Shown piece by piece: positions 1 through 64,000 of a stretch of DNA of 64,000 nucleotides. Both the position numbers and the translations under genes were made by a program. Source of the DNA: an uncultured bacterium (GTDB lineage Bacteria > Myxococcota_A > Polyangia > Polyangiales > Houyiibacteriaceae); assembly GCA_938024995.1 (NCBI GenBank), contig CALJDU010000006.1, positions 83,052 through 147,051 on the forward strand, in the 5' to 3' direction. The notes beneath the pieces are model-generated. The model ran no database searches. It had not been told where the DNA came from and saw only the letters and a program-made list of their open reading frames with translations. Positions within the stretch are counted from its first letter, which is position 1. Each line of letters begins with the position of its first letter.

Positions 1-594
1 AGCCGGCTCATCTCGATGCCGCGCTCCACCAGCGCAGCGATCACGGTCTGCGCGCGTTGTTCGCCGAGTCGCTGAGGGCGCCGCTCGCCGCGACTAGCGT
101 GCCCTTGGATCTCGACGATGCGGATCTCGGCGTTTGCGACGAGTGCAGCCGCGATCTGGTCGACCACCGAGATCTGTTCCGCCGGCATGGTCGCCTCGTT
201 CCGACCAAAGCGGACCGTCTCCAGGATCCGAAGCTCGACGCGATCGTCGCCCACGCGCTGTTCCGAGTCTCGACAGCCGTCGTCGTCTTCGTGGCCGTTG
301 AACGGTTCTGGCTCGTTCGGGCAGTGGTCGCAAATGTCAGGAATGTGATCCTGATCGTTGTCGGGATCAGGGCAGCCGTCGCCATCTGCGAACCCGTCAC
401 GATCTTCTGCGTGGCATGGACATCGGTCGTCCACGTCGGGCACTCCGTCGTTGTCGAGGTCGCCTGGCTGTGCAGAACGAACATCTGTGTTCGAGGCTTC
501 TTCTTCGGTCGGGTCGCGGTCTCCAGAAACAGACGTCACGTATGAAGGCGCGCCGCACGAGATGACGAAACCCGCGATCATCAAGATGGGGAGC
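1..594 (-). CDS. OmpA-family lipoprotein with thrombospondin type-3 (TSP3) calcium-binding repeats; C-terminus truncated by window edge
   Basis: Minus-strand frame with no stop inside the window, so absent from the ORF track. It translates to a lipoprotein signal (…ALPILMIAGFVISCGAP), repeated DxDxDGxxDxxDxCP motifs (GDLDNDGVPDVDDRCP…DPDNDQDHIPDICDHCP) and an OmpA C-terminal-like segment (RIVEIQGHAS…RAQTVIAALVERGI). A GTG start lies near 591-594, 17 nt downstream of the SDR gene. Confidence 0.55.
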
Positions 595-610
595 GCCGTC
601 TGCCGCGCCT

Positions 611-1879
611 TCACCACGGCACCTCGGCGAAGTCTTTGAGGAGCACGCCAAAGACCGGCCGCCCCGAAACTCCGCGCGCGATCGGATCACAAATGCGCGC
701 GGCCGCGTCGATCGCGTCGAGCGGCGGACGGAAGCCTTGCTCGTGGGCCCGCTGCTTCTGCTCTTCGGGCGCCTCGTGCGACATCCAGCCTGGGTCCACG
801 CTCACCATATAAACGCCACGCTCCGCGTACGCGTTGGCGCTGGTCTTGGTGATCATGTTGAGCGCGGCCTTGGCCATGTTGGTGTGCGGGTGACGCGAGA
901 GCTTGTCGCCGCGCGTGAACTGACCCTCGAGCGCCGCGACGTTGATGATGTAGCGGTCCGGCGCCTGCGTCTTTTGCATCGCCGGCAAGAGTCGACTGCA
1001 GAGCATGAAGGGGACGATCGCGTTGACGACCTGGCACTCGACCATCTCGACCGTGGGGACGTCTTCGAGATCCAGCACCCAACTGTTCACGCGCCCGTGG
1101 TCAATGTTTCGCAGCGCGCAGGCGGAGGTGGGCAGGAGCGCGAGGGAGGAGGCGGGTTGGCTCTTGCGCTCGATCGGGAGCGCGGGCGCGCGCGTCTCGC
1201 CTTCGTCGAGCGCTTCGTAATAGCTCGGTGGGTGCCAGACCGTTTGAGCCGCGTTGTTGATCAGGATGTCGATCGGCGGACCGGACCGCCAGCGCTCGAC
1301 CTGCTCGATGACATCAGGGAGCGCGCGGAAGTCGAGGCCGACGATCGTCAGGCGATCTCGGAACGAGGCGATGTCCTGTTCGACAGCGTAGCGACGCGCC
1401 GCGTCGGTCGGGAAACGCGTGGTCACCGTGACCTCCGCGCCCGCGCGCAAGAGCCGGAGCGCGGTTTGGTATCCGATCTTGATGCGCCCGCCGGTCACGA
1501 TCGCGCGGCGTCCGCTGAGGTCGGCGGTCAGCTCCCGCTTCGCGCTCGAGACGTCGCCGCACGCCCGGCAGAGCAAGTGGTAAAAGTCGTGCACCTGTCG
1601 GTACGGCTGCTTGCAGACGTAGCAGTTCCGCTCGGCGTGGTACCGCGCGTGCTTCGTTTCGCGCCCTTCCGCGATCGCGACCCGTAGCTCGCGATCGCGG
1701 TTCGCCGCGGCGCGCCTTCGCTTTACCTTCCGCTTCTTCTTGGCTTGCTTGCGCAGAAACGCGGCGGCGTTCTCGACTCTGAGGAAGCGAGGGTCGCTCG
1801 GGTCGAGCGCGCGCAGCTTCTCAAGCGTCGCGAGGCACTCCGTGATCTCCTCGTCGCTCGGCTCTGGCGGATGGGGCAC
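611..1879 (-). CDS. Short-chain dehydrogenase/reductase (SDR) family oxidoreductase with N-terminal Cys-rich extension
   Basis: Rossmann motif AIVTGGRIKIGYQTALRLLRAGAEV; SDR-type NNAA motif. N-terminal ~100 aa are basic/coiled with CYVCK…CRACGD (4 Cys). GTG start. Confidence 0.7.
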   Translation of the reverse strand: MPHPPEPSDEEITECLATLEKLRALDPSDPRFLRVENAAAFLRKQAKKKRKVKRRRAAANRDRELRVAIAEGRETKHARYHAERNCYVCKQPYRQVHDFYHLLCRACGDVSSAKRELTADLSGRRAIVTGGRIKIGYQTALRLLRAGAEVTVTTRFPTDAARRYAVEQDIASFRDRLTIVGLDFRALPDVIEQVERWRSGPPIDILINNAAQTVWHPPSYYEALDEGETRAPALPIERKSQPASSLALLPTSACALRNIDHGRVNSWVLDLEDVPTVEMVECQVVNAIVPFMLCSRLLPAMQKTQAPDRYIINVAALEGQFTRGDKLSRHPHTNMAKAALNMITKTSANAYAERGVYMVSVDPGWMSHEAPEEQKQRAHEQGFRPPLDAIDAAARICDPIARGVSGRPVFGVLLKDFAEVPW

Positions 1880-1959
1880 GGAGCATCATCGCACGCGTCC
1901 GGCAACGTGATCATCTTCGCGTTCCGGAGCCGCGCGCGCGAGATCGATATCCTTCCGCG

Positions 1960-2045
1960 CTCAGCCGCGGGTTCCGGAGCACAGCGGAGAACGCGTGGCG
2001 ATGGCGCCGCAGATGCGGGAACCAACAATATCCTCAGGCCTCTTT
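1960..2045. repeat. Dispersed intergenic repeat, element X plus a truncated Y-like end (gcgggttccggagc.cagcggagaac…ggcgatggcgccgcag.tgcg)
   Basis: About 55 of 60 nt identical to 21304-21365; followed by aaccaacaatat, resembling the Y-element terminus. Confidence 0.5.
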
Positions 2046-2783
2046 GACCATCCGAACGAATGTCCGCATCCCGCGCAGCAGTTCGCGATCGTCCGTGAGT
2101 CGCTCGACCGACTTGGTCATCTCGTTGCAGACGCGGTCAACCTTGTGGTCGAAAGAAGCGAGCTGGGCTTGCTGATGTTGGACCTTGCGCGAGAACCCCG
2201 AGAGCTGCTCATCGGTGGTCTTCTTCTGCTGCTCCTGCATGTTCTCGAACGCGGCCTGGCGGGTCATCAAGGTGTCGACCTTGGTGAGGAGCGAGACGAC
2301 ATCTTCGCGGGGATAACGCGCGCGTTGCCGCATCTCGAGCAAGCGGACCTTGATGTGCGCGTAGACAATCGCGCTGGGTCGCAACAAGGTCGCGAGCAAG
2401 AAGAAGCCCGCGAACCAGTAGCCCAAAGACGAGAACGTCGTGACCGCCAGCGCGACCGCCGCGCAGAGCAGGTGACTCCCGAGAGAGAACGCGAGCAGCC
2501 AGCGCGCGGTCTTCTGCGCGTACTTGATGTCGCTCTGGCTGATCTCCATTTCGCGACGCTGGCTCTCGCGCTGATCGCGGTAAAGCCCACGTGCCTCCAT
2601 GTAGAGGTCCCACGGGAAGCGCAGCACGCTGTAGAGCATGACGACCCCAGCGGTCGCGATCGCGATGTCGAGCCAAGCGACGCCGTCGATGACCACGTTG
2701 GACCACTTGAGGATCGCCAGGCCGATCGCGCCGCATAGGAGCAAAGAGCCGAAGCCGAAAAGGGAGTTGTTGGCGCGTTTCAT
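2034..2783 (-). CDS. Hypothetical membrane protein with C-terminal coiled-coil
   Basis: Internal ATG at 2783 (MKRANNSLFGFGSLLLCGAIGLAI…) gives 249 aa with 4-5 TM segments then a Q/E-rich coiled coil. The upstream part of ORF 2034..3116 overlaps the next gene and is low-complexity. Confidence 0.45.
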   Translation of the reverse strand: MKRANNSLFGFGSLLLCGAIGLAILKWSNVVIDGVAWLDIAIATAGVVMLYSVLRFPWDLYMEARGLYRDQRESQRREMEISQSDIKYAQKTARWLLAFSLGSHLLCAAVALAVTTFSSLGYWFAGFFLLATLLRPSAIVYAHIKVRLLEMRQRARYPREDVVSLLTKVDTLMTRQAAFENMQEQQKKTTDEQLSGFSRKVQHQQAQLASFDHKVDRVCNEMTKSVERLTDDRELLRGMRTFVRMVKEA

Positions 2784-2826
2784 GAGGGGAGTGCCTAGGG
2801 TTGGAGAGAGTGGGAAAGGGAGCTGA

Positions 2827-4671
2827 CTACTCAGCGAGCATCTTGGCGACGACCTGCTCGAGCTCTTTCGCGCGGAGGCCCTCGGGCGCGATCGGGGCGC
2901 CGCACGCGACGCCGATCTTGGAGAACGCGCGGCGCGGCATGGCCCGCATCGGCTTCCCGTTCTTGAAGCTGAAGAAGCTGCCCCAGAGCCCCTTGAGGAC
3001 GACGGGGACGACGGGCACCTGGCGACGCGCGAGGATCTTCTCGACGCCGGGCTTGAAGGGGTTGAGCTGACCGTCGCGGGTGAGCTTTCCTTCCGGGAAG
3101 ATGCCGACCAGGTCACCGCTCGCGAGCGCGTGATCGATCTCGTCGAACGCGGCCTCGAGGAGCTCCGGGTCCTCGCGTCGCGACGCGATCGGGATGGCGC
3201 GCGTTACCTTGAAGAAGCTGTTGAGCACCGGCATCGAGAAGAAGTCGTTGCCCATGACGAAGCGGATCTGGCGCTCGGTCAGGCCGCCCAAGATGAAGGC
3301 GTCGACCCAGGAGACGTGGTTGCAGACGATGAGCGCCGCGCCTTCTTCCGGGATCTGATCGAGGCCCTGGACCTCGACGCGGTACATGAAGCGCACGAGG
3401 CGTCGAATCGCGACGTGGATGACCTCGCGGTGCGTGTGGATGAGACAGACGCCCGCGATGATGACGTTGAGCGAGAAGACCACCGCGAGGCGACCCGCGA
3501 CGCTGACCCCCGCCGCGGCGAGCGCGACCGCGAGGACGGTGGAGACGACCATGAAGCCGGCGTTCATGATGTTGTTGGCCGCGACCACGCGGGACTGCGC
3601 GCCTTCCGGAGCGCGGGCCTGCATCAAGGCGTAGAGCGGGACGATGAAGAGACCGCCCGCGGTGCCGACTCCGACCAGGTCGAGGTAAACGCGCCAGAGC
3701 TGATCACTCGTAAAGACCGAGGCCACGTACGCCAAGTCGAACCCGAAGGCGCTCAAGAGGAGCCCCGCGATCGGGACCAGGGCGACCTCGACTTTGCCGT
3801 GTGTCAGACGCTCACAGAGGATCGAGCCGAGGCCGACGCCCAGGCTGAAGACCGCGAGCAACGTGGTGACGCTCTGCTCGCCTGACGCGCCGGTGACCGC
3901 GAGCACCTCCTTGGCGAGCATCGGGAGCTGCCCAAGGAGGAACGCGCCGACGAACCAGAACCAGCTCGCGCCCAAGATGGAGAGGTGAACCGCCCGGTTC
4001 GAGCGACCGATCGCGAGCGCTTTCTGGGTCGCGCGGAACAGGTTGAGGTCAAGCGGAACCGAGCGCGCGGTGAGCGAAGGCGGCGCGTCGGGGATGAGGC
4101 GAGCGCTCGCGAAACCACAGAGCGCGGTGCCCAAAAGCGCGAGGGTCAGGGCGAGCGTCCCGATGGTCGGGAGCGCGATGATCATGCCGCCCGCGATCGT
4201 GCCGACCAGGATCGAGGTGAAGGTGCCGAGCTCGATCAAGGCGTTGCCCGCGACCAGCTCGCCGTCTTCCAGGTGCTGCGGCAAGACGCCGTACTTCACG
4301 GGTCCGAAGAACGCCGACTGGGAGCCCATCAAGAAGAGCGCGCCGAGTAGGAGCGGGACGCTCTCGATGAAGAAGCCGACGGTCGCGAGCGCCATGACGC
4401 CGACCTCCGCGAGCTTGAGGCCGCGGATGAGCTTCGCCTTGTCGACGCGGTCCGCGATCTGTCCCGCGAGCGCCGAGAACAAAAAGAACGGGAGAATGAG
4501 CAGGGCGGTGCACAGGTTGATCAAGAGCGAGAGCGACGCCCCCGACTGTGCCGCGGCACCAAACGTGAGGACGACAATCAGCGCGCTCTTGAGAACGTTG
4601 TCGTTCAGCGCTCCCAGGAACTGGGTGACAAAGAGCGGGGCGAAACGGCGAGTCTGGAGCAGGCGGAGCAT
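2827..4671 (-). CDS. MFS transporter fused to C-terminal lysophospholipid (PlsC-type) acyltransferase domain (LplT/Aas-like)
   Basis: N-terminal ~400 aa with 12 TM helices of MFS type. C-terminus has the HX4D motif (CNHVSWVDAFIL) and FPEGKLTRDG, an acyltransferase motif III. Confidence 0.65.
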   Translation of the reverse strand: MLRLLQTRRFAPLFVTQFLGALNDNVLKSALIVVLTFGAAAQSGASLSLLINLCTALLILPFFLFSALAGQIADRVDKAKLIRGLKLAEVGVMALATVGFFIESVPLLLGALFLMGSQSAFFGPVKYGVLPQHLEDGELVAGNALIELGTFTSILVGTIAGGMIIALPTIGTLALTLALLGTALCGFASARLIPDAPPSLTARSVPLDLNLFRATQKALAIGRSNRAVHLSILGASWFWFVGAFLLGQLPMLAKEVLAVTGASGEQSVTTLLAVFSLGVGLGSILCERLTHGKVEVALVPIAGLLLSAFGFDLAYVASVFTSDQLWRVYLDLVGVGTAGGLFIVPLYALMQARAPEGAQSRVVAANNIMNAGFMVVSTVLAVALAAAGVSVAGRLAVVFSLNVIIAGVCLIHTHREVIHVAIRRLVRFMYRVEVQGLDQIPEEGAALIVCNHVSWVDAFILGGLTERQIRFVMGNDFFSMPVLNSFFKVTRAIPIASRREDPELLEAAFDEIDHALASGDLVGIFPEGKLTRDGQLNPFKPGVEKILARRQVPVVPVVLKGLWGSFFSFKNGKPMRAMPRRAFSKIGVACGAPIAPEGLRAKELEQVVAKMLAE

Positions 4672-4781
4672 GCCCGTCGATATTGCGAATGCCGTGCCTC
4701 GCCGGAATGACTAAGGAATATTTGATTTACAAGGGGCGTCGAGCGTCGGGTGTACAGATCGATGTACGTTTTATGTACGCG

Positions 4782-5249
4782 CTAACGCTTGGCTTGAACG
4801 ATGTGGAAGAGCGCCATTCCAAGCACGGTGCCCGCGAGGACCACGAGCGCCTCTCGCTGAAGCGTGGCCGCGGTGGTGATCACCGGACCTGGGCAGAAGC
4901 CGCCAAGGCCCCAGCCGATTCCAAAGAGCGCGGCGCCGACGATGAGCGGTCGATCGATCACCGTCTTGGTCGGGAGGTGAAGCCGGCTCCGGAACACGGT
5001 CTCCTTCTTCTTCGCGATCGCGCGATAGACCGGCAGGTAGATCGCGATCGCGCCGCCCATGACGAGACCCAGGCTCGGGTCCCAGCTCTCGAGCCCGCGT
5101 GAGAAGTCGAAGAAGCCGATGACCTTGGACGCCTTTGTCATCCCAGCCAGCGCGAGCCCGATGCCAAAGATGCATCCAGACGCGAACACGGCGTACGCCT
5201 TTTGCGAGCGCTCCTTCTTTCGTTTGGACCTCTTCTTCGCCTTGCTCAT
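4782..5249 (-). CDS. YeeE/YedE family sulfur-compound transporter half (DUF395)
   Basis: GGFCPGP hallmark motif; 4 TM helices. Start taken at internal ATG 5249 (MSKAKKRSKR…); its ATGA overlaps the stop of the upstream paralog. Confidence 0.65.
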   Translation of the reverse strand: MSKAKKRSKRKKERSQKAYAVFASGCIFGIGLALAGMTKASKVIGFFDFSRGLESWDPSLGLVMGGAIAIYLPVYRAIAKKKETVFRSRLHLPTKTVIDRPLIVGAALFGIGWGLGGFCPGPVITTAATLQREALVVLAGTVLGMALFHIVQAKR

Positions 5250-5677
5250 GACAGGCCCCACACGGTGAACGCGGCGGTCGCCATGAAGGTGATGACCGCG
5301 ACGAGCGAACGACGAGAGAAGCGACTGAGCCCGCACACCCCATGACCGCTGGTGCACCCGCCGCCCAGCTGGGTACCGACGCCAACGAAGAGCCCGGCCG
5401 CGAAGAGCTGCGTGGTGCTGCGGTCAATGCCGAAGGTGTAGGCGTCGGGGACCATGGCCGAGATGCCGGCGCCCGAGAACACGAGCCCGATGATGAAGAG
5501 CGCGCGCCACGAGCGATCCGCGCTTCGGCCCGCCAAGAGCTGCCCCGTGATCCCGCTGATGCCCGCGATGCGCCCGTTGACGACCAAGAGCACCGCGGCC
5601 GCGAGGCCGATGAGGGCCCCGCCCGCGAGCGAGGCGTAGGGCGTGAAGTTCTCCATGCGCTTACGTTGCGGCACCAA
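5246..5677 (-). CDS. YeeE/YedE family sulfur-compound transporter half (DUF395)
   Basis: GGGCTSGHGVCG hallmark motif; 4 TM helices; 4-nt overlap with the downstream paralog. Confidence 0.65.
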   Translation of the reverse strand: MVPQRKRMENFTPYASLAGGALIGLAAAVLLVVNGRIAGISGITGQLLAGRSADRSWRALFIIGLVFSGAGISAMVPDAYTFGIDRSTTQLFAAGLFVGVGTQLGGGCTSGHGVCGLSRFSRRSLVAVITFMATAAFTVWGLS

Positions 5678-5730
5678 ACCGCCGCCGTCGAGTTCTCGCT
5701 GCGCTACCCTCTGCGGCTCAAGGAGACCAG

Positions 5731-6774
5731 ATGTTCTTTCGCCAACTTTTTGATCGTGACTCCTCGACCTTCACGTACTTGATCGCGGACGAGGAGACCC
5801 AGGAGGCGGCCTTGGTGGACCCGGTTCGGGATCAGATCGACCGTGACCTCTCGTTGATCGAAGAGCTCGGCTTCACGCTCAAGTACACGTTCGAGACCCA
5901 TGTCCACGCGGACCACATCGCGGCGTCCGGGATGCTCCGAAAGCGAGTCGGGAGCGAGTCCGTGATGGGCGCTCACGCGGGCGCGGCCTGTGCCGACCAC
6001 ATGCTGGGTCACGCGGATCGGTTTCAGTTGGGCAGCGTTGAGGTCGAAGCGCGACACACCCCGGGTCACACCAGCGGCTGCGTCAGCTTCGTCATTCCGG
6101 AAGAGCGCCTGGTCTTTACGGGGGACACGCTCTTGGTGCGCGGTTGTGGCCGGACGGACTTTCAGGAAGGCGACGCGGGGACGCTCTACGACTCGGTCCA
6201 TCAGCAGCTCTACTCGCTGCCGGATCACTTCGCGGTTTACCCAGGTCACGACTATCGCGGCCGAAGCGCGACCTCCATCGGAGAAGAGAAGCGCCACAAC
6301 CCGCGGCTCAAGAGCGAGGTGTCGCGCGACGCGTTCATCGAGATCATGGGCAACCTCAACCTCAGCCAGCCGCGCATGATCGCGGTCGCGGTGCCCGCCA
6401 ACCTGATGTGCGGCCTGGATCCCGAGACCACGCCGTGGGCGGTCGTCACGCACTCGGTCGATGGCGTCCCCGAGGTCGACGTCGCGTGGTTGCGAAGTCA
6501 CCGCGCGGAGGCGCTCCTGATCGATGTCCGCGAAGAAGAAGAGATCGTCGGTGAGCTCAAGATCTTGAGCGACGCCGAGCACGTCCCGCTTGGCATGCTG
6601 GGAGACGTCATGCGCAACGCCGACCGGGACGCGCCGGTCGTGATCATTTGCCGAAGCGGGCGCCGATCGGCCCGCGCGGTGGTCGAGCTCGGGGCGGCCG
6701 GGTTCTCGCGTTGTGCATCGCTCGCGGGTGGGATGATCGCTTGGTATGAGTCTCAGCCCGGCAGCTGCGGATAA
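5731..6774 (+). CDS. Persulfide dioxygenase (ETHE1-like MBL fold) fused to C-terminal rhodanese domain
   Basis: HVHADH metal-binding motif and an MBL fold (HxHxDH…H…D…H). C-terminal rhodanese with active-site loop CRSGRRS. Confidence 0.8.
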   Translation: MFFRQLFDRDSSTFTYLIADEETQEAALVDPVRDQIDRDLSLIEELGFTLKYTFETHVHADHIAASGMLRKRVGSESVMGAHAGAACADHMLGHADRFQLGSVEVEARHTPGHTSGCVSFVIPEERLVFTGDTLLVRGCGRTDFQEGDAGTLYDSVHQQLYSLPDHFAVYPGHDYRGRSATSIGEEKRHNPRLKSEVSRDAFIEIMGNLNLSQPRMIAVAVPANLMCGLDPETTPWAVVTHSVDGVPEVDVAWLRSHRAEALLIDVREEEEIVGELKILSDAEHVPLGMLGDVMRNADRDAPVVIICRSGRRSARAVVELGAAGFSRCASLAGGMIAWYESQPGSCG

Positions 6775-6802
6775 GCGCGGGCTGCCTCAGCAGGAGCGTT
6801 TC

Positions 6803-7948
6803 ATGAAGAAGATGAGTCTCTCGATCAGCCTGGCGTGCGCGCTTGGCTGCGGCAGCGCGACCACGCCCCCCACGTCGCGTGACCACGGGCACCACCACGC
6901 GCATGACGAGCATGACGACCACGGCTCACGGGAGGGCAACGCCGACGGACATCATCACGACTTCAGCGACGTCGCCCGTTACTCCGCGCGCTTCGACGCG
7001 CCGCAGCGCGAAGCGTGGCAACGCCCCGACGAGGTCGTCGCCGCGATGAACATCCAGCCGACCATGACCGTCGCGGATATCGGCGCGGGAACGGGCTACT
7101 TCCTCTCGCGCTTGTCGCGGGCCGCCAGCGAAGGTCAGGTGCTCGCGCTCGACGTCGAGCCGGCGATGGTCGCGCATATGCAAACGCGCGCGGCAGAAGA
7201 GTCGCTGGGTAACATCGAGGCGCGCGAGATCGCGCCCGACGATCCGGGGCTCGCGGCGGGGTCGATCGATCGCGTCTTGATCGTGAACACCTGGCACCAC
7301 ATCGGCGCGCGTGAGGCGTACGCGGCGAAGCTCAGGGAAGCGCTCAAGCCGGGCGGGGAGGTGATGATCGTCGACTTCAATCACGACGCGCCCTTCGGTC
7401 CGCCGGCCCATGCGCGTATCCCGCCCGAGCAGGTAATCGCGGAGCTGAGCGCGGGAGGCTTGGTCGCGACCGCGATCACCGAGTCGCTCCCGCATCAGTA
7501 CATCGTGATCGCGCGGAGCGGATTGGCGCTGCGGAACGAGCGATGGACGAGCGAGCGGATCACGACCTCGGGACAGCCGGACGCGGCGACGCTCGCGCGC
7601 GCTCAACAAGCGGGCGTGACGCAGGTGATCTCGTTGCGACGAGAGTCGGAGCCGGGGTTCGCAGAAGAGCAGGCCACCGCGGCGGAGCTTGGGCTCCAGT
7701 TCGTCTCGATCCCGGTTGATGATGTCGCGGGACTGACGCGCGAGAACGCCACCGCCCTTCACGAAGCGCTCTCCGCGCCGGGCCAGGCGCTCGTCCATTG
7801 CGGTTCCGGAAACCGCGCCGGAGCGCTCTTGGCGTTACGCGCGTTCTTGTTTCAGTCCGCGAGCGTCGAGGACGCGGTGGATGCGGGTCGACGGGCGGGG
7901 CTGACGCGCCTCAGCGGTGAAGTGACGGAGATCCTGACCGGCTGGTGA
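6803..7948 (+). CDS. Lipoprotein: His-rich N-terminal region + class I SAM-dependent methyltransferase + C-terminal DUF442/Blh-type phosphatase-like (CX5R) domain
   Basis: Lipobox LACALGC; HGHHHAHDEHDDHG…GHHHDF; SAM motif I VADIGAGTGYF; C-terminal VHCGSGNRAG (CX5R). Internal ATG 6803 chosen because the longer ORF start at 6746 overlaps the upstream gene. Confidence 0.6.
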   Translation: MKKMSLSISLACALGCGSATTPPTSRDHGHHHAHDEHDDHGSREGNADGHHHDFSDVARYSARFDAPQREAWQRPDEVVAAMNIQPTMTVADIGAGTGYFLSRLSRAASEGQVLALDVEPAMVAHMQTRAAEESLGNIEAREIAPDDPGLAAGSIDRVLIVNTWHHIGAREAYAAKLREALKPGGEVMIVDFNHDAPFGPPAHARIPPEQVIAELSAGGLVATAITESLPHQYIVIARSGLALRNERWTSERITTSGQPDAATLARAQQAGVTQVISLRRESEPGFAEEQATAAELGLQFVSIPVDDVAGLTRENATALHEALSAPGQALVHCGSGNRAGALLALRAFLFQSASVEDAVDAGRRAGLTRLSGEVTEILTGW

Positions 7949-9352
7949 TCAGCAAGCGCCGTGGAAACGCTTGGCCGACGCGGGGAAGATCTTGCCGGGG
8001 TTGAGGATCCCGCGCGGATCAAAGACGTCCTTGATGCGCTCTTGAAGACCGATGAGCGCCGGTGACTGCTCCAAGGGGAGGTAGGGCGCCTTCATGATGC
8101 CGATGCCGTGCTCTCCGCTTAATGTGCCGCGGAGCGTGACGACCTCTTCGAAGAGCGAGCGGATCGCTTGGTCGACCCCGGGTCGCTCATCTTCGTGGTT
8201 CCACAGGAAGTTGACGTGGAGGTTGCCGTCGCCCGCGTGTCCATACGTGGGCATGACGATCTCGTGCCGCTCGGCGAGACCGCGACAGCGCGACAACAAC
8301 GCGGCCATCTGGGATCGCGGCACGACCACGTCTTCGCTCAGCTTGTGGTTCGCTTGCTGACGCAAGGTGTAGCTCAGCTCGCGGCGCGCTCTCCACAGCT
8401 GCGCGCGCTCGCTCGGTGACGTGGCGACCAAGACCTCAAGCGCGCCGGCGTCGATCATCGTGTTGCCGCACGTCGCGACGATCTGGTCAAGCTGCTCTGC
8501 TTCTCCGTCGAGCTCGACCAGCAACATCGCGCGCGACCCCTCGGGAACGTCGAGGCCCACCTGCGGTTTGACGATCGAGAGGGCGACGCTGTCGAGGAGC
8601 TCCATGCAGCGCGGGACGATGCGCTTGGTGATGCTCTGCTGGATCGCGCGCGCGACCGTGTCGTGATCGGGCAAGAAGACGAGCAGGGTGGCGACCGCTT
8701 CGGGTTTCGCGATGAGGCGCAGGGTCGCCTCCGTGATCACGCCGAGCGTGCCTTCGCTTCCGACCATCAAAGACGTGAGGTCGTACCCGGTTACGCCTTT
8801 CACGGTTCGGCGCCCGAGCTGGAGGATCGTTCCATCCGCGAGCACGACCTCCATCCCGAGGACATACTCACGCGTCACGCCGTACTTGAAGGCGCGCGGT
8901 CCGCCAGCGTTCGCGGCGAGGTTCCCCCCCAGCGCGCACGCGTCGAGCGAGTTGGGGTCGGGCGGATAGAAGAGACCGCGCGCTTCCACGGACTCGTGCA
9001 GGTGACCGGTGATGCATCCCGGCTCCACGACCGCGAGAAGGTCGCTCTCTTCGATGCCCTTAAGGCGGTTCATCCCGCCGGTCGCTAAGACGATCCCGCC
9101 GGGGACCGGAACCGCGCCGCCCACTCGTCCGGTGCCTCCTGCGCGGGGCGTGACGGGAACCCGATGTTCATGTGCCGCGCGCAACACCGCAGAGACCTCT
9201 TGTGTGGAAGAGACCCGGACGACCGCGGCGGGAAGTTGTGGCGTGGCGTCGCTCTCGTCGCGGCTAAAGCTCTCCAAGATGTCGGTGTCGCGCACCACCG
9301 CGCCGCTTGGACACGCGCGAGCCATCGCGATCAAGGCTTGGTCGAGTGCCAC
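7949..9352 (-). CDS. glcD: FAD-linked oxidase (glycolate oxidase GlcD / D-lactate dehydrogenase family)
   Basis: FAD-binding PCMH domain (RAGGTG…GG) and a C-terminal FAD-oxidase domain ending …GEHGIG…LNPGKI. Confidence 0.75.
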   Translation of the reverse strand: MALDQALIAMARACPSGAVVRDTDILESFSRDESDATPQLPAAVVRVSSTQEVSAVLRAAHEHRVPVTPRAGGTGRVGGAVPVPGGIVLATGGMNRLKGIEESDLLAVVEPGCITGHLHESVEARGLFYPPDPNSLDACALGGNLAANAGGPRAFKYGVTREYVLGMEVVLADGTILQLGRRTVKGVTGYDLTSLMVGSEGTLGVITEATLRLIAKPEAVATLLVFLPDHDTVARAIQQSITKRIVPRCMELLDSVALSIVKPQVGLDVPEGSRAMLLVELDGEAEQLDQIVATCGNTMIDAGALEVLVATSPSERAQLWRARRELSYTLRQQANHKLSEDVVVPRSQMAALLSRCRGLAERHEIVMPTYGHAGDGNLHVNFLWNHEDERPGVDQAIRSLFEEVVTLRGTLSGEHGIGIMKAPYLPLEQSPALIGLQERIKDVFDPRGILNPGKIFPASAKRFHGAC

Positions 9353-9471
9353 GCCCTGAGCCTGGAGGCTTCCCTGCGATCGTCAAGGATCTTCGTGCAA
9401 ACTCGTTAGCCTCAAAGACACTCATTTGGCCGGATGTTTGAGCGCGGGCTTCCGCGGAGTATCCTGTGTCT

Positions 9472-10800
9472 ATGCGACTTAGAGTTTTGCTTGTCGCGCT
9501 GGCGCTCATGGCGTTCGCGTGTGGCGACGATGACACGTCAACCGACACGAACCCCCCGATGGACACGGGCGGCATCGATAGCAACGTCGACACTGGGGGC
9601 CCGGACGTCGTGGATTCGTCGATGGACGTGCCCGACGGTGACCTCCCCGACGTTCTGCCCGACGTGATGATTCCAGATGGCGGCGGCGGAGAGTGTGCGG
9701 AAGGAGAGATCATCTCGTTCTACGAGCTCGCGACCGGGTTCGCTTTTGACCAGCGACGAGTCGACATCTCGGGTCACTCCGGTGGGTTTGAGGTGACGTG
9801 GCGAGCGAACGATGGCGGGGACAACTTGTACGTCGCGCGGATCGCGCGAGAAGAGGGCGCCGAGCCTGTGATCACGCAGGTGACCGACGACTTCTCCATC
9901 TCAGGTTCACCCGCGATTCTCTCCATCGACACGACCAACTCGGTGCTCGCGTGGTTCGACAACTCGTCCGAGAACTTCGAGATCTACGCGCGGCAGCTCT
10001 CCTCTGGCTCCCCGCTCGCGCTTCGACGCATCACGAACACCGCGCTTCGCGAGGACAACCCCACTCTGATTTACAACGGCGCGAACCCGCTGCTCGGTTG
10101 GATTGAGGACTCGGGCGCGTCTCGCCAGATCAAGCTTCAGGAGCTCTCCGCAGCGGGTGCGCCGATGGGCACACCGACGGCGATCACATCGGCTGCAAAC
10201 TCTCCGCAGCGGATCGCGATGGCGCGCGCGGGCGACAACATCGCGGTGGCATGGACCGATACGACGAGCACCGGCACCAACGTCATGACGCAGATCGTGA
10301 CGCCTGAGGGAACTCCGATCGCCACGCCGACCACGATCACGTCCGAGGGGAACGCCTTGGGCGCGGTCGACATCACCGAGACCACCGCGGGCGCTGCCCT
10401 GGCGTACGGCGTCTCGATCGACGGCGTCCGCTCGGAGGTGCGCTTTCGCGTGATCGACGCCGCGGGGGCGACCGCCACGGGCGAGCGAATTTTGACGTTC
10501 GCGCCGGAGGAAGGCTCCGACCCGGGCATCGTTCAGCTCGCGGGTGGCTACGTGGTCGCGTATCGCGCGACGCGTGATGAGGGCCTCGAGTTCCCAGAGC
10601 TTCGGGTCGTCTTCGTCGACTCGGGTGGAGACATCATCGCGACTGACGAGCCCGGCTTCGCGATGAGCGAGCAGGGCGGACCGGTGTCGATCGCGACCTC
10701 AGGTCCGGGCTACGCGATGGCGTGGGCCGATGTGGACGAGTCCGGAACGACGATTCGCGCCGCGATGTTCCGCTGCCTCGTCTTGGGAGACGAAGGATGA
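9472..10800 (+). CDS. Secreted lipoprotein, hypothetical (repeat-rich, beta-propeller-like)
   Basis: Lipoprotein signal MRLRVLLVALALMAFAC|GDDD; D/G-rich linker; repeated ~45-aa units. The stop overlaps the next start (ATGA). Confidence 0.5.
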   Translation: MRLRVLLVALALMAFACGDDDTSTDTNPPMDTGGIDSNVDTGGPDVVDSSMDVPDGDLPDVLPDVMIPDGGGGECAEGEIISFYELATGFAFDQRRVDISGHSGGFEVTWRANDGGDNLYVARIAREEGAEPVITQVTDDFSISGSPAILSIDTTNSVLAWFDNSSENFEIYARQLSSGSPLALRRITNTALREDNPTLIYNGANPLLGWIEDSGASRQIKLQELSAAGAPMGTPTAITSAANSPQRIAMARAGDNIAVAWTDTTSTGTNVMTQIVTPEGTPIATPTTITSEGNALGAVDITETTAGAALAYGVSIDGVRSEVRFRVIDAAGATATGERILTFAPEEGSDPGIVQLAGGYVVAYRATRDEGLEFPELRVVFVDSGGDIIATDEPGFAMSEQGGPVSIATSGPGYAMAWADVDESGTTIRAAMFRCLVLGDEG

Positions 10801-11858
10801 CGCCGCGCATCGCTTTCCTCTGTACGTTGCTGGCCTGTCTCGTGGTTGTCGGCTGTGGCGACGACGACGCCTCACCACCGCCTCCACCCCCGATCGATAC
10901 CGGATCGCCACCGGACACGACCCCCAGTGACAGCGGGGTCGACAGCAACATGGACGCCCCCGATCCGATGGACGGAGATGTCGGAGATGCGGGCGACGCG
11001 GATGTCCCTGACGTGATGCTCGACACGAGCGTTGGGGACGGTGGTGAGCGTGACACGGGGCTTGTCTTTCCGGACGACACCGGGCTCTCGGACGACGTCT
11101 CGACCGATGTCGAGGGCGTGGATGCGTGCTCCACGGTGTTGGATGGCATTGTTTGCCCGGACCTTCCGGAGACGTGTGGACCCGGTCTGACCTGTGTCGA
11201 TGATGGCTGCGGAGGACGGGTCTGCATCCCGTCGTCTCACCGCTGCTCGACGGCAGAGGACTGCCCCGCGGGGAGCATGTGCATGGAGGTCGAGCCGGGC
11301 GCGGAGCCTACGTGCATTCGTGGGTCAGGCTGCGGTGACTCTCGTGATTGTGCGTTCGGCTTTGCGTGCGAAGCGGGAGCCTGCGTGGACCGGCGCGTGG
11401 GTTGCGACGCCCCGCCTGCGACGTGTCCGCAGGGCTACGTGTGCATGGACACCTCAGATTTTGGGACCGACCTCACGTGCGTCCCGGCGCACTACAAGTG
11501 CGACACCGATGTTGCCTGCGATGGGGTCCCGCTCTTCTCGATCTGCGCGGATGTGGATGGAGATGGAAACAATGAGTGTGTGAGTGAGACCGGGTCGTGC
11601 ACGACCTCAGAGATGTGCGGAGACCTCACCTGCATCTACGACACTCGCTTCGGCGGGATGAACTGCTCCAGCAGTGGCCTTTGTGCAGACGCCACCGATT
11701 GTGGCGCAGGTTACAGCTGCGTCGATCTGTGGGGTGACGGTCTCAAACAGTGTGTGGAGGCAGGATCATGCAGCTCCACGGCTGATTGTCCTGCACCTCA
11801 GATCTGTGCAGTGCCGTTCGGCGAAACCACCCCTCGTTGTTGGGGTGAAGGCATCTAG
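10797..11858 (+). CDS. Cysteine-rich secreted lipoprotein (repeated C-x-G-x-x-C modules)
   Basis: Signal MTPRIAFLCTLLACLVVVGC|GDDD; ~40 Cys in tandem modules (…CPAGSMCMEVEPGAEPTC…CGDSRDCAFGFACEAGAC…). Confidence 0.55.
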   Translation: MTPRIAFLCTLLACLVVVGCGDDDASPPPPPPIDTGSPPDTTPSDSGVDSNMDAPDPMDGDVGDAGDADVPDVMLDTSVGDGGERDTGLVFPDDTGLSDDVSTDVEGVDACSTVLDGIVCPDLPETCGPGLTCVDDGCGGRVCIPSSHRCSTAEDCPAGSMCMEVEPGAEPTCIRGSGCGDSRDCAFGFACEAGACVDRRVGCDAPPATCPQGYVCMDTSDFGTDLTCVPAHYKCDTDVACDGVPLFSICADVDGDGNNECVSETGSCTTSEMCGDLTCIYDTRFGGMNCSSSGLCADATDCGAGYSCVDLWGDGLKQCVEAGSCSSTADCPAPQICAVPFGETTPRCWGEGI

Positions 11859-12008
11859 GCCTCGCACTTTTTTCATACACATGAAGTTGATGCACTCGCG
11901 AGAGATAATTTTGTGAATGATTACAACGAGTATGGCTCGGCGTAATCGTTGCATTCTTCCTACGCGGGTGCGTCTGCATCCGTTCGGATTTCGAGATTGG
12001 GTGAGACG

Positions 12009-14621
12009 ATGAAGAGGGTCCTTTTTCTCGCGTTTTCCATGGCGCTTTTGGCGTCATGCACGGAAGGCGGCGATCCTGCGCCAGCTGCGCCGACGCCTGG
12101 AACCGAGTTTCCAGAAGCGCCGCAAGCCATCACTGGAGATGCGGGGTCTTGTGCAGAACCCGCACCAGGGTGTCCATGTTCCGAAGGCGCAGAGCCCGTG
12201 GACTGCTATCTCGATCCGATCGAGGTGGATGGAACGCTGACCTGCAACGCGGGCCAGATGTTCTGCGTGGATGGCACCTGGAGCGAGTGTCGCTCGCTTC
12301 GGTCGTTTGAGATCGAGAGCGAAGCCTCTCTCTCGGACGGTCCGCTCGAGTGCAACCCGTGCAACCCCGACTGCTCCCGTTCCACCGACTACCCCAGCGC
12401 CGACGATCTCACCCCGGAGCGAGCGGATGGAGTCGTCGCGGTACCTGGCGGTATCTCGCTCGAAGGCGAGACGATGACCGAGCTCCTCGACACGGACGGT
12501 GACGGGATTCCAGACGACGCAGACTCGTGTCGCACCACGCCAGGAACACCTGAGTACTTTGGTTGCCCTTCTGGGACCGAGAGCGGTTTCTACCACTCGC
12601 TCCCGTTTGGTGGTCCGGTGGAAGTCGACCCTCTCTCCTTCCCGATCACCGTCACCACGGCAGACGTCTACTTCCTGATGGACACGACCGGTTCGATGGG
12701 TGGTGAGATCTCCAACCTTCAGCGCGGCCTGACCTCCGGCACCTACGTCGCCGGGTGTGGCGGCGGCGTCATTGGCGGTATTGGATGCATCGTTCCCAAC
12801 GCCTGGTTCGGCGCGGCGTTCTTTGACGACTATCCCGTGAGCCCGTACGGCTCGAGCGGTTCTGGTGATGAGGTTTACCGGAACCGCCAGGACCTGACGT
12901 CAGACGCGGCGGCTGCGCAGCGCGCGGTGACCGGCTTGCGTCGTCACTACGGTCGGGACGGACCCGAGAGCAACAGCCAGGCGATCTGGGCAGTAACCAC
13001 GGGTCGCGGTCTCGGTCGTTACCTCACAAACCGAAGCAGCTGTCCGGATGGTCGCTGGGGTTGGCCATGTTTCCGCGCGGACACGATCCCGATCATCGTT
13101 CAGTTCACCGACGCGACCTATCACCAGGGTCCCAGCGGTCAGAACTACAACCCGCGCATCCTCGCGGGTGGCGGGAGTGCTGGAAGCGGTCCGTACGTGG
13201 ATCCCAGCCCGTTCCGATACGTTTACGGCAACCACGACCAGTCACGCGCGGTGTACGCTGGCGACGCGACCCGCGACTGGAACGGCTTTTCGGGCAACAC
13301 CTGCCTTCACAACAACGCCTACAACAACATCTACTGCAACGGGCTCTACTCGCCTGATGTGGTCTTCCGCTTCACCGCAACCAGTACGCGGAACATCTTG
13401 GTCTCGACCAAGGACTCCACCTACAACACCGTCGCGGGCATTCGTGACTACCGGTTCCGTTACCGTAGTTGCAACGACAACGACACGCGCGCCGGCAGCC
13501 TGAACTCGTACATGGACTACCGCGTGTCGGCAGGCACTTGGTACGTCATCGTCGACGGCTATGGCTGGCGTTCCCGCCGCCGCGTCTGCACCACCTACTA
13601 CTGGTGGGGTCGGCCGCGCACGTCGTGTCGCTACACCTACGTCTACAACTCCAGCTGCGGCAACTACAAGGTCGCGATCGGAACCCCTCCCCCGCCTGAG
13701 ACCGATACCGGATCGGGTCCGCTCCCCGTGACCTGGCCCGAGGTGGTTCGCGCGGTTCGTGAGCGCGGCATCAAGATGATCACCGTCGAGTCGAGCGGTG
13801 GTTGGGGCGGCGCGCGACCGGACTCGGTTGCGCTCGCGAACGCGACCGGGTCGACCGACGCGCGCGGAGCTCCCTTCGTGTTCTCGATCAGTTCGTCGGG
13901 GTCGGGCCTCGACCGCGCGGTCATCGACGCGGTCAGCATCCTCGCGAACAACTCTCGCTACGACGTGGCGGCGCGTGGGTCGGACAACCCAGCGACTGAG
14001 ATCGACGAGCGAAACTTCGTCGAGCGCGTCACCGCGGTGAGCTTCCCAGCAGGTCGCTGCACCGGAAAGACGGCGTCAACGTTCCTTCAGTGTCTCCCCG
14101 GCACCTCGGTTCGCTTCGACGTCGCCTTTAGAAACGACTTCGTACGTCCCACGACAACCGCCCAGGTGTTCAACTTCTTCATTGAGGTGACGCTCTCGGG
14201 CATTGTGCAGACGCGCGTCCCGGTCCGAATCGTGGTTCCGCCCGATGTCACGACCTACGAGCCGGGCTCGTTCTCCCGTGTCTACGACGCGAACACGCGG
14301 TGCGAGATTCCGCCGGAACGACCTGACTGGGGGACCTTCACCTACCGGTCCAACACACCGGATGACTCGAAGATTCGCTTCGTCTTCCAGACGGCGAACA
14401 CCGAGGCGGGGCTCGCTGGAGCCGATCCGCTCACCATCGCCGTTCCGCTTGCGGACGATGACGGGAGCTTTGACCTAGGTCAGTTCCTGGTCGACAACGG
14501 CCAGCAAAACTACAGACCGTACGTCAAGATGACAGCGTTCCTCGATCCTTCCTCGAGCCGAACCGCGGCCCCAACACTCACTGGGTTTGAGCAGACGTTT
14601 GTCTGCGCTGACGCGGAGTAA
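12009..14621 (+). CDS. Large secreted lipoprotein with von Willebrand factor A (VWA) domain
   Basis: Signal MKRVLFLAFSMALLASC; MIDAS motif in VYFLMDTTGSMGGEI; Cys-rich N-terminal region; ~870 aa. Confidence 0.6.
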   Translation: MKRVLFLAFSMALLASCTEGGDPAPAAPTPGTEFPEAPQAITGDAGSCAEPAPGCPCSEGAEPVDCYLDPIEVDGTLTCNAGQMFCVDGTWSECRSLRSFEIESEASLSDGPLECNPCNPDCSRSTDYPSADDLTPERADGVVAVPGGISLEGETMTELLDTDGDGIPDDADSCRTTPGTPEYFGCPSGTESGFYHSLPFGGPVEVDPLSFPITVTTADVYFLMDTTGSMGGEISNLQRGLTSGTYVAGCGGGVIGGIGCIVPNAWFGAAFFDDYPVSPYGSSGSGDEVYRNRQDLTSDAAAAQRAVTGLRRHYGRDGPESNSQAIWAVTTGRGLGRYLTNRSSCPDGRWGWPCFRADTIPIIVQFTDATYHQGPSGQNYNPRILAGGGSAGSGPYVDPSPFRYVYGNHDQSRAVYAGDATRDWNGFSGNTCLHNNAYNNIYCNGLYSPDVVFRFTATSTRNILVSTKDSTYNTVAGIRDYRFRYRSCNDNDTRAGSLNSYMDYRVSAGTWYVIVDGYGWRSRRRVCTTYYWWGRPRTSCRYTYVYNSSCGNYKVAIGTPPPPETDTGSGPLPVTWPEVVRAVRERGIKMITVESSGGWGGARPDSVALANATGSTDARGAPFVFSISSSGSGLDRAVIDAVSILANNSRYDVAARGSDNPATEIDERNFVERVTAVSFPAGRCTGKTASTFLQCLPGTSVRFDVAFRNDFVRPTTTAQVFNFFIEVTLSGIVQTRVPVRIVVPPDVTTYEPGSFSRVYDANTRCEIPPERPDWGTFTYRSNTPDDSKIRFVFQTANTEAGLAGADPLTIAVPLADDDGSFDLGQFLVDNGQQNYRPYVKMTAFLDPSSSRTAAPTLTGFEQTFVCADAE

Positions 14622-14654
14622 CCACTGAAGCGATCGCTCCTGTTCTTCGCCGTC

Positions 14655-16388
14655 GTGCTCCTCGTTGGGTGCGGCGGCGATGACGTTTCGGATACGTCAT
14701 CGGACACTGGTGATTCCGGAATGGACGCGCAAGTTCCGGATACGAGCGACGCGACAGACGCCACGACTGACGCCGTGCTGGCGGACGCCTCCGACACGGC
14801 GGTGTTTGATGGCGAGCCGCCAACCTTCGACGCCGCGGGGACCTGGTTCGAGGAGCGCGGTGACCTCGGCTTTCGTCGCCGCGCCAAAGACGGCTTCGCC
14901 TCGCTCGGCGATCGCATGTCGGGTGGCGTGTGCGTCATCGACGCGGATGGTCGACCTCCGCTCGATCTCTTCTTCGCGCTGCGTCCATGGGAAGACGACG
15001 ATGGAGCTCATGGCGCGAAGCTCTTCACCGCCGACGGCCCCTTCGACTACCGGCCCGCATCACCTGCGCTCTTCGGTGCGCTGGACACCATCACGGACGC
15101 GATCGGATGCCTGGCGTTCGACGCCGACGGTGACGGTGACGACGACCTCTTGGTCACCGAGTACGGCGGCCTTCGCTTCTTCGAGCGCGGAGCGTCTGGA
15201 TTCGTGGCGCGGCCTGACGCGTTTAGCCTCCCCGCCGATCCCCAAGCGGTCTACGCGAGCGCAGCGGCCGGCGACCTCGACCAGGACGGCGATCTCGACC
15301 TCGCGATCGCGGGCTTCTATCGCTGGGACGAGGAGCGCTTCATCGGCGTGGAGTGCAGCAGTATCGGTTGCTCCAACGAGCTCGTCTTACTCGAACCGTT
15401 GCCGAACCTCCTGCTGATCCGCGGGCCCGACGGTCGCTACACCTCGCGCCCCGATCTCGCGCCAGACATGACGCGGGAAGAGCCGACTCTGGTCGTGATG
15501 ATCGCGGACCTGGACGTCGACGGGCTCCCTGACATCTACGTCGGCAATGACCTCGGCACCACGTACGAGGATCGCCCGCTCAGTCGCGATGAGGACGGCA
15601 TCTTTCGCGACGTGTCGATCCAGATCGGGCTGGCGTTTAACGAGGCGCGCCGCGGGGTCGACACGATGGCGGCGACCCGAGGCGACATCGACGGCAACGG
15701 TCGCCTCGACCTGGTCTCGACGAGCTTCGAGGGCGACCGGACCGCGGTCTTCCTCTGCGGCGATGATGGCTATTGTGAAGACCGCGACATCGGGACCTCG
15801 ATCACCGAGCGATCGTTTCGCTGGGGCGCGGCGCTAGCGGACTTCGATCGTGACGGCTTCATCGATCTCTTCGAGGCCAGCGGGAACATCCTGAGCGAAG
15901 CGGAGATCTCGCTTGGCCGTGCGCTCGGTCCGCAATACCAACGGCCCAACGTCTACCAAAACCAAGCCGGTTCGTTGGTCCCGGTGACCATCAGCGGAGA
16001 CATCGCGACGCCTCGCGCGGCCCGCGGGATCACCGTCGCGGACCTCGATGACGATGGCGACCCGGACGTGGTCCTCGCGCCTTCGGAAGGTGCGCCCGTG
16101 ATGTTCGAGAACGTGCGCGCTCCCGCCGGACACTGGCTCCGCGTGGTCCTCGACGCGCCACCGCCGAACACTCGCGCGGTCGGGGCGATGGTACGGGTCG
16201 TGACGCCGCGGCAGACCTACCTCCGTGAGCAGAGCGCGGGAGAGGGCTATTTGGGTAACTTCGACTCGCGGATCCTGTTCGGGATCACCGACCCCGAACC
16301 CGTTACGGTCATTGTGCGCTGGCCAAACGGCGAGGAGACGATCGCGCGCGACATCGCGGTCGATCAAGAAGTAACGTTGTCCCCATGA
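14655..16388 (+). CDS. CRTAC1-family protein: FG-GAP/VCBS repeats + C-terminal ASPIC/UnbV domain (lipoprotein)
   Basis: GDLDQDGDLDLAIAG, DIDGNGRLDLVST and DDDGDPDVVLA are FG-GAP Ca-binding repeats. C-terminal VGAMVRVV…REQSAGEGYLGNFDSRILFGI is an ASPIC/UnbV signature. The true start may be an upstream CTG at 14625, giving LKRSLLFFAVVLLVGC as the lipoprotein signal. Confidence 0.7.
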   Translation: MLLVGCGGDDVSDTSSDTGDSGMDAQVPDTSDATDATTDAVLADASDTAVFDGEPPTFDAAGTWFEERGDLGFRRRAKDGFASLGDRMSGGVCVIDADGRPPLDLFFALRPWEDDDGAHGAKLFTADGPFDYRPASPALFGALDTITDAIGCLAFDADGDGDDDLLVTEYGGLRFFERGASGFVARPDAFSLPADPQAVYASAAAGDLDQDGDLDLAIAGFYRWDEERFIGVECSSIGCSNELVLLEPLPNLLLIRGPDGRYTSRPDLAPDMTREEPTLVVMIADLDVDGLPDIYVGNDLGTTYEDRPLSRDEDGIFRDVSIQIGLAFNEARRGVDTMAATRGDIDGNGRLDLVSTSFEGDRTAVFLCGDDGYCEDRDIGTSITERSFRWGAALADFDRDGFIDLFEASGNILSEAEISLGRALGPQYQRPNVYQNQAGSLVPVTISGDIATPRAARGITVADLDDDGDPDVVLAPSEGAPVMFENVRAPAGHWLRVVLDAPPPNTRAVGAMVRVVTPRQTYLREQSAGEGYLGNFDSRILFGITDPEPVTVIVRWPNGEETIARDIAVDQEVTLSP

Positions 16389-18091
16389 ACGCCAAGTCAT
16401 CACTCACGAGCGCGCTGGTCGCGTTCGCGCTCCTGACGGGGTGCGGAGATGACGACACTGGAGGCGTCTCGGACTCCGGCACGTTGGACACGGGAAGCGA
16501 CGTGATGACCGACACCGGCGAGGTCGACACCGGCCCCGTCGATCCGACCTGGTTCAACGAGGTCGGCGCGGACATCGGCGTCGACATTGAGTTCGTGAAC
16601 ACCTACGACACCTTGACGCGACGGATGCTCGCGGGGGTGTGCGTAATCGATGTCGACGGAGAGGCGCCCCTCGATCTCTTCTACGCGCTCGGCGACAAGA
16701 CCGGCGACAACCTCTCGCGCCTCTACGTTGGTCAGGGCGAGATGCGCTTCGCGGACGAGACGAGCGAGCGGATGGGCGAGCTGCCGATCGCGGGCGGTTG
16801 CCTCGCTTTCGACATCGATGGAGACCGCGACGACGACCTGATCCTCACGGGCCTCGGTTTGGTCACCGCGTACATCAACGACGGCGGAACCTTCACGCGT
16901 CGGGACGACCTCTTTGACGTGGAGGTCGATGAGTTCGACATGATGACCTCCGCGGCGGCCGGAGATCTCGACGGCGATGAAGATCTCGACCTCGTCGTGT
17001 CCGGCTTTATGAACCGAAGAGAGGCGCTCACGGTCGGCGGCACGTGTGGGTTCGTTCCGTGCGCGGTTGAGATCGCGCCCGAGACCGAGATCCGAAACTA
17101 CGTCTTCGCGTGGAACGGAGCGCGCTACGAGGACGTGACCGAGACCCTTGTGCCGGGGATGATGACGCCGGCCGCGACGCACACCGTCATGATCACGGAC
17201 ATCGGCGACGACGGGATCCAGAACATCTGGCAGGGCAACGACTTCGGCCACATCACGTTCAACGCGGTCTACGGTTATCGTGATGGGGTCTATGAAGATT
17301 TCTCGGAGCTCCACGGGATGATCTTCAACCGGCTGGAGTCGGGCCAGGACACAATGGGGTTCACCCAAGGCGACGTGAACAACGACGGCATCATGGACTT
17401 CGCGTCGACGGACTTCGAGCGTCGCGCGTCTGGGATCTACGTCTGTGATGAGGACCTCCACTGCGCCGACGCCTCGCGCAACATCGGCACCGAAGAGCTG
17501 GCCGACAGCTTTCGCTGGGGGAACGCGTTTGTGGATCTCGATCTCGACGGGTGGGTCGATCTGGTCGAGGCGACGGGTCAGATTTACTCCATCCTCGAGA
17601 CGAACGCGCTTGGGTTTAGCAGCCTCGCGCTGCAGCGACCGAACATCATGCGGAACCACCGCGGCACCTTTGAGCCCGCGGACCCGGTCGAAGGTGAAGC
17701 CCACGGAGAGGTGTACGCGACCCGCGGGATCAGCGTGACGGACCTCGATGACGATGGGCTGCCCGATGTCCTCTTCGCCCCCGTCTTCGGGCGCGCCCCG
17801 GTCTTTCACAACATCCGCGCGACCGATGGGCACTACCTGCGCGTGGTCCTCGAGGGGCGCGCTCCGAACACCGGCGCGGTCGGCGCCAAGGTGACCCTGC
17901 GCGGCGAGACGCAGACCTTGATCCGTCGCCGCCTGGCCGGCGAGGGCTACCTCGGGAACTTCGATCCGCGCATCTTTTTCGGCACCGTGGATGAGGGGCC
18001 CTACGAGGTCATCGTGAAGTGGCCGGACGGAACCACCACGACCCGAAGCGACGTCCCCGCGGACAGCGAAGCGGTCTTTCGCCAAGAGTGA
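16385..18091 (+). CDS. CRTAC1-family protein paralog (FG-GAP repeats + ASPIC/UnbV), lipoprotein
   Basis: Signal …ALVAFALLTGC|GDDD; same architecture as the upstream gene (VGAKVTL…LAGEGYLGNFDPRIFFG). ATGA overlap implies translational coupling. Confidence 0.7.
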   Translation: MNAKSSLTSALVAFALLTGCGDDDTGGVSDSGTLDTGSDVMTDTGEVDTGPVDPTWFNEVGADIGVDIEFVNTYDTLTRRMLAGVCVIDVDGEAPLDLFYALGDKTGDNLSRLYVGQGEMRFADETSERMGELPIAGGCLAFDIDGDRDDDLILTGLGLVTAYINDGGTFTRRDDLFDVEVDEFDMMTSAAAGDLDGDEDLDLVVSGFMNRREALTVGGTCGFVPCAVEIAPETEIRNYVFAWNGARYEDVTETLVPGMMTPAATHTVMITDIGDDGIQNIWQGNDFGHITFNAVYGYRDGVYEDFSELHGMIFNRLESGQDTMGFTQGDVNNDGIMDFASTDFERRASGIYVCDEDLHCADASRNIGTEELADSFRWGNAFVDLDLDGWVDLVEATGQIYSILETNALGFSSLALQRPNIMRNHRGTFEPADPVEGEAHGEVYATRGISVTDLDDDGLPDVLFAPVFGRAPVFHNIRATDGHYLRVVLEGRAPNTGAVGAKVTLRGETQTLIRRRLAGEGYLGNFDPRIFFGTVDEGPYEVIVKWPDGTTTTRSDVPADSEAVFRQE

Positions 18092-18146
18092 GTCGTTCGC
18101 CCGCTTCGTTTGACTTGCGTCCGCGCGCCCCTACCATCTCCGGCCG

Positions 18147-19112
18147 GTGAGCGTCGTACGAAAGTGGTGGTGGACTCTTCCTCTTCTCGCCGTCGTGATC
18201 GAGCTCATCGGGCATGTAAACGTTCGCGCGCGCGTCCCTTCCGATGCCCACTGGACCGCCGCGTCGGACTACATCCGCGCGAACTTCGACGAGGACGACA
18301 CGATCGGGGTCGCGCCGGCCTGGGCGGATCCCACGCTGCGCTATCACCTCGGCGATCTCATCCCGCTCTCGCACGCGGCCCGTTCTGACCTCGCGAGCGC
18401 GGACCGCTTCTGGGTCGTGTCTCTTCGCGGTCAGATCTCGCGCTACACGCCTCATCGTGACGGCGAGCCGGTTACGCCGGATCACATCGAGCGCTTCGGC
18501 CCCGTGTCGGTCCTTCGCTATGACCTCGGCGCGTCGCCGGTCATTTTTGATCTGACCTCGCACGTTGATGAGGCCACCGTTTCCATCACGGAGAACGATG
18601 AAGAGAAGCCGTGTCGATGGAGCGTCGCTCGAGAGCGCGGACGGGGCGGTCTCTCCACCAACACGATCCTCCCGAAGGGGCGCTTCCGCTGCGACCCGCG
18701 TCGCGATTGGTTGGCGGTCGCCGAGACCGCGATCGAGGATCTGGATCTGCAGCCGCGTCACTGCGTGTGGCAACACCCTCCGAACCGAGACGGCTTGGTC
18801 CGGACGGTCTACGAGGACGTCCCGCTCGGTGAGCGCATCGTGCTCTACACCGGCATCTACTACGAACACGAACGCACGCGGGAGCGACCTCCGTACTCCG
18901 TGCGCGTTCTGGTCGACGGTTCCGAGGTCGGGCGGCTCGATCATGAAGACGGGGACGGCTGGGCGCGCATCGAGCTCCCCACGCAGCTGCACGGGACCCG
19001 CAAAGAGCGCGGCGATATCGCGGTCGAGGTTTTCGCGGAGGTGAACCCGCACTTCAAGTCGGCGTGTTGGTCGGCGACGGTTCGCGGCCCTCGGCGCGAG
19101 GTCGGCGAGTGA
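18147..19112 (+). CDS. Hypothetical membrane-anchored (signal-anchor) protein
   Basis: N-terminal TM segment WWWTLPLLAVVIELIG; no recognisable motifs; its stop overlaps the GTG start of the next gene (GTGA). Confidence 0.4.
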   Translation: MSVVRKWWWTLPLLAVVIELIGHVNVRARVPSDAHWTAASDYIRANFDEDDTIGVAPAWADPTLRYHLGDLIPLSHAARSDLASADRFWVVSLRGQISRYTPHRDGEPVTPDHIERFGPVSVLRYDLGASPVIFDLTSHVDEATVSITENDEEKPCRWSVARERGRGGLSTNTILPKGRFRCDPRRDWLAVAETAIEDLDLQPRHCVWQHPPNRDGLVRTVYEDVPLGERIVLYTGIYYEHERTRERPPYSVRVLVDGSEVGRLDHEDGDGWARIELPTQLHGTRKERGDIAVEVFAEVNPHFKSACWSATVRGPRREVGE

Positions 19113-20827
19113 GCCAAGAAGTGACCCGATCGCGCGGCGTGATCACTGGCTGGCGCGATCATCTCATCGGGCTCGTGCTCGCGACCGCATACGTCGCGCT
19201 CTTGCTCGGGACGTCGACCGCGATCGGCATGTCGCGCGACGAGGGTTTCTACGTCACGGCCACGCACGCTTATGCGCGGTGGTTCGAGAAGCTCGCGGAG
19301 GACCCGACCGAGGCGCTCACCGATGACGCGATCGACCACGGCTGGACCTACAATCATGAGCACCCAGCGCTCATCAAGACGCTCTTCGCGTGGTCGTATC
19401 TCGCGAACAAGCACTTCGACATCTTCGACAAAGAGTCGATGGCGTATCGCTTCCCGGGAATGCTCAGCGCGGGCTTACTGCTCTGGCTGATCTACATCTT
19501 CGGCGCGCGCGTCTTCGGACGAGAAGCAGGGCTCTTCGCTGCGCTGGCGTACGGCTTGATGCCGAGGCCCTTTTATCACGCGCACCTCGACTGCTTTGAC
19601 GTGCCCATCGTCCTGATGCTGACGTGGGTCACGTATTGCTATTGGCGCTCGCTGACCCGGAGACGCTGGGCGGTGATGCTCGGGATCGCGTTTGGCGCGG
19701 CCCTCGCGACCAAGCACAACAGCTGGGTGATGCCGGGGATCTTCTTGATTCACTTCATCTGGATGCGACGAGGGCAGCGACGCTTCCCACAGGCGGCGCG
19801 GCTCGACGGAGCGCCTTGGTGGCTCCTCGCGATGGTCATCATCGGGCCGGTGCTCTTCCTGCTCTCGTGGCCGTGGCTCTACCACGACACGATGCTCCGG
19901 ATCGGCGCCTACGTCCGCTTCCACGTCGGCCACGTCTACTACAACATGGCGTACTTCGGTCATAACTACTTCCAGCCGCCGTTCCCGGTCGCCTTCCCCT
20001 TCGTGCTGACCCTCTTCACGGTGCCGCTCACGACGCTCGTGCTCTGCGTGCTCGCGCTTGTGTTCCGCGCCCGGACGTACGCGCCTCGTTTCCTTTCGCG
20101 CTTCGTCAGCGGGGCGACCCCCGACCGCGAACACACCGACGTGCTCTTGGTCGGCGTGTTGCTCGCTCCGCTCGTCATCATCGCGCTCCCGAGCTCACCG
20201 ATCTTCGGCGGGACCAAGCACTGGATCACCGGCTACCCGTTCCTCGCGATGTACGCCGGCTACGCGGTGACCCGCGTCGTCGATCGTCTCAAGACGTTCG
20301 AGTTCGGTCGCTTCATCCCGCGCTTCGCGGTCTCCGCGGTCTTGCTCCTTCCTTCGCTGGTCGAGAGCGAGCACAGCCACCCGTACGGGCTCTCGCACTA
20401 CACTTTCGCGGCCGGTGGTGTTCCCGGCGCCGCGGACTACGGGATGAACCGACAGTTCTGGGGCTTCACGACCGGGAGCGTGGTCGGCTTTCTCAACGAG
20501 CGCTTGAAGGACGGCGGGAGCGTCTACATTTGCGACACGGTCGGCGAGGCCTGGAACATGTTGCAGAAGGATGGACGGCTCGCGCAGAACATCCGCGTCA
20601 GCTGGGACATCACGCGCGCCGACCTTGTCCTCGTTCATCACGAGCACCACTTCGCCGAGGTCGACATTCAGACGTGGGTCGCCCACGGCGTGACGCAGCC
20701 GGTTCATGTTCTCGAGTACGACGGCGTCCCGCTCGTCACGATTTATGAGAACCCGCGTTCCAAGACCCAACGTGAGCAGCGGCGGCAGCGGCTTCAGCGC
20801 GCGGCCGAAGCGACGACGACCAAGTAG
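19109..20827 (+). CDS. GT-C fold membrane glycosyltransferase, PMT/ArnT-like (GT39/GT83-type dolichyl-phosphate-mannose-protein mannosyltransferase family)
   Basis: 10+ TM helices; first periplasmic loop GMSRDEGFY carries a DE motif; overall layout of the PMT_2 family. Putative GTG start at 19109. Confidence 0.55.
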   Translation: MSQEVTRSRGVITGWRDHLIGLVLATAYVALLLGTSTAIGMSRDEGFYVTATHAYARWFEKLAEDPTEALTDDAIDHGWTYNHEHPALIKTLFAWSYLANKHFDIFDKESMAYRFPGMLSAGLLLWLIYIFGARVFGREAGLFAALAYGLMPRPFYHAHLDCFDVPIVLMLTWVTYCYWRSLTRRRWAVMLGIAFGAALATKHNSWVMPGIFLIHFIWMRRGQRRFPQAARLDGAPWWLLAMVIIGPVLFLLSWPWLYHDTMLRIGAYVRFHVGHVYYNMAYFGHNYFQPPFPVAFPFVLTLFTVPLTTLVLCVLALVFRARTYAPRFLSRFVSGATPDREHTDVLLVGVLLAPLVIIALPSSPIFGGTKHWITGYPFLAMYAGYAVTRVVDRLKTFEFGRFIPRFAVSAVLLLPSLVESEHSHPYGLSHYTFAAGGVPGAADYGMNRQFWGFTTGSVVGFLNERLKDGGSVYICDTVGEAWNMLQKDGRLAQNIRVSWDITRADLVLVHHEHHFAEVDIQTWVAHGVTQPVHVLEYDGVPLVTIYENPRSKTQREQRRQRLQRAAEATTTK

Positions 20828-20845
20828 TAACGAAGTAGCGCGGAC

Positions 20846-21268
20846 ATGAAGACCTCAATGAAGACCCGCGTGAGCGCGTACGGGCTCGTGATCCGCGATG
20901 AGCAGATCTTACTGACGCAGCTCGCGGACTTTTGTTACCGGCCGGGTCATTGGACCTTGCCAGGTGGCGGCATGAAGCACGGCGAGCTGCCCGAGGAGAC
21001 GCTCGCCCGCGAGTTCAAAGAAGAGACCGGGCTCGACGCGCGGAACCTCTCGCTCTTTCATGTGCACGCTTTTTCGGAGAGCGAGCGTGGCCTCTTCATG
21101 GGCGTACAGATCGTTTATCGCGCGGAGGCGGAAGGCGAGCCTCAGGTGCTCGAGGTCGGCGGGAGCACCGCCGCGGTTCGCTGGGTCCCGCTCGCCGCGC
21201 TCTCGACGCTTCCGCGCGTTCCCGGGCTCGACATCGTGCTGGGCAAGTTGGGTCAGCTCCCTTCTTGA
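20846..21268 (+). CDS. NUDIX hydrolase
   Basis: Nudix box GGGMKHGELPEETLAREFKEETG. Confidence 0.8.
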   Translation: MKTSMKTRVSAYGLVIRDEQILLTQLADFCYRPGHWTLPGGGMKHGELPEETLAREFKEETGLDARNLSLFHVHAFSESERGLFMGVQIVYRAEAEGEPQVLEVGGSTAAVRWVPLAALSTLPRVPGLDIVLGKLGQLPS

Positions 21269-21295
21269 ACGTCGCTGTTAGATCATTTCCGCACA

Positions 21296-21480
21296 GGCGC
21301 TCAGGCGCGGGTTCCGGAGCGGAGCGGAGAACTCGCGGCGATGGCGCCGCAGGTGCGTAAACAAAGAATATTGGTTCCGAGCAGGCGCGTAGGCGCGAGG
21401 TCCGGAGCGAAGCGAAGACCGAGCGGCGTCAGCGCCGGCGGCGCGGAACAGAGAAATATCTCCTTTGACGAATTCGAGTT
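21296..21480. repeat. Composite intergenic repeat: element X (21304-21365) + MITE-like element Y (~21377-21470)
   Basis: The X part matches 1966-2025. The Y part is ~95% identical to the reverse complement of 46990-47100 and is flanked by aatatt…aaatat imperfect inverted ends. Confidence 0.55.
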
Positions 21481-21531
21481 GGGGCCCGAAGTTATCCCTC
21501 CGCGCTCGCGAAAGTTGAAAGGACAGCTGAC

Positions 21532-22089
21532 ATGCTTGTAGAGACCCCCGACGCCAAGATGGGCAGCCACGCGCCCTCGTTTTCCCTTCCGGACCTCGAC
21601 GGAGAGACCGTCACGCTCAAGAGCGCGCTCGGGACGCACGGGCTCGTTGTCGCGTTCATCTGCAATCACTGTCCCTACGTGAAAGCGATCGCCGACGAGC
21701 TGGCCGCGGACGCCGCGGCGCTCAAAGCGCTCGGCGTGAACACGGTCGCGATCATGTCGAACGACTACGAGACCTATCGCGCGGACAGCCCAGAGAACAT
21801 GAAGCGCTTCGCCGCTGCGCACAGCTTCGGCTTTCCCTACTTGCTCGATCAGACCCAAGCCGTGGCGCGCGCGTATGGCGCGGTCTGCACGCCTGACTTC
21901 TTTGGCTACGATCGCGAAGGGAAGCTCCGCTATCGCGGCCGGCTCGACAACGGAACGGTCAAGCGCCCCGCGGATCGAGAGCCAGAGCTCCTCAACGCGA
22001 TGCGACAGGTCGCCGAAACGGGGACCGGACCAAGCGAACAGCGCTACAGCATCGGCTGCTCGATCAAGTGGCGCGGCGACGCCTACTGA
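21532..22089 (+). CDS. Thioredoxin-fold protein (AhpC/TSA/redoxin-like thiol-disulfide oxidoreductase)
   Basis: CNHCPY (CxxC) in a thioredoxin-like fold; LVVAFICNHCPYVKA. Confidence 0.6.
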   Translation: MLVETPDAKMGSHAPSFSLPDLDGETVTLKSALGTHGLVVAFICNHCPYVKAIADELAADAAALKALGVNTVAIMSNDYETYRADSPENMKRFAAAHSFGFPYLLDQTQAVARAYGAVCTPDFFGYDREGKLRYRGRLDNGTVKRPADREPELLNAMRQVAETGTGPSEQRYSIGCSIKWRGDAY

Positions 22090-22099
22090 GAACAGCTCG

Positions 22100-22660
22100 T
22101 CAGCGATCGGGCGGAACGAAGCGCGCACCGATGCGGTAGGGCATCTCAAAGGAGGGCCCGCGGCAGGTCCCGCCGAGACAGGTCCCGGTCGTGCAGTTCG
22201 CGGGCGCCCGAGAGTCAAAGCGGACCGTGATCTCTTCGCGCGCGGAGAGCCGAGGGCCGACGAACACGTTGGGCACGCTCGCCTCGATGACTCCATCTTG
22301 CGCGACCGGGTCGCCGTTGCTCTCGCCGTCGTCTAAGAGCGTCGTGAGGTTGACGATCGACACGATCGGCTCACCCATCTCATCGATCATCCCGGTCTCC
22401 GAGATCGCGCGAACGATGATCTCGTGGGGGAAGGGCGCGGCGTCGCACTTGTCGAAGGTGACGCGGAAGTCGACCGCGGCCATGGGGTTGTCCAGCTCAA
22501 CGGCTTCTGGCGAGATGGTCGCGCCGGTGATCACCGAGTACTCGTAAGGCAGGCAGTTTGGGATGAGCTCTCCCGCGCAGCTCTCCTCAAGATCGCTCCC
22601 TGTGCACGCGGTGGTCAACATCGCGAGCGCGATCGCGGCGAGCAAAGTGGGCTTGGTCAT
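22100..22660 (-). CDS. Hypothetical lipoprotein
   Basis: Signal MTKPTLLAAIALAMLTTAC|TG; 6 Cys; no known motif. Confidence 0.5.
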   Translation of the reverse strand: MTKPTLLAAIALAMLTTACTGSDLEESCAGELIPNCLPYEYSVITGATISPEAVELDNPMAAVDFRVTFDKCDAAPFPHEIIVRAISETGMIDEMGEPIVSIVNLTTLLDDGESNGDPVAQDGVIEASVPNVFVGPRLSAREEITVRFDSRAPANCTTGTCLGGTCRGPSFEMPYRIGARFVPPDR

Positions 22661-22672
22661 CGAGTAGTCCGA

Positions 22673-23452
22673 CTAGGCAGTTTTGTCTTGGCGCGAACGA
22701 ACGCGACGTCGAACGGAGCGCCCCATGCTGAGGATCGCCTCGGCGATCCCGATCGCGACGTAGCTCGTGAGGAGCCAGACCAGCGCCACAGAGGCGTGGA
22801 AGCGGTATGCGATGAAGATGCTCGAGCCGATCGCGAGCGCGACGAAGCTGACCGAGCGCCAAGACATCTTGAGGTCCTTGAACGAGCGGAAGCGGATGGT
22901 GCTCACCATGAAGAAGGAGAGCGCGACCAAGACCGCCATCATGACCACCGGCGAGCCCTCGAGCTTTCCGGTCAAGGTGTTGGCGACCACGATCGAGATG
23001 AGGATGCCGGCGGCGGCCGGGATCGGGAGCCCCAGGATGTACTTGCCCGGCGTCTTGGGAGCGCCCGAGTCGGAGGTCGCGAGCACGTTGAAACGCGCGA
23101 GTCGAATCGTGCCGCAAGCGATGTAGGCGAACGAAGCGAGGAGGCCGACCGTGCCGAGCTCGTGCAGCGACCAGCGGAACACCAGCACTGCGGGCGCGAC
23201 CCCGAAACTGATGACATCGGCGAGCGAGTCGAGCTGAACGCCGATCGCGCTCTGGGTCTTGGTCAAGCGGGCGACGCGGCCGTCCACAGCATCGAAGAAC
23301 ATCGCGAAGATGATCAGCAGAGACGCCCGATAGAAATCGTCATCTGTCGCCTGCGTGGTGCACGTCAGGATCGCGTAGAACCCACAAAGCACGCTCGAGA
23401 GCGTGAAGAGGTTCGGTAGGATGAAGAGACTCTTCTTGAGGTCGACCTTCAT
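22673..23452 (-). CDS. pssA: CDP-diacylglycerol--serine O-phosphatidyltransferase (CDP-alcohol phosphatidyltransferase family)
   Basis: DAVDGRVAR…G…DSLADVISFG is the CDP-OH transferase motif. Start at internal ATG 23452; the rest of ORF 22673..24559 is antisense to the next gene. Confidence 0.75.
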   Translation of the reverse strand: MKVDLKKSLFILPNLFTLSSVLCGFYAILTCTTQATDDDFYRASLLIIFAMFFDAVDGRVARLTKTQSAIGVQLDSLADVISFGVAPAVLVFRWSLHELGTVGLLASFAYIACGTIRLARFNVLATSDSGAPKTPGKYILGLPIPAAAGILISIVVANTLTGKLEGSPVVMMAVLVALSFFMVSTIRFRSFKDLKMSWRSVSFVALAIGSSIFIAYRFHASVALVWLLTSYVAIGIAEAILSMGRSVRRRVRSRQDKTA

Positions 23453-23566
23453 CCGGGCACACCGCCGCGTACGCTGGCCGTCATGGCCGCAATCTACGAG
23501 ATGTCGCGCACACTGTCGAGTGGGCCGATTGGACGAACGCGCGCATTTCGTTAGGGTCAGCGCGCA

Positions 23567-25873
23567 ATGGATTCTGTCGACGAGCTGCCGACACTGCTCC
23601 TTATTGGACGCGGTGACCCCATCACATCGGCGCTTGAGCCCGCGCTGGTGCGTCACAACGTCGTCGTAGAGAAGTGCGAGGTGAAGGACGCGGCGACCGT
23701 CGCGCTGACCGCCGCGCCCGATTTGATCGTCTTGCTCGGCGACGCGGTCACGAATCACGCCTCGGTCGTGTCGAAGCTCGGCGCCAGTTCGATGACATCG
23801 GGTCTCCCGACCGCGCTCGTCGCGGGAGAGGTCTCGCTTGAGGTCCAGCTGCAAGCGCTCCGCGCGGGTCTCGCGATCGTCCCGCGCCTCGCGAGCGTAG
23901 ACGCGTTGGCGAGTCGCCTCTCCGAGCTCGCTCGCGATGCGTCCTGGCATGGCGAGGGCGTCGGCGGGGAGGTCTCGCTTCGAGAGGTCGTCGACCTTGT
24001 TCAAGACGCGCTCAACGTGAAGAGCGACAGCGCGCGGGTCTCGCTTCGTCCTGATGTCGACGACACGATCCGCGACTTCGTGACCCGGCTCAAACCGTTG
24101 GTGGACACCTCGCCGAACCAAGAGCTCACCGTGACGTCGGAGCTCGCCACGGTCTCCCCGCACGTCGCGACCCTTGATGGTCTCCGCGTCATGCTGGTGA
24201 CGAGCGACGCCGCGCTCGCCGACGAGGGCGCGGCTGAGCTCCGGGCGCGCGGCGCGACGGTCGTTGTCGTGAGTCACGAGGGACGCGGTTTGTCGCGCGC
24301 GCGCGCGTTGAACCCCTCGCTCATCGTGCTCGACGAGCACGACCTCTCCGAGTCGGACGAGCTGCTGAAGAAGGTGCGCCGCGACCTCACGTTGCGCTGG
24401 GCTTCGATCGTCGTGATCGACCTCAAGGTGATGCTCCCAGACGGTCAGGTGCCGCGGGTCGAGCTCCTGACCGGCCGGCTCGCGCCGATGTTCAAGTACG
24501 AGGAGAAGCTCGACCGGCTCGCGAAAGAGGAGACGCGTTTCGAGGTGCAGCTGGAGCACACCGGTCCGGCGCGGCTCCTACGCTCCCTCGCGTCGTCGCG
24601 GAAGACGTTTCACGTCGAGGTGAAGGCGGACCCCGCGACGGTCGAAGTGGACCTGGCGCAGGGCGTGATCGTCGCGGCCCGCGCGGAGCTACAGAACGAC
24701 ACCAAGCCGCTCGACGGTCCCAACGCGGTCGCCGCGTTGATGATGCTCGCGAAGGGCACGGTCACCGTCACGGAGCGCGCGCGGCCCAAGGCCGCGAACC
24801 TCTTGATGGCGGTGGACGACGCGGTCGTCGCGGTTGATTCCGCGAGCAAGGATCGCCCGATCGATCTTCCTTCGGATCCGCCGCGGGGTCTGGTCTCGCT
24901 TCCCTCGGTCCCGACGACCGACTACGCGCGCCTCGCGGCCGAGGTGCAAAAGCGGCGCGAGAGCACGCCCTCGCCCGCGCCTGCTCCCGCGAGCTCGCCC
25001 ACCCAAGATGCGCTCGAATCGGAGCTCCCGTTGGTTCCGCCGCAGGAACCCACGCTCGAGGCGGAAGAAGATCCCTCATCGGTTCAGTCGCTCTTGATCG
25101 CGGTCGCCGCGACGCTCCTCCTGAGCGCTGGCATCGGCGCGTTCGCGCTCTCGGGGCGCGCCGAAGAACCCGTCCCCGTGACCCCGGTTGTCGCGACGAC
25201 GGGAGAGCCGATCGTGAACGAAGAGGTTCAAGACGATGGGCCGTCCGAACCGATCGCGCGAAACGATGAGCCGACCGAGCGTGACTCGACGACGGCGATG
25301 GCCGGCGCGGCCGCGGGGACTGCGCCCGTCGCGATGGAGGCGACGGAACCGGCCGCGGGGACCGCGCCTGTCGCGATGGGGACGACGGAACCGGTCGCGA
25401 CCAACGCGGATGTGGGCATGGGCACCGGCGCGGCCGACACTAGAGCTGAAGACACTGCAGCCGCAGAGGCCGGCGCAGAGGCTGGCGCCGATACTGGCGC
25501 GTCAGACATGGGAACGGCGGCCCCAAGTCGCGCCGAGGAGCTCGCTCAGCTCTTGGACGAGGCGAGCCAGCTGCGTGGCCGACGGATGTTCGCCGCCGCC
25601 TCCAGTCGACTGGATCGCGCGCGTCGACTCTCACCTCGCAGCGGCAAGGTGCTGACCGCGTCGGCGCGCCTCGACATCGCCCGCGGGCGCGGGAGCGACG
25701 CGGTTCGCTGGACCCGAGAGCTCACGCAGCGCTACCCGCGCGCGGCGAACTACGTGCTCCACGGCGACGCGCTCAAGGCTGCAGGTCAAACCGAGGGCGC
25801 CCGACGCGCGTGGGAGCACGCGCTTCGCCTCAACGGCAACCACCGCGGCGCGCAGCGACGACTCGGCCGATAG
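23567..25873 (+). CDS. Multidomain regulatory protein: receiver-like domains, DUF4388/PATAN-like domain, TM segment, low-complexity A/T/G/E-rich linker, C-terminal TPR
   Basis: Two CheY-like segments (…LIVLDEHD…), a DUF4388-like block (TVEVDLAQGVIVAARAELQNDTKPLDGPNAVAALMML), a TM helix (LLIAVAATLLLSAGIGAFAL) and C-terminal TPR-like helices. Confidence 0.45.
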   Translation: MDSVDELPTLLLIGRGDPITSALEPALVRHNVVVEKCEVKDAATVALTAAPDLIVLLGDAVTNHASVVSKLGASSMTSGLPTALVAGEVSLEVQLQALRAGLAIVPRLASVDALASRLSELARDASWHGEGVGGEVSLREVVDLVQDALNVKSDSARVSLRPDVDDTIRDFVTRLKPLVDTSPNQELTVTSELATVSPHVATLDGLRVMLVTSDAALADEGAAELRARGATVVVVSHEGRGLSRARALNPSLIVLDEHDLSESDELLKKVRRDLTLRWASIVVIDLKVMLPDGQVPRVELLTGRLAPMFKYEEKLDRLAKEETRFEVQLEHTGPARLLRSLASSRKTFHVEVKADPATVEVDLAQGVIVAARAELQNDTKPLDGPNAVAALMMLAKGTVTVTERARPKAANLLMAVDDAVVAVDSASKDRPIDLPSDPPRGLVSLPSVPTTDYARLAAEVQKRRESTPSPAPAPASSPTQDALESELPLVPPQEPTLEAEEDPSSVQSLLIAVAATLLLSAGIGAFALSGRAEEPVPVTPVVATTGEPIVNEEVQDDGPSEPIARNDEPTERDSTTAMAGAAAGTAPVAMEATEPAAGTAPVAMGTTEPVATNADVGMGTGAADTRAEDTAAAEAGAEAGADTGASDMGTAAPSRAEELAQLLDEASQLRGRRMFAAASSRLDRARRLSPRSGKVLTASARLDIARGRGSDAVRWTRELTQRYPRAANYVLHGDALKAAGQTEGARRAWEHALRLNGNHRGAQRRLGR

Positions 25874-25879
25874 AGAACG

Positions 25880-26548
25880 CTACTCTTCGAGGTTGACCCA
25901 GTGGGCGTTCCCTTCGGGGGACCACTCCTTCTTCCAGATCGGGACCGTCTCTTTGATGCGATCGATCGCTGCGCGACACGCCGCGAATGCTTCCGCGCGA
26001 TGCGCTGAACTGGCCGCGACGACCACCGCGAGATCGCCGACCGCGAGTTGACCTACGCGATGCACCGCCGCGATCCGCGCGTCCGGAAAGTCTCGCGTGA
26101 CCGTACCGATCACGCGTTCCAGCTCCTTCGTCGCCAGGGTCGGGTGCGCTTCGTAGTCGAGCCGCCCGACCGCTTCCCCGTCGGCGTGATCGCGGACCAC
26201 GCCTGTGAAGATCGCGATGCCGCCCGCGCTTGGATGGGCGACCGCGGCGAAGGCCTCGTCGAGCGAGAGCGGCGTGTCCCGGATCGCGAGGAGCATCACG
26301 CGTTCGCTCGCGCCGCCGGCGACTGGCGGCAGGACATCCACTTCGTCACCCGGACGGATCTCCGCCGCGCCGCTGGTCACCTCGCCGTTGATCGCGAGCT
26401 TCATCCGGTCAAGGTAGCTCGCGAGTCCGGGGTGACGCGTGGCGATCACTTTCCGCAGCTCCGGCTCCGCGATCGCAGCGCTGAGGGACAGCTCTTCTTT
26501 CGCTCGTCCTGCGAGTTCTCGGGCCGCTGCCCAGTAGCGAATGATCAT
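25880..26548 (-). CDS. moaDE: Molybdopterin synthase MoaD-MoaE fusion protein
   Basis: N-terminal MoaD-like ubiquitin fold (MIIRYWAAARELAG…AINGE) and C-terminal MoaE (GGIAIFTGVVRD…PIWKKE). The longer ORF to 26686 would overlap the next gene. Confidence 0.65.
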   Translation of the reverse strand: MIIRYWAAARELAGRAKEELSLSAAIAEPELRKVIATRHPGLASYLDRMKLAINGEVTSGAAEIRPGDEVDVLPPVAGGASERVMLLAIRDTPLSLDEAFAAVAHPSAGGIAIFTGVVRDHADGEAVGRLDYEAHPTLATKELERVIGTVTRDFPDARIAAVHRVGQLAVGDLAVVVAASSAHRAEAFAACRAAIDRIKETVPIWKKEWSPEGNAHWVNLEE

Positions 26549-26604
26549 CGGCGCGATTGTGTCAGAAACGACCTCGTGCGCTAGCGCTCTCGCGGACCAC
26601 GTCT

Positions 26605-27801
26605 CTAGTGCATGCATCGCTGATGGCAGGTCACCGGGAGCTCGTTTTGGAAAAGCGAGGGGCCGCTTGGGTCGGGAAGCGCGCACAGGTCCGCCTCAAA
26701 CGCGCCCGCGCGATCATCGCCCGCGATCGGTCGCGCCGCGCCTTCGACGCAGAGCGCTTCGGCCTGCCCTCCAAGTGAACGTCGCGTGAGCAAGAGCTCC
26801 TGAAGCTCGGGCGGTGCGCTTCGCCAGCTCAAGTAGGGATCGAAGACCTGGGCGCCGCGCGGAACGAGAACGTGGTTCCAGCACGCGCGATCCGCTCGCA
26901 AGTTGCTCAGCATCGCGCCCGCGTGGTGGAACTGGAGACCAAGGTAGGGAGTCGCGCCGTTAAGCAACCAGAGCGCCAGCCAGATCGCCGGCAACACGCG
27001 GTTCGTTTTCGGGAAGCGCGAGGTCGCGTTGAAGAGGGCGGGGAGCGCGACCGCGACGAACCCGAAGGCGAGCCACAAGAGGAACTCCTTAAACTGCCAC
27101 AGGGGGTACGGGACCCAGTGGTCTTGAAAGTAGAGCGTCGCGCTGAGCACGCCGAGTGAACCACCGATCGCGAGGGCGAGTCGCCATCGCTCCTTCGCGC
27201 GCTTCACGAGTCGCGTGAACAGGTCCGCGTCCACGAACGCGATCCAGCCCGGTGCCATCACGTAAGCGAACGACGGCGCGAAGATGATCGTGAGCGGGAT
27301 GTGCATCACCAGGGCCCACGCCAGGCCCACGATAGGACGAACACGAAGCGCGACCAGCAGGCCGAGCTCTGCGGCTAAGAAGAGCGGCGGCCACAGCTCC
27401 ATCGCCGGCTCGAACGCCAGCCAGGGCAAGCTCCAGTTCCGCGCGAGGATCTGCATCCCGCCGGTCGCGCAGCTGAGCTCCGGGTTGAGGAAGTCCGCGT
27501 TGAGCTTGTGAAACGCCGCGATGAGGTACGCGCCTGCGGTGAGCGCGCGGAGGCACGCGGGGAAGGTCTGCCCCAAACGCGCGCGGCGACGCTTCGAAGG
27601 GAGCGCGCAGGAGAGCCCCGCGAGCGCGACCGCCAACATGAACGCGGACTGGGTGAGCTGGTCGCCGAGCAACAAGAGCGGCCAGGCGAGACCCACCGCG
27701 CACGCGAGGAAGGAGAGCGCCGCGAACTGCAGCGGCGCGAAGGCGAGACCCGCGGCGCCGGCGAAGAGCACGAGGTTGGCCGGCACCCAGGAGATCTGCA
27801 T
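26605..27801 (-). CDS. Polytopic integral membrane protein, hypothetical (HTTM-like?)
   Basis: About 10 TM helices; internal ATG 27801 chosen (MQISWVPANLVLFAGAAG…); no diagnostic catalytic motif identified. Confidence 0.4.
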   Translation of the reverse strand: MQISWVPANLVLFAGAAGLAFAPLQFAALSFLACAVGLAWPLLLLGDQLTQSAFMLAVALAGLSCALPSKRRRARLGQTFPACLRALTAGAYLIAAFHKLNADFLNPELSCATGGMQILARNWSLPWLAFEPAMELWPPLFLAAELGLLVALRVRPIVGLAWALVMHIPLTIIFAPSFAYVMAPGWIAFVDADLFTRLVKRAKERWRLALAIGGSLGVLSATLYFQDHWVPYPLWQFKEFLLWLAFGFVAVALPALFNATSRFPKTNRVLPAIWLALWLLNGATPYLGLQFHHAGAMLSNLRADRACWNHVLVPRGAQVFDPYLSWRSAPPELQELLLTRRSLGGQAEALCVEGAARPIAGDDRAGAFEADLCALPDPSGPSLFQNELPVTCHQRCMH

Positions 27802-27912
27802 GGCGTCGGGAAGGGTGAGGTGTGCGACCGCTCCGATCGCGTACGCGCGCGTGCACAACCGGTAGTGCGCCGTCGAAGGGGCGCGCGGTTCCGGCGATGG
27901 GTCCACGTCTCG

Positions 27913-29139
27913 GTGTACCATCGACCGGTGCGGACGTTCTTCACGATTGCGGGGTGCGTCGGCGTCATCTTGACGTTGTCCTTTGTCGCGATCCGCGTGA
28001 CGAGCCATCAAGACGGCGAACGTGACGTGTTTGGCGAGCCGCAGACGGCCGCGCAGGTGGCGCTGATTCGACCGCGTCACGAGCTGGTCGCGGCGCGGCT
28101 CGCGGCCGGTGACTCGACCTCCTTTGAGCTCTGCATCGGGGCCCCCTTGGTTTCCCCGTTGACGGTCGAGGTTTGGCATCGAGGCGACGCGGCCCGGGTG
28201 ACGACCGAAGTGATCGAAGGGGATCGCCTCGCGTCACTCAACGGGTTGGTGAACGCGCAACCGGAGGGAGCATGCGAAGCGCTGGCGCCGCTCGAGCTTC
28301 GGATGCCAGGGGAGTACGCGCTCGCGGTCACATGGGCCGATGACCCCGAGACCCCTCCGCCCGAAGCGCTCGCGGATGTTCCGCTCCGTGGTCATGTGAT
28401 CGGGCTGCGAGCGATCTCGTCGCTCGAGAAAGGGTCAGTCGTGCTCGCTCTCGTCCTGACGCTACTCGCGCTCATGGCGCAGCTGTTGAAGACGACGGCG
28501 TCCGGCTTGCCGCAGGAGCTTCGCAAAGCGAAGCGATCACCTTGGGTGACGGTCGCGCTTGCGCTCGGTTCCTTGCTCGGCGTCATGATCGCGACCGCCT
28601 TCCTCCCGATGCGCGGTGCGGTCGCCGGGCTGACCAGTGGAGCGCTCCTCGCCGGGGCACAGATCGTGGCGGTTCTCTTCTTGAGCGAGAGCCGGGAACA
28701 GCTCGCGCTGAAGCGTTCGCGATGGATCTACGTCGCGCCCGTGATCGGTGTGACCGTCTTCGTTGCAGGTCGCCTGGTCGCGAGCCTCATCCCCGCGACT
28801 GGCGTGGCACCCATCACGACGCTGGTGTCCTGGCCGAGCGGCATGCTCGCGGTGGCCGCGATCGCGGTGGTGGTGCCCGTGGTGGAAGAGCTCTTCTTTC
28901 GCGGCTTGCTCTACGGCGCGCTCTCCGAAAAGAGTGAAGCGCTCGCGATCGGGGGCACCATCGTCGCGTTCAGCGCGGCGCACCTCCCGCAGCAGTGGGG
29001 CGCATGGGGGGCCTGCGCAGCGGTGATGTTGACCGGAGTGGTGCTGACGCTCCTGCGTCGGGTCACAGGCTCCACAGTGGTGTGCGCGGTCGCTCATCTC
29101 GCGCACAACGCGGTCATCACATGGTTCGCGCTTCGTTAA
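27913..29139 (+). CDS. CPBP family intramembrane glutamic endopeptidase (CAAX protease-like)
   Basis: EELFFRG motif 1 and a downstream H…N motif (AHLAHN) in a TM context; putative GTG start. Confidence 0.6.
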   Translation: MYHRPVRTFFTIAGCVGVILTLSFVAIRVTSHQDGERDVFGEPQTAAQVALIRPRHELVAARLAAGDSTSFELCIGAPLVSPLTVEVWHRGDAARVTTEVIEGDRLASLNGLVNAQPEGACEALAPLELRMPGEYALAVTWADDPETPPPEALADVPLRGHVIGLRAISSLEKGSVVLALVLTLLALMAQLLKTTASGLPQELRKAKRSPWVTVALALGSLLGVMIATAFLPMRGAVAGLTSGALLAGAQIVAVLFLSESREQLALKRSRWIYVAPVIGVTVFVAGRLVASLIPATGVAPITTLVSWPSGMLAVAAIAVVVPVVEELFFRGLLYGALSEKSEALAIGGTIVAFSAAHLPQQWGAWGACAAVMLTGVVLTLLRRVTGSTVVCAVAHLAHNAVITWFALR

Positions 29140-29148
29140 CTCTTGGAG

Positions 29149-29450
29149 GGTCTTTTTCGAGCTTTTTCGAGACCCTCTCTCCCTTCGGTCGATTCACCCA
29201 AACGTTCGCTGCGCTCAAGTCTCGCTCCCGTGAGTTCGCCGAAGGTCTCTTGTTCGGCGCGGGTTTCGCGAACTCCCGTGAGCTCGGTTCCGAAGACTTT
29301 GTCTTCGGGGGTTCTTGCCGAGGTCGTTGGTTGGCGCTGGGGTCTTTTTCGAGACCCTCTCTCCCTTCGGTCGATTCACCCAAACGTTCGCTGCGCTCAA
29401 GTCTCGCTCCCGTGAGTTCGCCGAAGGTCTCCTGTTCGGCGCGAAGATCG
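29149..29450. repeat. Two direct copies (~105 bp, ~97% identical) of a hairpin + conserved-tail repeat (ggtctttttcgagaccc…cacccaaacgttcgctgcgctcaag)
   Basis: Copy 1 ~29149-29270, copy 2 ~29340-29450. Palindrome ggtctcgaaaaagacc; the tail is related to the tRNA-array repeat family. Confidence 0.6.
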
Positions 29451-29491
29451 GGGTTCTGGCTGATCGAGGATGTTTCTGACAGAGTCTGCCC

Positions 29492-30277
29492 ATGCTTTGG
29501 ATCTGCAGGGTGCGCTTCCTTCACGTGCTCGCGTGTGCACTTTTGGTGAGCGTGATGGTTGCTGGCTGCGCCTACCCGCGCCGCGGTACCGCGCTGTCGA
29601 CCGTTCGTGACTCCGCGGGCCTGAGCTCGCCCAGCGATGTGGTTCGCATTCGCTTCCTCTCGGCCCAGATCTCGCCTCGCGAGCGAAGCGGCCTGGAGTG
29701 GGACAGCGATGGAACCGGGCCGGACACGATCATTCGCATCTACCGCGACGACACCTTGATCTATGAGAGCGAGCCATACCCGAACTCGATCGCGCCTGAG
29801 TTTGGTTTCACCAGCGGCAACCTGAGCCTGCCCGCGAGCTCCGTGGTTCGGATCGAGCTCTGGGATGATGACGGGCTCACGGCGGCGACGATCGGCACCT
29901 GGCGCGGACGCGGGCTTCCGCAGAATGCCTTGCCGGGCGCAGACGCGGCGTTGATGCTCGAGGGGCGCTCCCAGTTGATGTTCCGCGTCGTTCACCCACA
30001 AGCGTTCCGCGGCGTCGGCATTGAAGAGTATGAGTACCGCGGCGAGTCGTTGAAGGTCCTCAGTGTCATTCGACGCTCCCCGGCGGGTCGCGCTGGCGTC
30101 GAAGTGGGCGATGAGATCGTCTCGGTGGGGACTCAAAAGATCGACGACCTCGATGAGGTGCGCGCAGCGAGCGCCATCTCCATGGCCGGCTCGCGACCCA
30201 CGACGATCACCGTTCAGCGGGGAACCGAACGCGAGGTTCTTGAGCTCGACGGCGGTTACACATGGACCGCGGACTGA
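29492..30277 (+). CDS. Lipoprotein with C-terminal PDZ domain
   Basis: Signal LLVSVMVAGC|AYP; PDZ-like GVEVGDEIVSVGTQKIDDLDEV. Confidence 0.5.
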   Translation: MLWICRVRFLHVLACALLVSVMVAGCAYPRRGTALSTVRDSAGLSSPSDVVRIRFLSAQISPRERSGLEWDSDGTGPDTIIRIYRDDTLIYESEPYPNSIAPEFGFTSGNLSLPASSVVRIELWDDDGLTAATIGTWRGRGLPQNALPGADAALMLEGRSQLMFRVVHPQAFRGVGIEEYEYRGESLKVLSVIRRSPAGRAGVEVGDEIVSVGTQKIDDLDEVRAASAISMAGSRPTTITVQRGTEREVLELDGGYTWTAD

Positions 30278-30849
30278 TCGCGGCTGGAGCGCTCTTCGGG
30301 GCGCTCCTCTTCGCGATCCCGAACACCGCTCTGGCGGACGCGCAGATCTCGGCGCGCCTGGTGACCGGGCTGGGGAGCTCGCTGGGGTCCCTTGATCGCG
30401 AGCTGTTGATCGATACGGGTCTCCGCTCGGAGGTGATGTTCGGCGCGCCGGGCGATGAGCACTTCCGTGTTGGCCCCGCGCTCGACATTCGGACGGCCGA
30501 CTTTCACACCCTCGAAGGGTCGCTTGGAGCCGCCGTGTTGCTCCCGATTGTTCGCGGGTTCCCGATCGTGCTGAGCGCCTCGGCGGGCTACGCGTTTCGG
30601 CGCGATCCGCAGGCGAGCGGCGCCATTTTCGTCGGCACGCTAGCGTGGGGCTACCGCAGCTACGACTTCCACGGTACCTATGGTCTTGCGTTTCAGGTGT
30701 ACTGCTCTGCGCGAGTTCATCTGAATGAGCCGAGCCGCTATGAAGTGACCGCAGGCATTGAACTGGATCTCGAGATCCTGGTTGGCGTTCCGTACGCCTT
30801 CTTTCGCTCGCTCGCCCGACGCGGGCGCCCCGAAGAACCCAACGAGTAG
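30262..30849 (+). CDS. Secreted hypothetical protein (possible small beta-barrel)
   Basis: Signal peptide ending ALA|DAQ; alternating hydrophobic pattern; C-terminal …YAFF. Confidence 0.4.
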   Translation: MDRGLIAAGALFGALLFAIPNTALADAQISARLVTGLGSSLGSLDRELLIDTGLRSEVMFGAPGDEHFRVGPALDIRTADFHTLEGSLGAAVLLPIVRGFPIVLSASAGYAFRRDPQASGAIFVGTLAWGYRSYDFHGTYGLAFQVYCSARVHLNEPSRYEVTAGIELDLEILVGVPYAFFRSLARRGRPEEPNE

Positions 30850-31456
30850 ACCTGCTCTCGTTCGCGCGTCGCGTAGCGAAAATGCTCGTGTGTGCGACGC
30901 GAACACTCTGTTTTTGAGGAGAATCGCGTCGGCACGCGGGTTGCTTTGTCCTGGGTCGCCGTCCTGCTCAAGGCACCCTCGAGCCCGCTCAGTGAATTGG
31001 TGGTGGGTGTACCTGGGACAGCACCGGACTGTTAATCCGATAACAATGGTTACTTCTTTAGGTAAGAAGCGAGGTTCGAAACCTCTTTGACTCCTCTGGG
31101 GTCGCATTTGGTCTTTCACACCGAAAACACAAATCGCTTGGTGGGTCTCTCGTCGAGTCGGTCAGGAGCGCTTGGGTTCGCCTTCGCCGTTCTCTCCGGC
31201 GCTGTCGTTACGCACCTGCAGCGGGACACGCGTTGATTTCGGTCTTCGCGCGGCCGCGAGTGTTTGGGATCAAGAGGTCCGAAAACATCTCGCCGCTCGT
31301 CCCGCTCCGTGCGTCCTGACAAGGCGAGGGACCACCCGAGCACAATCTCTTGCTGACGACCCCTCGTCTTCGGCGAATCGCTCAGCTCGTTCTCATCGTC
31401 GCGATCGCGTTACCGGTCGCCGGGGCGTTCCTGCGTCCATCACCAGGAGGTGAATC

Positions 31457-32545
31457 ATGTTGTTCAAGAACTACGACATCAACGACGACCAGTTTGGGGT
31501 GCTGACGCAGAAGGGTCGCGCGACGCGTTTCCTTTCGCCGGGACGCCACGTGGTCTGGTTCCCGGACGCGGCGACCAACGTTCAGAAGATCGACGCCGAC
31601 CGTGGTTACACCATCGCGCGTCCTGAGGTGGAGGCGCTCCTGCCGAGCGGGATCGCCGAGGTCCTCGAGGTCGGGCGCAGCGAGGTCGCGCTGATCTCGA
31701 TCGACGGGATCCCATCCGCGGTGTTGCGCCCGGGTCGCTACTTCCTTTGGAAGACGCGCGCGAACGTGACCGCGGACCTGGTCTCGACGTCAACGGTGCG
31801 GGCCAATCTATCGCCTCCGTTTCGTGTCCTCGCGCAAGCGGCTCGCGTGACGACGTCGGTCGCGGTGCAGTCATACCAGAGCGCGTTGGTCTACGTGGAC
31901 GGGGAGCACGTCGACACCGTCGCGGCGGGTATCCACAGCTTCTTCACGGTGGACACGCAGGTGCGCTTTCATCTCGTGGATCTCCGGCTCGCGGAGTTCT
32001 CGGTCGCGTCCCAAGAGGTCATGACAGCGGACAAGGTGACGCTGCGCGTGAACCTGCAGGGGCGCTACCGGGTCGTGGATCCGGTCGCGAGCGTGCATCA
32101 GGCGACCTCGCGTGAAGACACGATCTACGTGGCGGTTCAGCTCGCGGCGCGTCGCTACATCGCGGGTCACACCGTCGACCAGCTCCTCGAGGGGCGCGAC
32201 GAGGTGAGCCGCGTGATGCGGGCCGAGCTGGCGCCGCTCGCGAAGGAGCTCGGGCTCGAGATCGCCGACGTGGACGTCAAGGACATCATCTTGCCCGGCG
32301 AGATGAAGACGATCCTGAACCAGGTGATCGAGGCGCAAAAGCGCGCGGAGGCCCACGCGATCGCGCGTCGCGAGGAGACCGCGGCCACGCGTTCGCTCGC
32401 GAACACCGCGCGCGTTCTCGAGAACAACCCGATGCTGATGAAGCTGAAGGAGCTCGAGGCGCTCAAGGAGATCGCGGAGACCGTGGGCGAGGTGAAGCTC
32501 GTTGCGGGTCAGGACCTGCTGGCCAAGTTGAGCTTGTCGAGCTGA
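31457..32545 (+). CDS. SPFH/Band 7 (stomatin/HflC-like) domain protein
   Basis: Central SPFH region; C-terminal DVDVKDIILPGEMKTILNQVIEAQKRAEA coiled-coil typical of band 7 proteins. A strong RBS (aggagg) precedes the ATG. Confidence 0.6.
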   Translation: MLFKNYDINDDQFGVLTQKGRATRFLSPGRHVVWFPDAATNVQKIDADRGYTIARPEVEALLPSGIAEVLEVGRSEVALISIDGIPSAVLRPGRYFLWKTRANVTADLVSTSTVRANLSPPFRVLAQAARVTTSVAVQSYQSALVYVDGEHVDTVAAGIHSFFTVDTQVRFHLVDLRLAEFSVASQEVMTADKVTLRVNLQGRYRVVDPVASVHQATSREDTIYVAVQLAARRYIAGHTVDQLLEGRDEVSRVMRAELAPLAKELGLEIADVDVKDIILPGEMKTILNQVIEAQKRAEAHAIARREETAATRSLANTARVLENNPMLMKLKELEALKEIAETVGEVKLVAGQDLLAKLSLSS

Positions 32546-32669
32546 CGTCCGCGAGCGCTGAGCCAAAGAAGGAAAGAGAGCAAAGGGCCGATCGCGTTTG
32601 CGGTCTCCCTGTTCTCGTTGTCCGCTCTTTCTCTTTGTCGCGATCACGAAAACTGCGAACCTGGTTGGG

Positions 32670-33026
32670 ATGGAGACCGAACCGCTCATCTCGCGATTGG
32701 CGAGCGCGCAGCTCGCGGCATACAACGACGCGGACCTCGATCGTTTCTGTGCGTGCTACGCGGCCGACGTGGTCGTGCTGTCCGAGAGCGGCGATGTTGA
32801 GGTGACCGGGATCAGCGCGTTCCGCGAACGTTACGCAGCGCTGTTTGCGCGCGGGGCGACCGCGTTCGGCGCGAGCGTGGATCAACGCGTGATCAGCGGG
32901 CGTCACATCGTCGAGCGCGAGCAGTATTTCCGCGTGGACAACGCTGGCTCACGCATCGAAGGCGAGGTCCTCGTCCGCTACACCGAAAGAGACGGCAAAA
33001 TCGCGGTCGCCCAGTTCTTTTCCTAG
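32670..33026 (+). CDS. NTF2-like/SnoaL-like small protein
   Basis: 118 aa from ATG 32670; pattern …AAYNDADLDRFCACYAADVVV… is typical of the SnoaL_2/DUF4440 cone-shaped fold. Confidence 0.45.
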   Translation: METEPLISRLASAQLAAYNDADLDRFCACYAADVVVLSESGDVEVTGISAFRERYAALFARGATAFGASVDQRVISGRHIVEREQYFRVDNAGSRIEGEVLVRYTERDGKIAVAQFFS

Positions 33027-33177
33027 GCGTCGAGTTGTAGGCAAGTGTGCGAAAAGGTGGGGACAGTGCGCCCCATTTGAGCCAAATCGTCGCGTTTTCC
33101 GTTGTTCATGGTCTCAATAACATTAGCGTTATTGGTATTGGCGAGTTGGCTCGCCATTTGCTCTATTGGTGAGCGGC

Positions 33178-34323
33178 ATGGAACGGAACCCTCGATACAG
33201 ACTTATCTGCCTCTTGCTCGCGATCACTTGGATCGCGGCGGGCTGCATTGGAGACATCAGCCACGAGACGGCGAGCGATCGTCCCTATGACCCGGAGCCG
33301 GACATCGACGTGATGGAGGATCCGGATCCGATGGCAGACCCGGACCCGGACCCCGACCCCGAGCCAACGCCCGACCCGGATCCGGATCCGATGCCTGACC
33401 CCGATCCTGACCCCGAGCCCGAGCCTGATCCCGAGCCGACGCCCGATCCCGAGCCGATGCCGGATCCAGATCCGATGCCGGATCCAGATCCGATGCCCGA
33501 TCCGGACCCGACGCGTGAGTGTTACACAGAGGAGCTCCACCCCGAGGCGGACATCTCCGACATCGTCGCGCGCTACGGAGGCGCCGATTGGAAAGACGAG
33601 CTCATCCAGGCGGTCTCACGACGCCACCCAGCGAGCGGTTTCCTGCTCGAGGCACAGCGTGATGACAGCTACTTCACGACGTTCTCCGATCCGAGCAACT
33701 GGACGAACATGGTCGAGTGGCTCGACACGCTCGTTCACGAGCAGACGCACCTCTTCGACGCCTATCACGCGATCGCCCGCGGCGAGTACCACAGCATCTA
33801 CGTTCGTGAGGACGCGATTCACTACTTGGACTCGTCTATCGATGGCTTCCCGCGTCGCGAGATCCTCTCGATGGTCCGCGTTCACCCCAGCGGCCAGTAC
33901 GCGACGACGTACCTGACCGGCTACCAAGGGGATCGCGGTTTCATCCCGATGCTCGACGAGACCGCGTCGTACATCAACGAGCTCGCGACGCTCTCGGTGA
34001 TGGGTGAGTACTACCCAATGCACGGCGTCTCGCTCCGCGATGGCTCAGTCGCGTTTCTCTACTTCCTCCAGCTCTACCTGAAGCGCGCGCGCGAAGCGCA
34101 TCCGGAGTTTTACGATCGCATCCGCCGCAACGCGACGGTTCAGGAGATCGTGAAGACGCACTGGCTCCGCACGCACTTCTTCTTGGAGTACGCCGACCGC
34201 TTCCCGCGGCTCGGGATCAGCGATGGTGACTATCGTGAAGCCATGTACTGGCCGGAGAACCTGATGGAGATCGAGATGTTCCTCGGGCGTCGGGTCGGCG
34301 ACTCCAACTGCTTTCTCGACTGA
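33178..34323 (+). CDS. Lipoprotein with Pro-Asp repeat linker and C-terminal HExxH (zincin-like) domain
   Basis: Signal LICLLLAITWIAAGC; ~90-aa (P-D/E-P) repeat; HEQTHLFD matches HExxH. Confidence 0.5.
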   Translation: MERNPRYRLICLLLAITWIAAGCIGDISHETASDRPYDPEPDIDVMEDPDPMADPDPDPDPEPTPDPDPDPMPDPDPDPEPEPDPEPTPDPEPMPDPDPMPDPDPMPDPDPTRECYTEELHPEADISDIVARYGGADWKDELIQAVSRRHPASGFLLEAQRDDSYFTTFSDPSNWTNMVEWLDTLVHEQTHLFDAYHAIARGEYHSIYVREDAIHYLDSSIDGFPRREILSMVRVHPSGQYATTYLTGYQGDRGFIPMLDETASYINELATLSVMGEYYPMHGVSLRDGSVAFLYFLQLYLKRAREAHPEFYDRIRRNATVQEIVKTHWLRTHFFLEYADRFPRLGISDGDYREAMYWPENLMEIEMFLGRRVGDSNCFLD

Positions 34324-34375
34324 CCGGACTTGCCCAGCTCAAGGTCTGCACTCACGCACGAGACATGACGCTCTC

Positions 34376-34576
34376 GTGGTGCTTCGACAGGACGACAACG
34401 GAAACGTTTTTGAGGTGAAGCGGTTCGCCGACGAGTCCGCCGCGAACGAAGTCGCGGTCGCGATGGAGGCGAAGGGTCACAAGCAGATCTACTGGGTCGA
34501 GCGACTCGCAGATCATGCGCGGAAGAAAGATCACCTGAACGATCTCGAGACAGGCGCACAGATCTCCCGGTTTTGA
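34376..34576 (+). CDS. Small hypothetical protein (66 aa)
   Basis: GTG-start ORF; hydrophilic; opposite-strand alternatives are low-complexity. Weak call. Confidence 0.25.
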   Translation: MVLRQDDNGNVFEVKRFADESAANEVAVAMEAKGHKQIYWVERLADHARKKDHLNDLETGAQISRF

Positions 34577-34893
34577 GCTTCCAAGTGCGCAGACTTCGTA
34601 CGCGAGGGTTGACACTTCTCACACAGGCCCCATCCTTTAAATAGGGGATGACCGACCGCGACGAAAAAGGGCTGCTTGAGAAGGCCAAAGACGCGGTCCA
34701 GGGAATGGTCGACTCCATCGTCGAGACCGTCGCGGAGGTGCTCGCACCCGAGCCGCAGCTCATCCCGATCCCGGTTCGCCCCCGTCGTCCGAGGCGCCGC
34801 CGAACGCGACGTCGGTACTGACCGCGGTCTCGACGACCACGTCTCGACGACCACGTCTCGACGACCCGACTCGATTTCGCGCATCCTCCCGGC

Positions 34894-36213
34894 ATGCGCG
34901 TTTTTCTTTGGTCGGTAGGTCTGTGCTTCCTCAGCGTCGCGTGCGGCGATGACGATCGTCCGCGCGACGCGATGCCGTCGGACACGGGTTCCGATGCGGC
35001 CGACACCAACACGGCCGACACCGACACGGCCGACACCAACACGGACACGGAGGTTGCTGACGCGGACGCGGGAACGGCCGGATGCCGAGAGAGCTTGATC
35101 GCGAACATGACGTTCCCGGCGGCCCCTGGATTTCGTCGCACGCAGGTTCAGCCTGACTTCGCGTTTGATGGCGAGAAGTTCTGGGTGTCGCTCACGGTCG
35201 ACGAAGGCGAAGAGTCCTCCAAGCTGGATGTCTACGGTGTGCACGTACGGTGCGACGGCAGCACCGGCGAGCCGTTCCCGGTCGGGACCACGACGGAAGG
35301 AAATGACGGGGACGCCGCGGTCGCGATCGGCAACGACCGCGCGATGTTCGCGTGGCAGCTCGATGACGGAACCGGTGGCTCGGGCAACCTCGATATTCGC
35401 GTCCGCGCGTTCGCGCTCGACGGCACACCCCAAGGTGACGACGTCCTGGTGGAGACCACGTTGGATGGCGCGCCGTTCACCGGCTCGATGTGGATGGCGG
35501 AGATCGCGCCGACGGCGGACGGCTTCGTCGTGGTCGGGAGCCGCGCGGTCGAGTCCCGAAGCGCCTTCAATGTGTTCGCCTACAATGTGGGTCTCGATGG
35601 CGGCGCGGTCGGCGAGACGATTGACGTGATGCCCGCGATGGACAACCAGCTCGAGCCCTCGGTCGCGGTGAGCAGCGCGGGAGACGTTCACCTCGCTTGG
35701 AACGCGCAGCTCGACCCGAACGACGAAGCGCGTCACCTCGCGATCGGCGACTCCGAAGCGCGCCCGATCGTTGCCGACGTCTTGCTCTCCGGCGCGGCCG
35801 ACATCGCGATCGATCCTGCGCACCCAGAGCGACGGCTCGTCGCGGTTCAGGCGGGAGGCTCGAGCGATGCCGACATTCACATCGTCGATGTGGCTTCTGC
35901 CGCGCAGAACAGCGATTCGGTGGGCGCGCTTGGTCGACTGGACATCGCGCCTCAGATCGCGGCCATCGAAGATGGCGGCGCGGTCGTGTTCCTGCGCAAC
36001 GTCCGTGGCATCCGCAACGAGCTCTTCGTCGCGTTCTACGACTACGACGGGTCCACACTCACGATCGATGCGCCGATCCAGGTTGAAACGGTCGAGCCCG
36101 TCGCGACGTACGTTCCAGGTATCACGCACATGTTCGACGACACGTACGCCATCGTCTGGAGCGAAGGGATATCCCCCGGCTTCAAGGTCATGACGCGAAT
36201 CGTGGAGCGCTGA
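34894..36213 (+). CDS. Secreted lipoprotein, hypothetical (repeat-rich; loosely resembles the 9472-10800 protein)
   Basis: Signal MRVFLWSVGLCFLSVAC|GDDD; TD-rich linker (ADTNTADTDTADTNTDTE); repeated beta-strand-like units. Confidence 0.5.
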   Translation: MRVFLWSVGLCFLSVACGDDDRPRDAMPSDTGSDAADTNTADTDTADTNTDTEVADADAGTAGCRESLIANMTFPAAPGFRRTQVQPDFAFDGEKFWVSLTVDEGEESSKLDVYGVHVRCDGSTGEPFPVGTTTEGNDGDAAVAIGNDRAMFAWQLDDGTGGSGNLDIRVRAFALDGTPQGDDVLVETTLDGAPFTGSMWMAEIAPTADGFVVVGSRAVESRSAFNVFAYNVGLDGGAVGETIDVMPAMDNQLEPSVAVSSAGDVHLAWNAQLDPNDEARHLAIGDSEARPIVADVLLSGAADIAIDPAHPERRLVAVQAGGSSDADIHIVDVASAAQNSDSVGALGRLDIAPQIAAIEDGGAVVFLRNVRGIRNELFVAFYDYDGSTLTIDAPIQVETVEPVATYVPGITHMFDDTYAIVWSEGISPGFKVMTRIVER

Positions 36214-36223
36214 ACTCGGGCGG

Positions 36224-37102
36224 CTAGCGGAGGAAGCTCTCGAGGTCGCTGACGGACTCGAGGATCTTCGCTCGGGTCCCCTTGAAGCGGAGCGCGCCGC
36301 GTCCGCCAAATACAAGGTCGACGCCCACCGGGAGCTCTCGCGCGATCATCTCGACCTGCGTCTTGTTCTGTTCTGACTCGTTCACCAACGAGAGCATCAC
36401 GACGTTCGCGTTGGACTCGATCGCGGCGTAGAGGATCTCTTCGGCGGGGAGGTCGGCGCCGAGGTAGATGAGCTCCCAGCCGTGCGCTGCGGCGAGGAGA
36501 CCTACTGTCAAGATCCCGAACTCGTGTCGCTCGCCGCTCGGCGTCGCGACCACCACGCGTCGCGCGTTGCTCTTCGGATACGTGCGGGTCAACGAGATAA
36601 CGAGGCTGCGAATGCAAGTACACGCGATGTGCTGATGCACGATCCGCATGGCGCCGGCTTCCCACATTTCGCCGACGCGCTTGAGGATCGGGTTCACGAC
36701 CTGATCGATCAGCTCGTGGGGTCCAAGCGAGATCGAGGCGCGCCCGAGGATCTGCTCCGCGCCGCCCACGTCGAAGTTGAGGATCGAGTCGACGAATTCA
36801 TCCACGAGCTGCGGGGGCTCGGCACGTCGAAACGGCTTGGAACTCACCCGCTCCATCCGCTCCAGCTCCGGGGTCTGAAGCGTGGCGATGGTGCCGATGG
36901 AGTGGCCCCGATCCGTTAGGCGCTTCAGGAGAGCGAGACGCTCCACGTTCTCATCGTCGTAGAGACGACCGCCAGCGGGCGTACGGTCAGGAACAACAGC
37001 TGCGTAGCGCTTCTCCCACATCCGCAGGGTGTGAGTGGAAAGCCCCGTAAGTCGCGCGACCATGCCGACGCGGTACCGAGCGCTCTGCGCAGATGTTGTC
37101 AT
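36224..37102 (-). CDS. MerR-family transcriptional regulator with C-terminal cobalamin-binding domain (CarH/LitR-like)
   Basis: N-terminal MerR HTH (YRVGMVARLTGLSTHTLRMWEKRY). C-terminal B12-binding Rossmann segment VVVATPSGERHEFGILTVGLLAAAHGWELIYLGADLP (E/DxHxxG…G). Confidence 0.65.
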   Translation of the reverse strand: MTTSAQSARYRVGMVARLTGLSTHTLRMWEKRYAAVVPDRTPAGGRLYDDENVERLALLKRLTDRGHSIGTIATLQTPELERMERVSSKPFRRAEPPQLVDEFVDSILNFDVGGAEQILGRASISLGPHELIDQVVNPILKRVGEMWEAGAMRIVHQHIACTCIRSLVISLTRTYPKSNARRVVVATPSGERHEFGILTVGLLAAAHGWELIYLGADLPAEEILYAAIESNANVVMLSLVNESEQNKTQVEMIARELPVGVDLVFGGRGALRFKGTRAKILESVSDLESFLR

Positions 37103-37224
37103 ACTTAATGTCTAAGTTGAACTAGGGTTTGAGTCAACGCTGTGTCAGTTTTTTGAGTTTAAACCTTGACGCCCGTAGCACTTATGCCTAACTAAAATGC
37201 AACCATGCTTATACAGGAGTGTAA

Positions 37225-38625
37225 ATGCGTCTAAGTTTGATTCTAGGTTTGGCTCTCTCTCTCATGACCGTCGGCTGTGGCGACGATGATACGGGTGTTG
37301 AAGACACCGGTTCACCCGATGCGGGTGACACGGGTGGCGAAGACACTGGTGGGGGTGGTTCCGCGATGGTCCGCCTGCTTCATCTCTCGCCCGATGCGCC
37401 CGCGGTCGACATCTTCCTGAACGGCGAGCGAAGCCCGCTCACCGGTCTCGCGTTCCCGAACGGCACGCCGTACGCCGAGCTTCCCGCCGGCTCCTACGAC
37501 GTCGACATCGTCCCCGCGGGTGGCGAGATCGGCGACAGCGTCTTGACCGTTCAGGACCTCGCGCTCGAAGCCGACACCATGTACTCGGCCGCCGCCATCG
37601 GCACCGTTGCGGGTGACCCGGCTCTCGCGGCGCTCCCGATCGTTGACTCGGCCGCTGACCTCGACGCTGCGAACATCCGCGTTCGCGCGATTCACGCCGC
37701 GGCTGCGGTGGGCCAGGTCGACATCTGGAACATCACCGATCCCGCCGCGCCTGCTGCGCTCTACGAAGACGTCGACTTCGGCGTCGCCGGAGACGCGCTC
37801 GACGTACCGGCCGGTGCCTACACGATCGGTCTCGACGTCGACGACGACGCCACCCCCGACGTGATCTTCGAGCTCCCCGAGCTCGCGGGCGGCACGGTCG
37901 TCAATCTCTACGCTGTCAACGACATGGAGGGCAACGTCTTCATCCAGGCGGCGCTTCCGGACGGCACCTACGCGCGCATCGACCCGACCGAGGCCGGCTC
38001 CGCGATGGTCCGCCTCCTTCACATCGCGAACGACGCGCCCGCGGTCGACATCTTCATCAACGGTGAGCGCAGCCCGGTCACCGGTTTTGAGTTCGGCGAG
38101 ACCACGCCGTACGTAGAGCTCGACGCCGGCGCCTACGAGATCGACATCGTTCCGGCTGGCCTCGAGCTCGCTGACAGCGTGTTCAACATCCCGTCCCTCG
38201 CGCTCGAAGCGAACACCTCCTACTCCGCGGCGGCCATCGGTACGCTCGCGGGCGACCCGGCGTTCTCGGTTCTCCCGATCGTCGACAGCGGCGCCGACCT
38301 CGCGGACGGCAACATCCGGGTCCGCGCGATCCACGCGGCCTCCTCCGTCGGCCAGGTCGACATCTGGAACATCACCGACACCCCCGCGCCGCTCTACGAA
38401 GACGTGGATTTCGGCGTCGCGGGTGACGCGCTCGACGTGCCCGCGGGCGCCTACACCATCGGCTTCGATGTCGACGACGACGCGACCCCCGACGTGACCT
38501 TCGCGCTCCCGGATCTCCCGGCGGGCACGGTGGTCAACCTCTACGCCGCGAACGAGATGGACGGCACCGTCTTCCTCATCGCTGCGCTTCCCGACGGCAC
38601 CTCCGCGCGCATCGACGCGGAGTAA
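37225..38625 (+). CDS. Lipoprotein with two tandem DUF4397-like domains
   Basis: Signal LALSLMTVGC|GDDD; two ~205-aa repeats, each starting GSAMVRLLH(L/I)(S/A)(P/N)DAPAVDIF(L/I)NGERSP…. Confidence 0.55.
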   Translation: MRLSLILGLALSLMTVGCGDDDTGVEDTGSPDAGDTGGEDTGGGGSAMVRLLHLSPDAPAVDIFLNGERSPLTGLAFPNGTPYAELPAGSYDVDIVPAGGEIGDSVLTVQDLALEADTMYSAAAIGTVAGDPALAALPIVDSAADLDAANIRVRAIHAAAAVGQVDIWNITDPAAPAALYEDVDFGVAGDALDVPAGAYTIGLDVDDDATPDVIFELPELAGGTVVNLYAVNDMEGNVFIQAALPDGTYARIDPTEAGSAMVRLLHIANDAPAVDIFINGERSPVTGFEFGETTPYVELDAGAYEIDIVPAGLELADSVFNIPSLALEANTSYSAAAIGTLAGDPAFSVLPIVDSGADLADGNIRVRAIHAASSVGQVDIWNITDTPAPLYEDVDFGVAGDALDVPAGAYTIGFDVDDDATPDVTFALPDLPAGTVVNLYAANEMDGTVFLIAALPDGTSARIDAE

Positions 38626-38677
38626 CAAAGGCTCTGCAGCTCCCGCTGCGAGATTCCAATTCTCCTCTGCCGCGCCG

Positions 38678-39979
38678 GTGTCCTCACACCGGCGCGGCAT
38701 CTTTTTAAGCGTCACCGTGTTAGTCCGGCTCGTGGCGCGCGCGATCGTCAAAGCAAAGGGCTACCGAAAGCAGAACGCGGAGCTCACGTACCGCGCGAAC
38801 CAGAACCTGGAGCGGCACGGGTGGCTCCGCCTCACACCGGCGTACTCACGACGCCTGGTCGACGCGATCGTCAGCGAGCTTCCGGACGATGCGCGCGTGC
38901 TTGACCCGTTCTCGGGGACCGCGACCACCACGCTGACCGCGGCGCAGCGTGGTCTCGACGCGCTCTCGACCGATATCAACCCGTTCTTGGTGTGGCTCGG
39001 GAACGCGAAGCTGGCGACCTACACGCGACGCCAGCTCTCCTCCGCCGCGAAAAAGATCGATGCGATCTGTGAGCAAGCAAGTGACCCCGACGCGGGGAAA
39101 ATCGCGCGGCCGCCGATCTTCAATATCGAGCGCTGGTGGAGCGTCACGGCGATCGACGAGTTGTGCGCTCTCGCGTTCGCGCTGGGGACGCGCCCGAACA
39201 AGCGCCTCACCGCGCACCGACTTTTGTGGATCGCGTTCTGTCGCGTGGCGATTGAGTCCAGCCGCGCATCGTTTGGTCATCAGTCCATGTCCGTGTCCAA
39301 GAAGGGCGCTTCCCCAAACGAAACGGTTTCCCCCATCGCGCGGTTCCGAGAGCGGGCGACCGCGGTGCTGCAGAGCGCGGCCTCCGCGCCGAGCGGGAAC
39401 GGCGAGGTCCGGCTCGGTGACGCGCGCACCCTCGACGCGATCGACCCCGCGACCGACGCGCCCTTTAACGCGGTCGTGACCTCGCCGCCGTACGCGAACC
39501 GAATGTCCTACATCCGCGAGCTCCGTCCGTACATGTACTGGACCGGTTTCTTGAACGAGGCGCGGGAAGCGGGTGAGCTCGACTGGCAAGCGATCGGCGG
39601 GACCTGGGGGGTCGCCACTTCTCGTCTCAAGGACTGGGAACGAGACGGAGAGATCGCGTTGCCTCGTGGCCTGGTCCGCGCCGCGAACAAGATCGGTCGC
39701 GGTGATCACAAGAACGCCGAGATCATGAAGCGGTACGTCGCGCGTTACTTCGAAGACGCGGCGCGACACCTGCACGCGCTCAAGCCCCACCTCGCGCCTG
39801 GCGCGGAGCTTCACTACATCGTCGGGAATTCCAAATTCTACGATGTCGTCGTGAGCACCGAGAAGATCTACGCCGAGTTGATGGAGCAGGCCGGCTTTCG
39901 CGACGTCACCATCCGCGTCATTCGGAAACGCAACAGCAAGAAAGAGCTCTTCGAGTACGACGTGATCGCGCGTCGCTGA
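38678..39979 (+). CDS. DNA methyltransferase (N6-adenine/N4-cytosine amino-MTase, PF01555-like; motif I N-terminal, motif IV C-terminal)
   Basis: LDPFSGTATT (motif I, FxGxG type) and VVTSPPYANR (motif IV, S/DPPY). No adjacent restriction endonuclease, so it appears to be an orphan. Confidence 0.6.
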   Translation: MSSHRRGIFLSVTVLVRLVARAIVKAKGYRKQNAELTYRANQNLERHGWLRLTPAYSRRLVDAIVSELPDDARVLDPFSGTATTTLTAAQRGLDALSTDINPFLVWLGNAKLATYTRRQLSSAAKKIDAICEQASDPDAGKIARPPIFNIERWWSVTAIDELCALAFALGTRPNKRLTAHRLLWIAFCRVAIESSRASFGHQSMSVSKKGASPNETVSPIARFRERATAVLQSAASAPSGNGEVRLGDARTLDAIDPATDAPFNAVVTSPPYANRMSYIRELRPYMYWTGFLNEAREAGELDWQAIGGTWGVATSRLKDWERDGEIALPRGLVRAANKIGRGDHKNAEIMKRYVARYFEDAARHLHALKPHLAPGAELHYIVGNSKFYDVVVSTEKIYAELMEQAGFRDVTIRVIRKRNSKKELFEYDVIARR

Positions 39980-39994
39980 GACGCCCGTGACGCG

Positions 39995-41257
39995 TCACTC
40001 GGTGAGGGTGGTCGGCACGCAGATCTCGACCTCGTCACGCGGACCTTCTGCGCCTTCTCCGCCGAACACAAAAAGGACCCCTGAGAAAAGCGCGACTCCG
40101 CGCGCGTCGCGTCTTGGGTGGACCAGCTCGAACGCCGGTGTGATGTCGCCCGTCTCGACCACCTCGTCGACCGTCCGCGAGCCGTCGCCGCCCACGATGT
40201 AGCGACCGGCGACCGCAGCGCCCTCTCGCGGGAGGTACGCCATGCCTTCTTCTACGCACGCGCCGGGACAGTCGCGAAAGCGGAGCGCGCGGCCCGACTC
40301 TTGGTCGACATAGGTGACGCCGCTCGCGCGCGAGAACACCGCTCCAGAACCCGCGATGACTTCTTCGCGCAGGCTCTCGAGCGCGCCGCCGGCCGCGACC
40401 GTCTCGATGCCGCCGCCGCCGCCGAGCACCAGCGCGCTTCTCCCAAGCCAGGCGATCGCCGGCTCCGCGCGCTCGCTCATCAGCGCGACGGATTCGATGG
40501 AGCCGCGAGCGTCGATGAAGTGCGCCTGCGCGCCGTCGACCAGAACCGCGCCAGAGCCTCCCCGCGAGACGATCGCGCGGCTATCGCTCAAGAGGTCAAC
40601 CGGCGGCTCTCTCATGTCGAGGTTCGCGAGGTCGAACATCGTGACGCCGCGGAGCGCGCTCGTGATCAGCACTCGCGAGGCGGAGAGGGTGACCGCGCGG
40701 GCATCTCCGAAGGGCTCCGCGTCAGGCAAGGCATCGGTGGCGGCGCGGAGGAGATCAAAGAACTCGATCGCGCCGGATGGACCGTCTCGGTCGCTCCCGC
40801 CGGCGAGGAGCACAAAGGAGTCGGCGCGCGCGGCGCCGATGCTGTGCCGCGGAAAGGCGAGCTCTGCGCCGCGGAGGACGGCGCAAGATCCAGGCGCCGC
40901 GACCACGATGCGCGCGAGTCCACCGCTCACTGCGGGGATGAAGGAAGGGGACGCGCCGTGTGAGAGGAGCTCGTCTTCCGCGAAGAAGCGCACGCTGAGT
41001 CGAGTCTCTCGGGTTAACGAAGCGACCTCGATAGGGAGATCGAAGAGCCCGTCGGTGACGTCGCCTTCGACGACGAAGGGGTCACGATCCTCTTGCGCGA
41101 TTCGGATCTCGACGCGATCCGCTTCGGTCGCGGGGTTGTCGCCAAGCGCGTTGATGATCTCGATCACGACGGTCGGCGCCGCGGGAGGATCGTCGCAGCC
41201 GAGGGCTCCGCACAGCAGAACGAAGACGAACGCGAGCGCTCTTTGCGTGCTTCGCAT
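39995..41257 (-). CDS. Hypothetical secreted lipoprotein
   Basis: Start at internal ATG (MRSTQRALAFVFVLLCGALGC|DDP); Gly/Ala-rich; no motif. Confidence 0.5.
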   Translation of the reverse strand: MRSTQRALAFVFVLLCGALGCDDPPAAPTVVIEIINALGDNPATEADRVEIRIAQEDRDPFVVEGDVTDGLFDLPIEVASLTRETRLSVRFFAEDELLSHGASPSFIPAVSGGLARIVVAAPGSCAVLRGAELAFPRHSIGAARADSFVLLAGGSDRDGPSGAIEFFDLLRAATDALPDAEPFGDARAVTLSASRVLITSALRGVTMFDLANLDMREPPVDLLSDSRAIVSRGGSGAVLVDGAQAHFIDARGSIESVALMSERAEPAIAWLGRSALVLGGGGGIETVAAGGALESLREEVIAGSGAVFSRASGVTYVDQESGRALRFRDCPGACVEEGMAYLPREGAAVAGRYIVGGDGSRTVDEVVETGDITPAFELVHPRRDARGVALFSGVLFVFGGEGAEGPRDEVEICVPTTLTE

Positions 41258-41322
41258 GCCGTCGGTGTAGCACGTCGAGTAGATGTTCACGCGCCGGTCC
41301 GCTCGCCTGATAGAACGCCTGC

Positions 41323-42567
41323 GTGCACGTCCGTTTCCTCAATGAACAGAGCGAGGCCGCGCAGATCGCCGCTTCCCTCTCGCGCCGGGACGGTTTCGCT
41401 TGGTTGGACGGCGACGGGAGCGCGGCCGGGCGGTACTCCTTCCTCGCCTGTGATCCCGTCGAGCTCCTGAGCGCGTCTTCGCTCGACTCGCTCACGGCGC
41501 TCTCGCGGTTTGCGCGTCCGCGCCCGTCGACCGCTTGCGGCCACGTGCCCCGTTGGATCGGCTACCTCACCTACGACGCGGCTTCTCCGTTGCCGGGGCG
41601 GGTGGAGCCCGCGCTTTGGTTTGGTCGATACGACGCGGTGCTCGCTTTCGATCATCAAGAACGTGAACTGATCTTGGTCGCCGATGATCGCGCCGCGGCG
41701 GATCGTCTGCTCGAAAAAGCGATGGCGCCAGCACCGCCAGCGCCACCGCCTCGCGTAACGAACCTCGTAAGCGCTCCGTCCGCTGAGCACATCGACGCCG
41801 TCGAACAAGCGCTGGCGCACATCGCCGCCGGCGACATCTATCAGGTGAACCTCGCTCGTCGCTGGCGCGCTGACTTCGAGGGCGATCCGCTTTCGCTTTT
41901 CGTCGCCATGAAGCGCGCGAGCCCGGTTCCCTTTGGGATGTTCCTCGCGACGCCAGACCTCACGTTGTGCGCGCGAACCATGGAGCGGTTCCTCTCGTGG
42001 GATGAAGGTCGGCTTTGCTCGAGCCCGATCAAAGGGACGATCCCGCGGTCCGGGCGAGACGAAGCGGAAGCGACGGCGTTGCGAAGCGATGACAAGGAGC
42101 GCGCCGAGCACGCGATGATCGTGGATCTCGTACGGAACGACCTGAGCAGGGTCGCGGAGCTGGGCACCGTTCAAGTGGAGGGCCTGATGGCGGTCGAGCC
42201 GTACGCGAAGCTCTCACACTTGGTCACGACCGTTTCATGCCGCCCTCGCGTGGACACGCGTCTCGTGGATGTGGTGCGCGCGACGTTCCCGCCTGGCAGC
42301 GTCACCGGGGCGCCCAAGATCAGAGCCTTGGAGATCATCGCGGCGCTTGAGCCTGCTCCGCGCGGGGTCTACTGCGGCGCGGTAGGTCACGTGAATCGCG
42401 ACGGCGCGCTGCGGCTCGCGGTCGCGATTCGAACCGCGGTGCTGCGAGGGCGGGAACTCGTCTATCACGCCGGCGGAGGGCTGGTATCCGCAAGCGACCC
42501 GCAGCGCGAACTCGCTGAAACGGAGCTGAAGGCGCGGGTCTTCCTGGACGCGATCGAGAGCTTTTGA
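41323..42567 (+). CDS. pabB: Chorismate-binding enzyme, aminodeoxychorismate synthase component I (PabB)-like
   Basis: Chorismate-utilising C-terminal domain: …SSPIKGT…, …PPGSVTGAPKIRA…, …VYCGAVG…. Confidence 0.7.
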   Translation: MHVRFLNEQSEAAQIAASLSRRDGFAWLDGDGSAAGRYSFLACDPVELLSASSLDSLTALSRFARPRPSTACGHVPRWIGYLTYDAASPLPGRVEPALWFGRYDAVLAFDHQERELILVADDRAAADRLLEKAMAPAPPAPPPRVTNLVSAPSAEHIDAVEQALAHIAAGDIYQVNLARRWRADFEGDPLSLFVAMKRASPVPFGMFLATPDLTLCARTMERFLSWDEGRLCSSPIKGTIPRSGRDEAEATALRSDDKERAEHAMIVDLVRNDLSRVAELGTVQVEGLMAVEPYAKLSHLVTTVSCRPRVDTRLVDVVRATFPPGSVTGAPKIRALEIIAALEPAPRGVYCGAVGHVNRDGALRLAVAIRTAVLRGRELVYHAGGGLVSASDPQRELAETELKARVFLDAIESF

Positions 42568-42671
42568 GGGCAAGTAGCTCTGCATTTGCTGTCGAAGCAT
42601 CGCGCGAGAAACTAGATTAGAATTTAAAAGCCTGCGTTTCTGAGAAAAGATCAGAAACTTTGCTGATTCAG

Positions 42672-42699
42672 TTGACACGCGGGGAGGGCGGCGTTAAAT
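42672..42699 (+). promoter_or_regulatory. Sigma70-like promoter candidate (TTGACA-16 nt-TTAAAT) inside an AT-rich block at the left edge of the tRNA island
   Basis: ttgacacgcggggagggcggcgttaaat; the only strongly AT-rich patch (42600-42670) in a 68% GC context. Confidence 0.3.
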
Positions 42700-43594
42700 C
42701 AGAGACACGATGGTTCGCACCACTCAAACACAAAGTCCCAACACGAGGCGCTATGCGTCCGTAACGGCGACGAATGAGTGCCCTGAGGCCCTTCGACTCT
42801 CGTTCAAATCAATCAGATCCATGTTTTCCCCTTCGTTTATGTCGACCACGAGTCATCACGTTCCGAGCGAGCGTGAGGTTGCGCGTCAGGCCCTGGCCTG
42901 CGCGGACGCGGCTTGGGTGTTGGCCCAAACGTCCCCTGTTCAGAAGCCGAGCGTTCTTCGCGGTCTTGACCTCGACACCCACGGCATTTGTGATGGAGGA
43001 GAAAACTAGGCGGTTGCAGAAAAGACTCATGAAGTCCTTTCTCAAGCTGCCTCCCCCGAGGTGGCTTTTTTTGTGTTCGTCGTCTTCGGGCCATGTTCAC
43101 CACGCCTGACCGCTTGACCGCCTCTCCAGACCGATTTCAACAGCCTTCACCTCCACCACCCATCCTCAAGGACTCCGCCTTCCAGAGCGTCCCCCATGAA
43201 CTCCTCGCAGCCCTCGCAACCTCCAGATCTCATCGGCGCTCTGCCTGCTTCGCGCGGCTTGGGTCCAGATCGAGGACCGCTTTCAGCGTCGCTTTGGTGT
43301 CGGATCGTGGGCGTGAGGGCCACGAAGCGTATTTTGCGCGGTGGACAAACGGTGAATATGGATGTGACAAACAAAGAAGAGAGTCATATCAAACGATATA
43401 AAATGTCATTTGGAGACGTGAAAGTGCTCCAAAGCATCGAGAGCCACATGTCTGAGCCTTTCAGCCGCCTCGGCGGTACCGCAGCGCGCATCGCGTGTCT
43501 TCGCGGACAGGGAACGCTCCGCTCGGGTTAGCTACGAGGTCGCACCGCGATCCACGAGCCGCCCGAGCATTCGAGGCGGCTCTTTTTGTTCTCA

Positions 43595-43673
43595 ACGAGC
43601 GGAGCCGTTGGTGCGGCACGCGGGTTGTAACCCCGCCGGCTCTGTCCAAGGAGGTTCGATTCCTTCCCGCTCG
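43595..43673 (+). tRNA. tRNA-Tyr (anticodon GUA), class II with long variable arm
   Basis: Acceptor cgagcgg/ccgctcg perfect; anticodon arm gcggg-TTGTAAC-cccgc; 13-nt variable arm; T-arm ggagg-TTCGATT-ccttc; short D-loop. Confidence 0.5.
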
Positions 43674-43678
43674 ACTGG

Positions 43679-43836
43679 GTTTTGGGAGGGTCTGTTCGGA
43701 CCCTCCCTCCAAATAGCCAAGTGATTTGGAGCCTCCCTCCTACGTTCGCTTCGCTCAGTTTTTGGAGGGTCTGTTCGGACCCTCCCTCCAAATAACCAAG
43801 TGATTTGGAGCCTCCCTCCTACGTTCGCTTCGCTCA
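43679..43836. repeat. Two tandem 79-bp copies of array repeat family (hairpin ggagggtc-tgttcg-gaccctcc + tail ttggagcctccctcctacgttcgcttcgctcag)
   Basis: Directly visible; copies 43679-43757 and 43758-43836 are ~97% identical. Confidence 0.8.
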
Positions 43837-43941
43837 TCGCTCCTTCGTCGCTCTTGTTCGTGCTCGCGTGCGTTCGTTTCCTCGTCACTCGCTTCGCTCG
43901 TTTTCGCCAACCCAACCCAACCCAACCTCAACACACAACAC

Positions 43942-44013
43942 GGGGCATTAGCTCAAAGGCTAGAGCAGCCGGCTCTTAACCGGTCGATCAGGGTTCGAGT
44001 CCCTGATGCCCTA
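43942..44013 (+). tRNA. tRNA-Lys (anticodon CUU)
   Basis: Canonical cloverleaf: ggggcat / gctc-aaaggct-gagc / gccgg-CTCTTAA-ccggt / caggg-TTCGAGT-ccctg / atgccct. Confidence 0.75.
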
Positions 44014-44167
44014 CCGCGCTCACGCGATCTCCGGATCGCCGCGGCGCCACGGCCGAGGTGCGCGCTTCGCGAGCCTCACGACCCTCGGGTCACCGTTGTT
44101 CTCGTTCTTTTGAAAACTCATGGATCGGTCGCCATCGGGCGCTCGATCTCATCTGAAGCACACACGT

Positions 44168-44240
44168 TCCGGATTGGTCCATTTGGTGAGGGCGCACGGC
44201 TCTGAACCGTGAGGGCGGGGTTCAAATCCCTGATCCGGAT
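44168..44240 (+). tRNA. tRNA-Gln (anticodon CUG)
   Basis: U1-A72 acceptor (tccggat/atccgga); D stem gtcc/gggc; anticodon arm cacgg-CTCTGAA-ccgtg; T-arm cgggg-TTCAAAT-ccctg. Confidence 0.6.
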
Positions 44241-44572
44241 CTGGTGTTCGCCTCGGTCATGCACGGGCTGCGTATTCGCGCTTGTCATCGACCAAGGCTG
44301 TGCCGCGGGACTCGTCCCGTTTTCAACCTGCTCGTCTCTCGGAGGAGAGGCGGGTGGAGCAGGTCGCTCCCCAAGGGAACGTCCTGGTGCTTCAGAGCTC
44401 CTTGAAAATCTGGGGACGCAGGGCGGTGTAGCGCCTGCCCTGCTCAAGTTCATTCGGTCTCGTGCCGCGTGGAGAGTTCACGCTCTTCGCGCGGCACGTC
44501 AGACCGGTATTCGTCGGGCCACCGTCCCCATCGATCGCTTCACCGTGATCGATGGGAGGGCCCGGCGCGTAT

Positions 44573-44647
44573 TCCGCTGAAGCTCATTGGAAGAGCACCC
44601 GGCTGTTAACCGGAGGGGTGCAGGTTCGAGTCCTGCCGGCGGAGCCA
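44573..44647 (+). tRNA. tRNA-Asn (anticodon GUU)
   Basis: tccgctg…cggcgga-G-CCA; loop CTGTTAA; T-arm gcagg-TTCGAGT-cctgc; CCA encoded. Confidence 0.75.
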
Positions 44648-44650
44648 AAT

Positions 44651-44723
44651 GTTTGGGTGGCGTAGCTGGTGCGCGCGCTTGGTTGAAGCCCAGGAGGAGC
44701 TGGTTCGATCCCGGCCCCAAACA
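44651..44723 (+). tRNA. tRNA-Phe (anticodon GAA)
   Basis: gtttggg/cccaaac acceptor; D gcgt/gcgc; anticodon arm cttgg-TTGAAGC-ccagg; T gctgg-TTCGATC-ccggc. Confidence 0.7.
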
Positions 44724-44761
44724 CCGGTCGATGGCTGTCATGCAGCCAGCGACCAAAGCAA

Positions 44762-44837
44762 CCGCTTGTCGTCTAACGGTTTAGGACGCTCGTCTGATAC
44801 ACGGGCAATGGAAGTTCGATTCTTCCCAAGCGGACCA
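44762..44837 (+). tRNA. tRNA-Ile (anticodon GAU)
   Basis: ccgcttg/caagcgg acceptor; anticodon arm ctcgt-CTGATAC-acggg; T ggaag-TTCGATT-cttcc; CCA encoded. Confidence 0.6.
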
Positions 44838-44902
44838 TGTTCTGTTCGACGGAACGAAAAACGCGCCGCCGAGGCGACGCGTTCTACGCTCTTCCGAGCC
44901 GC

Positions 44903-45955
44903 CTACCAGCGCACGAAGCGCGAGATGCGGCGCACGCGGGAGTGGCTGGAGCCATCCGAGTCGAGCGAGAGCTCGGCGAGTGTGGTGGAGTTTACGTGCG
45001 GGCCCACCGAGCTGTCGGAGACCGGGCTGTTTGCGTCGGCGCCGAGGTTGTAGGACCAGCATGCGCTGTAGTGCTGAGTCACGCTTGCGTACGCGGTCGA
45101 GCAGTTCGTGGTCGGGGAAGTGTCGTCGTCGCGGTCGAACGAGGACCAGCCCGCGTTCACCTGCGAGTTGAAGACGCCCATCGAGCCCGAGACGAACGTC
45201 GCAGAGATGCGCATTCGAACGGGATCGAACGCGCTCATGTCCGCGCGGACCGCGATTCGCTCAACGCCTCGTCGGTCTTCGAACACATCCATGAGGTCTC
45301 CTGTCGCGGCGATCTCGTAGAGCGAGCCATCGTAGAAGTTGGAGTTGATGCTGGGGCGACCGCGTCGCTCGAGGCGATTGCCGTAGGGGATGCGCCAGAA
45401 CTGAAGGGTGTTCGTTCCGAGGAGCGAGTTGTAGAGAAGCGCCCAACCACCACCGTCGAGCTCTTGCTCGCAGTACACCTCGACGACTTCCGAGCCAAGC
45501 ATCAGCCAGGTCGGACCCGATCGCGTCAAGCCTGCGTCACGCGCGGCCGCACAGCTCGCGGCGGGGTTGTCCATCGTCAATCCAGGGAGCGCGGGACCGG
45601 CTGCACCCGGTGCGCCGTCCATTCCTGGAGTTCCGGCGGCACCTGGTTCACCCGGCGCACCATCCGCTCCGTTCGTTCCGTTGATGCCGTCGGTGCCGTT
45701 CATCCCGGGCATGCCGGGGGCGCCCGATTCGCCGTTACAGATGGCGACGATCTGCTCGCCCGCTTGTATCTCGGCACCACCGTTCGCGCATCGCGGATCA
45801 CCCATGGGGATCGGCGTGACGCTCGGTGCGGGACCTGGCGTACCCATCGTGCCCATCTCGCCCATCGCGCCCATCTCTCCAGGCGGACCTTCTGTGCCTG
45901 TGCAGGCAACCAACAGTGTGAGCGCCGCGAGGGCAACCAGCTTCAAGTTGTTCAT
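44903..45955 (-). CDS. Lipoprotein with collagen-like Gly-X-Y triple-helix repeats and C-terminal fibrinogen-related (FReD) domain (ficolin-like architecture)
   Basis: Signal MNNLKLVALAALTLLVAC|TG. Two interrupted GXY runs: GPPGEMGAMGEMGTMGTPGPAPS … GESGAPGMPGMNGTDGINGTNGADGAPGEPGAAGTPGMDGAPGAAGP (about 18 GXY triplets in total), then …YCEQELDGGGWALLYN…FWRIPYG…NCSTAYASVTQHYSACWSYNLGADANSP resembling the fibrinogen C-terminal domain. Start at internal ATG 45955. Confidence 0.6.
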   Translation of the reverse strand: MNNLKLVALAALTLLVACTGTEGPPGEMGAMGEMGTMGTPGPAPSVTPIPMGDPRCANGGAEIQAGEQIVAICNGESGAPGMPGMNGTDGINGTNGADGAPGEPGAAGTPGMDGAPGAAGPALPGLTMDNPAASCAAARDAGLTRSGPTWLMLGSEVVEVYCEQELDGGGWALLYNSLLGTNTLQFWRIPYGNRLERRGRPSINSNFYDGSLYEIAATGDLMDVFEDRRGVERIAVRADMSAFDPVRMRISATFVSGSMGVFNSQVNAGWSSFDRDDDTSPTTNCSTAYASVTQHYSACWSYNLGADANSPVSDSSVGPHVNSTTLAELSLDSDGSSHSRVRRISRFVRW

Positions 45956-46039
45956 GTCTAACGATCTCCGAAAACCGGGGATCGAAGCGTCCTCCAAATA
46001 GGTCACGTTGGTTCGATTTGACCTGCTCTGTACAGATTT

Positions 46040-46111
46040 GCTCTCGATGCTCGATGGACGAGCAACCGTCTTCTAAACGGCTCGCTGCGGGTTCGACTCC
46101 TGCCGAGAGCG
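46040..46111 (+). tRNA. tRNA-Arg (anticodon UCU)
   Basis: gctctcg/cgagagc; D gctc/gagc; loop CTTCTAA; T gcggg-TTCGACT-cctgc. Confidence 0.7.
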
Positions 46112-46115
46112 CCGG

Positions 46116-46189
46116 ACCTTCGTGGCTCAAAGGAAGAGCGCGCGTTTCCTAAACGCGTGATGAGAGTTCGAGTCTCTCCGAAGGTGCCA
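46116..46189 (+). tRNA. tRNA-Arg (anticodon CCU)
   Basis: accttcg/cgaaggt; D gctc/gagc; anticodon arm cgcgt-TTCCTAA-acgcg; T gagag-TTCGAGT-ctctc; CCA encoded. Confidence 0.75.
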
Positions 46190-46262
46190 ACGATCTGGTG
46201 GCTCTACGCGCAGCGCTATCGCTTCGCTCACGGGCTTGCTTGCAAGCTCATCAAGTTCTTTA

Positions 46263-46335
46263 CGCCGGGCTCTGGGAAAGCTGGTTGGTTTCCAAATCCG
46301 ACTGCAGGCGAGGTTCAACTCCTCGACTGTGTTTT
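46263..46335 (+). pseudogene. tRNA-Trp-like pseudogene (CCA anticodon loop, degraded acceptor/D-arm)
   Basis: Near-identical to the 46467-46541 copy but with a broken acceptor 3' strand and a T·T in the anticodon stem. Confidence 0.3.
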
Positions 46336-46412
46336 TTGGAGGGTCTGTTCGGACCCTCCCTCCCAACGAACAAGTAGTTGGGAGCCTCCCTCCTACGTTC
46401 GCTTCGCTCAGT
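46333..46412. repeat. Array repeat family copy (hairpin + tail)
   Basis: ttggagggtctgttcggaccctccctcccaacgaacaagtagttgggagcctccctcctacgttcgcttcgctcag. Confidence 0.8.
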
Positions 46413-46466
46413 CGGATTCGCTTCGCTCATGGCTTGCTTGCACGCAGCCGTCAGCACCTTTTACGC

Positions 46467-46541
46467 CGGGCTCTGGGAAAGCTGGTTGGACTCCAAATCC
46501 GACTGCAGGCGAGGTTCAACTCCTCGACGGCGTGCCGCGCT
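46467..46541 (+). pseudogene. tRNA-Trp-like element (anticodon CCA), non-canonical D-arm; possible pseudogene
   Basis: Acceptor acgccgg/acggcgt (6/7 bp); anticodon arm ttgga-CTCCAAA-tccga; T cgagg-TTCAACT-cctcg; no foldable D stem. Confidence 0.3.
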
Positions 46542-46567
46542 CAGATGAGCGTTCCTTTGCAGTGATG

Positions 46568-46636
46568 AGTGGTTCTGGGGAGGGTTCATACCCCTCCCTT
46601 CGTCAGTTCGATTCTGACCGCTGCATCTGAGTTTCT
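46568..46636 (+). pseudogene. tRNA-Met-like element (anticodon CAU) with truncated D-arm
   Basis: Acceptor tgcagtg/cgctgca; 7-bp anticodon helix with loop TTCATAC; T gtcag-TTCGATT-ctgac; 5' half is 4 nt short. Confidence 0.3.
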
Positions 46637-46710
46637 TGGAGGGTCTATCCGACCCTCCCTCCCAACGAGCAAGTAGTTGGGAGCCTCCCTCTTTTGTTCG
46701 CTTCGCTCAG
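46632..46710. repeat. Array repeat family copy
   Basis: ttggagggtctatccgaccctccctcccaacgagcaagtagttgggagcctccctcttttgttcgcttcgctcag. Confidence 0.8.
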
Positions 46711-46847
46711 CGGGTTCGCTTCGCTCACGTCGTGCTCGCTGGCGTCAGCTCGCGAGCAGGAGAGCAAAAAACTGTCGGTCGTTCGTCGACCATGGCGGCA
46801 CGGCGGGCCGTCGCGTGCATCGGTGCGAAAGCAACGGTGCGCGCTTT

Positions 46848-46919
46848 GCCTTTCAAGCGTAGATGGCGACGCCCTCCGCTCGTAACGGGGAGAGCTGGGT
46901 TCAAGTCCCAGGAAAGGCT
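46848..46919 (+). tRNA. tRNA-Thr (anticodon CGU)
   Basis: gcctttc/gaaaggc; D gcgt/acgc; anticodon arm ctccg-CTCGTAA-cgggg; T ctggg-TTCAAGT-cccag. Confidence 0.7.
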
Positions 46920-46926
46920 CTGAGTA

Positions 46927-47003
46927 TTTTGGAGGGGCTGTCCGCCCCTCCCTCCCAACGAACAAGTAGTTGGGAGCCTCCCACCCATGTTCGCTTCGCT
47001 CAA
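46927..47003. repeat. Array repeat family copy (ggagggg-ctgtccg-cccctcc variant)
   Basis: Followed directly by MITE-like element Y (46990-47100). Confidence 0.8.
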
Positions 47004-47110
47004 TATTCTTTGTTCCGCGCCGCCGGCGCTGACGCCGCTCGGTCTTCGCTTCGCTCCGGACCTCGCGCCTACGCGCCTGCTCGGAACCAATATCGTTCGC
47101 TTCGCGAACT
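46985..47110. repeat. MITE-like element Y (reverse-complement copy of 21377-21470)
   Basis: ~95% identity over ~95 bp to the rc of the 21.4-kb copy; imperfect inverted termini. Confidence 0.55.
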
Positions 47111-47254
47111 CGGCGGCGTACTTCTGGAGGGGCTGCCGGCCTTCACCACCACGCGAACTCGCCGCCGTCTTTCGCGTTGCGGTTTTGCTTTGCGGTTTTG
47201 CTTTGCGGTTGCGTCGCATGTCGCCTCAAGCGTTCGTTGCTCTTGCCTCTCAAG

Positions 47255-47325
47255 CGTAGATAGCGACGCGCTTGGCTTGTAACTGAGAGAGCTGGGCGCA
47301 CGTCCCAGGAGAGGCTCTGTTTGTG
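47255..47325 (+). pseudogene. Degenerate duplicate of tRNA-Thr(CGU) (T-loop and anticodon arm mutated)
   Basis: caagcgtagatagcgacgc…agctgggcgcacgtcccagg aligns to 46851-46919, but the T-loop is cgcacgt and the anticodon arm is lost. Confidence 0.3.
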
Positions 47326-47354
47326 TTCGCGTTGCCGCTCGCGGCAACGCTTTT

Positions 47355-47425
47355 GCGGGTGTCGTCTAACGGTAAGACACCGGTCTTCCAAACCGTGAAT
47401 GAGGGTTCGATCCCCTTCTCCCGCT
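47355..47425 (+). tRNA. tRNA-Gly (anticodon UCC)
   Basis: gcgggtg…ctcccgc-T-CC; loop CTTCCAA; T gaggg-TTCGATC-ccctt; close to canonical bacterial Gly-UCC. Confidence 0.65.
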
Positions 47426-47590
47426 CCGATCGCGCCGGGCTTAGCAACTCGGCAGGTGTTCGTGACTCGTTGACTCGCTGAGTTTTTGCGTCTGCGATCA
47501 CTGGGAGCTCTGTTCCTCGCACGGGCGGCGTGCGGGCTTGTGCAGAGTCTCTCTCCTTCGCGCATCCAGCTCACGTTGCGATGCGCCCAT

Positions 47591-47667
47591 GACGCGTTGG
47601 TCTAGTTGGCAAGGACGTCTGATTCTCAATCAGAAGGTCACGGGTTCGATCCCCGTACGCGTCACCA
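47591..47667 (+). tRNA. tRNA-Glu (anticodon CUC)
   Basis: gacgcgt/acgcgtc; D gtc-tagttggcaa-gga (Glu-type D-arm); anticodon arm tctga-TTCTCAA-tcaga; CCA encoded. Confidence 0.75.
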
Positions 47668-47672
47668 AACAT

Positions 47673-47745
47673 ACTGCGTTGCGCATCTGGGATGCGGCTC
47701 GGTTGTCTCCCGAGTGAGACGGGTTCGATTCCCGTACGCAGTGCC
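47673..47745 (+). tRNA. tRNA-Asp (anticodon GUC), copy 1
   Basis: actgcgt/acgcagt; D cgca/tgcg; anticodon arm ctcgg-TTGTCTC-ccgag (U37 unusual); T acggg-TTCGATT-cccgt. Confidence 0.55.
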
Positions 47746-47771
47746 GCGTGAGAGCGCTGTTCGAGATACTT

Positions 47772-47845
47772 GCTGCGTTGTGCATCTGGGATGCAGACCC
47801 ACTGTCTATGGGTTGAGACGGGTTCAATTCCCGTACGTAGCGCCA
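47772..47845 (+). tRNA. tRNA-Asp (anticodon GUC), copy 2 (diverged paralog)
   Basis: gctgcgt/acgtagc; D tgca/tgca; anticodon arm accca-CTGTCTA-tgggt; T-loop TTCAATT; CCA encoded. Confidence 0.55.
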
Positions 47846-47873
47846 CCACGTTCGCAACACGCGAGCAGGGTCT

Positions 47874-47947
47874 ACGGCGATGGTCCAACGGAAAGATCCA
47901 TGGTTGCCAGCCACGAGATAGGGGTTCGATTCCCCTTCGCCGTACCA
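47874..47947 (+). tRNA. tRNA-Gly (anticodon GCC), odd D-arm
   Basis: acggcga/tcgccgt; anticodon arm catgg-TTGCCAG-ccacg; T agggg-TTCGATT-cccct; CCA encoded. Confidence 0.5.
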
Positions 47948-47951
47948 AACG

Positions 47952-48027
47952 TTTTGGAGGGTCAGTCGGACCCTCCCTCCCAACGGCTCTAGTTGGAAGC
48001 CACCCTCCTACGTTCGCTTCGCTCAGA
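47952..48027. repeat. Array repeat family copy
   Basis: ttggagggtcagtcggaccctccctcccaacggctctagttggaagccaccctcctacgttcgcttcgctcag. Confidence 0.8.
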
Positions 48028-48095
48028 GGATTCGCTTCGCTCATCTGCTTGCTCGCAGGGAGCGTGTCACGCGAAGCGTTCGCTGGAGGTTTCTT

Positions 48096-48182
48096 GGAAG
48101 GAGAATCGGCTAGGAGCCGGACTGGATTGCTAATCCATGTGTGCGTCTGTTGGCGCATGGGGATCGAGACCTCTTCCTTCCT
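48096..48182 (+). tRNA. tRNA-Ser-like (anticodon GCU), class II, non-canonical D-hairpin and T-loop
   Basis: Acceptor ggaagga/tccttcc perfect; 5-bp D hairpin cggct-agg-agccg; anticodon arm tgga-TTGCTAA-tcca; variable-arm hairpin tgcg/cgca; T-loop ATCGAGA lacks TΨC. Confidence 0.35.
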
Positions 48183-48187
48183 CCTTT

Positions 48188-48346
48188 TTATTGGAGGGTC
48201 TGTTCGGACCCTCCCTCCAAGTAAGTAAATGACTTGGAGCCTCCCTCCCACGTTCGCTTCGCTCTGTTTTTTGGAGGGTCAATCGGACCCTCCCTCCAAG
48301 TAAGTAAATGACTTGGAGCCTCCCTCCCACGTTCGCTTCGCTCTGA
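48188..48346. repeat. Two tandem copies of array repeat family
   Basis: 48188-48266 and 48268-48346; hairpin loops tgttcg vs aatcg. Confidence 0.8.
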
Positions 48347-48417
48347 CTCGCTCCGCTCGTCTTTGCGTGCTCGCGTGCATGGCAACGTTCGTTCTGGCCT
48401 CGCGAGAGGCAACACTT

Positions 48418-48490
48418 GGTGGTCTCGCACAGGTGTGTCCGCGCGGATGTGACCCGCGTCGGCAACGGGTTCAAGTCCCGCCGATCACCC
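48418..48490 (+). tRNA. tRNA-His-like (anticodon GUG), copy 1; lacks canonical G-1
   Basis: ggtggtc/gatcacc-C; anticodon arm cgcgg-ATGTGAC-ccgcg perfect; T (a)cggg-TTCAAGT-cccg; short D-loop. Confidence 0.4.
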
Positions 48491-48536
48491 CACTGTTCAC
48501 AGTTCACAACTGCTCTCCGAATTTCGGTGAGCACCC

Positions 48537-48607
48537 GGGCCTGTATTTCAACGGGAGAATGCTTGTTTCGCACGCAGGCGATGAGGGTTCGATTCCCTCC
48601 TGGTCCA
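48537..48607 (+). tRNA. tRNA-Ala (anticodon CGC) with G3·U70
   Basis: gggcctg/ctggtcc gives G3·U70 (the Ala identity pair) and U6·U67; D gttc/gaat-like; loop TTCGCAC; T gaggg-TTCGATT-ccctc. Confidence 0.6.
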
Positions 48608-48650
48608 CTGTCGCTTCGTCGCTCGCGTCGAAGCGAAGTTCGTTTCACTT

Positions 48651-48724
48651 GGTGGTCGCGCACAGGTGTGTCCGCGCGGATGTGACCCGCGTCGGCGTTC
48701 GGGTTCAAGTCCCGCCGATCACCC
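48651..48724 (+). tRNA. tRNA-His-like (anticodon GUG), copy 2
   Basis: Same structure as 48418-48490 with point differences; no CCA. Confidence 0.35.
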
Positions 48725-48863
48725 CGGGCTCTTCGGAGTCAACCTCAGGCTGAGGGCTCAGTAGGGAGCTTCCCGATTTGGACTCGGGCGGTGCAGGTGC
48801 AACTCCTGTCAGCTTGACCGGTGCGCCGCGTCTTCGTTCGACGAGATGCGGTGCGCTTGATCC

Positions 48864-48936
48864 TGGGCATGTAGTTCAACGGGAGAATGTCTGTCTTGCA
48901 CACAGCGGATGAGGGTTCGATCCCCTCCTTGTCCAC
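48864..48936 (+). tRNA. tRNA-Ala (anticodon UGC) with G3·U70
   Basis: gggcatg/cttgtcc; compensatory C5-G68 to A5-U68 change versus the CGC paralog; loop CTTGCAC; T gaggg-TTCGATC-ccctc. Confidence 0.6.
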
Positions 48937-49129
48937 CGGTTTTCTAGGGTCTTTTTTCGAAGACCCTCTCCGCTTCGCGGATTCACCCAAAACGTTCGCT
49001 TCGCTCTCTGCGCGCCCGCGTTAGCCAAAAGTCGTCCGCTCTGGTCGCAGCGCTCCCGGCGCTCCAGACGTTTTGGCGTCGCGGAGCTTGCTGTCTCAAT
49101 CTGTTGGGTCGTCTTCGAAAGACCCGTTT

Positions 49130-49200
49130 GCCCTTGCAGCACGATGGTCGTGCACTCCTCCGGTACAGGAGCGGAACGGGTTCGATTCCCGTCGAGGGCT
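49130..49200 (+). tRNA. tRNA-Thr (anticodon GGU)
   Basis: gcccttg/cgagggc; D gcac/gtgc; anticodon arm ctcct-CCGGTAC-aggag; T acggg-TTCGATT-cccgt. Confidence 0.65.
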
Positions 49201-49205
49201 CCGTG

Positions 49206-49284
49206 TTTTTTGGAGGGGCTGTCCGCCCCTCCCTCCAAACGAGCAAGTAGTTTGGAGCCTCCCTCCCATGTTCGCTTCGCTCAG
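49206..49284. repeat. Array repeat family copy (start of 240-bp tandem unit)
   Basis: ttggaggggctgtccgcccctccctccaaacgagcaagtagtttggagcctccctcccatgttcgcttcgctcag. Confidence 0.8.
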
Positions 49285-49366
49285 TATCGTTCGCTTCGCG
49301 AACTCGGATCCGTCTTTCGGGTTGCCTGGTTCGCCGGGCTGCAGGGGCAGAGCGTTCTCTGCTCTC

Positions 49367-49438
49367 GCGGGGTTTGTAGTCTGGGACTGCGCCACTCTTA
49401 CAAAGTGATTCAGCAGGGTTCGATTCCCTGACTCCGCA
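49367..49438 (+). tRNA. tRNA-Val (anticodon UAC), copy 1
   Basis: gcggggt/actccgc; D gtag/ctgc; anticodon arm ccact-CTTACAA-agtga; T caggg-TTCGATT-ccctg. Confidence 0.7.
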
Positions 49439-49602
49439 CCGCTGTGCTTTTGGAGGGGCTGTCCGCCCCTCCCTCCAAACGAGCAAGTAGTTTGGAGCCT
49501 CCCTCCCGTGTTCGCTCAGTATCGTTCGCTTCGCGAACTCGGCTCCGTCTTTCGGGTTGCCTGGTTCGCTGGGCTGCAGGGGGCAGAGCGTTCTTCGACT
49601 TC

Positions 49603-49674
49603 GCGGGGTTTGTAGTCTGGGACTGCGCCACTCTTACAAAGTGATTCAGCAGGGTTCGATTCCCTGACCCCGCA
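49603..49674 (+). tRNA. tRNA-Val (anticodon UAC), copy 2 (tandem duplicate)
   Basis: Identical to copy 1 except acceptor accccgc (perfect pairing); part of a ~240-bp tandem repeat. Confidence 0.7.
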
Positions 49675-49863
49675 CCGCTGTGTTTTTGGAGGGGCTGTCC
49701 GCCCTCCAAACGACTCTAGTTTGGAGCCTCCCTCCCATGTTCGCTTCGCTCAGTATCGTTCGCTTCGCGAACTCGGCTCCGTCTTTCGGGTTACCGGGTT
49801 CGACGGCCGCGCGGGAGCAGAGCGCTCCTCGACTTCGTCCTTCGTCGCTCTCTTCGTCTTCTT

Positions 49864-49938
49864 CTGGGCCTGTAGCTAAGCGGGAAAGCAGCCGGCTTTT
49901 AACCGGCAGATCGTGAGTTCAAATCTCACCGGGCCTAC
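49864..49938 (+). tRNA. tRNA-Lys (anticodon UUU)
   Basis: gggcctg/cgggcct; anticodon arm gccgg-CTTTTAA-ccggc; T gtgag-TTCAAAT-ctcac; CCA encoded. Confidence 0.7.
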
Positions 49939-49944
49939 CAATAA

Positions 49945-50020
49945 ATACTCTCGAAGCTCAACTGGATGAGCGCTCGGCTACGGACTGAGAGGGTGCAGGT
50001 TCGACTCCTGCCGAGAGTGC
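49945..50020 (+). tRNA. tRNA-Arg (anticodon ACG)
   Basis: actctcg/cgagagt; D gctc/gagc; anticodon arm ctcgg-CTACGGA-ctgag; T gcagg-TTCGACT-cctgc; CCA encoded. Confidence 0.8.
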
Positions 50021-50093
50021 CATGTCTCTTTACCCAAGTAAGCGGAGCAAGCAAGAAGGCGAGTCACGCGAAGACGTCAGCCCAGTTCGCGAA

Positions 50094-50180
50094 GCGAACG
50101 ATACTGAGCGAAGCGAACATGGGAGGGAGGCTCCAAACCATTTACTTGTTTGGAGGGAGGGGCGGACAGCCCCTCCAGAA
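50094..50180. repeat. Array repeat family copy, inverted orientation
   Basis: gagcgaagcgaacatgggagggaggctccaaacc…ggagggaggggcggacagcccctccag. Confidence 0.75.
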
Positions 50181-50186
50181 AGCATT

Positions 50187-50259
50187 GTGCTGGAGTACAG
50201 GCGCGACCGTCTCGGCTGCAACCCGATATGTGTGAGTTCAATTCTCACCCAGCACTCCA
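50187..50259 (+). tRNA. tRNA-Cys (anticodon GCA)
   Basis: gtgctgg/ccagcac-T-CCA; loop CTGCAAC; T gtgag-TTCAATT-ctcac; compact D region. Confidence 0.55.
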
Positions 50260-50260
50260 A

Positions 50261-50334
50261 GCTCCCATAGTGAAACGGAATCACGCTGGTCTCCGAAACC
50301 GGTAGTCCAAGTTCGAGCCTTGGTGGGAGTGCCA
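50261..50334 (+). tRNA. tRNA-Arg (anticodon CCG)
   Basis: gctccca/tgggagt; D gtga/tcac; anticodon arm ctggt-CTCCGAA-accgg; T ccaag-TTCGAGC-cttgg; CCA encoded. Confidence 0.7.
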
Positions 50335-50351
50335 ATCACGCAGTGAATTAA

Positions 50352-50421
50352 CGCTATGCGCCGCGGCCGGCAGACGCCTCTCATACGGGCGAGCTCGAAG
50401 GTTCAACTCCCTCCATAGCGA
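50352..50421 (+). tRNA. tRNA-Met (anticodon CAU), weak D-arm
   Basis: cgctatg/catagcg perfect; anticodon arm cgcct-CTCATAC-gggcg; T-loop TTCAACT. Confidence 0.45.
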
Positions 50422-50453
50422 CTGGGTCTCCGGACCTTAACATCCGAGTGTAG

Positions 50454-50530
50454 CTCAGCCTGGAAGAGCACACCGTTCGGGACGGTGAGGTCGCAGGTTC
50501 GGATCCTGTCACTCGGACCATTCTATCCGC
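50454..50530 (+). tRNA. tRNA-Pro (anticodon CGG)
   Basis: Fully canonical: ccgagtg / gctc-agcctggaa-gagc / caccg-TTCGGGA-cggtg / gcagg-TTCGGAT-cctgt / cactcgg-A-CCA. Confidence 0.85.
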
Positions 50531-50565
50531 GTCGCAAACATCACTGGCGTCGCGAGCACGTCGAT

Positions 50566-50660
50566 GAGCGAAGCGAATCCGCTGAGCGAAGCGAACATGG
50601 GAGGGAGGCTCCCAACTACTTGCTCGTTGGGAGGGAGGGGCGGACAGCCCCTCCAAAAAG
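50566..50660. repeat. Array repeat family copy, inverted orientation
   Basis: gagcgaagcgaatccgctgagcgaagcgaacatgggagggaggctcccaactacttgctcgttgggagggaggggcggacagcccctccaa. Confidence 0.75.
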
Positions 50661-50665
50661 CACAG

Positions 50666-50741
50666 CAGGGTGAAGTCTTGTCGGGAAGACGCTCGTCTGG
50701 GAGGCGAGAGGTTGCTGGTTCAACTCCAGCCACCCTGACCA
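50666..50741 (+). tRNA. tRNA-Pro (anticodon GGG)
   Basis: cagggtg/caccctg; anticodon arm ctcgt-CTGGGAG-gcgag; T gctgg-TTCAACT-ccagc; CCA encoded. Confidence 0.8.
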
Positions 50742-50746
50742 ATTTG

Positions 50747-50820
50747 GTTTCCATAGTGAAAAGGAATCACACGAGCTTGCGGAGCTCGCATTCTAGGTTC
50801 GAGTCCTAGTGGAAACGCCA
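50747..50820 (+). tRNA. tRNA-Arg (anticodon GCG)
   Basis: gtttcca/tggaaac; D gtga/tcac (same D-arm as Arg-CCG); anticodon arm cgagc-TTGCGGA-gctcg; T ctagg-TTCGAGT-cctag; CCA encoded. Confidence 0.7.
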
Positions 50821-50881
50821 ATCGAGCCTGCTCGAGTCGACGCACGCTTGGAGAGAGCCGGCGAGCATGAGAGCAAGCTGC

Positions 50882-51050
50882 TCGCTGATGCGGACTAGGG
50901 ACGCGCAAAGCGCGAACCGAAGGGAGCATCAATCACGCGGCGCGATGGGGGTGAATGCCGAAGGCAGAGGGGGGAACGCCCTGCAAGCGGTCGTGGTGAT
51001 GCGGACAAGGTACGCGCAAAGCGCGAACCGAAGGGAGCATCGCGCACTGC
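50882..51050. repeat. Two direct ~50-bp repeats (gatgcggac.agg.acgcgcaaagcgcgaaccgaagggagcatc) separated by ~70 bp
   Basis: 50882-50931 and 50999-51049 differ at about 3 positions. Confidence 0.6.
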
Positions 51051-51124
51051 CGCGCGCAGCAGAGCGAAGCGAACGGCGGGAAGCGCGAAGCGCTGGGGTC
51101 TGCGACTCAGACCCCATAGATTTA

Positions 51125-51205
51125 GCCTAGGTGGCGGAACGGTTTACGCAGCGGTCTCAGACTCCGTGCCCTCAAGGGATGCAGGTTCGACTCCTGTCCT
51201 AGGTA
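51125..51205 (+). tRNA. tRNA-Leu (anticodon CAG), class II
   Basis: gcctagg/cctaggt; 3-bp D stem gcg/cgc; loop CTCAGAC; variable-arm hairpin ccc-tcaa-ggg; T gcagg-TTCGACT-cctgt; A73. Confidence 0.6.
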
Positions 51206-51337
51206 CCGCGCTCAGCGATGAGCGTTACACGATCGAAATGGTTCGGTCGTGGTCAGTCGCGCTCGGATCCTCTCCGAGCCGATGCTGTTCGCGTTTGCGA
51301 GCGGCGCCATTTGGCGCGCGCGTGACCACGTGCGCGC

Positions 51338-51880
51338 ATGAAACGCGCAAACCGCGCGAGGAGGTGGCCCATGCGCACGCTCGTACTGGACCAAGGTTAC
51401 CAACCGCACCGCATCGTCTCCTGGGAGAAGGCGGTCACCATGCTCTACGTCGGAAAGGCCGACCTCGTGGAGCACTACGACGACGAGATCCGCTCGACCA
51501 GCATGACGATGTTCATGCCGGCGGTCGTTCGGCTCACCCGCGGGCTCAAGTACCGCAAGAAGTCGATCAAGTTCTCGCGGCTCAACGTCATGATGCGTGA
51601 CGGATTCTCCTGCCAGTACTGCGGCACCGAGATGAAGATGCGCGACCTCACGTACGACCACGTCCTGCCGCGCGCGCGCGGAGGGAAGACCACGTGGACG
51701 AACATCGTGACCGCGTGCCGTGACTGCAACGAGCAGAAGGCCGACCGCACTCCGAAGGAGGCAGGGATGCCCCTTCTGAAGAAGCCCATCAAGCCGCTCT
51801 GGCTGCCGACAGGATCGTTTCACGTAGACGACCTCCGGCTCCCCGAGACCTGGCGGAACTGGGTGTCGTGGGCTGCCTAA
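51338..51880 (+). CDS. HNH endonuclease
   Basis: HNH motif YDHVLPRARGGKTTWTNIVTACRDCNEQK (His-Asn-His plus a Cys zinc finger); sits inside the tRNA array. Confidence 0.75.
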   Translation: MKRANRARRWPMRTLVLDQGYQPHRIVSWEKAVTMLYVGKADLVEHYDDEIRSTSMTMFMPAVVRLTRGLKYRKKSIKFSRLNVMMRDGFSCQYCGTEMKMRDLTYDHVLPRARGGKTTWTNIVTACRDCNEQKADRTPKEAGMPLLKKPIKPLWLPTGSFHVDDLRLPETWRNWVSWAA

Positions 51881-51928
51881 AGCAGCACTTGTTCTCGCTC
51901 GCTTGAGCTTGTCTCGAGCGAGCATCCA

Positions 51929-52002
51929 CACCACTGTGGCCCAACTGGAAGAGGCGTCTGACTAAGGATCAGAAGGTTGTGAGTTCGAATCTCACCAGTG
52001 GT
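51929..52002 (+). tRNA. Class-I-length tRNA with Leu anticodon AAG and A73 (unusual)
   Basis: accactg/cagtggt; D gcc(c)/ggc; perfect anticodon arm tctga-CTAAGGA-tcaga; 5-nt variable loop; T gtgag-TTCGAAT-ctcac. Confidence 0.5.
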
Positions 52003-52006
52003 ACCG

Positions 52007-52079
52007 AACCATCGTGGCCCAACGGAAGAGGCACCTGTTTCAAACTCAGGGTGTTGTGAGTTCGACTCTCACCGATGGT
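52007..52079 (+). tRNA. Class-I-length tRNA with Leu anticodon CAA and A73 (paralog of previous)
   Basis: accatcg/cgatggt; same D-arm; anticodon arm cctgt-TTCAAAC-tcagg (U·U closing pair); T gtgag-TTCGACT-ctcac. Confidence 0.45.
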
Positions 52080-52087
52080 ACCGATTA

Positions 52088-52400
52088 CTTGGGGGGATTT
52101 TTCGATCCCCCTCTCTCCCGTTGGTCGACTCACCCCAAACGTTCGCTCCGCTCTGGCTGCGCGCGAAGTGCGCGCCGCTCCTCGACCGGTCGCTTTGCTC
52201 CCCATCTCGTTGCGTCACCACGTCGCTTGCTCTTGTTTCCTAAGGGGATTTTTCGAGACCCTTCTCGGCTTCGCCGATTCATCCCAAACGTTCGCTTCGC
52301 TCTGCTGCGCACACAAATGCGCGACGCTCTCTTCGGTCAGCGCTTTGCGCTTCCCTTGTCGTGTCACCAATTGTGTTTGCTTCATGCTTGCTCGCTCGTC
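52088..52400. repeat. Two ~150-bp direct repeats of hairpin + conserved tail (ggggattttcgatcccc… / ggggatttttcgagaccc… …ccaaacgttcgct(c/t)cgctctg(g)ctgcgc)
   Basis: 52088-52240 and 52245-52400 share ~70% identity, including the palindromic head and acgttcgcttcgctc tail. Confidence 0.6.
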
Positions 52401-52515
52401 TCTGCACCTTTGGTGCGTTCGACTTGCTTTGCGGCTCCGAAACTACGCGTCGCATTCCGCGGCGCTTCGCGTTCGTGTTCTTTCTGTTGCCGCGGGTGGA
52501 CGCGAACGTGAATCT

Positions 52516-52599
52516 CGAAGGTAATTTGATCTGGAGATCAACGCCGCCTTGAAAGCGGAGGGAGCCGAGAGGCTTGGAGTTCAATTCTTCTACCTTCGG
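52516..52599 (+). tRNA. tRNA-Ser (anticodon UGA), class II with unusual 5-bp D-hairpin
   Basis: cgaaggt/accttcg perfect; D hairpin tgatc-tgga-gatca; anticodon arm ccgc-CTTGAAA-gcgg; variable hairpin gcc-gaga-ggc; T-loop TTCAATT. Confidence 0.45.
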
Positions 52600-52604
52600 C
52601 AAGT

Positions 52605-52688
52605 GGAAGAGGATCTGATCCGGGATCAGGGCCGAGTGGAAATCGGTGCGCGCCTTCTCGGCGTGGGGTTCGACTCCTCTCTCTTCCT
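52605..52688 (+). tRNA. tRNA-Ser (anticodon GGA), class II with unusual D-hairpin
   Basis: ggaagag/ctcttcc perfect; D hairpin ctgat-ccggg-atcag; anticodon arm ccga-GTGGAAA-tcgg; 6-bp variable hairpin cgcgcc/ggcgtg; T gggg-TTCGACT-cctc. Confidence 0.45.
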
Positions 52689-52859
52689 CCCTTCCCAACA
52701 ACAACCGTCGCGAGCCCTCGCGCGGCAGCCACCGCGGAGCGAGCGTTCAAACACCAAAGCGAAGCGACGTGTTTGGACTGTCGCGGAGCGGGCGAACGAA
52801 TGTGAGCGTGGGTGAATGCGCGAAGCGCAGAGGGGCGCAATCGCCCCTTCAAACAACAT

Positions 52860-52947
52860 CGAAGACAAACTGATCTGGGATCAGGCCTGCCTCGAAAACA
52901 GTGCGCGCCTTGATCGGCGTGAGGTTCGATTCCTCTGTCTTCGGCCA
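52860..52947 (+). tRNA. tRNA-Ser (anticodon CGA), class II with unusual D-hairpin
   Basis: cgaagac/gtcttcg-G-CCA; D hairpin ctgatc-tggg-gatcag; anticodon stem ctg(c)/(a)cag with compensatory C-G to U-A change versus the GGA paralog; loop CTCGAAA; T gagg-TTCGATT-cctc. Confidence 0.45.
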
Positions 52948-53060
52948 CTGCCCGCGGAGCTCGGCAACGAGACCTGCAAGAGCTCCTCCCGTCACTCGCG
53001 GTTCACCGGCACCTCATCAGGTCCGGTCGCTTCGCACCCACGCGCTCATCTGCGCTCTTT

Positions 53061-53137
53061 GTCCTTGTCGTCTAATGGTTCAGGATTTTCCGGCTTTCAA
53101 CCGGTGGATGCGGGTTCGAATCCCGCCGGGGACGCCA
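53061..53137 (+). tRNA. tRNA-Glu (anticodon UUC)
   Basis: gtccttg…cggggac-G-CCA; D gtct-aatggttc-agga; loop CTTTCAA; T gcggg-TTCGAAT-cccgc; closely matches the E. coli Glu pattern. Confidence 0.8.
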
Positions 53138-53188
53138 TTCTCATCGCGCCATCGCGCATCACTTTTCACCGCTCACCTTGAGGTCGTC

Positions 53189-54589
53189 ATGGAATCGCTC
53201 GTCCACGCCGCGCCGACTGAGGTGCGCAAACGAAATGAACACACGTCCCCAGAGTCGCGCGTCGCGCTTTACGCGGCGATCGGCAGCCCGCGTTCCATTC
53301 TCAGAGCGCGACCCACAACGGAAGAGCGACGGATCGAAGACGCGGAAGTGGTCTCGGCCGCCGCGCGTGTGTCCCCCAAGTTCCTCGCTGCCCACGCGCT
53401 CGCCTCGCGCGCGCTCGGGGAGTCTTCCCGTGCGCCCGCGCTCTTGTGCGCGCTCCTCTCTCATCGGGATCCGGCTCTCCTCGCGGAGGTCTTCCCATGC
53501 GTCATCAATACGCCCGCGCTCGTGCGTCGCTTCGTCGGCGTTGTGCGCTCGGGCGTGAGCGGTCGTCGCTCGCTCGGGAGCGCGCCGAAACGCTTGATCG
53601 CGCGTTGGCTGCGATCGCTGTCAGACGACGCGGTGCTGACGAACGGCGCGAAGCTGCGCGACGTGATCCGCTTGTCTCATCCGCGACCTCGGTCCCGTGC
53701 CCGTGCGGCGCTGTATCGGCTTCTGCTCTCACGTCCATACGATGCCCATCGCTTGCCGAGATTGGCGAGCATGTGGGTCGCGTCCCAGAGCGGTGGCGAT
53801 ATCGACGAGCTCCCGCTCTCGCTCTGTCGCGTTAAGAAGGTCGGGATCCGCGCTCCGAGCGAGTATCTCCCTGCAGTCGCGCGAGCGTCTGCGCATGAGC
53901 TCGTGACGTCGCTCGATTGGCTGCGCGGGTTCGCCGACGACGCGCTCGTGGCCGCGGTCGCGACGCGACTTCGTGAGGCACGGGCCGAAGATGTGCGTCC
54001 CTACGCGCTGCTCCGTCTCCTTCGCGCGACGAGCTCACCCCGCGAGTGGGTGGACGCTGGGTTTTCACTTCTCGATCGCGCGAGTGAACGATCGAGCGAG
54101 GTTCGCGGGACGCTCGTCGTGGACACGAGCGCTTCGATGACCGCGCCCCTCTTCGCTACGCGAGGTGAGCGTCGAGATCCGATCGATGGACTGGATGTCG
54201 CGGCGCTCCTCATGACGACCCTCCGGGGACCTCATTTGCACGTGGTCGACTTCGCGGGTCGCCCGCTCTCGTCCGAGGGCGGCGTCCAAGATGTTCGCGG
54301 TCGTCTGGGGAATCTCCTCAGCTCGCCGCGTTCTGTCTCAAGCGCGATCGAGCAGCGGAGCGGAGAAATGATCGTGGTCACCGACGACGTCGGCTCGGAG
54401 CGCGCCTTGGCGCGTCTTGGTCAACGTCATGGCGCCGCGCTCAGCGTCGTCGACCTGTGCCCGACGAGCGTGGGTCAAGTGGCCGTCCGCTCCACCCGTT
54501 TCGCGGGTTTCAACGACATCTCGCTTCAGGTCCTGATGGACCGCGCCCAGCAAAAGACCTCTGTCCAGGAGGCCCGCTGGGCGTCTTAA
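53189..54589 (+). CDS. rsr: Ro60/TROVE-domain protein with C-terminal vWA domain (Rsr, Ro sixty-related RNA-binding protein)
   Basis: Recalled TROVE-like motifs: GRRSLGSAPKRLIARWL resembles GWGRGLR.AVA.WY, and NGAKLRDVIRLSHPRP resembles GWSHRDLLRLAHPKP. C-terminal MIDAS motif in LVVDTSASMTAP. Start ATG 53189 (an alternative TTG at 53177); the longer ORF 52901.. overlaps the tRNAs. Confidence 0.65.
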   Translation: MESLVHAAPTEVRKRNEHTSPESRVALYAAIGSPRSILRARPTTEERRIEDAEVVSAAARVSPKFLAAHALASRALGESSRAPALLCALLSHRDPALLAEVFPCVINTPALVRRFVGVVRSGVSGRRSLGSAPKRLIARWLRSLSDDAVLTNGAKLRDVIRLSHPRPRSRARAALYRLLLSRPYDAHRLPRLASMWVASQSGGDIDELPLSLCRVKKVGIRAPSEYLPAVARASAHELVTSLDWLRGFADDALVAAVATRLREARAEDVRPYALLRLLRATSSPREWVDAGFSLLDRASERSSEVRGTLVVDTSASMTAPLFATRGERRDPIDGLDVAALLMTTLRGPHLHVVDFAGRPLSSEGGVQDVRGRLGNLLSSPRSVSSAIEQRSGEMIVVTDDVGSERALARLGQRHGAALSVVDLCPTSVGQVAVRSTRFAGFNDISLQVLMDRAQQKTSVQEARWAS

Positions 54590-54706
54590 ACACCTCACGT
54601 CTCTTTTCCGTCGCGCCGCCCGCGATGGCTTGGATCCGCGTGAGTCACTTGAGAGCACTCCTGGATGGCGTTGAGATCGCGCCCGTGCTAATCCCGTCCC
54701 CGATTT

Positions 54707-54780
54707 TCCGGAGTCGTCTAATGGCAGGACAGCGGACTTTGAATCCGTGAATGGTGGTTCGAATCCACCCTCTGGAACCA
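54707..54780 (+). tRNA. tRNA-Gln (anticodon UUG)
   Basis: U1-A72 acceptor tccggag/ctctgga-A-CCA; anticodon arm gcgga-CTTTGAA-tccgt; T ggtgg-TTCGAAT-ccacc. Confidence 0.8.
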
Positions 54781-54918
54781 AACCCAGCGCGAACCTCGCG
54801 CTGGGTCTTTTAATGGCGTGGTGTCTTCTCATGGCGTGCTTGGGCCAGCGTCCGCTTTGGCGGAGAGATTCGCTTCGTGAATCGCGACGTGTAGACTTAG
54901 CGCAGGAGGCTCTCTTTC

Positions 54919-55716
54919 ATGCGCTACGCGATCTCGCTTTGCTTTGCTCTTTCGTTGTTCACTGTTGGCTGTGGCGACGATGACCCACCGCCGCCGCCGC
55001 CGCCGACCGACACAGGTGGTGACACCAGCCTTCCTGACACTGGACCGGGTCCCGATACCGGTCCGGGAATGGACACCGGCATGGGCATGGACTCCGGCAT
55101 GGACACCGGTTCGGGCATGGACACCGGTCCGGGCATGGACACAGGCACGGGCGACACGGATCTTCCTGATCCGCCCGACGGTGGAACAACCGTCGCGCTC
55201 GAGTTCTCGGATGCGTGCGACGCCTTCGCTTCGTGCGAGAGCGACATCGTCGGGACGTGGACCTACACCAGCGCGTGTGCGCCGCTCGCTGTAAGTGTTC
55301 CTTCCATGTTCGATGTCTGCGCCGATCCGGAGACGGGCGAGGTGGCCTATGAAGTGCGGACGCGGAGCGGGAGCGTGAGCGGGTTCGTGATGGCGAGCGC
55401 GACCGAGATCACGCGGATGGTTTCGGTCGAGACGCAGCTCGAGATCTTCATCCCGGACAGCTGCATCATGGGTGTGGAGTGCTCGTTCATCGAGACGATG
55501 TCAGGGTACAGCTGTCCTGCCGTTGCCGGCGGTTGCCTCTGCACGGTCGAACAGACCGACGTCGTGAACGAGAGCGAGGCGTACACGATCTCCGGGACGA
55601 CCGTCATGATGGCCGGCGGCGACACCTTTGAGGTGTGCGTCGATGGAGACAACCTGACGTACGTGAACACGACGCTGTCGGCAGGCGACACCGCCATCTA
55701 CAACATGACTCGCTAA
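54919..55716 (+). CDS. Secreted lipoprotein, hypothetical (DTG/MDTG repeat linker, Cys-rich C-terminal domain)
   Basis: Signal ISLCFALSLFTVGC|GDDD; PPPPPPP; (G)MDTG × 8; 10 Cys. Confidence 0.5.
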   Translation: MRYAISLCFALSLFTVGCGDDDPPPPPPPTDTGGDTSLPDTGPGPDTGPGMDTGMGMDSGMDTGSGMDTGPGMDTGTGDTDLPDPPDGGTTVALEFSDACDAFASCESDIVGTWTYTSACAPLAVSVPSMFDVCADPETGEVAYEVRTRSGSVSGFVMASATEITRMVSVETQLEIFIPDSCIMGVECSFIETMSGYSCPAVAGGCLCTVEQTDVVNESEAYTISGTTVMMAGGDTFEVCVDGDNLTYVNTTLSAGDTAIYNMTR

Positions 55717-55736
55717 CGCGACGTCTCGCGGAACGA

Positions 55737-55770
55737 AAAAAGCCAGGCGGTGACGCCTGGCTTTTTTTGG
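55737..55770. terminator. Bidirectional rho-independent terminator hairpin
   Basis: aaaaagccaggcg-gtga-cgcctggcttttttt: 9-bp GC stem flanked by an A-run and a T-run, between convergent genes. Confidence 0.65.
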
Positions 55771-55811
55771 ACCGCAACTTGAGTCGAAGCGGCCGACGCA
55801 GAACGCAGAGC

Positions 55812-56120
55812 TCAGAACGCCGACGTCTGCTCCGCGGCGGCCTTCGCTTCATGGTCCGCGGCGCAGCGGGGGCACGCGACAGCTTCCTTCGCGATCTCGT
55901 AACCGGCGCCGCCGGGATCGTCGAAGTGCTTGGCCTTGCGGCCAATGCGGAGCTTGTTGGCCTTGGGTCGGCTCGGGTATTCGGTCGGACGGGTCTCAGT
56001 GGTGACGCGGACCGAAGGGGTCCGGGCCGGCATGACCATGTCGCAAAGTTCACAGCGGTACATTCGAAAAGATTCCTCCAGGAAGGGCGGTGGTCTAACA
56101 GCCTCGTCCCATGTGGGCAA
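55812..56120 (-). CDS. Zinc-ribbon small protein (FmdB-family-like putative regulator)
   Basis: YRCELCD…ACPRCAAD gives CxxC…CxxC. The functional start is probably internal at MYRCEL, giving ~83 aa. Confidence 0.4.
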   Translation of the reverse strand: MPTWDEAVRPPPFLEESFRMYRCELCDMVMPARTPSVRVTTETRPTEYPSRPKANKLRIGRKAKHFDDPGGAGYEIAKEAVACPRCAADHEAKAAAEQTSAF

Positions 56121-56181
56121 GCGACGGGCTGCAATGGTTTGAGCTGGCCCTGCGCGCGGCTCGGCGGGGCGCCAAAGGCCG

Positions 56182-56676
56182 TTAGCGGCCCTGTGTAAGT
56201 ACCTTCATGCGGCGCGCCTGAACATGCGTCAATGCCACAGCGAGCGCATCGGTGGCGTCTTCGCCTGGGAGTTCCCGTAGCCCAAGCATCGCCGCCACGA
56301 TTCGCGCGACCTGTGCTTTGTCCGCGCGCCCTCGTCCTGTCACGGTCTTCTTGACGAGGGCCGGCGGGTACTCGTGGACCGGGAGACCCGCACGGGCCGC
56401 GATCAACAGCGCGACCCCACGTGCGTGACCGAGCTTGATCGCCGCGTTTGCGTACTTCGCGAAGAAGATCTGCTCGACCGCGACCTCCGTCGGCTGGTGA
56501 AGCGCGATCGCTTCGGTCAGCCCGCGGTCGATGTTGAGGAGGCGCTCCGGAAGCGGCTTCTTGGTCCCCGCTTTCACGACCCCTGCGGCGATGACCTTAC
56601 AGCGCGGCCCGTGCGGCTCCACGATTCCCCAACCGGTGAGTCGAGAGCCAGGGTCAATTCCGAGGACGCGCGCCAC
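56182..56676 (-). CDS. ruvC: Crossover junction endodeoxyribonuclease RuvC
   Basis: MARVLGIDPGSRLTGWGIVE… is the RuvC N-terminus with the catalytic Asp. Full-length 164 aa with a conserved C-terminal …DALAVALTH. Confidence 0.85.
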   Translation of the reverse strand: MARVLGIDPGSRLTGWGIVEPHGPRCKVIAAGVVKAGTKKPLPERLLNIDRGLTEAIALHQPTEVAVEQIFFAKYANAAIKLGHARGVALLIAARAGLPVHEYPPALVKKTVTGRGRADKAQVARIVAAMLGLRELPGEDATDALAVALTHVQARRMKVLTQGR

Positions 56677-56763
56677 GGGTCAACCTATCAGGTCAGGACA
56701 GGTTTGGAGCCGCTGGAACGCGAGGCGGGAACTTCTCGCTCCGGGCCGCGTCTATAGTGTCTT

Positions 56764-58767
56764 GTGCCGTCCCGCGCGCCGTTCCGCGTCCCCGTCCTGC
56801 CGCTCATCGTGGTGATCGCCGCTGCGCTCTTGCTCGGCTTGGTCGTCCACCGATTGCGAGACAAGCGCGGCGCGGCGTCGCTCACGGTTCGTGTCCTGGG
56901 ATGCTCACCGCGTTGCCAGGAAGGCCTCGGTCGTCGACTTCGCTTTCAGCTGGAGCAGGTCGGCTTCGCGGTGAGCCTTTCGTCGTTCCCTTCGGAGGAG
57001 CACGCGAGCTGGGTCGCGCGCGAGACCCAAGAGGACCACTTCCTCACGCTCTCCGTGACCGAGTCGAGCCGACGCGAGAGCGTGCTCGAGGGCAGGGCGT
57101 CGCGTGGAGTGCGGCTGACCTCGTCGCTCCGCGCGCGTACCGGTGAGCTCCTCCACACCAGCACGCTGGAGGTGCAAGAAGAGTCGGCGGACGAAGACGC
57201 CGCGCTCTTCAACGGCGGACTGAAGATCATCGACGCGACCAGCGCGGAGCTCAGCGCGGCGCTCCTTGTCCGCGAACCCGTTCAGCGGTTCGTCGACACC
57301 GTTCCGCGTGCCCAAGACATCTTTCGCCACGATCGGATCGCGCGCGCACGACAAGCGCTTGAGGCGAGGCGCGACGCGATGGCGGCGTTTGCGACGTCGT
57401 GCGAAGCCGCGCGGACGGCGGCGGAAGGAGACGCGCGATGCGTCACCGCGGCCTGTGGCGAGGAGTACCTGCTCGGCGTCCTCGCCAATGGCGACGCGGT
57501 GGTCCAGGTCGATCCCGCCGCGGCGATTTTTCCGATCGGGTCCGCGAACGATGTGGGTCGCCTCGACCTCCCAGAGCGCATCGAGGTCGTGTCTCCCGAT
57601 GGCGCGCGACGAACCGTGAGCGTCGCCGGTCGCTATGCACCCTACGGCGGTGTCTCTCGGGACGGTCGTTTCGCGACCGTGATCGAGCGCGCGGAGAACC
57701 GAAGCGCGCTCGTGATGCTGGACCTGTCGAGCGGAGCGCGTTGGGAGGTGCTCCACGTCGACGCGCCTGCTCGGATCATGCGCCCTCAGCCGTCGCCCGA
57801 CGGAAGCACGATCGCGTTCGTCTTTCGTGAGTTCACGCGGGACGACGACCGCGTGATGATCGTCTCCGCGCGCGGCGGTACGCCCACGGAGCCGGTTCCC
57901 TTTGGACGAGCCGCGCGGTTCGTGGAGGTGGCGGGCGAGACGCTCTTGGCGGTGAGCGTTCCAGAAGAGATGAGCGAGGGCGGAAGAGGTTCGCGCGCGC
58001 GCGACCTGGACCTCTCCGATGTGGTGGACGATCTCGAAGACACGGTCGCGAGCGAGACCCTGCCGAAGCGGGCGCACCTCACGATCGTTCGCCTCTTGCC
58101 TACGCTCGAAGTGGTCGCGCGGATCGGCGGTGTGAACGTCGATGCGCGCGCGCTCGCCGGAGCCAAAGAGCAGAGCTTGTTCTTCACGACCGGAGATCGC
58201 GCTTCGTGTGGGGTTGGCCGTTTTGATCTCGTCCGCCGCGCGACCACGCTTCGGACCGCGCCCTGTCTTGGCTACCCCACGCTGGTGGGTGAGCAGCTTG
58301 TCGCGATGGTCGCGTCGATGGAGGATGGATCGACCGGCGCTCCCAATGAGGTCGTCCTGGAAGAAGAAGAGAACCGCGAACGTCCCGACGCTGCGCCCGA
58401 CGCGAGCTCACGCGATGGTGACGCGGGACCCGACGCAGGCGACGCGGATGACGACACGTTGAACGAAAGCTCGACCGCGCGCGGATCGTCGGTCGAGCTC
58501 GCCTCGTTCCCGCTGACGCTCTTGTTCGAGCGTATGGACGCGTCTCACACAGCGCGAGAACGCGTTGTGGAGAGCGACGCGCAGAACGTGAACGAGACTG
58601 AGACGATCTCGCTCTACGCTGTGACGGACAACGATGTGCTTGAGCGTTTTCCAAAAGCGCATCCCGATGGAGATCTCCGCGCCGTCTGGCATGAACGCGT
58701 CGCGCCGCCTCGTTTCGCGCGCCACCCCATGGTGTCGGTCTGCCTCACGACGGTTGCCGAGGACTGA
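56764..58767 (+). CDS. Hypothetical membrane-anchored protein with beta-propeller-like (TolB/WD40-like) middle region and acidic C-terminal segment
   Basis: N-terminal TM helix VLPLIVVIAAALLLGLVV; …PDGSTIAFV…SARGG… resembles TolB-type repeats; no catalytic motif. Confidence 0.4.
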   Translation: MPSRAPFRVPVLPLIVVIAAALLLGLVVHRLRDKRGAASLTVRVLGCSPRCQEGLGRRLRFQLEQVGFAVSLSSFPSEEHASWVARETQEDHFLTLSVTESSRRESVLEGRASRGVRLTSSLRARTGELLHTSTLEVQEESADEDAALFNGGLKIIDATSAELSAALLVREPVQRFVDTVPRAQDIFRHDRIARARQALEARRDAMAAFATSCEAARTAAEGDARCVTAACGEEYLLGVLANGDAVVQVDPAAAIFPIGSANDVGRLDLPERIEVVSPDGARRTVSVAGRYAPYGGVSRDGRFATVIERAENRSALVMLDLSSGARWEVLHVDAPARIMRPQPSPDGSTIAFVFREFTRDDDRVMIVSARGGTPTEPVPFGRAARFVEVAGETLLAVSVPEEMSEGGRGSRARDLDLSDVVDDLEDTVASETLPKRAHLTIVRLLPTLEVVARIGGVNVDARALAGAKEQSLFFTTGDRASCGVGRFDLVRRATTLRTAPCLGYPTLVGEQLVAMVASMEDGSTGAPNEVVLEEEENRERPDAAPDASSRDGDAGPDAGDADDDTLNESSTARGSSVELASFPLTLLFERMDASHTARERVVESDAQNVNETETISLYAVTDNDVLERFPKAHPDGDLRAVWHERVAPPRFARHPMVSVCLTTVAED

Positions 58768-58782
58768 AAACAACCTCACATC

Positions 58783-59784
58783 GTGACGGTGCGTAGGTAT
58801 GTCGGCATCGCGCTCTACGCTTTCGTCTTCGCGTCGCTCACGCTCGGCTTCCCGCTTTGGATCTCCTTTGCGTTGATTCGCGACGTGATCCGCTCCGCAC
58901 GTTTCGCGAGCGCGCGGGTGCTCTGCTTTGCGTGGGTGTACTTCGGCGCGGAGCTTCTCGGCGTGATCGCCGCGGGCTGGATCTGGGTGACCACGTCTCC
59001 GCGGGACGAGGAGGGCTTCCAAGAGCAGAACCTCGCGTTGCAGGCATGGTGGGCAGATCTTCTGTTGCGAACGGTGAAGCGCACCCTCGGCATCGACTTC
59101 GTGGTGGAGTCGAGCGACTTGAGCGGGCCGCTCCTCGTTTTCATGCGGCACTCGAGCATCATCGACACGCTGCTCCCAGGCGCCTTCGTTTCCCGAGCCG
59201 GCGGGATTCGTCTTCGCTACGTCTTGAAACGTGAGCTGTTGGTCGACCCATGTCTCGAGATCGTGGGGAAACGGCTCCCCAACTACTTCGTCGACCGGAG
59301 CGGTGAGACGCGTGAGGAGCTCGCCGGGATCGCGGCGCTCGCGACCGACCTGGGGGAGCGCGACGGCGTCGTGATTTATCCCGAAGGCACCCGGTTCTCG
59401 TTCGCGAAACGGAAGCGCGCGCTCGCTGCCATCAAGAAAAAGTCGCCGCAGCTGCTCTCCCGCGCAGAGGCGATGACCTCGGTGCTCCCGCCGCGCTTGG
59501 GAGGGCCGCTCACGCTTTTGGGATCGTCGTCGGCAGATGTTGTGATCTGCGCTCATCGAGGTCTCGAGGGCTTTGAGCAGGTCCGCGACATGCTGAGCGG
59601 CTCCTTGGTGGGCTCCACGGTTTGGGTGCGGTTTTCTCGGTTTTCGCGGGCCGAGATTCCAGCTGAGAGCGAAGACCAGGTGGATTGGCTCTTCGCGCGC
59701 TGGGCAGAGGTGGACCAGTTTTGCCGCGATGATTCCGCAACGGAGCGCACGTCAGCGCAAGATGATGAAAGCAGCGCAAGATGA
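58783..59784 (+). CDS. Lysophospholipid acyltransferase (PlsC/LPLAT family)
   Basis: HX4D motif MRHSSIIDTL and motif III VIYPEGTRF; N-terminal TM helices. Confidence 0.65.
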   Translation: MTVRRYVGIALYAFVFASLTLGFPLWISFALIRDVIRSARFASARVLCFAWVYFGAELLGVIAAGWIWVTTSPRDEEGFQEQNLALQAWWADLLLRTVKRTLGIDFVVESSDLSGPLLVFMRHSSIIDTLLPGAFVSRAGGIRLRYVLKRELLVDPCLEIVGKRLPNYFVDRSGETREELAGIAALATDLGERDGVVIYPEGTRFSFAKRKRALAAIKKKSPQLLSRAEAMTSVLPPRLGGPLTLLGSSSADVVICAHRGLEGFEQVRDMLSGSLVGSTVWVRFSRFSRAEIPAESEDQVDWLFARWAEVDQFCRDDSATERTSAQDDESSAR

Positions 59785-60029
59785 TGAAAGCATTGCGTAA
59801 ACGCGAAGTGGGCGGACACTGGCCGCTCAGCCGGAATTAGCGCTCCAATTTTCTTTCTGATGAATCGTCTACGATCCTCATGGGTTAGCGATGGAGGGAT
59901 CAATCGCGATGGACTCATTTGGGCCAGCCTGCTAGCTTCGCCGTCCTCGAAACCCCCGCGTCCCATCGTTCCTTTGAGCGATTTTTTGGCTGAATCGGTG
60001 CTTTTCGAGTGACTGTCTAAGGCTCCATC

Positions 60030-60062
60030 CACACCTGTGGATAACTTGTGGACCCAACCCTG
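60030..60062 (+). promoter_or_regulatory. DnaA box cluster upstream of dnaA (autoregulatory/oriC-proximal)
   Basis: ccatccacacc, ctgtggataac (exact rc of TTATCCACA) and ttgtggac within 33 bp. Confidence 0.55.
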
Positions 60063-60073
60063 CTCCGTCCTTT

Positions 60074-61504
60074 TTGAGGCTAAATTTGATGGAAATCCCG
60101 ATGGACACCGTGTGGAAAACTGCTCTGACGTCGCTGCGCGGAAAGCTCTCTTCGGAGAACTTCGGCACTTGGCTTGCGCCGATCGTCTTTGATGGGCTGT
60201 CCGATCGCACCCTGTCCCTTCGAATCCCAAATCGCTTCTATCAAGACTGGATCACCAATCATTACCAAGACTTGCTCTTCGAGTCGCTCAAGGCAGAGCT
60301 GCCGGAAGGCGAGGCGCCGACCAAGATCGCGTGGACGGTGGACGAGGCGCTCCAAGAGAAGGTGAAAGATCGTGCTGCCGACCTGAAGCGCTCTGAGCAG
60401 AGAAACGATGTTCAGGTCGCCGCCGCTCCGGTTGCGGCTGTCGCGTCACGCAAGGAGTCGCCCCTCACGCGCCCCTTCGCGGACCTCAACCCCAAGTACC
60501 GCTTTGACAACTTCGTCGTGGGGCCAAGCAACCAGCTCGCGCACGCGGCCAGCAAGGCGGTTGGTTCAGCGCCGGGTCGTCGCTACAACCCGCTCTTCAT
60601 CTATGGTGGCGTGGGTCTTGGCAAGACCCACCTGATGAACGCCATGGGTCACGAGATGCTTCGCTCCAACCCGGACGCCTGCATCCTCTACCTCTCCGCG
60701 GAGCGGTTCACGAACGAGTTCATCTGGTCTCTGCAGAACCACTGCATCGATGAGTTCCGCAAGCAGTACCGCGAGAACTGCGACCTCCTCTTGATGGACG
60801 ACATTCAGTTCTTGGCCGGTCGCGATCAGACGCAGGAAGAGTTCTTCCACACGTTCAACGCGCTCTACCACCAGGACCGCCAGATCGTCGTGACCTCGGA
60901 TGTCTACCCGCACGAGATCTCGAAGATGGAAGAGCGGCTCATCAGTCGCTTCCAGTCCGGCATGGTCGCCGACATCCAGCCGCCAGAGCTCGACACCCGC
61001 GTCGCGATTCTTCAGAAGAAGGCGGAGGTGGAAGACATCAACCTGCCCGGCGACGTCGCGCACTACCTCGCGCAGGTCGTGAAGAGCAACGTTCGCGAGC
61101 TCGAGGGCACGCTGCTGCGTCTCGCGGTGAAAGCCGATCTCTTGGCGCGCCCGATCGACCTCAACCTCGCGCGCGAGTCGATGCGCGCGGTCTTGCCTCC
61201 GCCCGACCAAGCGATGTCGGTCGAGGACATTCAGCGCGCGGTCTGCCACTACTTCAACCTCAAGCTGAGCGACATCAAATCGAAGCGCCGGCACCGCAAC
61301 ATCAGCTACCCGCGGCAGGTCGCGATGTACATCGCGCGTGAGCGTCTCGGCACCAGCTACCCCGAGCTGGGCGAGCGCTTCGGCGGCAAGGATCACACGA
61401 CCGTGATCAGCGCGGTCCGGAAGATCTCAGGGCTCCTCGAGCACGAAGACGAGAGCACCGGGACCGCGATCGAAGCGATCGAGCGCAAGCTCGGCCTCGC
61501 CTGA
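60074..61504 (+). CDS. dnaA: Chromosomal replication initiator protein DnaA
   Basis: AAA+ Walker A GGVGLGKTHL, Walker B LLMDDIQF, sensor motifs, and C-terminal DNA-binding helix …YPRQVAMYIARE…GGKDHTTV. The functional start is likely internal (MDTVWK…). Confidence 0.9.
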   Translation: MRLNLMEIPMDTVWKTALTSLRGKLSSENFGTWLAPIVFDGLSDRTLSLRIPNRFYQDWITNHYQDLLFESLKAELPEGEAPTKIAWTVDEALQEKVKDRAADLKRSEQRNDVQVAAAPVAAVASRKESPLTRPFADLNPKYRFDNFVVGPSNQLAHAASKAVGSAPGRRYNPLFIYGGVGLGKTHLMNAMGHEMLRSNPDACILYLSAERFTNEFIWSLQNHCIDEFRKQYRENCDLLLMDDIQFLAGRDQTQEEFFHTFNALYHQDRQIVVTSDVYPHEISKMEERLISRFQSGMVADIQPPELDTRVAILQKKAEVEDINLPGDVAHYLAQVVKSNVRELEGTLLRLAVKADLLARPIDLNLARESMRAVLPPPDQAMSVEDIQRAVCHYFNLKLSDIKSKRRHRNISYPRQVAMYIARERLGTSYPELGERFGGKDHTTVISAVRKISGLLEHEDESTGTAIEAIERKLGLA

Positions 61505-61522
61505 TCACCTTCGGCCTACCCG

Positions 61523-62263
61523 TCAGCGTCGAGAACGTTGTTGGAGCCGAAGCTCCGGCGTCTTGCCGTTAAGCCGCACGTCATAGAAGCGCGACTTGTT
61601 GAAGAACTTCGAGTGCGTCGAGCGGACGTCGAGCTGACGAAAGAAGCGTCCCGCCGGATGCCGAAGGATGGAACGCAAGTAGTGCATGCGCGTGTCCCAT
61701 GGGCTTGAGGGCTCGACCGCCTCAAACCCGGCTCCGTCCGGGTACGAACCGCTCTCGAACGTCTTCATCGACGCCAAGAACCCATAGCGCCACGTGTAGC
61801 CAGAGCGGAAGGCGTTTCGGTAGCTCCACAACGGGCGAATGAACGAGAGCGGTTGGTCGTGCGCCAAACGCTCGAACTCTTCGGCGTCCGCTTTGCGTTT
61901 CGTCAGGGTCGCCTGGATGCCCGCGCGGATAACCGGCGCGCGTGGATCGCCGGCCTCTTCCAGCCAGTCCGCGTAGACCTCGTACAGCTCTGCGCGCTCC
62001 GGGTCGGCGGCGATCTGCTGCACGAGCGTCTCGTTTTCGGCGTGACTCGCGAGCAGGTAGCCCTTGCGCATGAGGTGGTGAACGCGGCGCTGGAAGTGGA
62101 CCGCCGGCGGAGAGGCTGGCTCGGTCGGGAGCTCGTCGATGCGCTCGCTGAGCGCGTGCCCAAGACGTCCATAGCGCTGAACCAAAACACCTCGGCGCAA
62201 CCTGATGTCGATGACAGAGCACCCACGCCGAAGCTCAACGTGTTGGTGGTGCTCGCTGGTCAT
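61523..62263 (-). CDS. TIGR02996 (repeat-companion core) domain protein, paralog 1
   Basis: YEVYADWLEEAGDPRAPVIRAGIQAT signature; start at internal ATG 62263 (MTSEHHQ…), which overlaps the stop of the upstream paralog. Confidence 0.5.
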   Translation of the reverse strand: MTSEHHQHVELRRGCSVIDIRLRRGVLVQRYGRLGHALSERIDELPTEPASPPAVHFQRRVHHLMRKGYLLASHAENETLVQQIAADPERAELYEVYADWLEEAGDPRAPVIRAGIQATLTKRKADAEEFERLAHDQPLSFIRPLWSYRNAFRSGYTWRYGFLASMKTFESGSYPDGAGFEAVEPSSPWDTRMHYLRSILRHPAGRFFRQLDVRSTHSKFFNKSRFYDVRLNGKTPELRLQQRSRR

Positions 62264-62982
62264 GCGCGCTTCCTCAGCTCGATCACGCCGTCGTTCTTCC
62301 GCACGTCGTAAGTGAACGCTTCGGTCGAGCGACGCGCGCTCACGTGGAGCGTGCGCAAGAAGCGTCCCGCGGGATGCGAGAGCGTGATCCGCAAGCGCTG
62401 CAGAACCGCTCGTCGTACCCAACCGTATTCGTGCTTCACGGGCCCGAACGTGTGGTCGTTGTCGAGCGGAGCGTGGACTGTGGTCGAGATCTCCGCGATG
62501 AACCCAAAGCGCCAAACCGCGTCGAGCCGGAGCCGCCGTCCGTCGCACCACTCCGGATGGGTAAAGGCGAAGCGCTGCGTGAAAACGAGCCGCTCGAATG
62601 CGTCCGCGTCCGACGCTCGCTGCGTCTGCGTGGCCTTGATCCCCGCGCGGATCACGATCGCGCGCGGGTCGCCTTCCTGCTCGAGCCAGTCCGCGTAGAC
62701 CTCGTACGGCTCGACGTTCTCAGGGTCCTCCGCGATTTGAACGAGCAGCGCGTCGTTGTCGACCTGGTGGAGGGCGTAGCCTTTGCGCATGAGGTGACGG
62801 ACGCGCGTCCCGAGGTGATCGAAGTCGCCGGAGACTCGCGTCGTGGATTCGCGAAGCGCGTGGCCCACACGTCCAAAGCGATGCGTCAGCTGATCCGCGT
62901 GCCTCTCGACGATCAGCGCAGACTCGCCGCGCCGAAGCGCGACGTGCTCATCGTCAGGTCCTGTGTGGTCGCCGCGCGTCAT
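62260..62982 (-). CDS. TIGR02996 (repeat-companion core) domain protein, paralog 2
   Basis: YEVYADWLEQEGDPRAIVIRAGIKAT; ~45% identical to paralog 1 over the whole length. Confidence 0.5.
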   Translation of the reverse strand: MTRGDHTGPDDEHVALRRGESALIVERHADQLTHRFGRVGHALRESTTRVSGDFDHLGTRVRHLMRKGYALHQVDNDALLVQIAEDPENVEPYEVYADWLEQEGDPRAIVIRAGIKATQTQRASDADAFERLVFTQRFAFTHPEWCDGRRLRLDAVWRFGFIAEISTTVHAPLDNDHTFGPVKHEYGWVRRAVLQRLRITLSHPAGRFLRTLHVSARRSTEAFTYDVRKNDGVIELRKRA

Positions 62983-63037
62983 CGCCGGTTGAACGTTCGC
63001 ACGCGTTCGATCGACGTCAACGTTCGCGCGTCGCGTT

Positions 63038-63982
63038 CTAACGGATCGCCGCGAGGACTTGGGGGAGGCGCGCGAGGAGGTCCTCGCTGAGGAACGGGGG
63101 CTCGCCCGCGATGAGCTCGGCGTCTTCGATCTGGTAGGCGCTTCGCGCGCCGAGGACCGCGGTGGCGATCATGTCGTTGGCCAACACGAAGCGCATCGCG
63201 GCGGTGGTCATACTGTGGACGTCGCCGCGCACGAGGAAGCGGAGCTGGTTGACCTCGCGGACGCGGATGCGAAGCGCGTCACGGTTCCAGCGGTGCGAGC
63301 GATGGTCGTCCTCTTGAAAGCGCCGGGTCGCGGGCCAACGACCGGCGAGCAAACCGTGGAAGAGCGGGCTCCGCGCGATGACGCTGCAGCCTGCCTCTTT
63401 GAGCTCAAAGGAGAGGTCGTGGACCGCGTCGTGGTTGAGCAAGTTGTACGGGAGGCAGACCGCGTCGAGCTTCGCGTCGATCACCGCGCGCGCTTCATCG
63501 ACCGAGGCCACGCTCGCTCCGGCCGCGCCGATCTTCCCGTCGCGCTTGAGGGTCTCGAACGCTTCGCGATAGCCGTCCTGCTGGAGCTCATCTTCCGTCG
63601 GACCGTGAAGCAAGAAGACTTCGATGCGCTCACGATGAAGCCGACGCAGCGACGCCTCGCACTCTTCGATCAGCTCGTCCTTCTTGAACCCCCGACGCAC
63701 CTTCGCGCCGTCGACGGAGACGCCCGCGCGCGAAATGATCTGAACCTCTTCCGCTTCATCCTCGAGCTCGCGCAAAACGCGACCGACCACCTCTTCACTT
63801 CGGCCATGACCCCAGAGCGGCGCGACATCGATCGTGGTGACTCCGGTTCGGATCGCCGCGCGGACGACCCGCTCAAACCGCTCGTCTTCCACCACCCCGT
63901 ACGCATTGGCCGCGAGCCCGAAGGTCCCGAGCGAGACCTCACTAAGCTCAACCTTGGTGTTCCCCACGGGACGAGTGCGCAT
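63038..63982 (-). CDS. Aldo/keto reductase family oxidoreductase
   Basis: AKR fold motifs: …IDVAPLWGHGRSEE…, …LLHGP…, …KIGAAGASV…; ~314 aa. Confidence 0.75.
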   Translation of the reverse strand: MRTRPVGNTKVELSEVSLGTFGLAANAYGVVEDERFERVVRAAIRTGVTTIDVAPLWGHGRSEEVVGRVLRELEDEAEEVQIISRAGVSVDGAKVRRGFKKDELIEECEASLRRLHRERIEVFLLHGPTEDELQQDGYREAFETLKRDGKIGAAGASVASVDEARAVIDAKLDAVCLPYNLLNHDAVHDLSFELKEAGCSVIARSPLFHGLLAGRWPATRRFQEDDHRSHRWNRDALRIRVREVNQLRFLVRGDVHSMTTAAMRFVLANDMIATAVLGARSAYQIEDAELIAGEPPFLSEDLLARLPQVLAAIR

Positions 63983-64000
63983 GACCCTGTTGTAGACGCG

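What the first reader, a model, noticed from the sequence alone, without database searches (positions are those of the whole stretch)
42568..54790. Large tRNA gene array (~40 tRNA/tRNA-like genes in ~11 kb) forming a lower-GC island next to pabB and ~5 kb from dnaA
About 34 foldable tRNA genes and ~6 tRNA-like or pseudo copies are packed into 43.6-54.8 kb on the + strand. They carry anticodons for ~19-20 amino acids (Tyr, Lys×2, Gln×2, Asn, Phe, Ile, Arg×5, Thr×2, Gly×2, Glu×2, Asp×2, Ser×4, His-like×2, Ala×2, Val×2, Cys, Met, Pro×2, Leu×3, Trp-like). Flanking chromosome is ~68% GC; the block is visibly lower and has almost no ordinary ORFs. Many of the tRNAs have non-canonical D-arms yet show compensatory base changes between paralogs, which argues they are functional rather than decayed. 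The array also contains an HNH endonuclease, a Ro60/Rsr gene, a ficolin-like protein gene and a high-copy repeat. This composition resembles the mobile tRNA arrays of phages and integrative elements more than a housekeeping tRNA operon. I see no integrase in the window, so the mobility mechanism is unclear.
Basis: partly seen in the sequence, partly recalled or inferred. Interest (0 to 1): 0.9.

Follow-up and report, generated by a model that had tools for sequence, protein, structure and literature searches.

The report
Phage-related long tRNA gene array
An uncultured myxobacterium carries about 40 extra transfer-RNA genes in 11 kb, and this block is related to tRNA arrays of large phages but has sat at one chromosomal spot across related lineages; arrays of this kind are already known.

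Summary
ARAGORN finds 34 tRNA genes on the + strand at 43596-54780, six more appear at a lower threshold, and there are none elsewhere in the 64 kb. The block also holds an intact HNH endonuclease, a divergent but real Ro60/TROVE gene, a collagen/fibrinogen-like gene and a structured ~80-nt repeat.

It is a long tRNA array of the known 'L-array / tRNA array unit' kind. Its HNH is homologous to the HNH next to the Anabaena and Mycolicibacterium arrays. Its closest viral homologues lie inside arrays of 30-46 tRNAs on eight IMG/VR contigs. The window's anticodon order is collinear with seven of those eight. Five of them also carry a TROVE gene in the 3' part of the array.

The block does not look recently mobile. 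No integrase is present, and its protein genes have host-like GC3. The lower GC simply reflects non-coding DNA. Arrays sit next to pabB in two diverged relatives, while a third relative has only a single tRNA-Gln(UUG) there. The window's last tRNA matches that native tRNA-Gln at 93%.

The array lacks initiator and ordinary elongator Met tRNAs, so it cannot be the cell's only tRNA set. The most likely function is a supernumerary back-up tRNA operon; this is inferred, not shown. Verdict: a new member of a known kind, of moderate interest.

The parts
43596..54780 (+). Whole tRNA array: 40 predicted tRNA genes, all co-oriented, 3.6 per kb
43512..43587 (+). Conserved leader just 5' of tRNA-Tyr. It ends in a terminator-like hairpin (43556-43582) plus a T-run.
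   Evidence: The match to relative L096 (85% over 190 nt, window 43509-43688) includes this stretch, while sequence further upstream is not conserved. Fold. Weak Rfam RcsR1-like hit at E 0.0098.
43596..43675 (+). tRNA-Tyr(gta), class II
   Evidence: Nearly identical in L096, where the few changes include G-C to G-U in the anticodon stem.
43942..44015 (+). tRNA-Lys(ctt)
   Evidence: Rfam 66.8 bits; 92% to L114
44168..44241 (+). tRNA-Gln(ctg)
44573..44647 (+). tRNA-Asn(gtt), CCA encoded
44651..44725 (+). tRNA-Phe(gaa)
44762..44837 (+). tRNA-Ile(gat), CCA encoded
44903..46006 (-). Collagen-repeat / fibrinogen-C-like putative lipoprotein on the opposite strand; probably a host gene lodged in the array
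   Evidence: Pfam Collagen 4.3e-11 and Fibrinogen_C 1.6e-5. No homologue in the viral arrays. GC3 0.77.
46040..46113 (+). tRNA-Arg(tct)
46116..46189 (+). tRNA-Arg(cct), CCA encoded
46262..46330 (+). Truncated pseudo-copy of the Trp-like tRNA; the 3' acceptor strand is lost
46463..46536 (+). tRNA-Trp(cca) with a short D arm
   Evidence: Low-threshold ARAGORN. Weak Rfam hit at 46462-46534. Homologous to Trp tRNAs of L100, L103 and the viral arrays.
46848..46920 (+). tRNA-Thr(cgt)
47006..47093 (+). 88-nt MITE-like element with inverted ends
   Evidence: 98.9% identical copy at 21368-21455 on the other strand
47245..47317 (+). Decayed Thr(tgt)-like copy; the T-loop is lost
   Evidence: family D7: 77% to the Thr(cgt) unit
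47355..47427 (+). tRNA-Gly(tcc)
47591..47667 (+). tRNA-Glu(ctc), CCA encoded
47673..47745 (+). tRNA-Asp(gtc) copy 1, with U at position 37
47772..47845 (+). tRNA-Asp(gtc) copy 2, with U at position 37 and CCA encoded
   Evidence: 90% identity over 70 nt to L103 Asp by blastn; 88% by global alignment.
47874..47947 (+). tRNA-Gly(gcc), CCA encoded
48096..48184 (+). tRNA-Ser(gct), low-scoring
48419..48492 (+). tRNA-His(gtg)-like copy 1
   Evidence: Aligns with L103 His.
48537..48608 (+). tRNA-Ala(cgc)
48652..48725 (+). tRNA-His(gtg)-like copy 2
48746..48819 (+). tRNA-Pro(tgg)
   Evidence: Rfam 29.1 bits
48865..48937 (+). tRNA-Ala(tgc)
49130..49202 (+). tRNA-Thr(ggt)
49367..49440 (+). tRNA-Val(tac) copy 1
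   Evidence: Part of a 236-nt tandem unit with copy 2 (family D12, 94%).
49603..49676 (+). tRNA-Val(tac) copy 2
49866..49940 (+). tRNA-Lys(ttt), CCA encoded
   Evidence: Rfam 69.3 bits
49947..50022 (+). tRNA-Arg(acg), CCA encoded
50187..50259 (+). tRNA-Cys(gca), reduced D arm, CCA encoded
   Evidence: Rfam 31.3 bits
50261..50334 (+). tRNA-Arg(ccg), CCA encoded
50352..50422 (+). Short-D-arm tRNA(CAU), 71 nt; neither initiator-like nor a standard elongator Met
   Evidence: no Rfam hit. Conserved in L103, L095, L089, L093 and Mx1, with 13 of 20 pairs showing compensatory change. L114 also has Met(CAU) tRNAs with the anticodon at position 31-32.
50444..50520 (+). tRNA-Pro(cgg), CCA encoded
50666..50741 (+). 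tRNA-Pro(ggg), CCA encoded
50747..50820 (+). tRNA-Arg(gcg), an unusual anticodon; paralogue of Arg(ccg)
   Evidence: Also present in L114.
51125..51207 (+). tRNA-Leu(cag), class II
51338..51880 (+). HNH_5 endonuclease with both CxxC pairs and the D-H...N motif intact, nested among the Leu tRNA genes
   Evidence: Pfam HNH_5 4.6e-18. 47% to the Mx1 HNH, which is also flanked by tRNA-Leu. 51-58% to HNHs inside 8 viral arrays. 69-72% to HNHs in arrays L100, L103 and L114. 39.6% to the Anabaena pCC7120delta HNH.
51930..52005 (+). tRNA-Leu(aag) with a short variable arm
   Evidence: 84% to a Gordonia phage tRNA-Leu.
52008..52082 (+). tRNA-Leu(caa) with a short variable arm
   Evidence: Short Leu tRNAs also occur in the Anabaena array.
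52515..52600 (+). tRNA-Ser(tga)
   Evidence: Rfam tRNA-Sec model 53.3 bits, above gathering
52605..52690 (+). tRNA-Ser(gga)
52860..52947 (+). tRNA-Ser(cga), CCA encoded
53061..53137 (+). tRNA-Glu(ttc), CCA encoded
53189..54589 (+). Divergent Ro60/TROVE + vWA protein, 466 aa
   Evidence: No Pfam hit. phmmer E 3e-37 to TROVE proteins at 29-35% identity. Family-invariant residues and the DxSxS MIDAS motif are kept. AF2 model pLDDT 78.8. The top 10 PDB fold matches are all Ro60/Rsr, probability 1.0. A TROVE gene lies in the 3' part of the array in 5 viral arrays, and Mx1 carries one in its tRNA region.
54707..54780 (+). tRNA-Gln(ttg), host-type; probably the native gene that bounds the array
   Evidence: Rfam 63.2 bits. 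93% to the lone tRNA-Gln 3 kb downstream of pabB in array-less relative L115. 95% over 61 nt to L100. Best match among the viral Gln(ttg) genes is 82%.
54782..54816 (+). Strong intrinsic terminator (11-bp stem, 8 G-C pairs, T-run) two bases after the last tRNA
43681..43839 (+). Two tandem copies of the ~80-nt structured repeat
46334..46413 (+). ~80-nt structured repeat
46634..46712 (+). ~80-nt structured repeat
46927..47005 (+). ~80-nt structured repeat, starting 7 nt after Thr(cgt)
47952..48028 (+). ~80-nt structured repeat, after Gly(gcc)
48189..48347 (+). Two tandem copies of the ~80-nt repeat, after Ser(gct)
49208..49286 (+). ~80-nt structured repeat, after Thr(ggt)
49448..49520 (+). ~80-nt structured repeat, after Val copy 1
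49684..49755 (+). ~80-nt structured repeat, after Val copy 2
50102..50180 (-). ~80-nt structured repeat, inverted copy
   Evidence: (family D20)
50580..50658 (-). ~80-nt structured repeat, inverted copy
48939..49007 (+). Second repeat type (hairpin + ...CCCAAAACGTTCGCTTCGCTCT). Further copies lie at 52086-52154 and 52235-52303.
   Evidence: family D15. Related copies outside the array at about 29145-29216 and 29337-29398.

Best explanation
This is a long tRNA array ('L-array' / tRNA array unit) fixed in the chromosome of an uncultured Myxococcota lineage. About 39 array-type tRNA genes sit on one strand between a pabB-like gene and what is probably the native tRNA-Gln(UUG) gene. An HNH endonuclease gene and a Ro60/TROVE gene lie among them, and a strong terminator closes the unit.

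Shown:
- The array belongs to one family with arrays on IMG/VR viral contigs, which look like large phages. The shared features are the order of anticodons, the HNH next to the Leu tRNAs, a TROVE gene in the 3' part of the array (five of the eight), and peculiar short-D-arm tRNAs.
- It is also related to chromosomal arrays beside pabB in other uncultured relatives.

Inferred history: an ancestor acquired a phage-type array, or donated one to phages, upstream of its native tRNA-Gln(UUG). Phage arrays also end in a Gln(UUG) gene, which may have served as the recombination point. The array was then inherited vertically, evolved fast, lost some members (initiator and elongator Met, Thr-UGU), gained a host gene, and was colonised by host repeats.

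Inferred function:
- The array is a supernumerary, near-complete set of elongator tRNAs, transcribed as one or a few long precursors and probably expressed conditionally.
- It would keep translation going when housekeeping tRNAs are depleted or cut, for example under translational stress, tRNase toxins or anticodon-nuclease defences. This is the role shown for the Anabaena L-array and proposed for phage tRNAs.
- The HNH enzyme would spread or maintain the array by homing-type double-strand breaks repaired from an array-bearing copy.
- The Ro60 homologue would handle misfolded or damaged small RNAs.
For: Array and density:
- 34 + 6 tRNA genes, co-oriented, 3.6 per kb.

HNH link to known arrays:
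- 39.6% identical to the HNH beside the Anabaena trn array, and 41% to the one inside the Mycolicibacterium pCBMA213_1 array.
- That neighbourhood is described in PMC8421152.

Phage link:
- All 8 IMG/VR contigs holding its closest viral HNH homologues (51-58%) have 30-46 tRNAs around the HNH.
- The longest common order with the window is 17-20 genes in 7 of the 8. Shuffles give about 9 on average, 14 at most, and 0 of 2000 reach the observed value.
- 5 of the 8 have a TROVE gene in the 3' part of the array, 43-48% identical to the Mx1 TROVE protein.
- In Mx1 the HNH is flanked by tRNA-Leu genes, as here.

Chromosomal residence:
- Both junctions occur in independent assemblies.
- Relative L096 (pabB 71% aa) has tRNA-Tyr at the same place.
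- L114 (pabB 52% aa, HNH 70%) has 25 tRNAs plus the HNH about 2 kb after pabB, beyond TetR and cupin genes. Its order is collinear with the window (13 of 19 shared anticodons, 0 of 2000 shuffles).
- L115 (pabB 57%) has no array, only a tRNA-Gln(ttg) that is 93% identical to the window's last tRNA.

Not the sole tRNA set:
- There is only one CAU tRNA, of the short-D-arm type, whereas the viral arrays also hold initiator-like and elongator Met tRNAs. No initiator-type anticodon arm occurs anywhere in the window.

Selection on structure:
- Acceptor stems have no mismatch in 34 of 40 genes, and T-loops are canonical in about 37 of 40.
- Compensatory changes occur between paralogues and across arrays.

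Fast evolution:
- Median 77% identity to L114 tRNAs, against 93% for the host-type tRNA-Gln at a similar pabB distance.

Functional precedent:
- PMC8421152 (inducible L-array that aids survival under translational stress).
- PMC10264068 and PMC11555353 (phage tRNAs that evade tRNA-targeting defences).
Against: - Expression, processing, charging and conditional induction are untested.
- The genome outside the 64-kb window could not be read, so 'supernumerary' rests on the missing Met tRNAs, not on a count.
- Only 15 of 40 tRNAs score >=55 bits with Rfam, against 150 of 251 in the viral arrays. At least two copies are clearly dead. Part of the array may therefore be decaying.
- The viral nature of the eight IMG/VR contigs rests on that database's classification. 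Their flanks show ribonucleotide reductase, a helicase and ParB, and none of them is among the close relatives of the Mx1 terminase.
- The direction of transfer (phage to cell or cell to phage) is not resolved.
- tRNA identities to the viral arrays (median 74%) are no higher than between unrelated bacteria, so homology rests on order and on the partner genes.
- An HNH at 61% identity sits alone among housekeeping genes in another Myxococcota contig, so the HNH by itself does not mark an array.
- No Y RNA was found near the Ro60 gene.
Confidence: 0.68

Rival explanations
1. Decaying relic: the array was acquired long ago from a phage, is no longer used, and is drifting towards loss. Stems look intact only because decay is slow and the copies are short.
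For: - Lower Rfam scores than the viral arrays: 15 of 40 versus 150 of 251 at >=55 bits.
- Dead Trp-like and Thr(tgt)-like copies.
- Loss of the initiator and elongator Met tRNAs that the viral arrays have.
- Spacers filled with repeats, including a MITE-like element with a 98.9% twin elsewhere.
- The Ro60 gene is very diverged, at 29-35% identity to every homologue found, and shorter than them at 466 aa.
- Half of the encoded CCA ends are degraded to CCG or CCT.
Against: - Arrays persist beside pabB in lineages as far apart as 52% pabB identity.
- HNH and Ro60 keep open reading frames with family-invariant residues and host-like GC3.
- Acceptor stems are perfect in 34 of 40 genes.
- Sequence between arrays has fallen to about 77% while cloverleaves are kept through compensatory changes. 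That is not expected without selection.
Confidence: 0.17
2. Native housekeeping set: this lineage keeps its main tRNA complement in one large operon near dnaA, as Firmicutes do, and phages copied it.
For: - All 20 amino acids are covered.
- The same locus is occupied in diverged relatives.
- The array lies close to dnaA, 5.3 kb away.
- The protein genes inside have host composition.
Against: - No initiator tRNA and no ordinary elongator Met.
- Many tRNAs are atypical: short-arm Leu, U37 in Asp, reduced D arms.
- The array tRNAs diverge far faster than the host-type tRNA-Gln.
- Relatives L115 and L116 lack the array at the pabB locus, and the DnaA relatives have none near dnaA.
- The HNH partner is typical of horizontally spread arrays (PMC8421152).
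Confidence: 0.05
3. Cargo of a currently mobile element (ICE, prophage or genomic island) whose integrase lies outside the window.
For: - Arrays elsewhere ride on ICEs, plasmids and phages (PMC4758250, PMC5966550).
- An HNH endonuclease is present.
- The array abuts a tRNA-Gln gene, and tRNA genes are a classic integration target.
Against: - No integrase, transposase, conjugation or phage structural gene lies in the 43 kb upstream or the 9 kb downstream.
- The flanking genes MTase, g39995 and pabB are syntenic with relative L096 right up to the first tRNA.
- The array lies 5' of the tRNA-Gln, not 3' as integrase-borne islands do.
- No match to any phage at megablast level.
Confidence: 0.05
4. 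Assembly artefact: a phage contig was wrongly joined to chromosomal sequence in the MAG.
For: Short-read assemblies break inside the array, and one of them collapsed a repeat unit.
Against: - The pabB-to-array junction is present in three independent assemblies and the array-to-RuvC/dnaA junction in two.
- A different organism (L096) shows the same pabB-to-tRNA-Tyr junction, and L114 shows pabB followed by an array.
Confidence: 0.02

Closest known systems
L-arrays / tRNA array units of bacteria (Tran et al. 2016, PMC4758250; Morgado & Vicente 2018, PMC5966550; Santamaria-Gomez et al. 2021, PMC8421152), e.g. the Anabaena PCC 7120 trn operon on pCC7120delta and the Mycolicibacterium pCBMA213_1 array
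   Same: - At least 20 co-oriented tRNA genes at more than 2 per kb.
- Near-complete amino-acid coverage.
- Patchy distribution among relatives.
- A homologous HNH_5 endonuclease beside or inside the array (39.6% and 41% identity).
- Leu tRNAs with short variable arms.
   Different: - The gene order is not collinear with either of those arrays.
- Here the array is chromosomal, beside pabB, in several diverged lineages.
- It carries a Ro60/TROVE gene and an array-enriched structured repeat.
- It has three gene-containing gaps of 0.7-1.6 kb, so it may be more than one transcription unit.
- No Myxococcota array turned up in two keyword searches. The supplementary species lists were not checked.
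tRNA arrays on IMG/VR viral contigs (L088-L095; contigs of 56-252 kb, predicted phages)
   Same: - Anticodon order is collinear in 7 of 8.
- The HNH follows the Leu cluster.
- A TROVE gene lies in the 3' part of the array in five of the eight.
- The array starts with Tyr and ends with Glu(ttc)-Gln(ttg) in most of them.
- Short-D-arm CAU, Trp and Cys tRNAs are present.
   Different: - The viral arrays are tighter and score higher with Rfam.
- They include initiator-like and elongator Met tRNAs, and one has a tmRNA.
- They lack the ~80-nt repeat and the collagen-like gene.
- Protein identities to the window are only 51-58% (HNH) and 28-35% (TROVE).
Myxococcus phage Mx1 tRNA region (OR576727.2, 43-64 kb)
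   Same: - It is the best hit for the HNH among the 50,697 phage records searched: 50.7% by tblastn, 47% over 171 aa by BLASTP.
- The HNH is flanked by tRNA-Leu genes.
- The same region holds a TROVE protein, many tRNAs and a short-D-arm CAU tRNA.
   Different: - The tRNAs are dispersed among protein genes over 20 kb.
- Their order is not collinear with the window: LCS 10 versus 8.6 expected.
- Mx1 is a phage genome, not a chromosome.
Bacterial and phage Ro60/Rsr with Y RNA (Chen et al. 2014, PMC4201824; Thermus phage Ro60, PMC12135203)
   Same: - TROVE ring plus vWA fold, with the MIDAS motif kept.
- The gene is surrounded by tRNA or tRNA-like genes on the same strand.
   Different: - No YrlA or Y RNA match within 4 kb.
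- The sequence is too diverged for the Pfam TROVE model.
- No rtcB or PNPase partner is visible in the window.
T4 segB homing endonuclease in the T4 tRNA gene cluster (as discussed in PMC8421152)
   Same: An endonuclease gene nested among tRNA genes, which could promote co-transfer of the neighbouring tRNA genes.
   Different: - SegB, to my knowledge, is a GIY-YIG enzyme, whereas this one is an HNH_5 enzyme.
- No cleavage site is known for this enzyme.

Membership tests
tRNA array unit (Tran et al. 2016, PMC4758250) | At least 20 tRNA genes in one region | tested here: met
   34 by ARAGORN default, 40 with low-threshold calls
tRNA array unit (Tran et al. 2016, PMC4758250) | Density of at least 2 tRNA genes per kb | tested here: met
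   3.0-3.6 per kb over 43596-54780
L-array (Santamaria-Gomez et al. 2021, PMC8421152) | Genes in one orientation and close enough to be one potential operon | tested here: inconclusive
   All are on the + strand, and strong terminators occur only at the two ends. However, three gaps of 0.7-1.6 kb hold genes, one of them on the opposite strand.
L-array (Santamaria-Gomez et al. 2021, PMC8421152) | Contributes supernumerary tRNA genes on top of a housekeeping set | not testable with these tools
   The rest of the genome is not available. Indirect support only: there is no initiator or standard elongator Met tRNA in the array.
L-array (Santamaria-Gomez et al. 2021, PMC8421152) | Patchy occurrence among relatives / spread by horizontal transfer | tested here: met
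   Present in L096, L114 and L100; absent in L115, L116 and near dnaA in the relatives L004-L012. Homologous arrays occur on viral contigs.
L-array (Santamaria-Gomez et al. 2021, PMC8421152) | Neighbouring homing-type HNH endonuclease homologous to the one beside the Anabaena trn operon | tested here: met
   tblastn 39.6% identity, E 1e-23, to the pCC7120delta HNH, which lies 200 bp upstream of 24 tRNA genes
L-array (Santamaria-Gomez et al. 2021, PMC8421152) | Silent in standard conditions, induced under translational stress | not testable with these tools
   No expression data
Phage tRNA array family (IMG/VR contigs L088-L095) | Shared order of anticodons | tested here: met
   LCS 17-20 in 7 of 8 arrays, with 0 of 2000 shuffles reaching it
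Phage tRNA array family (IMG/VR contigs L088-L095) | HNH_5 gene adjacent to the Leu tRNA cluster, and a TROVE gene in the 3' part of the array | tested here: met
Phage tRNA array family (IMG/VR contigs L088-L095) | Located in a phage genome | tested here: not met
   The flanks are chromosomal (pabB, RuvC, DnaA) and no phage structural genes are in the window
Ro60 / Rsr (TROVE) protein | TROVE HEAT-repeat ring followed by a vWA domain | tested here: met
   AF2 model pLDDT 78.8. The ten best PDB matches are all Ro60/Rsr, probability 1.0, TM 0.58-0.65. phmmer E 3e-37 to TROVE proteins.
Ro60 / Rsr (TROVE) protein | Match to the Pfam TROVE model PF05731 | tested here: not met
   No hit even at E<=10. 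The protein is too diverged.
Ro60 / Rsr (TROVE) protein | MIDAS motif DxSxS in the vWA domain | tested here: met
   D312, S314 and S316 fall in invariant columns of the 18-sequence alignment
Ro60 / Rsr (TROVE) protein | Y RNA (YrlA-like) gene within about 4 kb on the same strand (PMC4201824) | tested here: inconclusive
   No Rfam match at E<=1 over 41000-60500. The 117-nt spacer after the gene folds no better than shuffles, z -1.6. A divergent Y RNA or a tRNA-like stand-in is not excluded.
Integrase-borne genomic island / ICE / prophage | Integrase or recombinase, and insertion at the 3' end of a tRNA gene with direct repeats | tested here: not met
   No integrase in the window. The array lies 5' of the tRNA-Gln. 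att-type repeats were not searched for specifically.
Housekeeping tRNA operon (native complement) | Includes the initiator tRNA-fMet and an elongator tRNA-Met | tested here: not met
   The only CAU tRNA has C1-G72 paired, lacks the three G-C pairs at the loop end of the anticodon stem, and has a reduced D arm. No initiator-type anticodon arm occurs in the window.

The most novel reading that the evidence does not exclude
The tRNA array, its HNH endonuclease and its Ro60 homologue form one conserved, transferable 'translation rescue' cassette shared by large phages and Myxococcota chromosomes. In this reading Ro60 works on array-encoded tRNAs or tRNA-like RNAs in place of a classical Y RNA. The chromosomal copy, lodged upstream of the native tRNA-Gln(UUG), has been domesticated as standing protection against tRNA-cutting toxins or defence nucleases. 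The array-specific two-hairpin repeats would serve as processing or insulating signals in the long precursor.
Probability: 0.12. Interest if true: 0.75.

Novelty: new member of a known kind. Interest (0 to 1): 0.4.

Why it matters
Long tRNA arrays are known in cyanobacteria, actinobacteria, Firmicutes, Acidithiobacillus and many phages, but what they do in cells is still largely open.

This case adds three things:
- A chromosomal array in uncultured Myxococcota whose gene order ties it directly to arrays on predicted large-phage contigs.
- Evidence that such an array can stay at one locus through deep divergence while evolving fast. This argues for use rather than mere baggage.
- A recurring partnership of array, HNH endonuclease and Ro60 homologue, which suggests a link between spare tRNAs and RNA quality control.

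It also offers a concrete 'empty site versus filled site' comparison (pabB ... tRNA-Gln) for working out how arrays enter chromosomes. None of this overturns current views; it extends them.

Tried and rejected
- **Megablast of the whole block against 50,697 phage records:** no match. In distant mode, only single tRNAs and the HNH matched.
- **Search for the source genome in GTDB representatives with the 667-aa neighbour:** nothing found, so the genome itself is not held.
- **DnaA relatives (67-73% identity, Myxococcota MAGs):** they share no synteny around dnaA and have no array there, so they gave no empty-site comparison.
- **Pfam and PDB sequence searches for the Ro60 candidate:** empty. 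Homology appeared only through phmmer against the large protein collection and through fold comparison.
- **Y RNA search:** no Rfam hit, and the spacer after Ro60 is not unusually structured.
- **Core of the ~80-nt repeat:** no exact match in JGI metagenomes or IMG/VR, and it is absent from all related arrays.
- **Terminator reading of the repeat:** rejected, because the T-run precedes the hairpin in either orientation (sequence).
- **Sigma-70 promoter scan of the array:** none found.
- **PADLOC scan of neighbours:** only a type II methyltransferase and generic HNH hits.
- **Attempt to tie the eight viral contigs to Mx1 through its terminase:** different contigs came back.
- **tRNA sequence identity as evidence of phage origin:** uninformative, with a median of 74%.
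- **GC content as evidence of foreign origin:** rejected after splitting the block by feature class.

Full report

Yes. ARAGORN at default settings finds 34 tRNA genes, all on the + strand, between 43596 and 54780, and none in the remaining ~53 kb. Rfam confirms 25 at gathering score and about a dozen more at E<=1. Several of these fit the tRNA-Sec model better than the general tRNA model, a sign of unusual arms.

These are Trp (true span about 46463-46536), Ser(gct), two His(gtg), Cys and Ser(tga). The total is 40 genes for all 20 amino acids, or 3.6 per kb. There is also a truncated Trp-like copy (~46262-46330) and a decayed Thr(tgt)-like copy (~47245-47317).

The named protein genes are there:
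- pabB-like 41323-42567, HNH_5 endonuclease 51338-51880 and DnaA 60074-61504.
- RuvC 56182-56676 and a collagen/fibrinogen-like gene 44903-46006 on the opposite strand.

The 'Ro60' gene (53189-54589) gets no Pfam or PDB sequence hit. It does match TROVE proteins at E 3e-37 in the large protein collection and keeps the family's invariant residues, including the DxSxS metal site. Its predicted structure (pLDDT 78.8) matches only Ro60/Rsr structures among the top ten, all with probability 1.0. It is therefore a real but strongly diverged Ro60 homologue.

**2. Composition**

The flanks are 65.0% GC, not 68%, and the array is 61.3%. Split by feature, tRNA genes are 59.5% and spacers 59.9%. The three protein genes inside are 65.3%, with third-position GC of 0.74-0.88, like their neighbours. 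The dip is what any stretch without codon third positions would show. It is not evidence of foreign origin.

**3. Source and integrity**

The sequence comes from a metagenome-assembled genome (ENA ERZ6863655, a 289-kb contig). DnaA is 67-73% identical to that of Myxococcota MAGs, one of them labelled Sandaracinus. Neighbouring genes fit Myxococcota, for example a CarH-like MerR/B12 regulator.

The genome itself is not among the GTDB representatives. The pabB-to-array junction appears in three independent assemblies and the array-to-RuvC/dnaA junction in two. A chimeric join is therefore unlikely. Short-read assemblies do break inside the array.

**4. What the tRNAs look like**

Acceptor stems have no mismatch in 34 of 40 genes. 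T-loops read TTCRANY in about 37 of 40. U33 is present throughout. Seventeen genes encode CCA, and most of the others keep 'CC' followed by another base.

Oddities:
- Leu(aag) and Leu(caa) have short variable arms.
- Both Asp genes have U at position 37.
- Arg(gcg) and Leu(aag) are unusual anticodons.
- Trp, Cys, His and the single CAU tRNA have reduced D arms.

These oddities are not private decay:
- The short-D-arm CAU tRNA recurs in five other arrays, including phage Mx1. In that set, 13 of 20 base pairs show compensatory change.
- The Trp type recurs in L100, L103 and the viral arrays.
- Short-arm Leu tRNAs occur in the Anabaena array, and a Gordonia phage tRNA-Leu is 84% identical to Leu(aag).
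- Paralogues differ by paired changes, as in the Asp and Leu pairs.

Even so, the set is more eroded than its viral counterparts. Only 15 of 40 genes reach 55 bits with Rfam, against 150 of 251 in seven viral arrays.

**5. Relatives of the array**

The HNH was the key. Among the 50,697 phage records searched, its best hit is Myxococcus phage Mx1 (50.7% by tblastn; 47% over 171 aa by BLASTP). There the HNH also sits between tRNA-Leu genes, in a 20-kb tRNA-rich region that also holds a TROVE protein.

It is 39.6% identical to the HNH 200 bp upstream of the 24-gene Anabaena trn array. It is 41% identical to one inside the 32-gene Mycolicibacterium pCBMA213_1 array. That HNH-array partnership is already described (PMC8421152).

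A scan of IMG/VR returned eight viral contigs (56-252 kb) with HNH at 51-58% identity. All eight carry 30-46 tRNA genes around the HNH. The order of anticodons in the window is collinear with seven of them. The longest common order is 17-20 genes. Shuffles give about 9 on average and 14 at most, and none of 2000 reaches the observed value.

The shared backbone runs:
- Tyr, Lys(ctt), Gln(ctg), Asn, Phe ...
- Ala(tgc), Thr(ggt) ...
- Arg(acg), Arg(ccg), Met, Pro(cgg) ...
- the Leu cluster with the HNH ...
- Ser(tga, gga, cga) ...
- Glu(ttc), Gln(ttg).

Five of the eight also have a TROVE gene in the 3' part of the array, 43-48% identical to that of Mx1. The window's copy is only about 28-35% identical to any of them. 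The Anabaena, Mycolicibacterium and Mx1 orders are not collinear with the window.

The viral status of the eight contigs rests on IMG/VR. Their flanks encode ribonucleotide reductase, a helicase and ParB. They did not come up as close relatives of the Mx1 terminase.

**6. Chromosomal relatives and the locus**

The closest HNH homologues overall (69-72%) lie in other arrays on bacterial-looking contigs:
- L100: Leu x3, HNH, Trp, Gly x3, then Band_7, tRNA-Gln(ttg), FtsJ, CcmF.
- L103: 12 tRNAs. Its Asp, Lys and short CAU genes are 83-88% identical to the window's.
- L114.

An HNH at 61% is a lone gene among housekeeping genes, so the HNH alone does not define an array.

Three findings place the array in the history of the lineage:
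- **Relative L096.** It shows about 74% nucleotide identity across methyltransferase, g39995 and pabB, and 71% pabB protein identity. It has tRNA-Tyr at the same distance after pabB, and the contig ends right after it. The tRNA and about 85 nt upstream are far better conserved than the adjoining spacer.
- **Relative L114.** With pabB 52%, HNH 70% and GC 70%, it has a g39995-like gene, pabB, two small genes and then 25 tRNAs with the HNH. The order is collinear with the window (13 of 19 shared anticodons, 0 of 2000 shuffles) and includes Arg(gcg) and Met(CAU) tRNAs with the anticodon at position 31-32, as in the short-D-arm type.
- **Relative L115.** With pabB 57% on a 966-kb contig, it has no array. 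Its pabB is followed by three genes and a single tRNA-Gln(ttg). L116 also lacks an array at the pabB locus.

The window's last tRNA, Gln(ttg), is 93% identical to the L115 gene and 95% (over 61 nt) to the L100 gene next to FtsJ. Among the viral Gln(ttg) genes its best match is 82%. It is also one of the best-scoring tRNAs in the block and is followed at once by a strong terminator.

I read this tRNA as the native tRNA-Gln(UUG), with the array lying between pabB and it. Since most of the viral arrays also end in Gln(UUG), recombination through that gene is a plausible entry route. This is inference.

Array tRNAs are a median 77% identical between the window and L114. The host-type tRNA-Gln is 93% identical at a comparable pabB distance. 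The array therefore evolves under weaker, though not absent, constraint.

**7. Not the only tRNA set, and not visibly mobile now**

The viral arrays contain initiator-like, elongator and short-D-arm CAU tRNAs. The window keeps only the last kind. No initiator-type anticodon arm exists anywhere in the 64 kb. The cell must therefore have tRNA genes elsewhere.

No integrase, transposase, conjugation or phage structural gene lies in the window. The only defence-system hits are an orphan-looking type II methyltransferase and generic HNH matches.

**8. Repeats**

The 'high-copy repeat' is a unit of about 80 nt, with 11 direct and 2 inverted copies. It usually starts within about 10 nt of a tRNA 3' end. 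It forms two adjacent 8-bp hairpins followed by a conserved tail (...CCTCCCTCC..GTTCGCTTCGCTCA). Four pairs change on both sides while staying paired, and almost none are broken.

It is not a terminator, because the T-run precedes the hairpin. In the window it is confined to the array. It is absent from all related arrays. Its core has no exact match in JGI metagenomes or IMG/VR.

Two other small repeats in the spacers do have copies outside the array:
- An 88-nt MITE-like element at 47006-47093 has a 98.9% twin at 21368-21455.
- A hairpin-plus-tail family has relatives near 29.2 and 29.4 kb.

The spacers have thus been colonised by the host's own small repeats, which fits long residence. The function of the 80-nt unit, if it has one, is unknown. 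A processing or insulating role in a long precursor is a guess.

**9. How it most likely works**

Shown:
- It is a co-oriented array bounded by strong hairpin terminators.
- It has an intact HNH and an intact Ro60-fold protein.
- It is homologous to viral-contig and chromosomal arrays.
- It is retained at one locus in diverged lineages, with compensatory evolution of its stems.

Inferred:
- It supplies a spare set of elongator tRNAs that is normally little used. The set would become useful when housekeeping tRNAs are depleted or cleaved. This is demonstrated for the Anabaena L-array under translational stress (PMC8421152). It is proposed or shown for phage tRNAs facing anticodon nucleases and retron or PARIS-type effectors (PMC10264068, PMC11555353).
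- The HNH would act as a homing-type nuclease that copies the array into array-less alleles or related phage genomes.
- The Ro60 homologue would bind misfolded or damaged small RNAs. The jumbo-phage survey PMC7824862 places TROVE proteins among RNA-repair functions.
- The conserved hairpin just upstream of tRNA-Tyr could gate entry of transcription into the array. This is speculative.

The main rival is a slowly decaying relic, at about 0.17. The native-set, active-island and artefact readings are each unlikely.

**10. Novelty and score**

tRNA arrays, their horizontal spread, their presence in phages and plasmids, and their HNH neighbour are all published (PMC4758250, PMC5966550, PMC6409571, PMC8421152, PMC12803027).

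New here are:
- The host group: two keyword searches found no paper linking tRNA arrays to Myxococcota.
- The explicit collinearity with viral-contig arrays.
- The recurring Ro60 partner.
- The pabB ... tRNA-Gln filled-versus-empty site comparison.
- The array-specific structured repeat.

This makes it a new member of a known kind. Interest 0.4.

Noticed in passing
window 47006-47093 (+) and 21368-21455 (-), with a partial neighbour at 21287-21373: An 88-nt element with inverted ends (AATATTCTTTGTTCCG...CGGAACCAATAT) is present in the array and, at 98.9% identity, in an intergenic region 26 kb away. It looks like a recently active MITE.
   Followed up: partly
window ~29145-29216 and ~29337-29398; also 48939-49007, 52086-52154, 52235-52303: A second small repeat family has a hairpin GGAGGGTCTT..AGACCCTC and a tail ..CCCAAACGTTCGCT[TG]CGC. 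It occurs both outside and inside the array and shares its tail motif with the ~80-nt array repeat.
   Followed up: partly
window 43512-43587: About 75 nt just upstream of tRNA-Tyr lie within the 85%-identical match to relative L096, although the adjoining spacer is not conserved. The stretch ends in a long hairpin plus T-run about 10 nt before the tRNA. There is a weak Rfam RcsR1-like hit (30 bits, E 0.0098). It could be a small RNA, a leader or an attenuator.
   Followed up: partly
window 38678-41290 (methyltransferase 38678-39979 +, unknown 431-aa gene 39995-41290 -): A D12-class / type II-like DNA methyltransferase and an unknown 431-aa protein stay linked to pabB in L096. More weakly (26% identity), the 431-aa protein is also linked to pabB in L114. 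No restriction enzyme partner was recognised.
   Followed up: no
L093 7105-7513 and 9702-9778: One viral-contig array carries a tmRNA gene (Rfam 132.7 bits) and a tRNA with anticodon UUA, which would read the UAA stop codon.
   Followed up: no
L005 17438-18020 (- strand), 6-7 kb downstream of dnaA in a related MAG: Three clustered, low-GC, atypical tRNA genes lie in a 67% GC genome: Lys(ctt), His with anticodon ATG, and Met(cat). This may be another small foreign tRNA cluster.
   Followed up: no
L101 10001-10528: A 61%-identical HNH_5 homologue sits alone between an alpha/beta hydrolase gene and a tetrahydrodipicolinate succinylase-like gene on a 924-kb contig from a search whose named hits were mostly Myxococcota. 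There are no tRNAs within 10 kb, so this HNH family also exists as an ordinary chromosomal gene.
   Followed up: partly
L097 versus window 43681-43839: An independent short-read assembly has one fewer 79-nt repeat unit than the window. This is either repeat collapse or real copy-number variation. Assemblies of this region break at the repeats.
   Followed up: no
window 36224-37102 (-) and 37225-38625 (+): A CarH-like regulator (MerR HTH plus B12-binding domains) lies next to a protein with two DUF4397 domains. This is typical myxobacterial light-response hardware and is unrelated to the array.
   Followed up: no
Mx1 record 48.2-48.6 kb (L087 ~5190-5615) and L088 3563-4018, L091 8153-8578 and 9165-9665, L092 5819-6286, L095 3878-4342: A ~140-155-aa protein with no annotation recurs inside four of the viral arrays and in the Mx1 tRNA region, at 33-41% identity. 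It has no counterpart in the window.
   Followed up: no

Follow-up and report, generated by a model that had tools for sequence, protein, structure and literature searches.

Results

Non-coding palindromic elements sit in the spacers of a conserved tRNA array of Myxococcota; on balance, they are probably REP/BIME-like DNA, docked at stem feet and spread by duplication and gene conversion. A covariance model from 13 aligned copies was run with cmsearch, unfiltered and on both strands, over the whole 64-kb stretch of DNA analyzed here (the window), and the family was confirmed as 13 type A and 7 type B copies. The type A copies score 72–109 bits with a type A model built from these same 13 copies, and all of them lie within the tRNA array. 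The type B copies score 15–30 bits, with five of the seven in the array; the other two, near 29.2 kb, occupy an ordinary intergenic region. The tail motif GTTCGCTTCGCTC occurs 24 times in the window at up to one mismatch against 0.5 occurrences expected, and TTGGAGCCTCCCTCC 22 times at up to three mismatches against 2 expected. None of the 20 copies is coding; 11 come after a tRNA or tRNA-like gene, and one after a stop codon. An earlier note on this DNA had reported at least 18 copies with a strongly conserved tail and two more outside the array. The search gives the same numbers (18 and 2), and every listed copy is present at or a few bases from its reported position. Some copies are not independent of each other, however, since they belong to two 79-nt dimers or, for A9–A11, to a 236-nt tandem repeat. 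The four palindrome variants described in the note also exist, but fall into two sub-families, types A and B.

The repeated unit of ∼80 nt comprises a T-run, a first hairpin (H1, 8 bp), an adjoining second hairpin (H2, 8 bp), a pyrimidine-rich third arm, in which the 3' arm of H1 recurs, and the tail. Its 5' linker is short and CTRNR/T-rich. A single hairpin measures 21–25 nt, and the unit holds two different ones plus the tail. In the consensus structure of the reference copy A9, the T-run occupies 49206–49211, the arms of H1 49212–49219 and 49225–49232, those of H2 49233–49240 and 49250–49257, the third arm 49258–49266 and the tail 49270–49282. H1 stems of type A read GGAGGGKC; type B has GGGTCT-like stems and an H2 different from that of type A. 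The one-palindrome organization first proposed had overlooked H2: the supposed partial third arm ttggagcctccctcc is made up of the 3' arm of H2 (CTCCMARN / NYTKGGAG) and then the pyrimidine tract CCTCCCTCC.

Across the 16 stem pairs of the alignment, 99% of cells are paired, and pairing collapses to 42–62% in slid controls. Four pairs have changed on both sides, accounting for 16 cells against 5.6 in shuffled alignments, and none of 500 shuffles reaches 16. The covariation is real and modest in extent, and these compensatory changes support the suggestion in the earlier note that structure is under selection. All of them lead from one Watson–Crick pair to another, and none of the 203 cells holds a G-U pair. 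Together with the strand-symmetric docking described below, the absence of G-U pairs points to elements that act as DNA hairpins at least as much as RNA hairpins. A triple helix of the pyrimidine motif, with the third arm CCTCCC parallel to GGAGGG, is a geometrically possible candidate; it would require protonated cytosines and is inapplicable to type B. A helix CUGAG/CUCAG closing the whole unit appears in some minimum-energy folds and was rejected, as the flank variants CTGTG and CCGTG cannot pair.

On the forward strand, A1 (43679–43758; 89.1 bits) begins 4 nt after tRNA-Tyr (43596–43675) and is the first unit of a 79-nt head-to-tail dimer (TRF period 79, two copies), with A2 (43758–43837; 98.6 bits) as the second. 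A3 (46332–46411; 104.8 bits) stands directly 3' of a Trp-like pseudo-tRNA (46259–46331) and is followed by a second tail motif at 46416–46428; a paralogous unit at 46460–46545 is free of the element. A4 (46632–46710; 102.2 bits; second tail at 46714–46726) comes after a tRNA-like cloverleaf with an acceptor-like stem, a CAT loop and a T-arm GTCAGTTCGATTCTGAC in the fold of the upstream region. A5 (46925–47003; 104.1 bits) starts 4 nt after tRNA-Thr(cgt), and the paralogous pseudo-Thr at 47243–47320 is without an element. A decayed 5' fragment of type A (TTCTGGAGGGGCTGCCGGCC..., forward strand, 47122–47155) was recovered by the repeat search as a member of family D3 at 68%. A6 (47950–48026; 84.3 bits; second tail at 48030–48042) lies 4 nt after tRNA-Gly(gcc). 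A7 (48187–48266; 99.3 bits), directly after a tRNA-Ser(gct)-like gene found by relaxed ARAGORN (48096–48184), forms the second 79-nt dimer with A8 (48267–48345; 99.7 bits). Further along, A9 (49206–49284; 108.9 bits) follows tRNA-Thr(ggt) by 3 nt, and A10 (49446–49524; 89.7 bits; tail 5 nt shorter) and A11 (49682–49753; 71.9 bits; 6-nt deletion in the 3' arm of H1) follow a first and a second tRNA-Val by 6 nt each. TRF places all three in a 236-nt tandem repeat of 2.7 copies. The two dimers and this repeat show that the elements are multiplied on the spot by tandem duplication.

Two type A copies are inverted: A12 (50104–50182; 104.3 bits), with its H1/T-run end 3 nt before the 5' end of a tRNA-Cys (50187) that itself scores 31.3 bits, and A13 (50582–50660; 107.9 bits), with its H1 end 5 nt before tRNA-Pro(ggg) (50666) and an extra tail at 50566–50578. 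With type A confined to the array, transposition is no better a fit than local duplication and conversion.

Among the type B copies of the array, B1 (48940–49008, forward; 29.3 bits) lies 2 nt after tRNA-Ala(tgc), and its RNA fold shows H1 as GGGTCTT/AAGACCC and H2 as TCCGC-TTC-GCGGA, followed by TTCACCCAAAAC and the tail. B2 (52085–52155, forward; 29.9 bits) starts 2 nt after tRNA-Leu(caa); B3 (52236–52304, forward; 18.9 bits) has no adjoining tRNA and shares an indel block with B2. B4 (51060–51121; 26.7 bits) and the degenerate B5 (52784–52856; 15.4 bits) are inverted, their H1 ends 3 nt before tRNA-Leu(cag) (51125) and tRNA-Ser(cga) (52860), respectively. Outside the array and on the forward strand, B6 (29139–29218; 27.2 bits) starts where an Rce1-like protease gene (27508–29139, Pfam) ends, at its stop codon, and B7 (29344–29400; 16.6 bits) lies upstream of a PDZ-domain gene (29492–30277, Pfam).

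In either orientation, the T-run/H1 end is placed 0–6 nt outside a tRNA border. The H1 end falls within 6 nt of a high-confidence tRNA border in 10 of the 14 independent array units, all four inverted copies included (per-element chance 0.038; P about 6 × 10^-12), and two more units adjoin tRNA-like genes. The foot of H1 is 8–11 nt from the foot of the acceptor stem, whichever strand carries the element. We propose that docking is strand-symmetric because a tRNA gene offers a stem foot on both strands. No stem foot precedes the second units of the dimers, B3, B6 or B7. With tandem duplicates removed, the orientation bias is 10:4 (P = 0.18).

The position directly 3' of gene ends, one of them protein-coding, and the pyrimidine-rich third arm and tail could recall terminators or insulators of transcription, whether intrinsic or dependent on Rho, with third arm and tail as a C-rich rut site in the latter case; some 80-nt windows after the elements do reach a C/G ratio of at least 2. 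However, such C-rich windows are scarce and unsystematic, and in inverted copies the tail would be G-rich. On the sense strand the T-run comes ahead of the hairpin, and on the other strand it turns into an A-run. Terminator-like sites in the array number 18, no enrichment over the 12.9 ± 3.6 of shuffled sequence, and not one of the 18 is an element hairpin in the right sense. We consider this function, which the earlier note had listed among its options, highly improbable. The same promoter and terminator scan called no sigma-70-like promoter.

Since the only canonical terminator stands 3' of the last tRNA, co-transcription of the elements with the tRNAs is probable. They might then be functional punctuation, hairpins selected as parts of a polycistronic tRNA precursor, a reading that we find unlikely. 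The earlier note had named an RNA processing signal as one option. An endonuclease of the RNase E/G type would enter at the U-rich single-stranded linker immediately beyond the tRNA, and the hairpins would stop exonucleases or prevent spacer RNA and tRNAs from misfolding together. RNase E favors AU-rich single strands close to hairpins. The elements do adjoin tRNA ends directly with a U-rich linker between, their structure is preserved by compensatory changes, and their slots are filled in both the window and the 91.6%-identical relative described below even where the sequence has been replaced. On the other hand, four copies are inverted, so that the RNA carries the complement and an A-run there, and the orientation bias is the insignificant one given above. 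Two copies (B6 and B7) follow a protein-coding gene, and G-U pairs are absent from the stems. Related arrays add to these objections.

Besides the window, elements are present in two related loci, L103 and L114. None of five homologous arrays containing the HNH gene (L102, L104, L106, L109 and L113) has the element, among them L113 with 14 tRNAs within 2.9 kb, which speaks against a processing signal that the array requires. L103 (70% HNH identity) carries four type C copies, alike in architecture and different in sequence. Each of the four follows a different, unrelated long hairpin, at 9–10 nt 3' of its foot, and one of these hairpins is followed by TTCTTTC; elements placed beyond long hairpins also argue against punctuation. 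In L114, the 91.6%-identical relative, copies at homologous slots are swapped, module-exchanged, missing or replaced. The slot upstream of tRNA-Leu(cag), occupied by B4 in the window, holds a type B copy with a swapped H2, and the one upstream of tRNA-Ser(cga) has an intact type A in place of the degenerate B5. A 364-nt block (52083–52446) comprising B2, B3 and a spacer is absent from L114. Where slots are filled in both loci despite sequence replacement, selection for a hairpin at that place could explain the pattern.

A metagenome search with the HNH protein returned one locus only, L106. Orthologous arrays were also sought through a collagen-like gene that lies within the array, and whose homologues are not in arrays. 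A contig scan with CCTCCNNNGTTCGCTTCGCTC gave 99 matches, all of them singles or other repeat families and none beside tRNAs. Copies from Brevundimonas were weighed as homologues on scores of 25–37 bits with the type A model, against about 17–24 bits for seeded chance matches. We do not claim this homology because the full reading reveals a different nested palindrome.

The order of tRNAs varies between related arrays. This variation, the exchange of copies at fixed slots, and the conserved structure and variable sequence of elements at the ends of tRNA units would be expected if tRNA cassettes were assembled or shuffled through recombination at the elements, much as a site-specific recombinase acts on integron attC sites folded as single strands. 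Like attC sites, the elements are folded sites found where the gene units of an array end; here the cassettes would be tRNA genes. Unlike attC sites, they have no R and L core boxes: RYYYAAC/GTTRRRY pairs are absent, GTTCGCT does not fit RRR, and there is no inverted partner. They also occur in both orientations and as head-to-tail dimers, the 30 window ORFs scanned give no integrase or recombinase within the array or close to it, and most arrays of the same gene content are without elements. Cassette recombination is therefore quite improbable. From the proposal in the earlier note of a recombination substrate we retain recombination between copies as a mode of spread and turnover, and not the shuffling of tRNA cassettes.

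Discussion

REP-like DNA is the best-supported reading because the elements are patchily present, lie in both orientations, form tandem dimers, include decayed copies and two copies outside the array, and turn over between the window and L114. They look like small mobile or recombining DNA rather than a signal that the tRNAs require. The MITE/REP-like option of the earlier note stands in its second half: the elements are neither a classical MITE, since they have no terminal inverted repeats and no target duplications, nor a tagged REP. The unit ends in CTRNR/T-run on one side and GCTCAG on the other, with at most a 5-nt CTGAG/CTCAG match in some copies only, and a duplicated flank is absent from the 11 junction pairs inspected. 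Neither a target-site duplication nor a clean empty site of a single element was found; the sole indel, of 364 nt, holds two elements and a spacer. The 30 ORFs scanned in the window include no transposase, integrase or HUH/Y1 gene.

Under the REP-like reading, placement would occur on DNA, where a putative hairpin-recognizing enzyme would position elements 3' of a stable stem's foot while the DNA is single-stranded. Gene conversion would then homogenize and exchange copies, finding its homology in the conserved linker/H1 base and in the tail. In transcripts shared with the tRNAs, the elements would fold into stable hairpins, with a single-stranded linker rich in U (or A) between hairpin and tRNA. 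This arrangement may be tolerated and may incidentally aid the separation of precursors, while the array would have no need of the elements.

With REPs and BIMEs the elements share short extragenic palindromes with 8–9 bp stems and small loops, the occurrence in both orientations, mostly just 3' of genes, and mosaics with other short motifs. Species-specific sequences, turnover at conserved intergenic slots and probable transcription are further likenesses. REPs are single imperfect palindromes of 20–40 bp; each hairpin here measures 21–25 nt, but the repeated unit spans ∼80 nt and combines two different hairpins with a fixed 13-nt tail. A conserved GTAG or CGTC tetranucleotide abutting one stem end is the hallmark of REPs (PMC3733652). 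No such tag is found at the stem here, where a T-run precedes H1; the opposite strand has GT(A/G)G in no more than 6 of the 13 type A copies, 8 nt away from the H2 stem. The dimers are head-to-tail with a period of 79, rather than head-to-head or tail-to-tail as in REPINs, and no RAYT gene is seen among the 30 ORFs scanned in the 64-kb window. REPs typically number tens to hundreds across a genome and flank a RAYT gene. The copies here also cluster within a single tRNA array, docked at the borders of tRNAs, a placement that to our knowledge is undescribed for REPs.

The IS200/IS605-derived PATEs have sub-terminal hairpins, a left end that always abuts a fixed short target on one strand and a cognate Y1 transposase, with neither terminal inverted repeats nor target duplication. 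Structure-guided insertion into single strands is also known for IS elements that target REP hairpins and for class C group II introns, which insert after terminator stems. The elements resemble these systems in their hairpins, the lack of terminal inverted repeats and target-site duplications, one defined end facing the target and a position 3' of a stem foot. They differ in that the window ORFs encode no Y1/HUH transposase, TnpB or reverse transcriptase, in showing no fixed target tetranucleotide and no recognizable cleavage or guide tetranucleotides, and in being much smaller than introns. A more tentative possibility is a class of miniature mobile DNA not described before, whose elements home to a site ∼10 nt 3' of a stable stem foot in single-stranded DNA and prefer tRNA genes. 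Acceptor stems, giving tRNA genes a foot on both strands, would make them favored landing pads, and the tail and duplicated H1 arm may be the recognition and strand-exchange parts for a putative enzyme. The tail also occurs beside GGAGGG-type hairpins in Aminicenantes, Desulfobacterota and Caulobacterales; if this homing occurs, the system would be widespread and horizontally transferred.

Rfam searches of the window and 10 related loci, at gathering and E-value thresholds, gave tRNA-clan matches only. Megablast of the array against phage records gave no match, and two pattern scans of viral contigs returned three stray matches and none, thus no evidence of phage origin. A literature search for the motif strings retrieved primers and unrelated papers only. 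A survey of tRNA arrays makes no mention of such repeats in bacteria (PMC4758250). Entamoeba has tRNA arrays with short tandem repeats between the genes (cited in PMC4758250 and PMC2652664), a likeness in that arrayed tRNA genes there too alternate with repetitive non-coding DNA; those eukaryotic repeats are microsatellite-like, with no hairpin architecture or docking rule.

We regard the repeat family as well documented and moderately unusual, and not as a new kind of system. If docking reflects a real mechanism of insertion, it would be a case of a small bacterial element targeting tRNA gene borders by structure. Such targeting is known from eukaryotic retroelements and bacterial integrases, and is not known from repeats of REP size. 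Should the punctuation reading be true, the elements would be natural spacers for the processing of long tRNA precursors, useful for synthetic tRNA arrays. The conserved Myxococcota tRNA super-array, ∼6 kb from dnaA, is a hot spot of repeat turnover, which offers a usable handle for strain typing and because of which such arrays break in metagenome assemblies. In another assembly of the same sequence, the contig breaks at the repeats.

A structured repeat family within a tRNA gene array

The 13-mer GTTCGCTTCGCTC occurs 24 times in the window with at most one mismatch, against 0.5 expected, and TTGGAGCCTCCCTCC occurs 22 times with at most three mismatches, against 2 expected. A repeat search of the window groups the copies into repeat families of 34-156 nt. 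We built a covariance model from 13 aligned copies and searched both strands of the whole window without filtering. The model recovers 13 type A copies (A1-A13; 72-109 bits), all within 43679-50660, and seven type B copies (15-30 bits), five in the array (B1-B5) and two at 29139-29400 (B6, B7); the remaining 53 kb of the window has no further match above noise on either strand. The family of hairpins with a conserved tail that an earlier note had placed at these positions is confirmed as real, and its anatomy is corrected here.

The type A reference copy (49206-49284) consists of a T-run, hairpin H1, hairpin H2, the pyrimidine tract CCTCCCTCC, YAY, GTTCGCTTCGCTC and AG. H1 is formed by GGAGGGKC and GMCCCTCC around a loop of 5-6 nt; H2, which abuts H1 without a gap, is formed by CTCCMARN and NYTKGGAG around a loop of 7-9 nt. 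The earlier note had recognised H1 and the tail correctly, but its "partial third arm" is the 3' arm of H2 together with the pyrimidine tract. From the alignment of 13 copies RNAalifold predicts exactly two 8-bp helices, H1 and H2, and 99% of the 203 cells are paired. Four pairs have changed on both sides (T-A/G-C in H1; A-T/C-G, A-T/G-C and C-G/T-A in H2), with no one-sided change and no G-U pair among the 203 cells. Shuffled and slid controls give far lower values. The covariation check bears out the suggestion that the stems vary while pairing is kept. Because the sequence of the H1 3' arm recurs in the pyrimidine tract, H2 lies between the two copies of a 9-nt direct repeat, either of which could pair with the 5' arm of H1.

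Type B elements have the same layout but differ in sequence. They begin with a T-rich lead and continue with H1 of the form GGGTCT../..AGACCC, TCTC, a small H2 (for example TCCGC-TTC-GCGGA), TTCACCCAAAAC and the tail. Tail motifs are also present on their own or doubled (for example at 46213, 46416, 46714 and 48030); there, GCTTGCTYGCA often follows, about 55 nt upstream of tRNA-like genes. A related palindrome, GTTCGC-TTC-GCGAAC, follows four copies. The spacers are therefore a mosaic built from a few modules.

The window belongs to a high-GC bacterial chromosome, with genes for FG-GAP/ASPIC proteins, an MFS-acyltransferase, an FAD oxidase, a chorismate-binding enzyme, RuvC and DnaA; homologues of its HNH protein bear the names Myxococcota, Myxococcales and Sandaracinaceae. 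The sequence is metagenome-derived, and in a second assembly of the same sequence the break falls precisely at the repeats. The tRNA super-array (43596-54780, all tRNAs on the plus strand) lies upstream of dnaA (60074-61504), with about 5 kb between the two. ARAGORN finds 34 tRNAs, which together with tRNA-Cys, Ser(tga), Ser(gct), two His and two Trp-like genes make a complete set for all 20 amino acids. Directly 3' of the last tRNA is an intrinsic terminator (54782-54806, an 11-bp stem followed by CTTTTAAT), the one canonical example in the region; its position suggests that the array is transcribed as a long polycistron.

Docking of the elements beside tRNA genes

We measured the docking gap from the end of the T-run of the element to the nearest tRNA border. 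Nine copies (A1, A5, A6, A7, A9, A10, A11, B1 and B2) begin 0-6 nt after the 3' end of a tRNA, and the four inverted copies (A12, A13, B4 and B5) all precede a tRNA, with the same 0-6 nt gap to its 5' end. The foot of the acceptor stem is 8-11 nt from the foot of H1. At the other side of the element, 42-359 nt separate the tail from the next tRNA. When the second units of dimers and tandem-derived copies are excluded and only high-confidence tRNAs are used, 10 of 14 independent units are docked (per-unit chance 0.038; P ~6e-12). A3 and A4 adjoin tRNA-like cloverleaves upstream of them. This docking rule, a new finding, is strand-symmetric: read along the strand that carries it, the element always comes after the 3' side of an acceptor-type stem. 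The orientation bias with duplicates removed is only 10:4 (P = 0.18).

Homologous arrays and turnover of the elements

Homologous arrays, with 14-36 tRNAs found per contig, are present on at least seven related metagenomic contigs (L102, L103, L104, L106, L109, L113 and L114), which carry the same HNH gene after tRNA-Leu. The L103 array has 25 tRNAs, a syntenic chorismate-binding gene and an HNH protein 70% identical to that of the window; L106 has 36 tRNAs and an HNH protein 49% identical.

L103 contains four copies of an element of about 100 nt (type C), with an extra hairpin GCCCTCGCC/GGCGAGGG, H1 GAGGAGGGC-TTCGC-GCCCTCCTC, H2 CCGGCGC-AAG-GCGCCGG, the third arm CTCCCTCCTCC, and GCGG followed by GTCGCTTCGCTC. 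These copies retain the GGAGGG-type H1, the tail and a third arm that is once more a repeat of the H1 3' arm; their H2 is a different hairpin. None of the four is beside a tRNA. A long perfect hairpin lies upstream of each, with its foot 9-10 nt from the start of the element, and these four hairpins have no sequence relation to one another.

The covariance model has no match in the arrays of L102, L104, L106, L109 and L113, and the tail motif is absent from the four arrays searched for it (L102, L104, L106 and L109). In L113 the spacers are just a few bases long, and 14 tRNAs fit within 2.9 kb. Such element-free arrays, the compact L113 included, indicate that the element is not needed for arrays of this kind.

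L114 is 91.6% identical to window positions 50783-52082. The slot upstream of tRNA-Leu(cag) holds an inverted type B element in both, but H2 and the pyrimidine tract differ. A 364-nt block that includes B2 and B3 follows tRNA-Leu(caa) in the window and is absent from L114, the junctions being GGTACC|A|GCGTCGCATT in L114 and GGTACC|block|GCGTCGCATT in the window. The slot upstream of tRNA-Ser(cga) contains a degenerate type B element in the window and an intact inverted type A element in L114, while the A-rich linker of about 10 nt to the tRNA is conserved. No clean empty site of a single element was found in the comparisons made.

The elements have spread by duplication. Two dimers of 79-nt units arranged head to tail are present in the window, with 85% identity between the two dimers, as is a 236-nt unit of element, spacer and tRNA-Val repeated 2.7 times in tandem; paralogous tRNA-like units occur some with and some without an element. 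From the L114 comparison we infer that copies are exchanged by gene conversion, which would be bounded by the conserved linker and H1 base and by the tail.

The tail motif in other phyla

A scan of a genome collection with the single query CCTCCNNNGTTCGCTTCGCTC found no close relative of the source genome. The motif lies inside repeat families of Brevundimonas/Caulobacter, Acetobacteraceae, Hyphomonadaceae, Terricaulis, Aminicenantes, Desulfaltia, haloarchaea and Sporosarcina, and none of these copies has tRNA neighbours. In the alphaproteobacterial copies it forms the loop of a CCTCCCC/GGGGAGG hairpin within a larger nested palindrome, an architecture unlike that of the window element, yet with scores exceeding those of seeded chance matches. 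The Brevundimonas/Caulobacter palindrome (L004, L006, L016, L018, L030, L034, L039, L094, L099 and others) reads GGGGGAGGGGGACC...GGTGGAGGGGGCG...CGCCCCCTCCACC...GGTCCCCCTCCCCC-loop-GGGGAGGA, with the same 13-mer GTTCGCTTCGCTC as terminal loop. Copies of the Aminicenantes type, located in ordinary intergenic DNA, have TTGGAGGG...CCCTCCAACGTTCGCTTCGCTCTCTGC in common with type B. A conserved intergenic element longer than 150 nt, which contains TTGGAGGG..CCCTCCAACGTTCGCTTCGCTC and then several more hairpins, occurs in Aminicenantes, Desulfaltia and one bin labelled Eubacteriales (L003, L020, L021, L028 and L076) and is near-identical across bins assigned to different phyla. The shared tail could be inherited from a common ancestor, horizontally transferred or the product of convergence among GC-rich purine/pyrimidine palindromes.

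Nature of the elements and their placement

No Rfam family matches the element. It is not an intrinsic terminator, as the T-run sits 5' of the hairpin and a terminator scan neither calls the elements nor shows an excess; a systematic Rho site was also rejected. A classical MITE is rejected by the lack of terminal inverted repeats and target duplications, and an attC site by the lack of core boxes and an integrase. Under the REP/REPIN definition applied here (PMC3733652), a tagged REP has a GTAG/CGTC tag abutting the stem and a REPIN consists of inverted dimers; the element has neither. No transposase or recombinase domain was detected among 30 window ORFs, no mobilising enzyme was found in the 64 kb of genome covered, and searches of phage and viral collections found no similar DNA. 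The elements are best classed as a variant of the REP/BIME-like palindromic repeats, one with an unusual and statistically strong tendency to dock next to tRNA genes or the feet of hairpins.

Co-transcription of the elements with the tRNAs is almost certain, and their hairpins and U-rich linkers may therefore influence precursor processing. A selected RNA role is unlikely. The elements are patchy among equally distant relatives and are rapidly replaced at fixed slots; this, together with tandem amplification and the presence of copies in both orientations and outside the array, fits repetitive DNA better than a required RNA signal.

Three findings point to the recognition of DNA hairpins, most likely in single-stranded DNA: the strand-symmetric docking at stem feet, the placement of the L103 copies, and compensatory changes that are exclusively Watson-Crick. 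Structure-guided site finding of this kind is known from IS200/IS605-type elements, REP-targeting IS elements and class C group II introns. The enzymes and defining sequence features of these systems were not found in the window, so that we infer, rather than observe, hairpin-guided placement on a single strand.

Other features of the array

The HNH (McrA-like) endonuclease gene (51371-51880) is embedded in the array and lies downstream of tRNA-Leu genes wherever upstream sequence is readable. It is conserved down to 49% identity, one homologue (L107) is outside any array, and its presence is independent of the repeats. A collagen-repeat/fibrinogen-C-like gene within the array, on the strand opposite to the tRNAs (44903-46006, minus strand), looks like a lineage-specific insertion, since its closest homologues (53-55% identity) lie outside tRNA arrays. 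Between tRNA-Glu(ttc) and tRNA-Gln(ttg) is a 466-aa ORF (53188-54588, plus strand) with no Pfam match and a counterpart of about 74% nucleotide identity in L114.

Many array tRNAs have CCG or no CCA after the discriminator, and only some encode CCA (for example at 44013-44018, 49438-49443, 51205-51210 and 52080-52085), which implies that the gene products would depend on 3' trimming and CCA addition. Several tRNA-like genes, duplicated or degenerate, fall under default ARAGORN and Rfam thresholds: two Trp-like (46259-46331, 46454-46536), a pseudo-Thr (47243-47320), two His (48419-48492, 48652-48725) and a CAT-loop cloverleaf (46560-46626). The gene at 52515-52599 scores 53.3 bits against a gathering score of 47 for the Rfam tRNA-Sec family; relaxed ARAGORN calls it tRNA-Ser(tga), and it is probably a class II Ser tRNA and not a selenocysteine tRNA.

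A direct repeat of about 58 nt (50886-50944 and 50997-51054; GATGCGGAC.AGG.ACGCGCAAAGCGCGAACCGAAGGGAGCATC) lies upstream of B4 and is also present twice in L114. The spacers contain two microsatellite-like tracts, (CCAAC)5 at 43907-43932 and 2.6 copies of the 13-nt unit TTGCGGTTTTGCT at 47177-47210. A D12-class N6-adenine DNA methyltransferase-like gene (38678-39979) lies about 4 kb upstream of the array.
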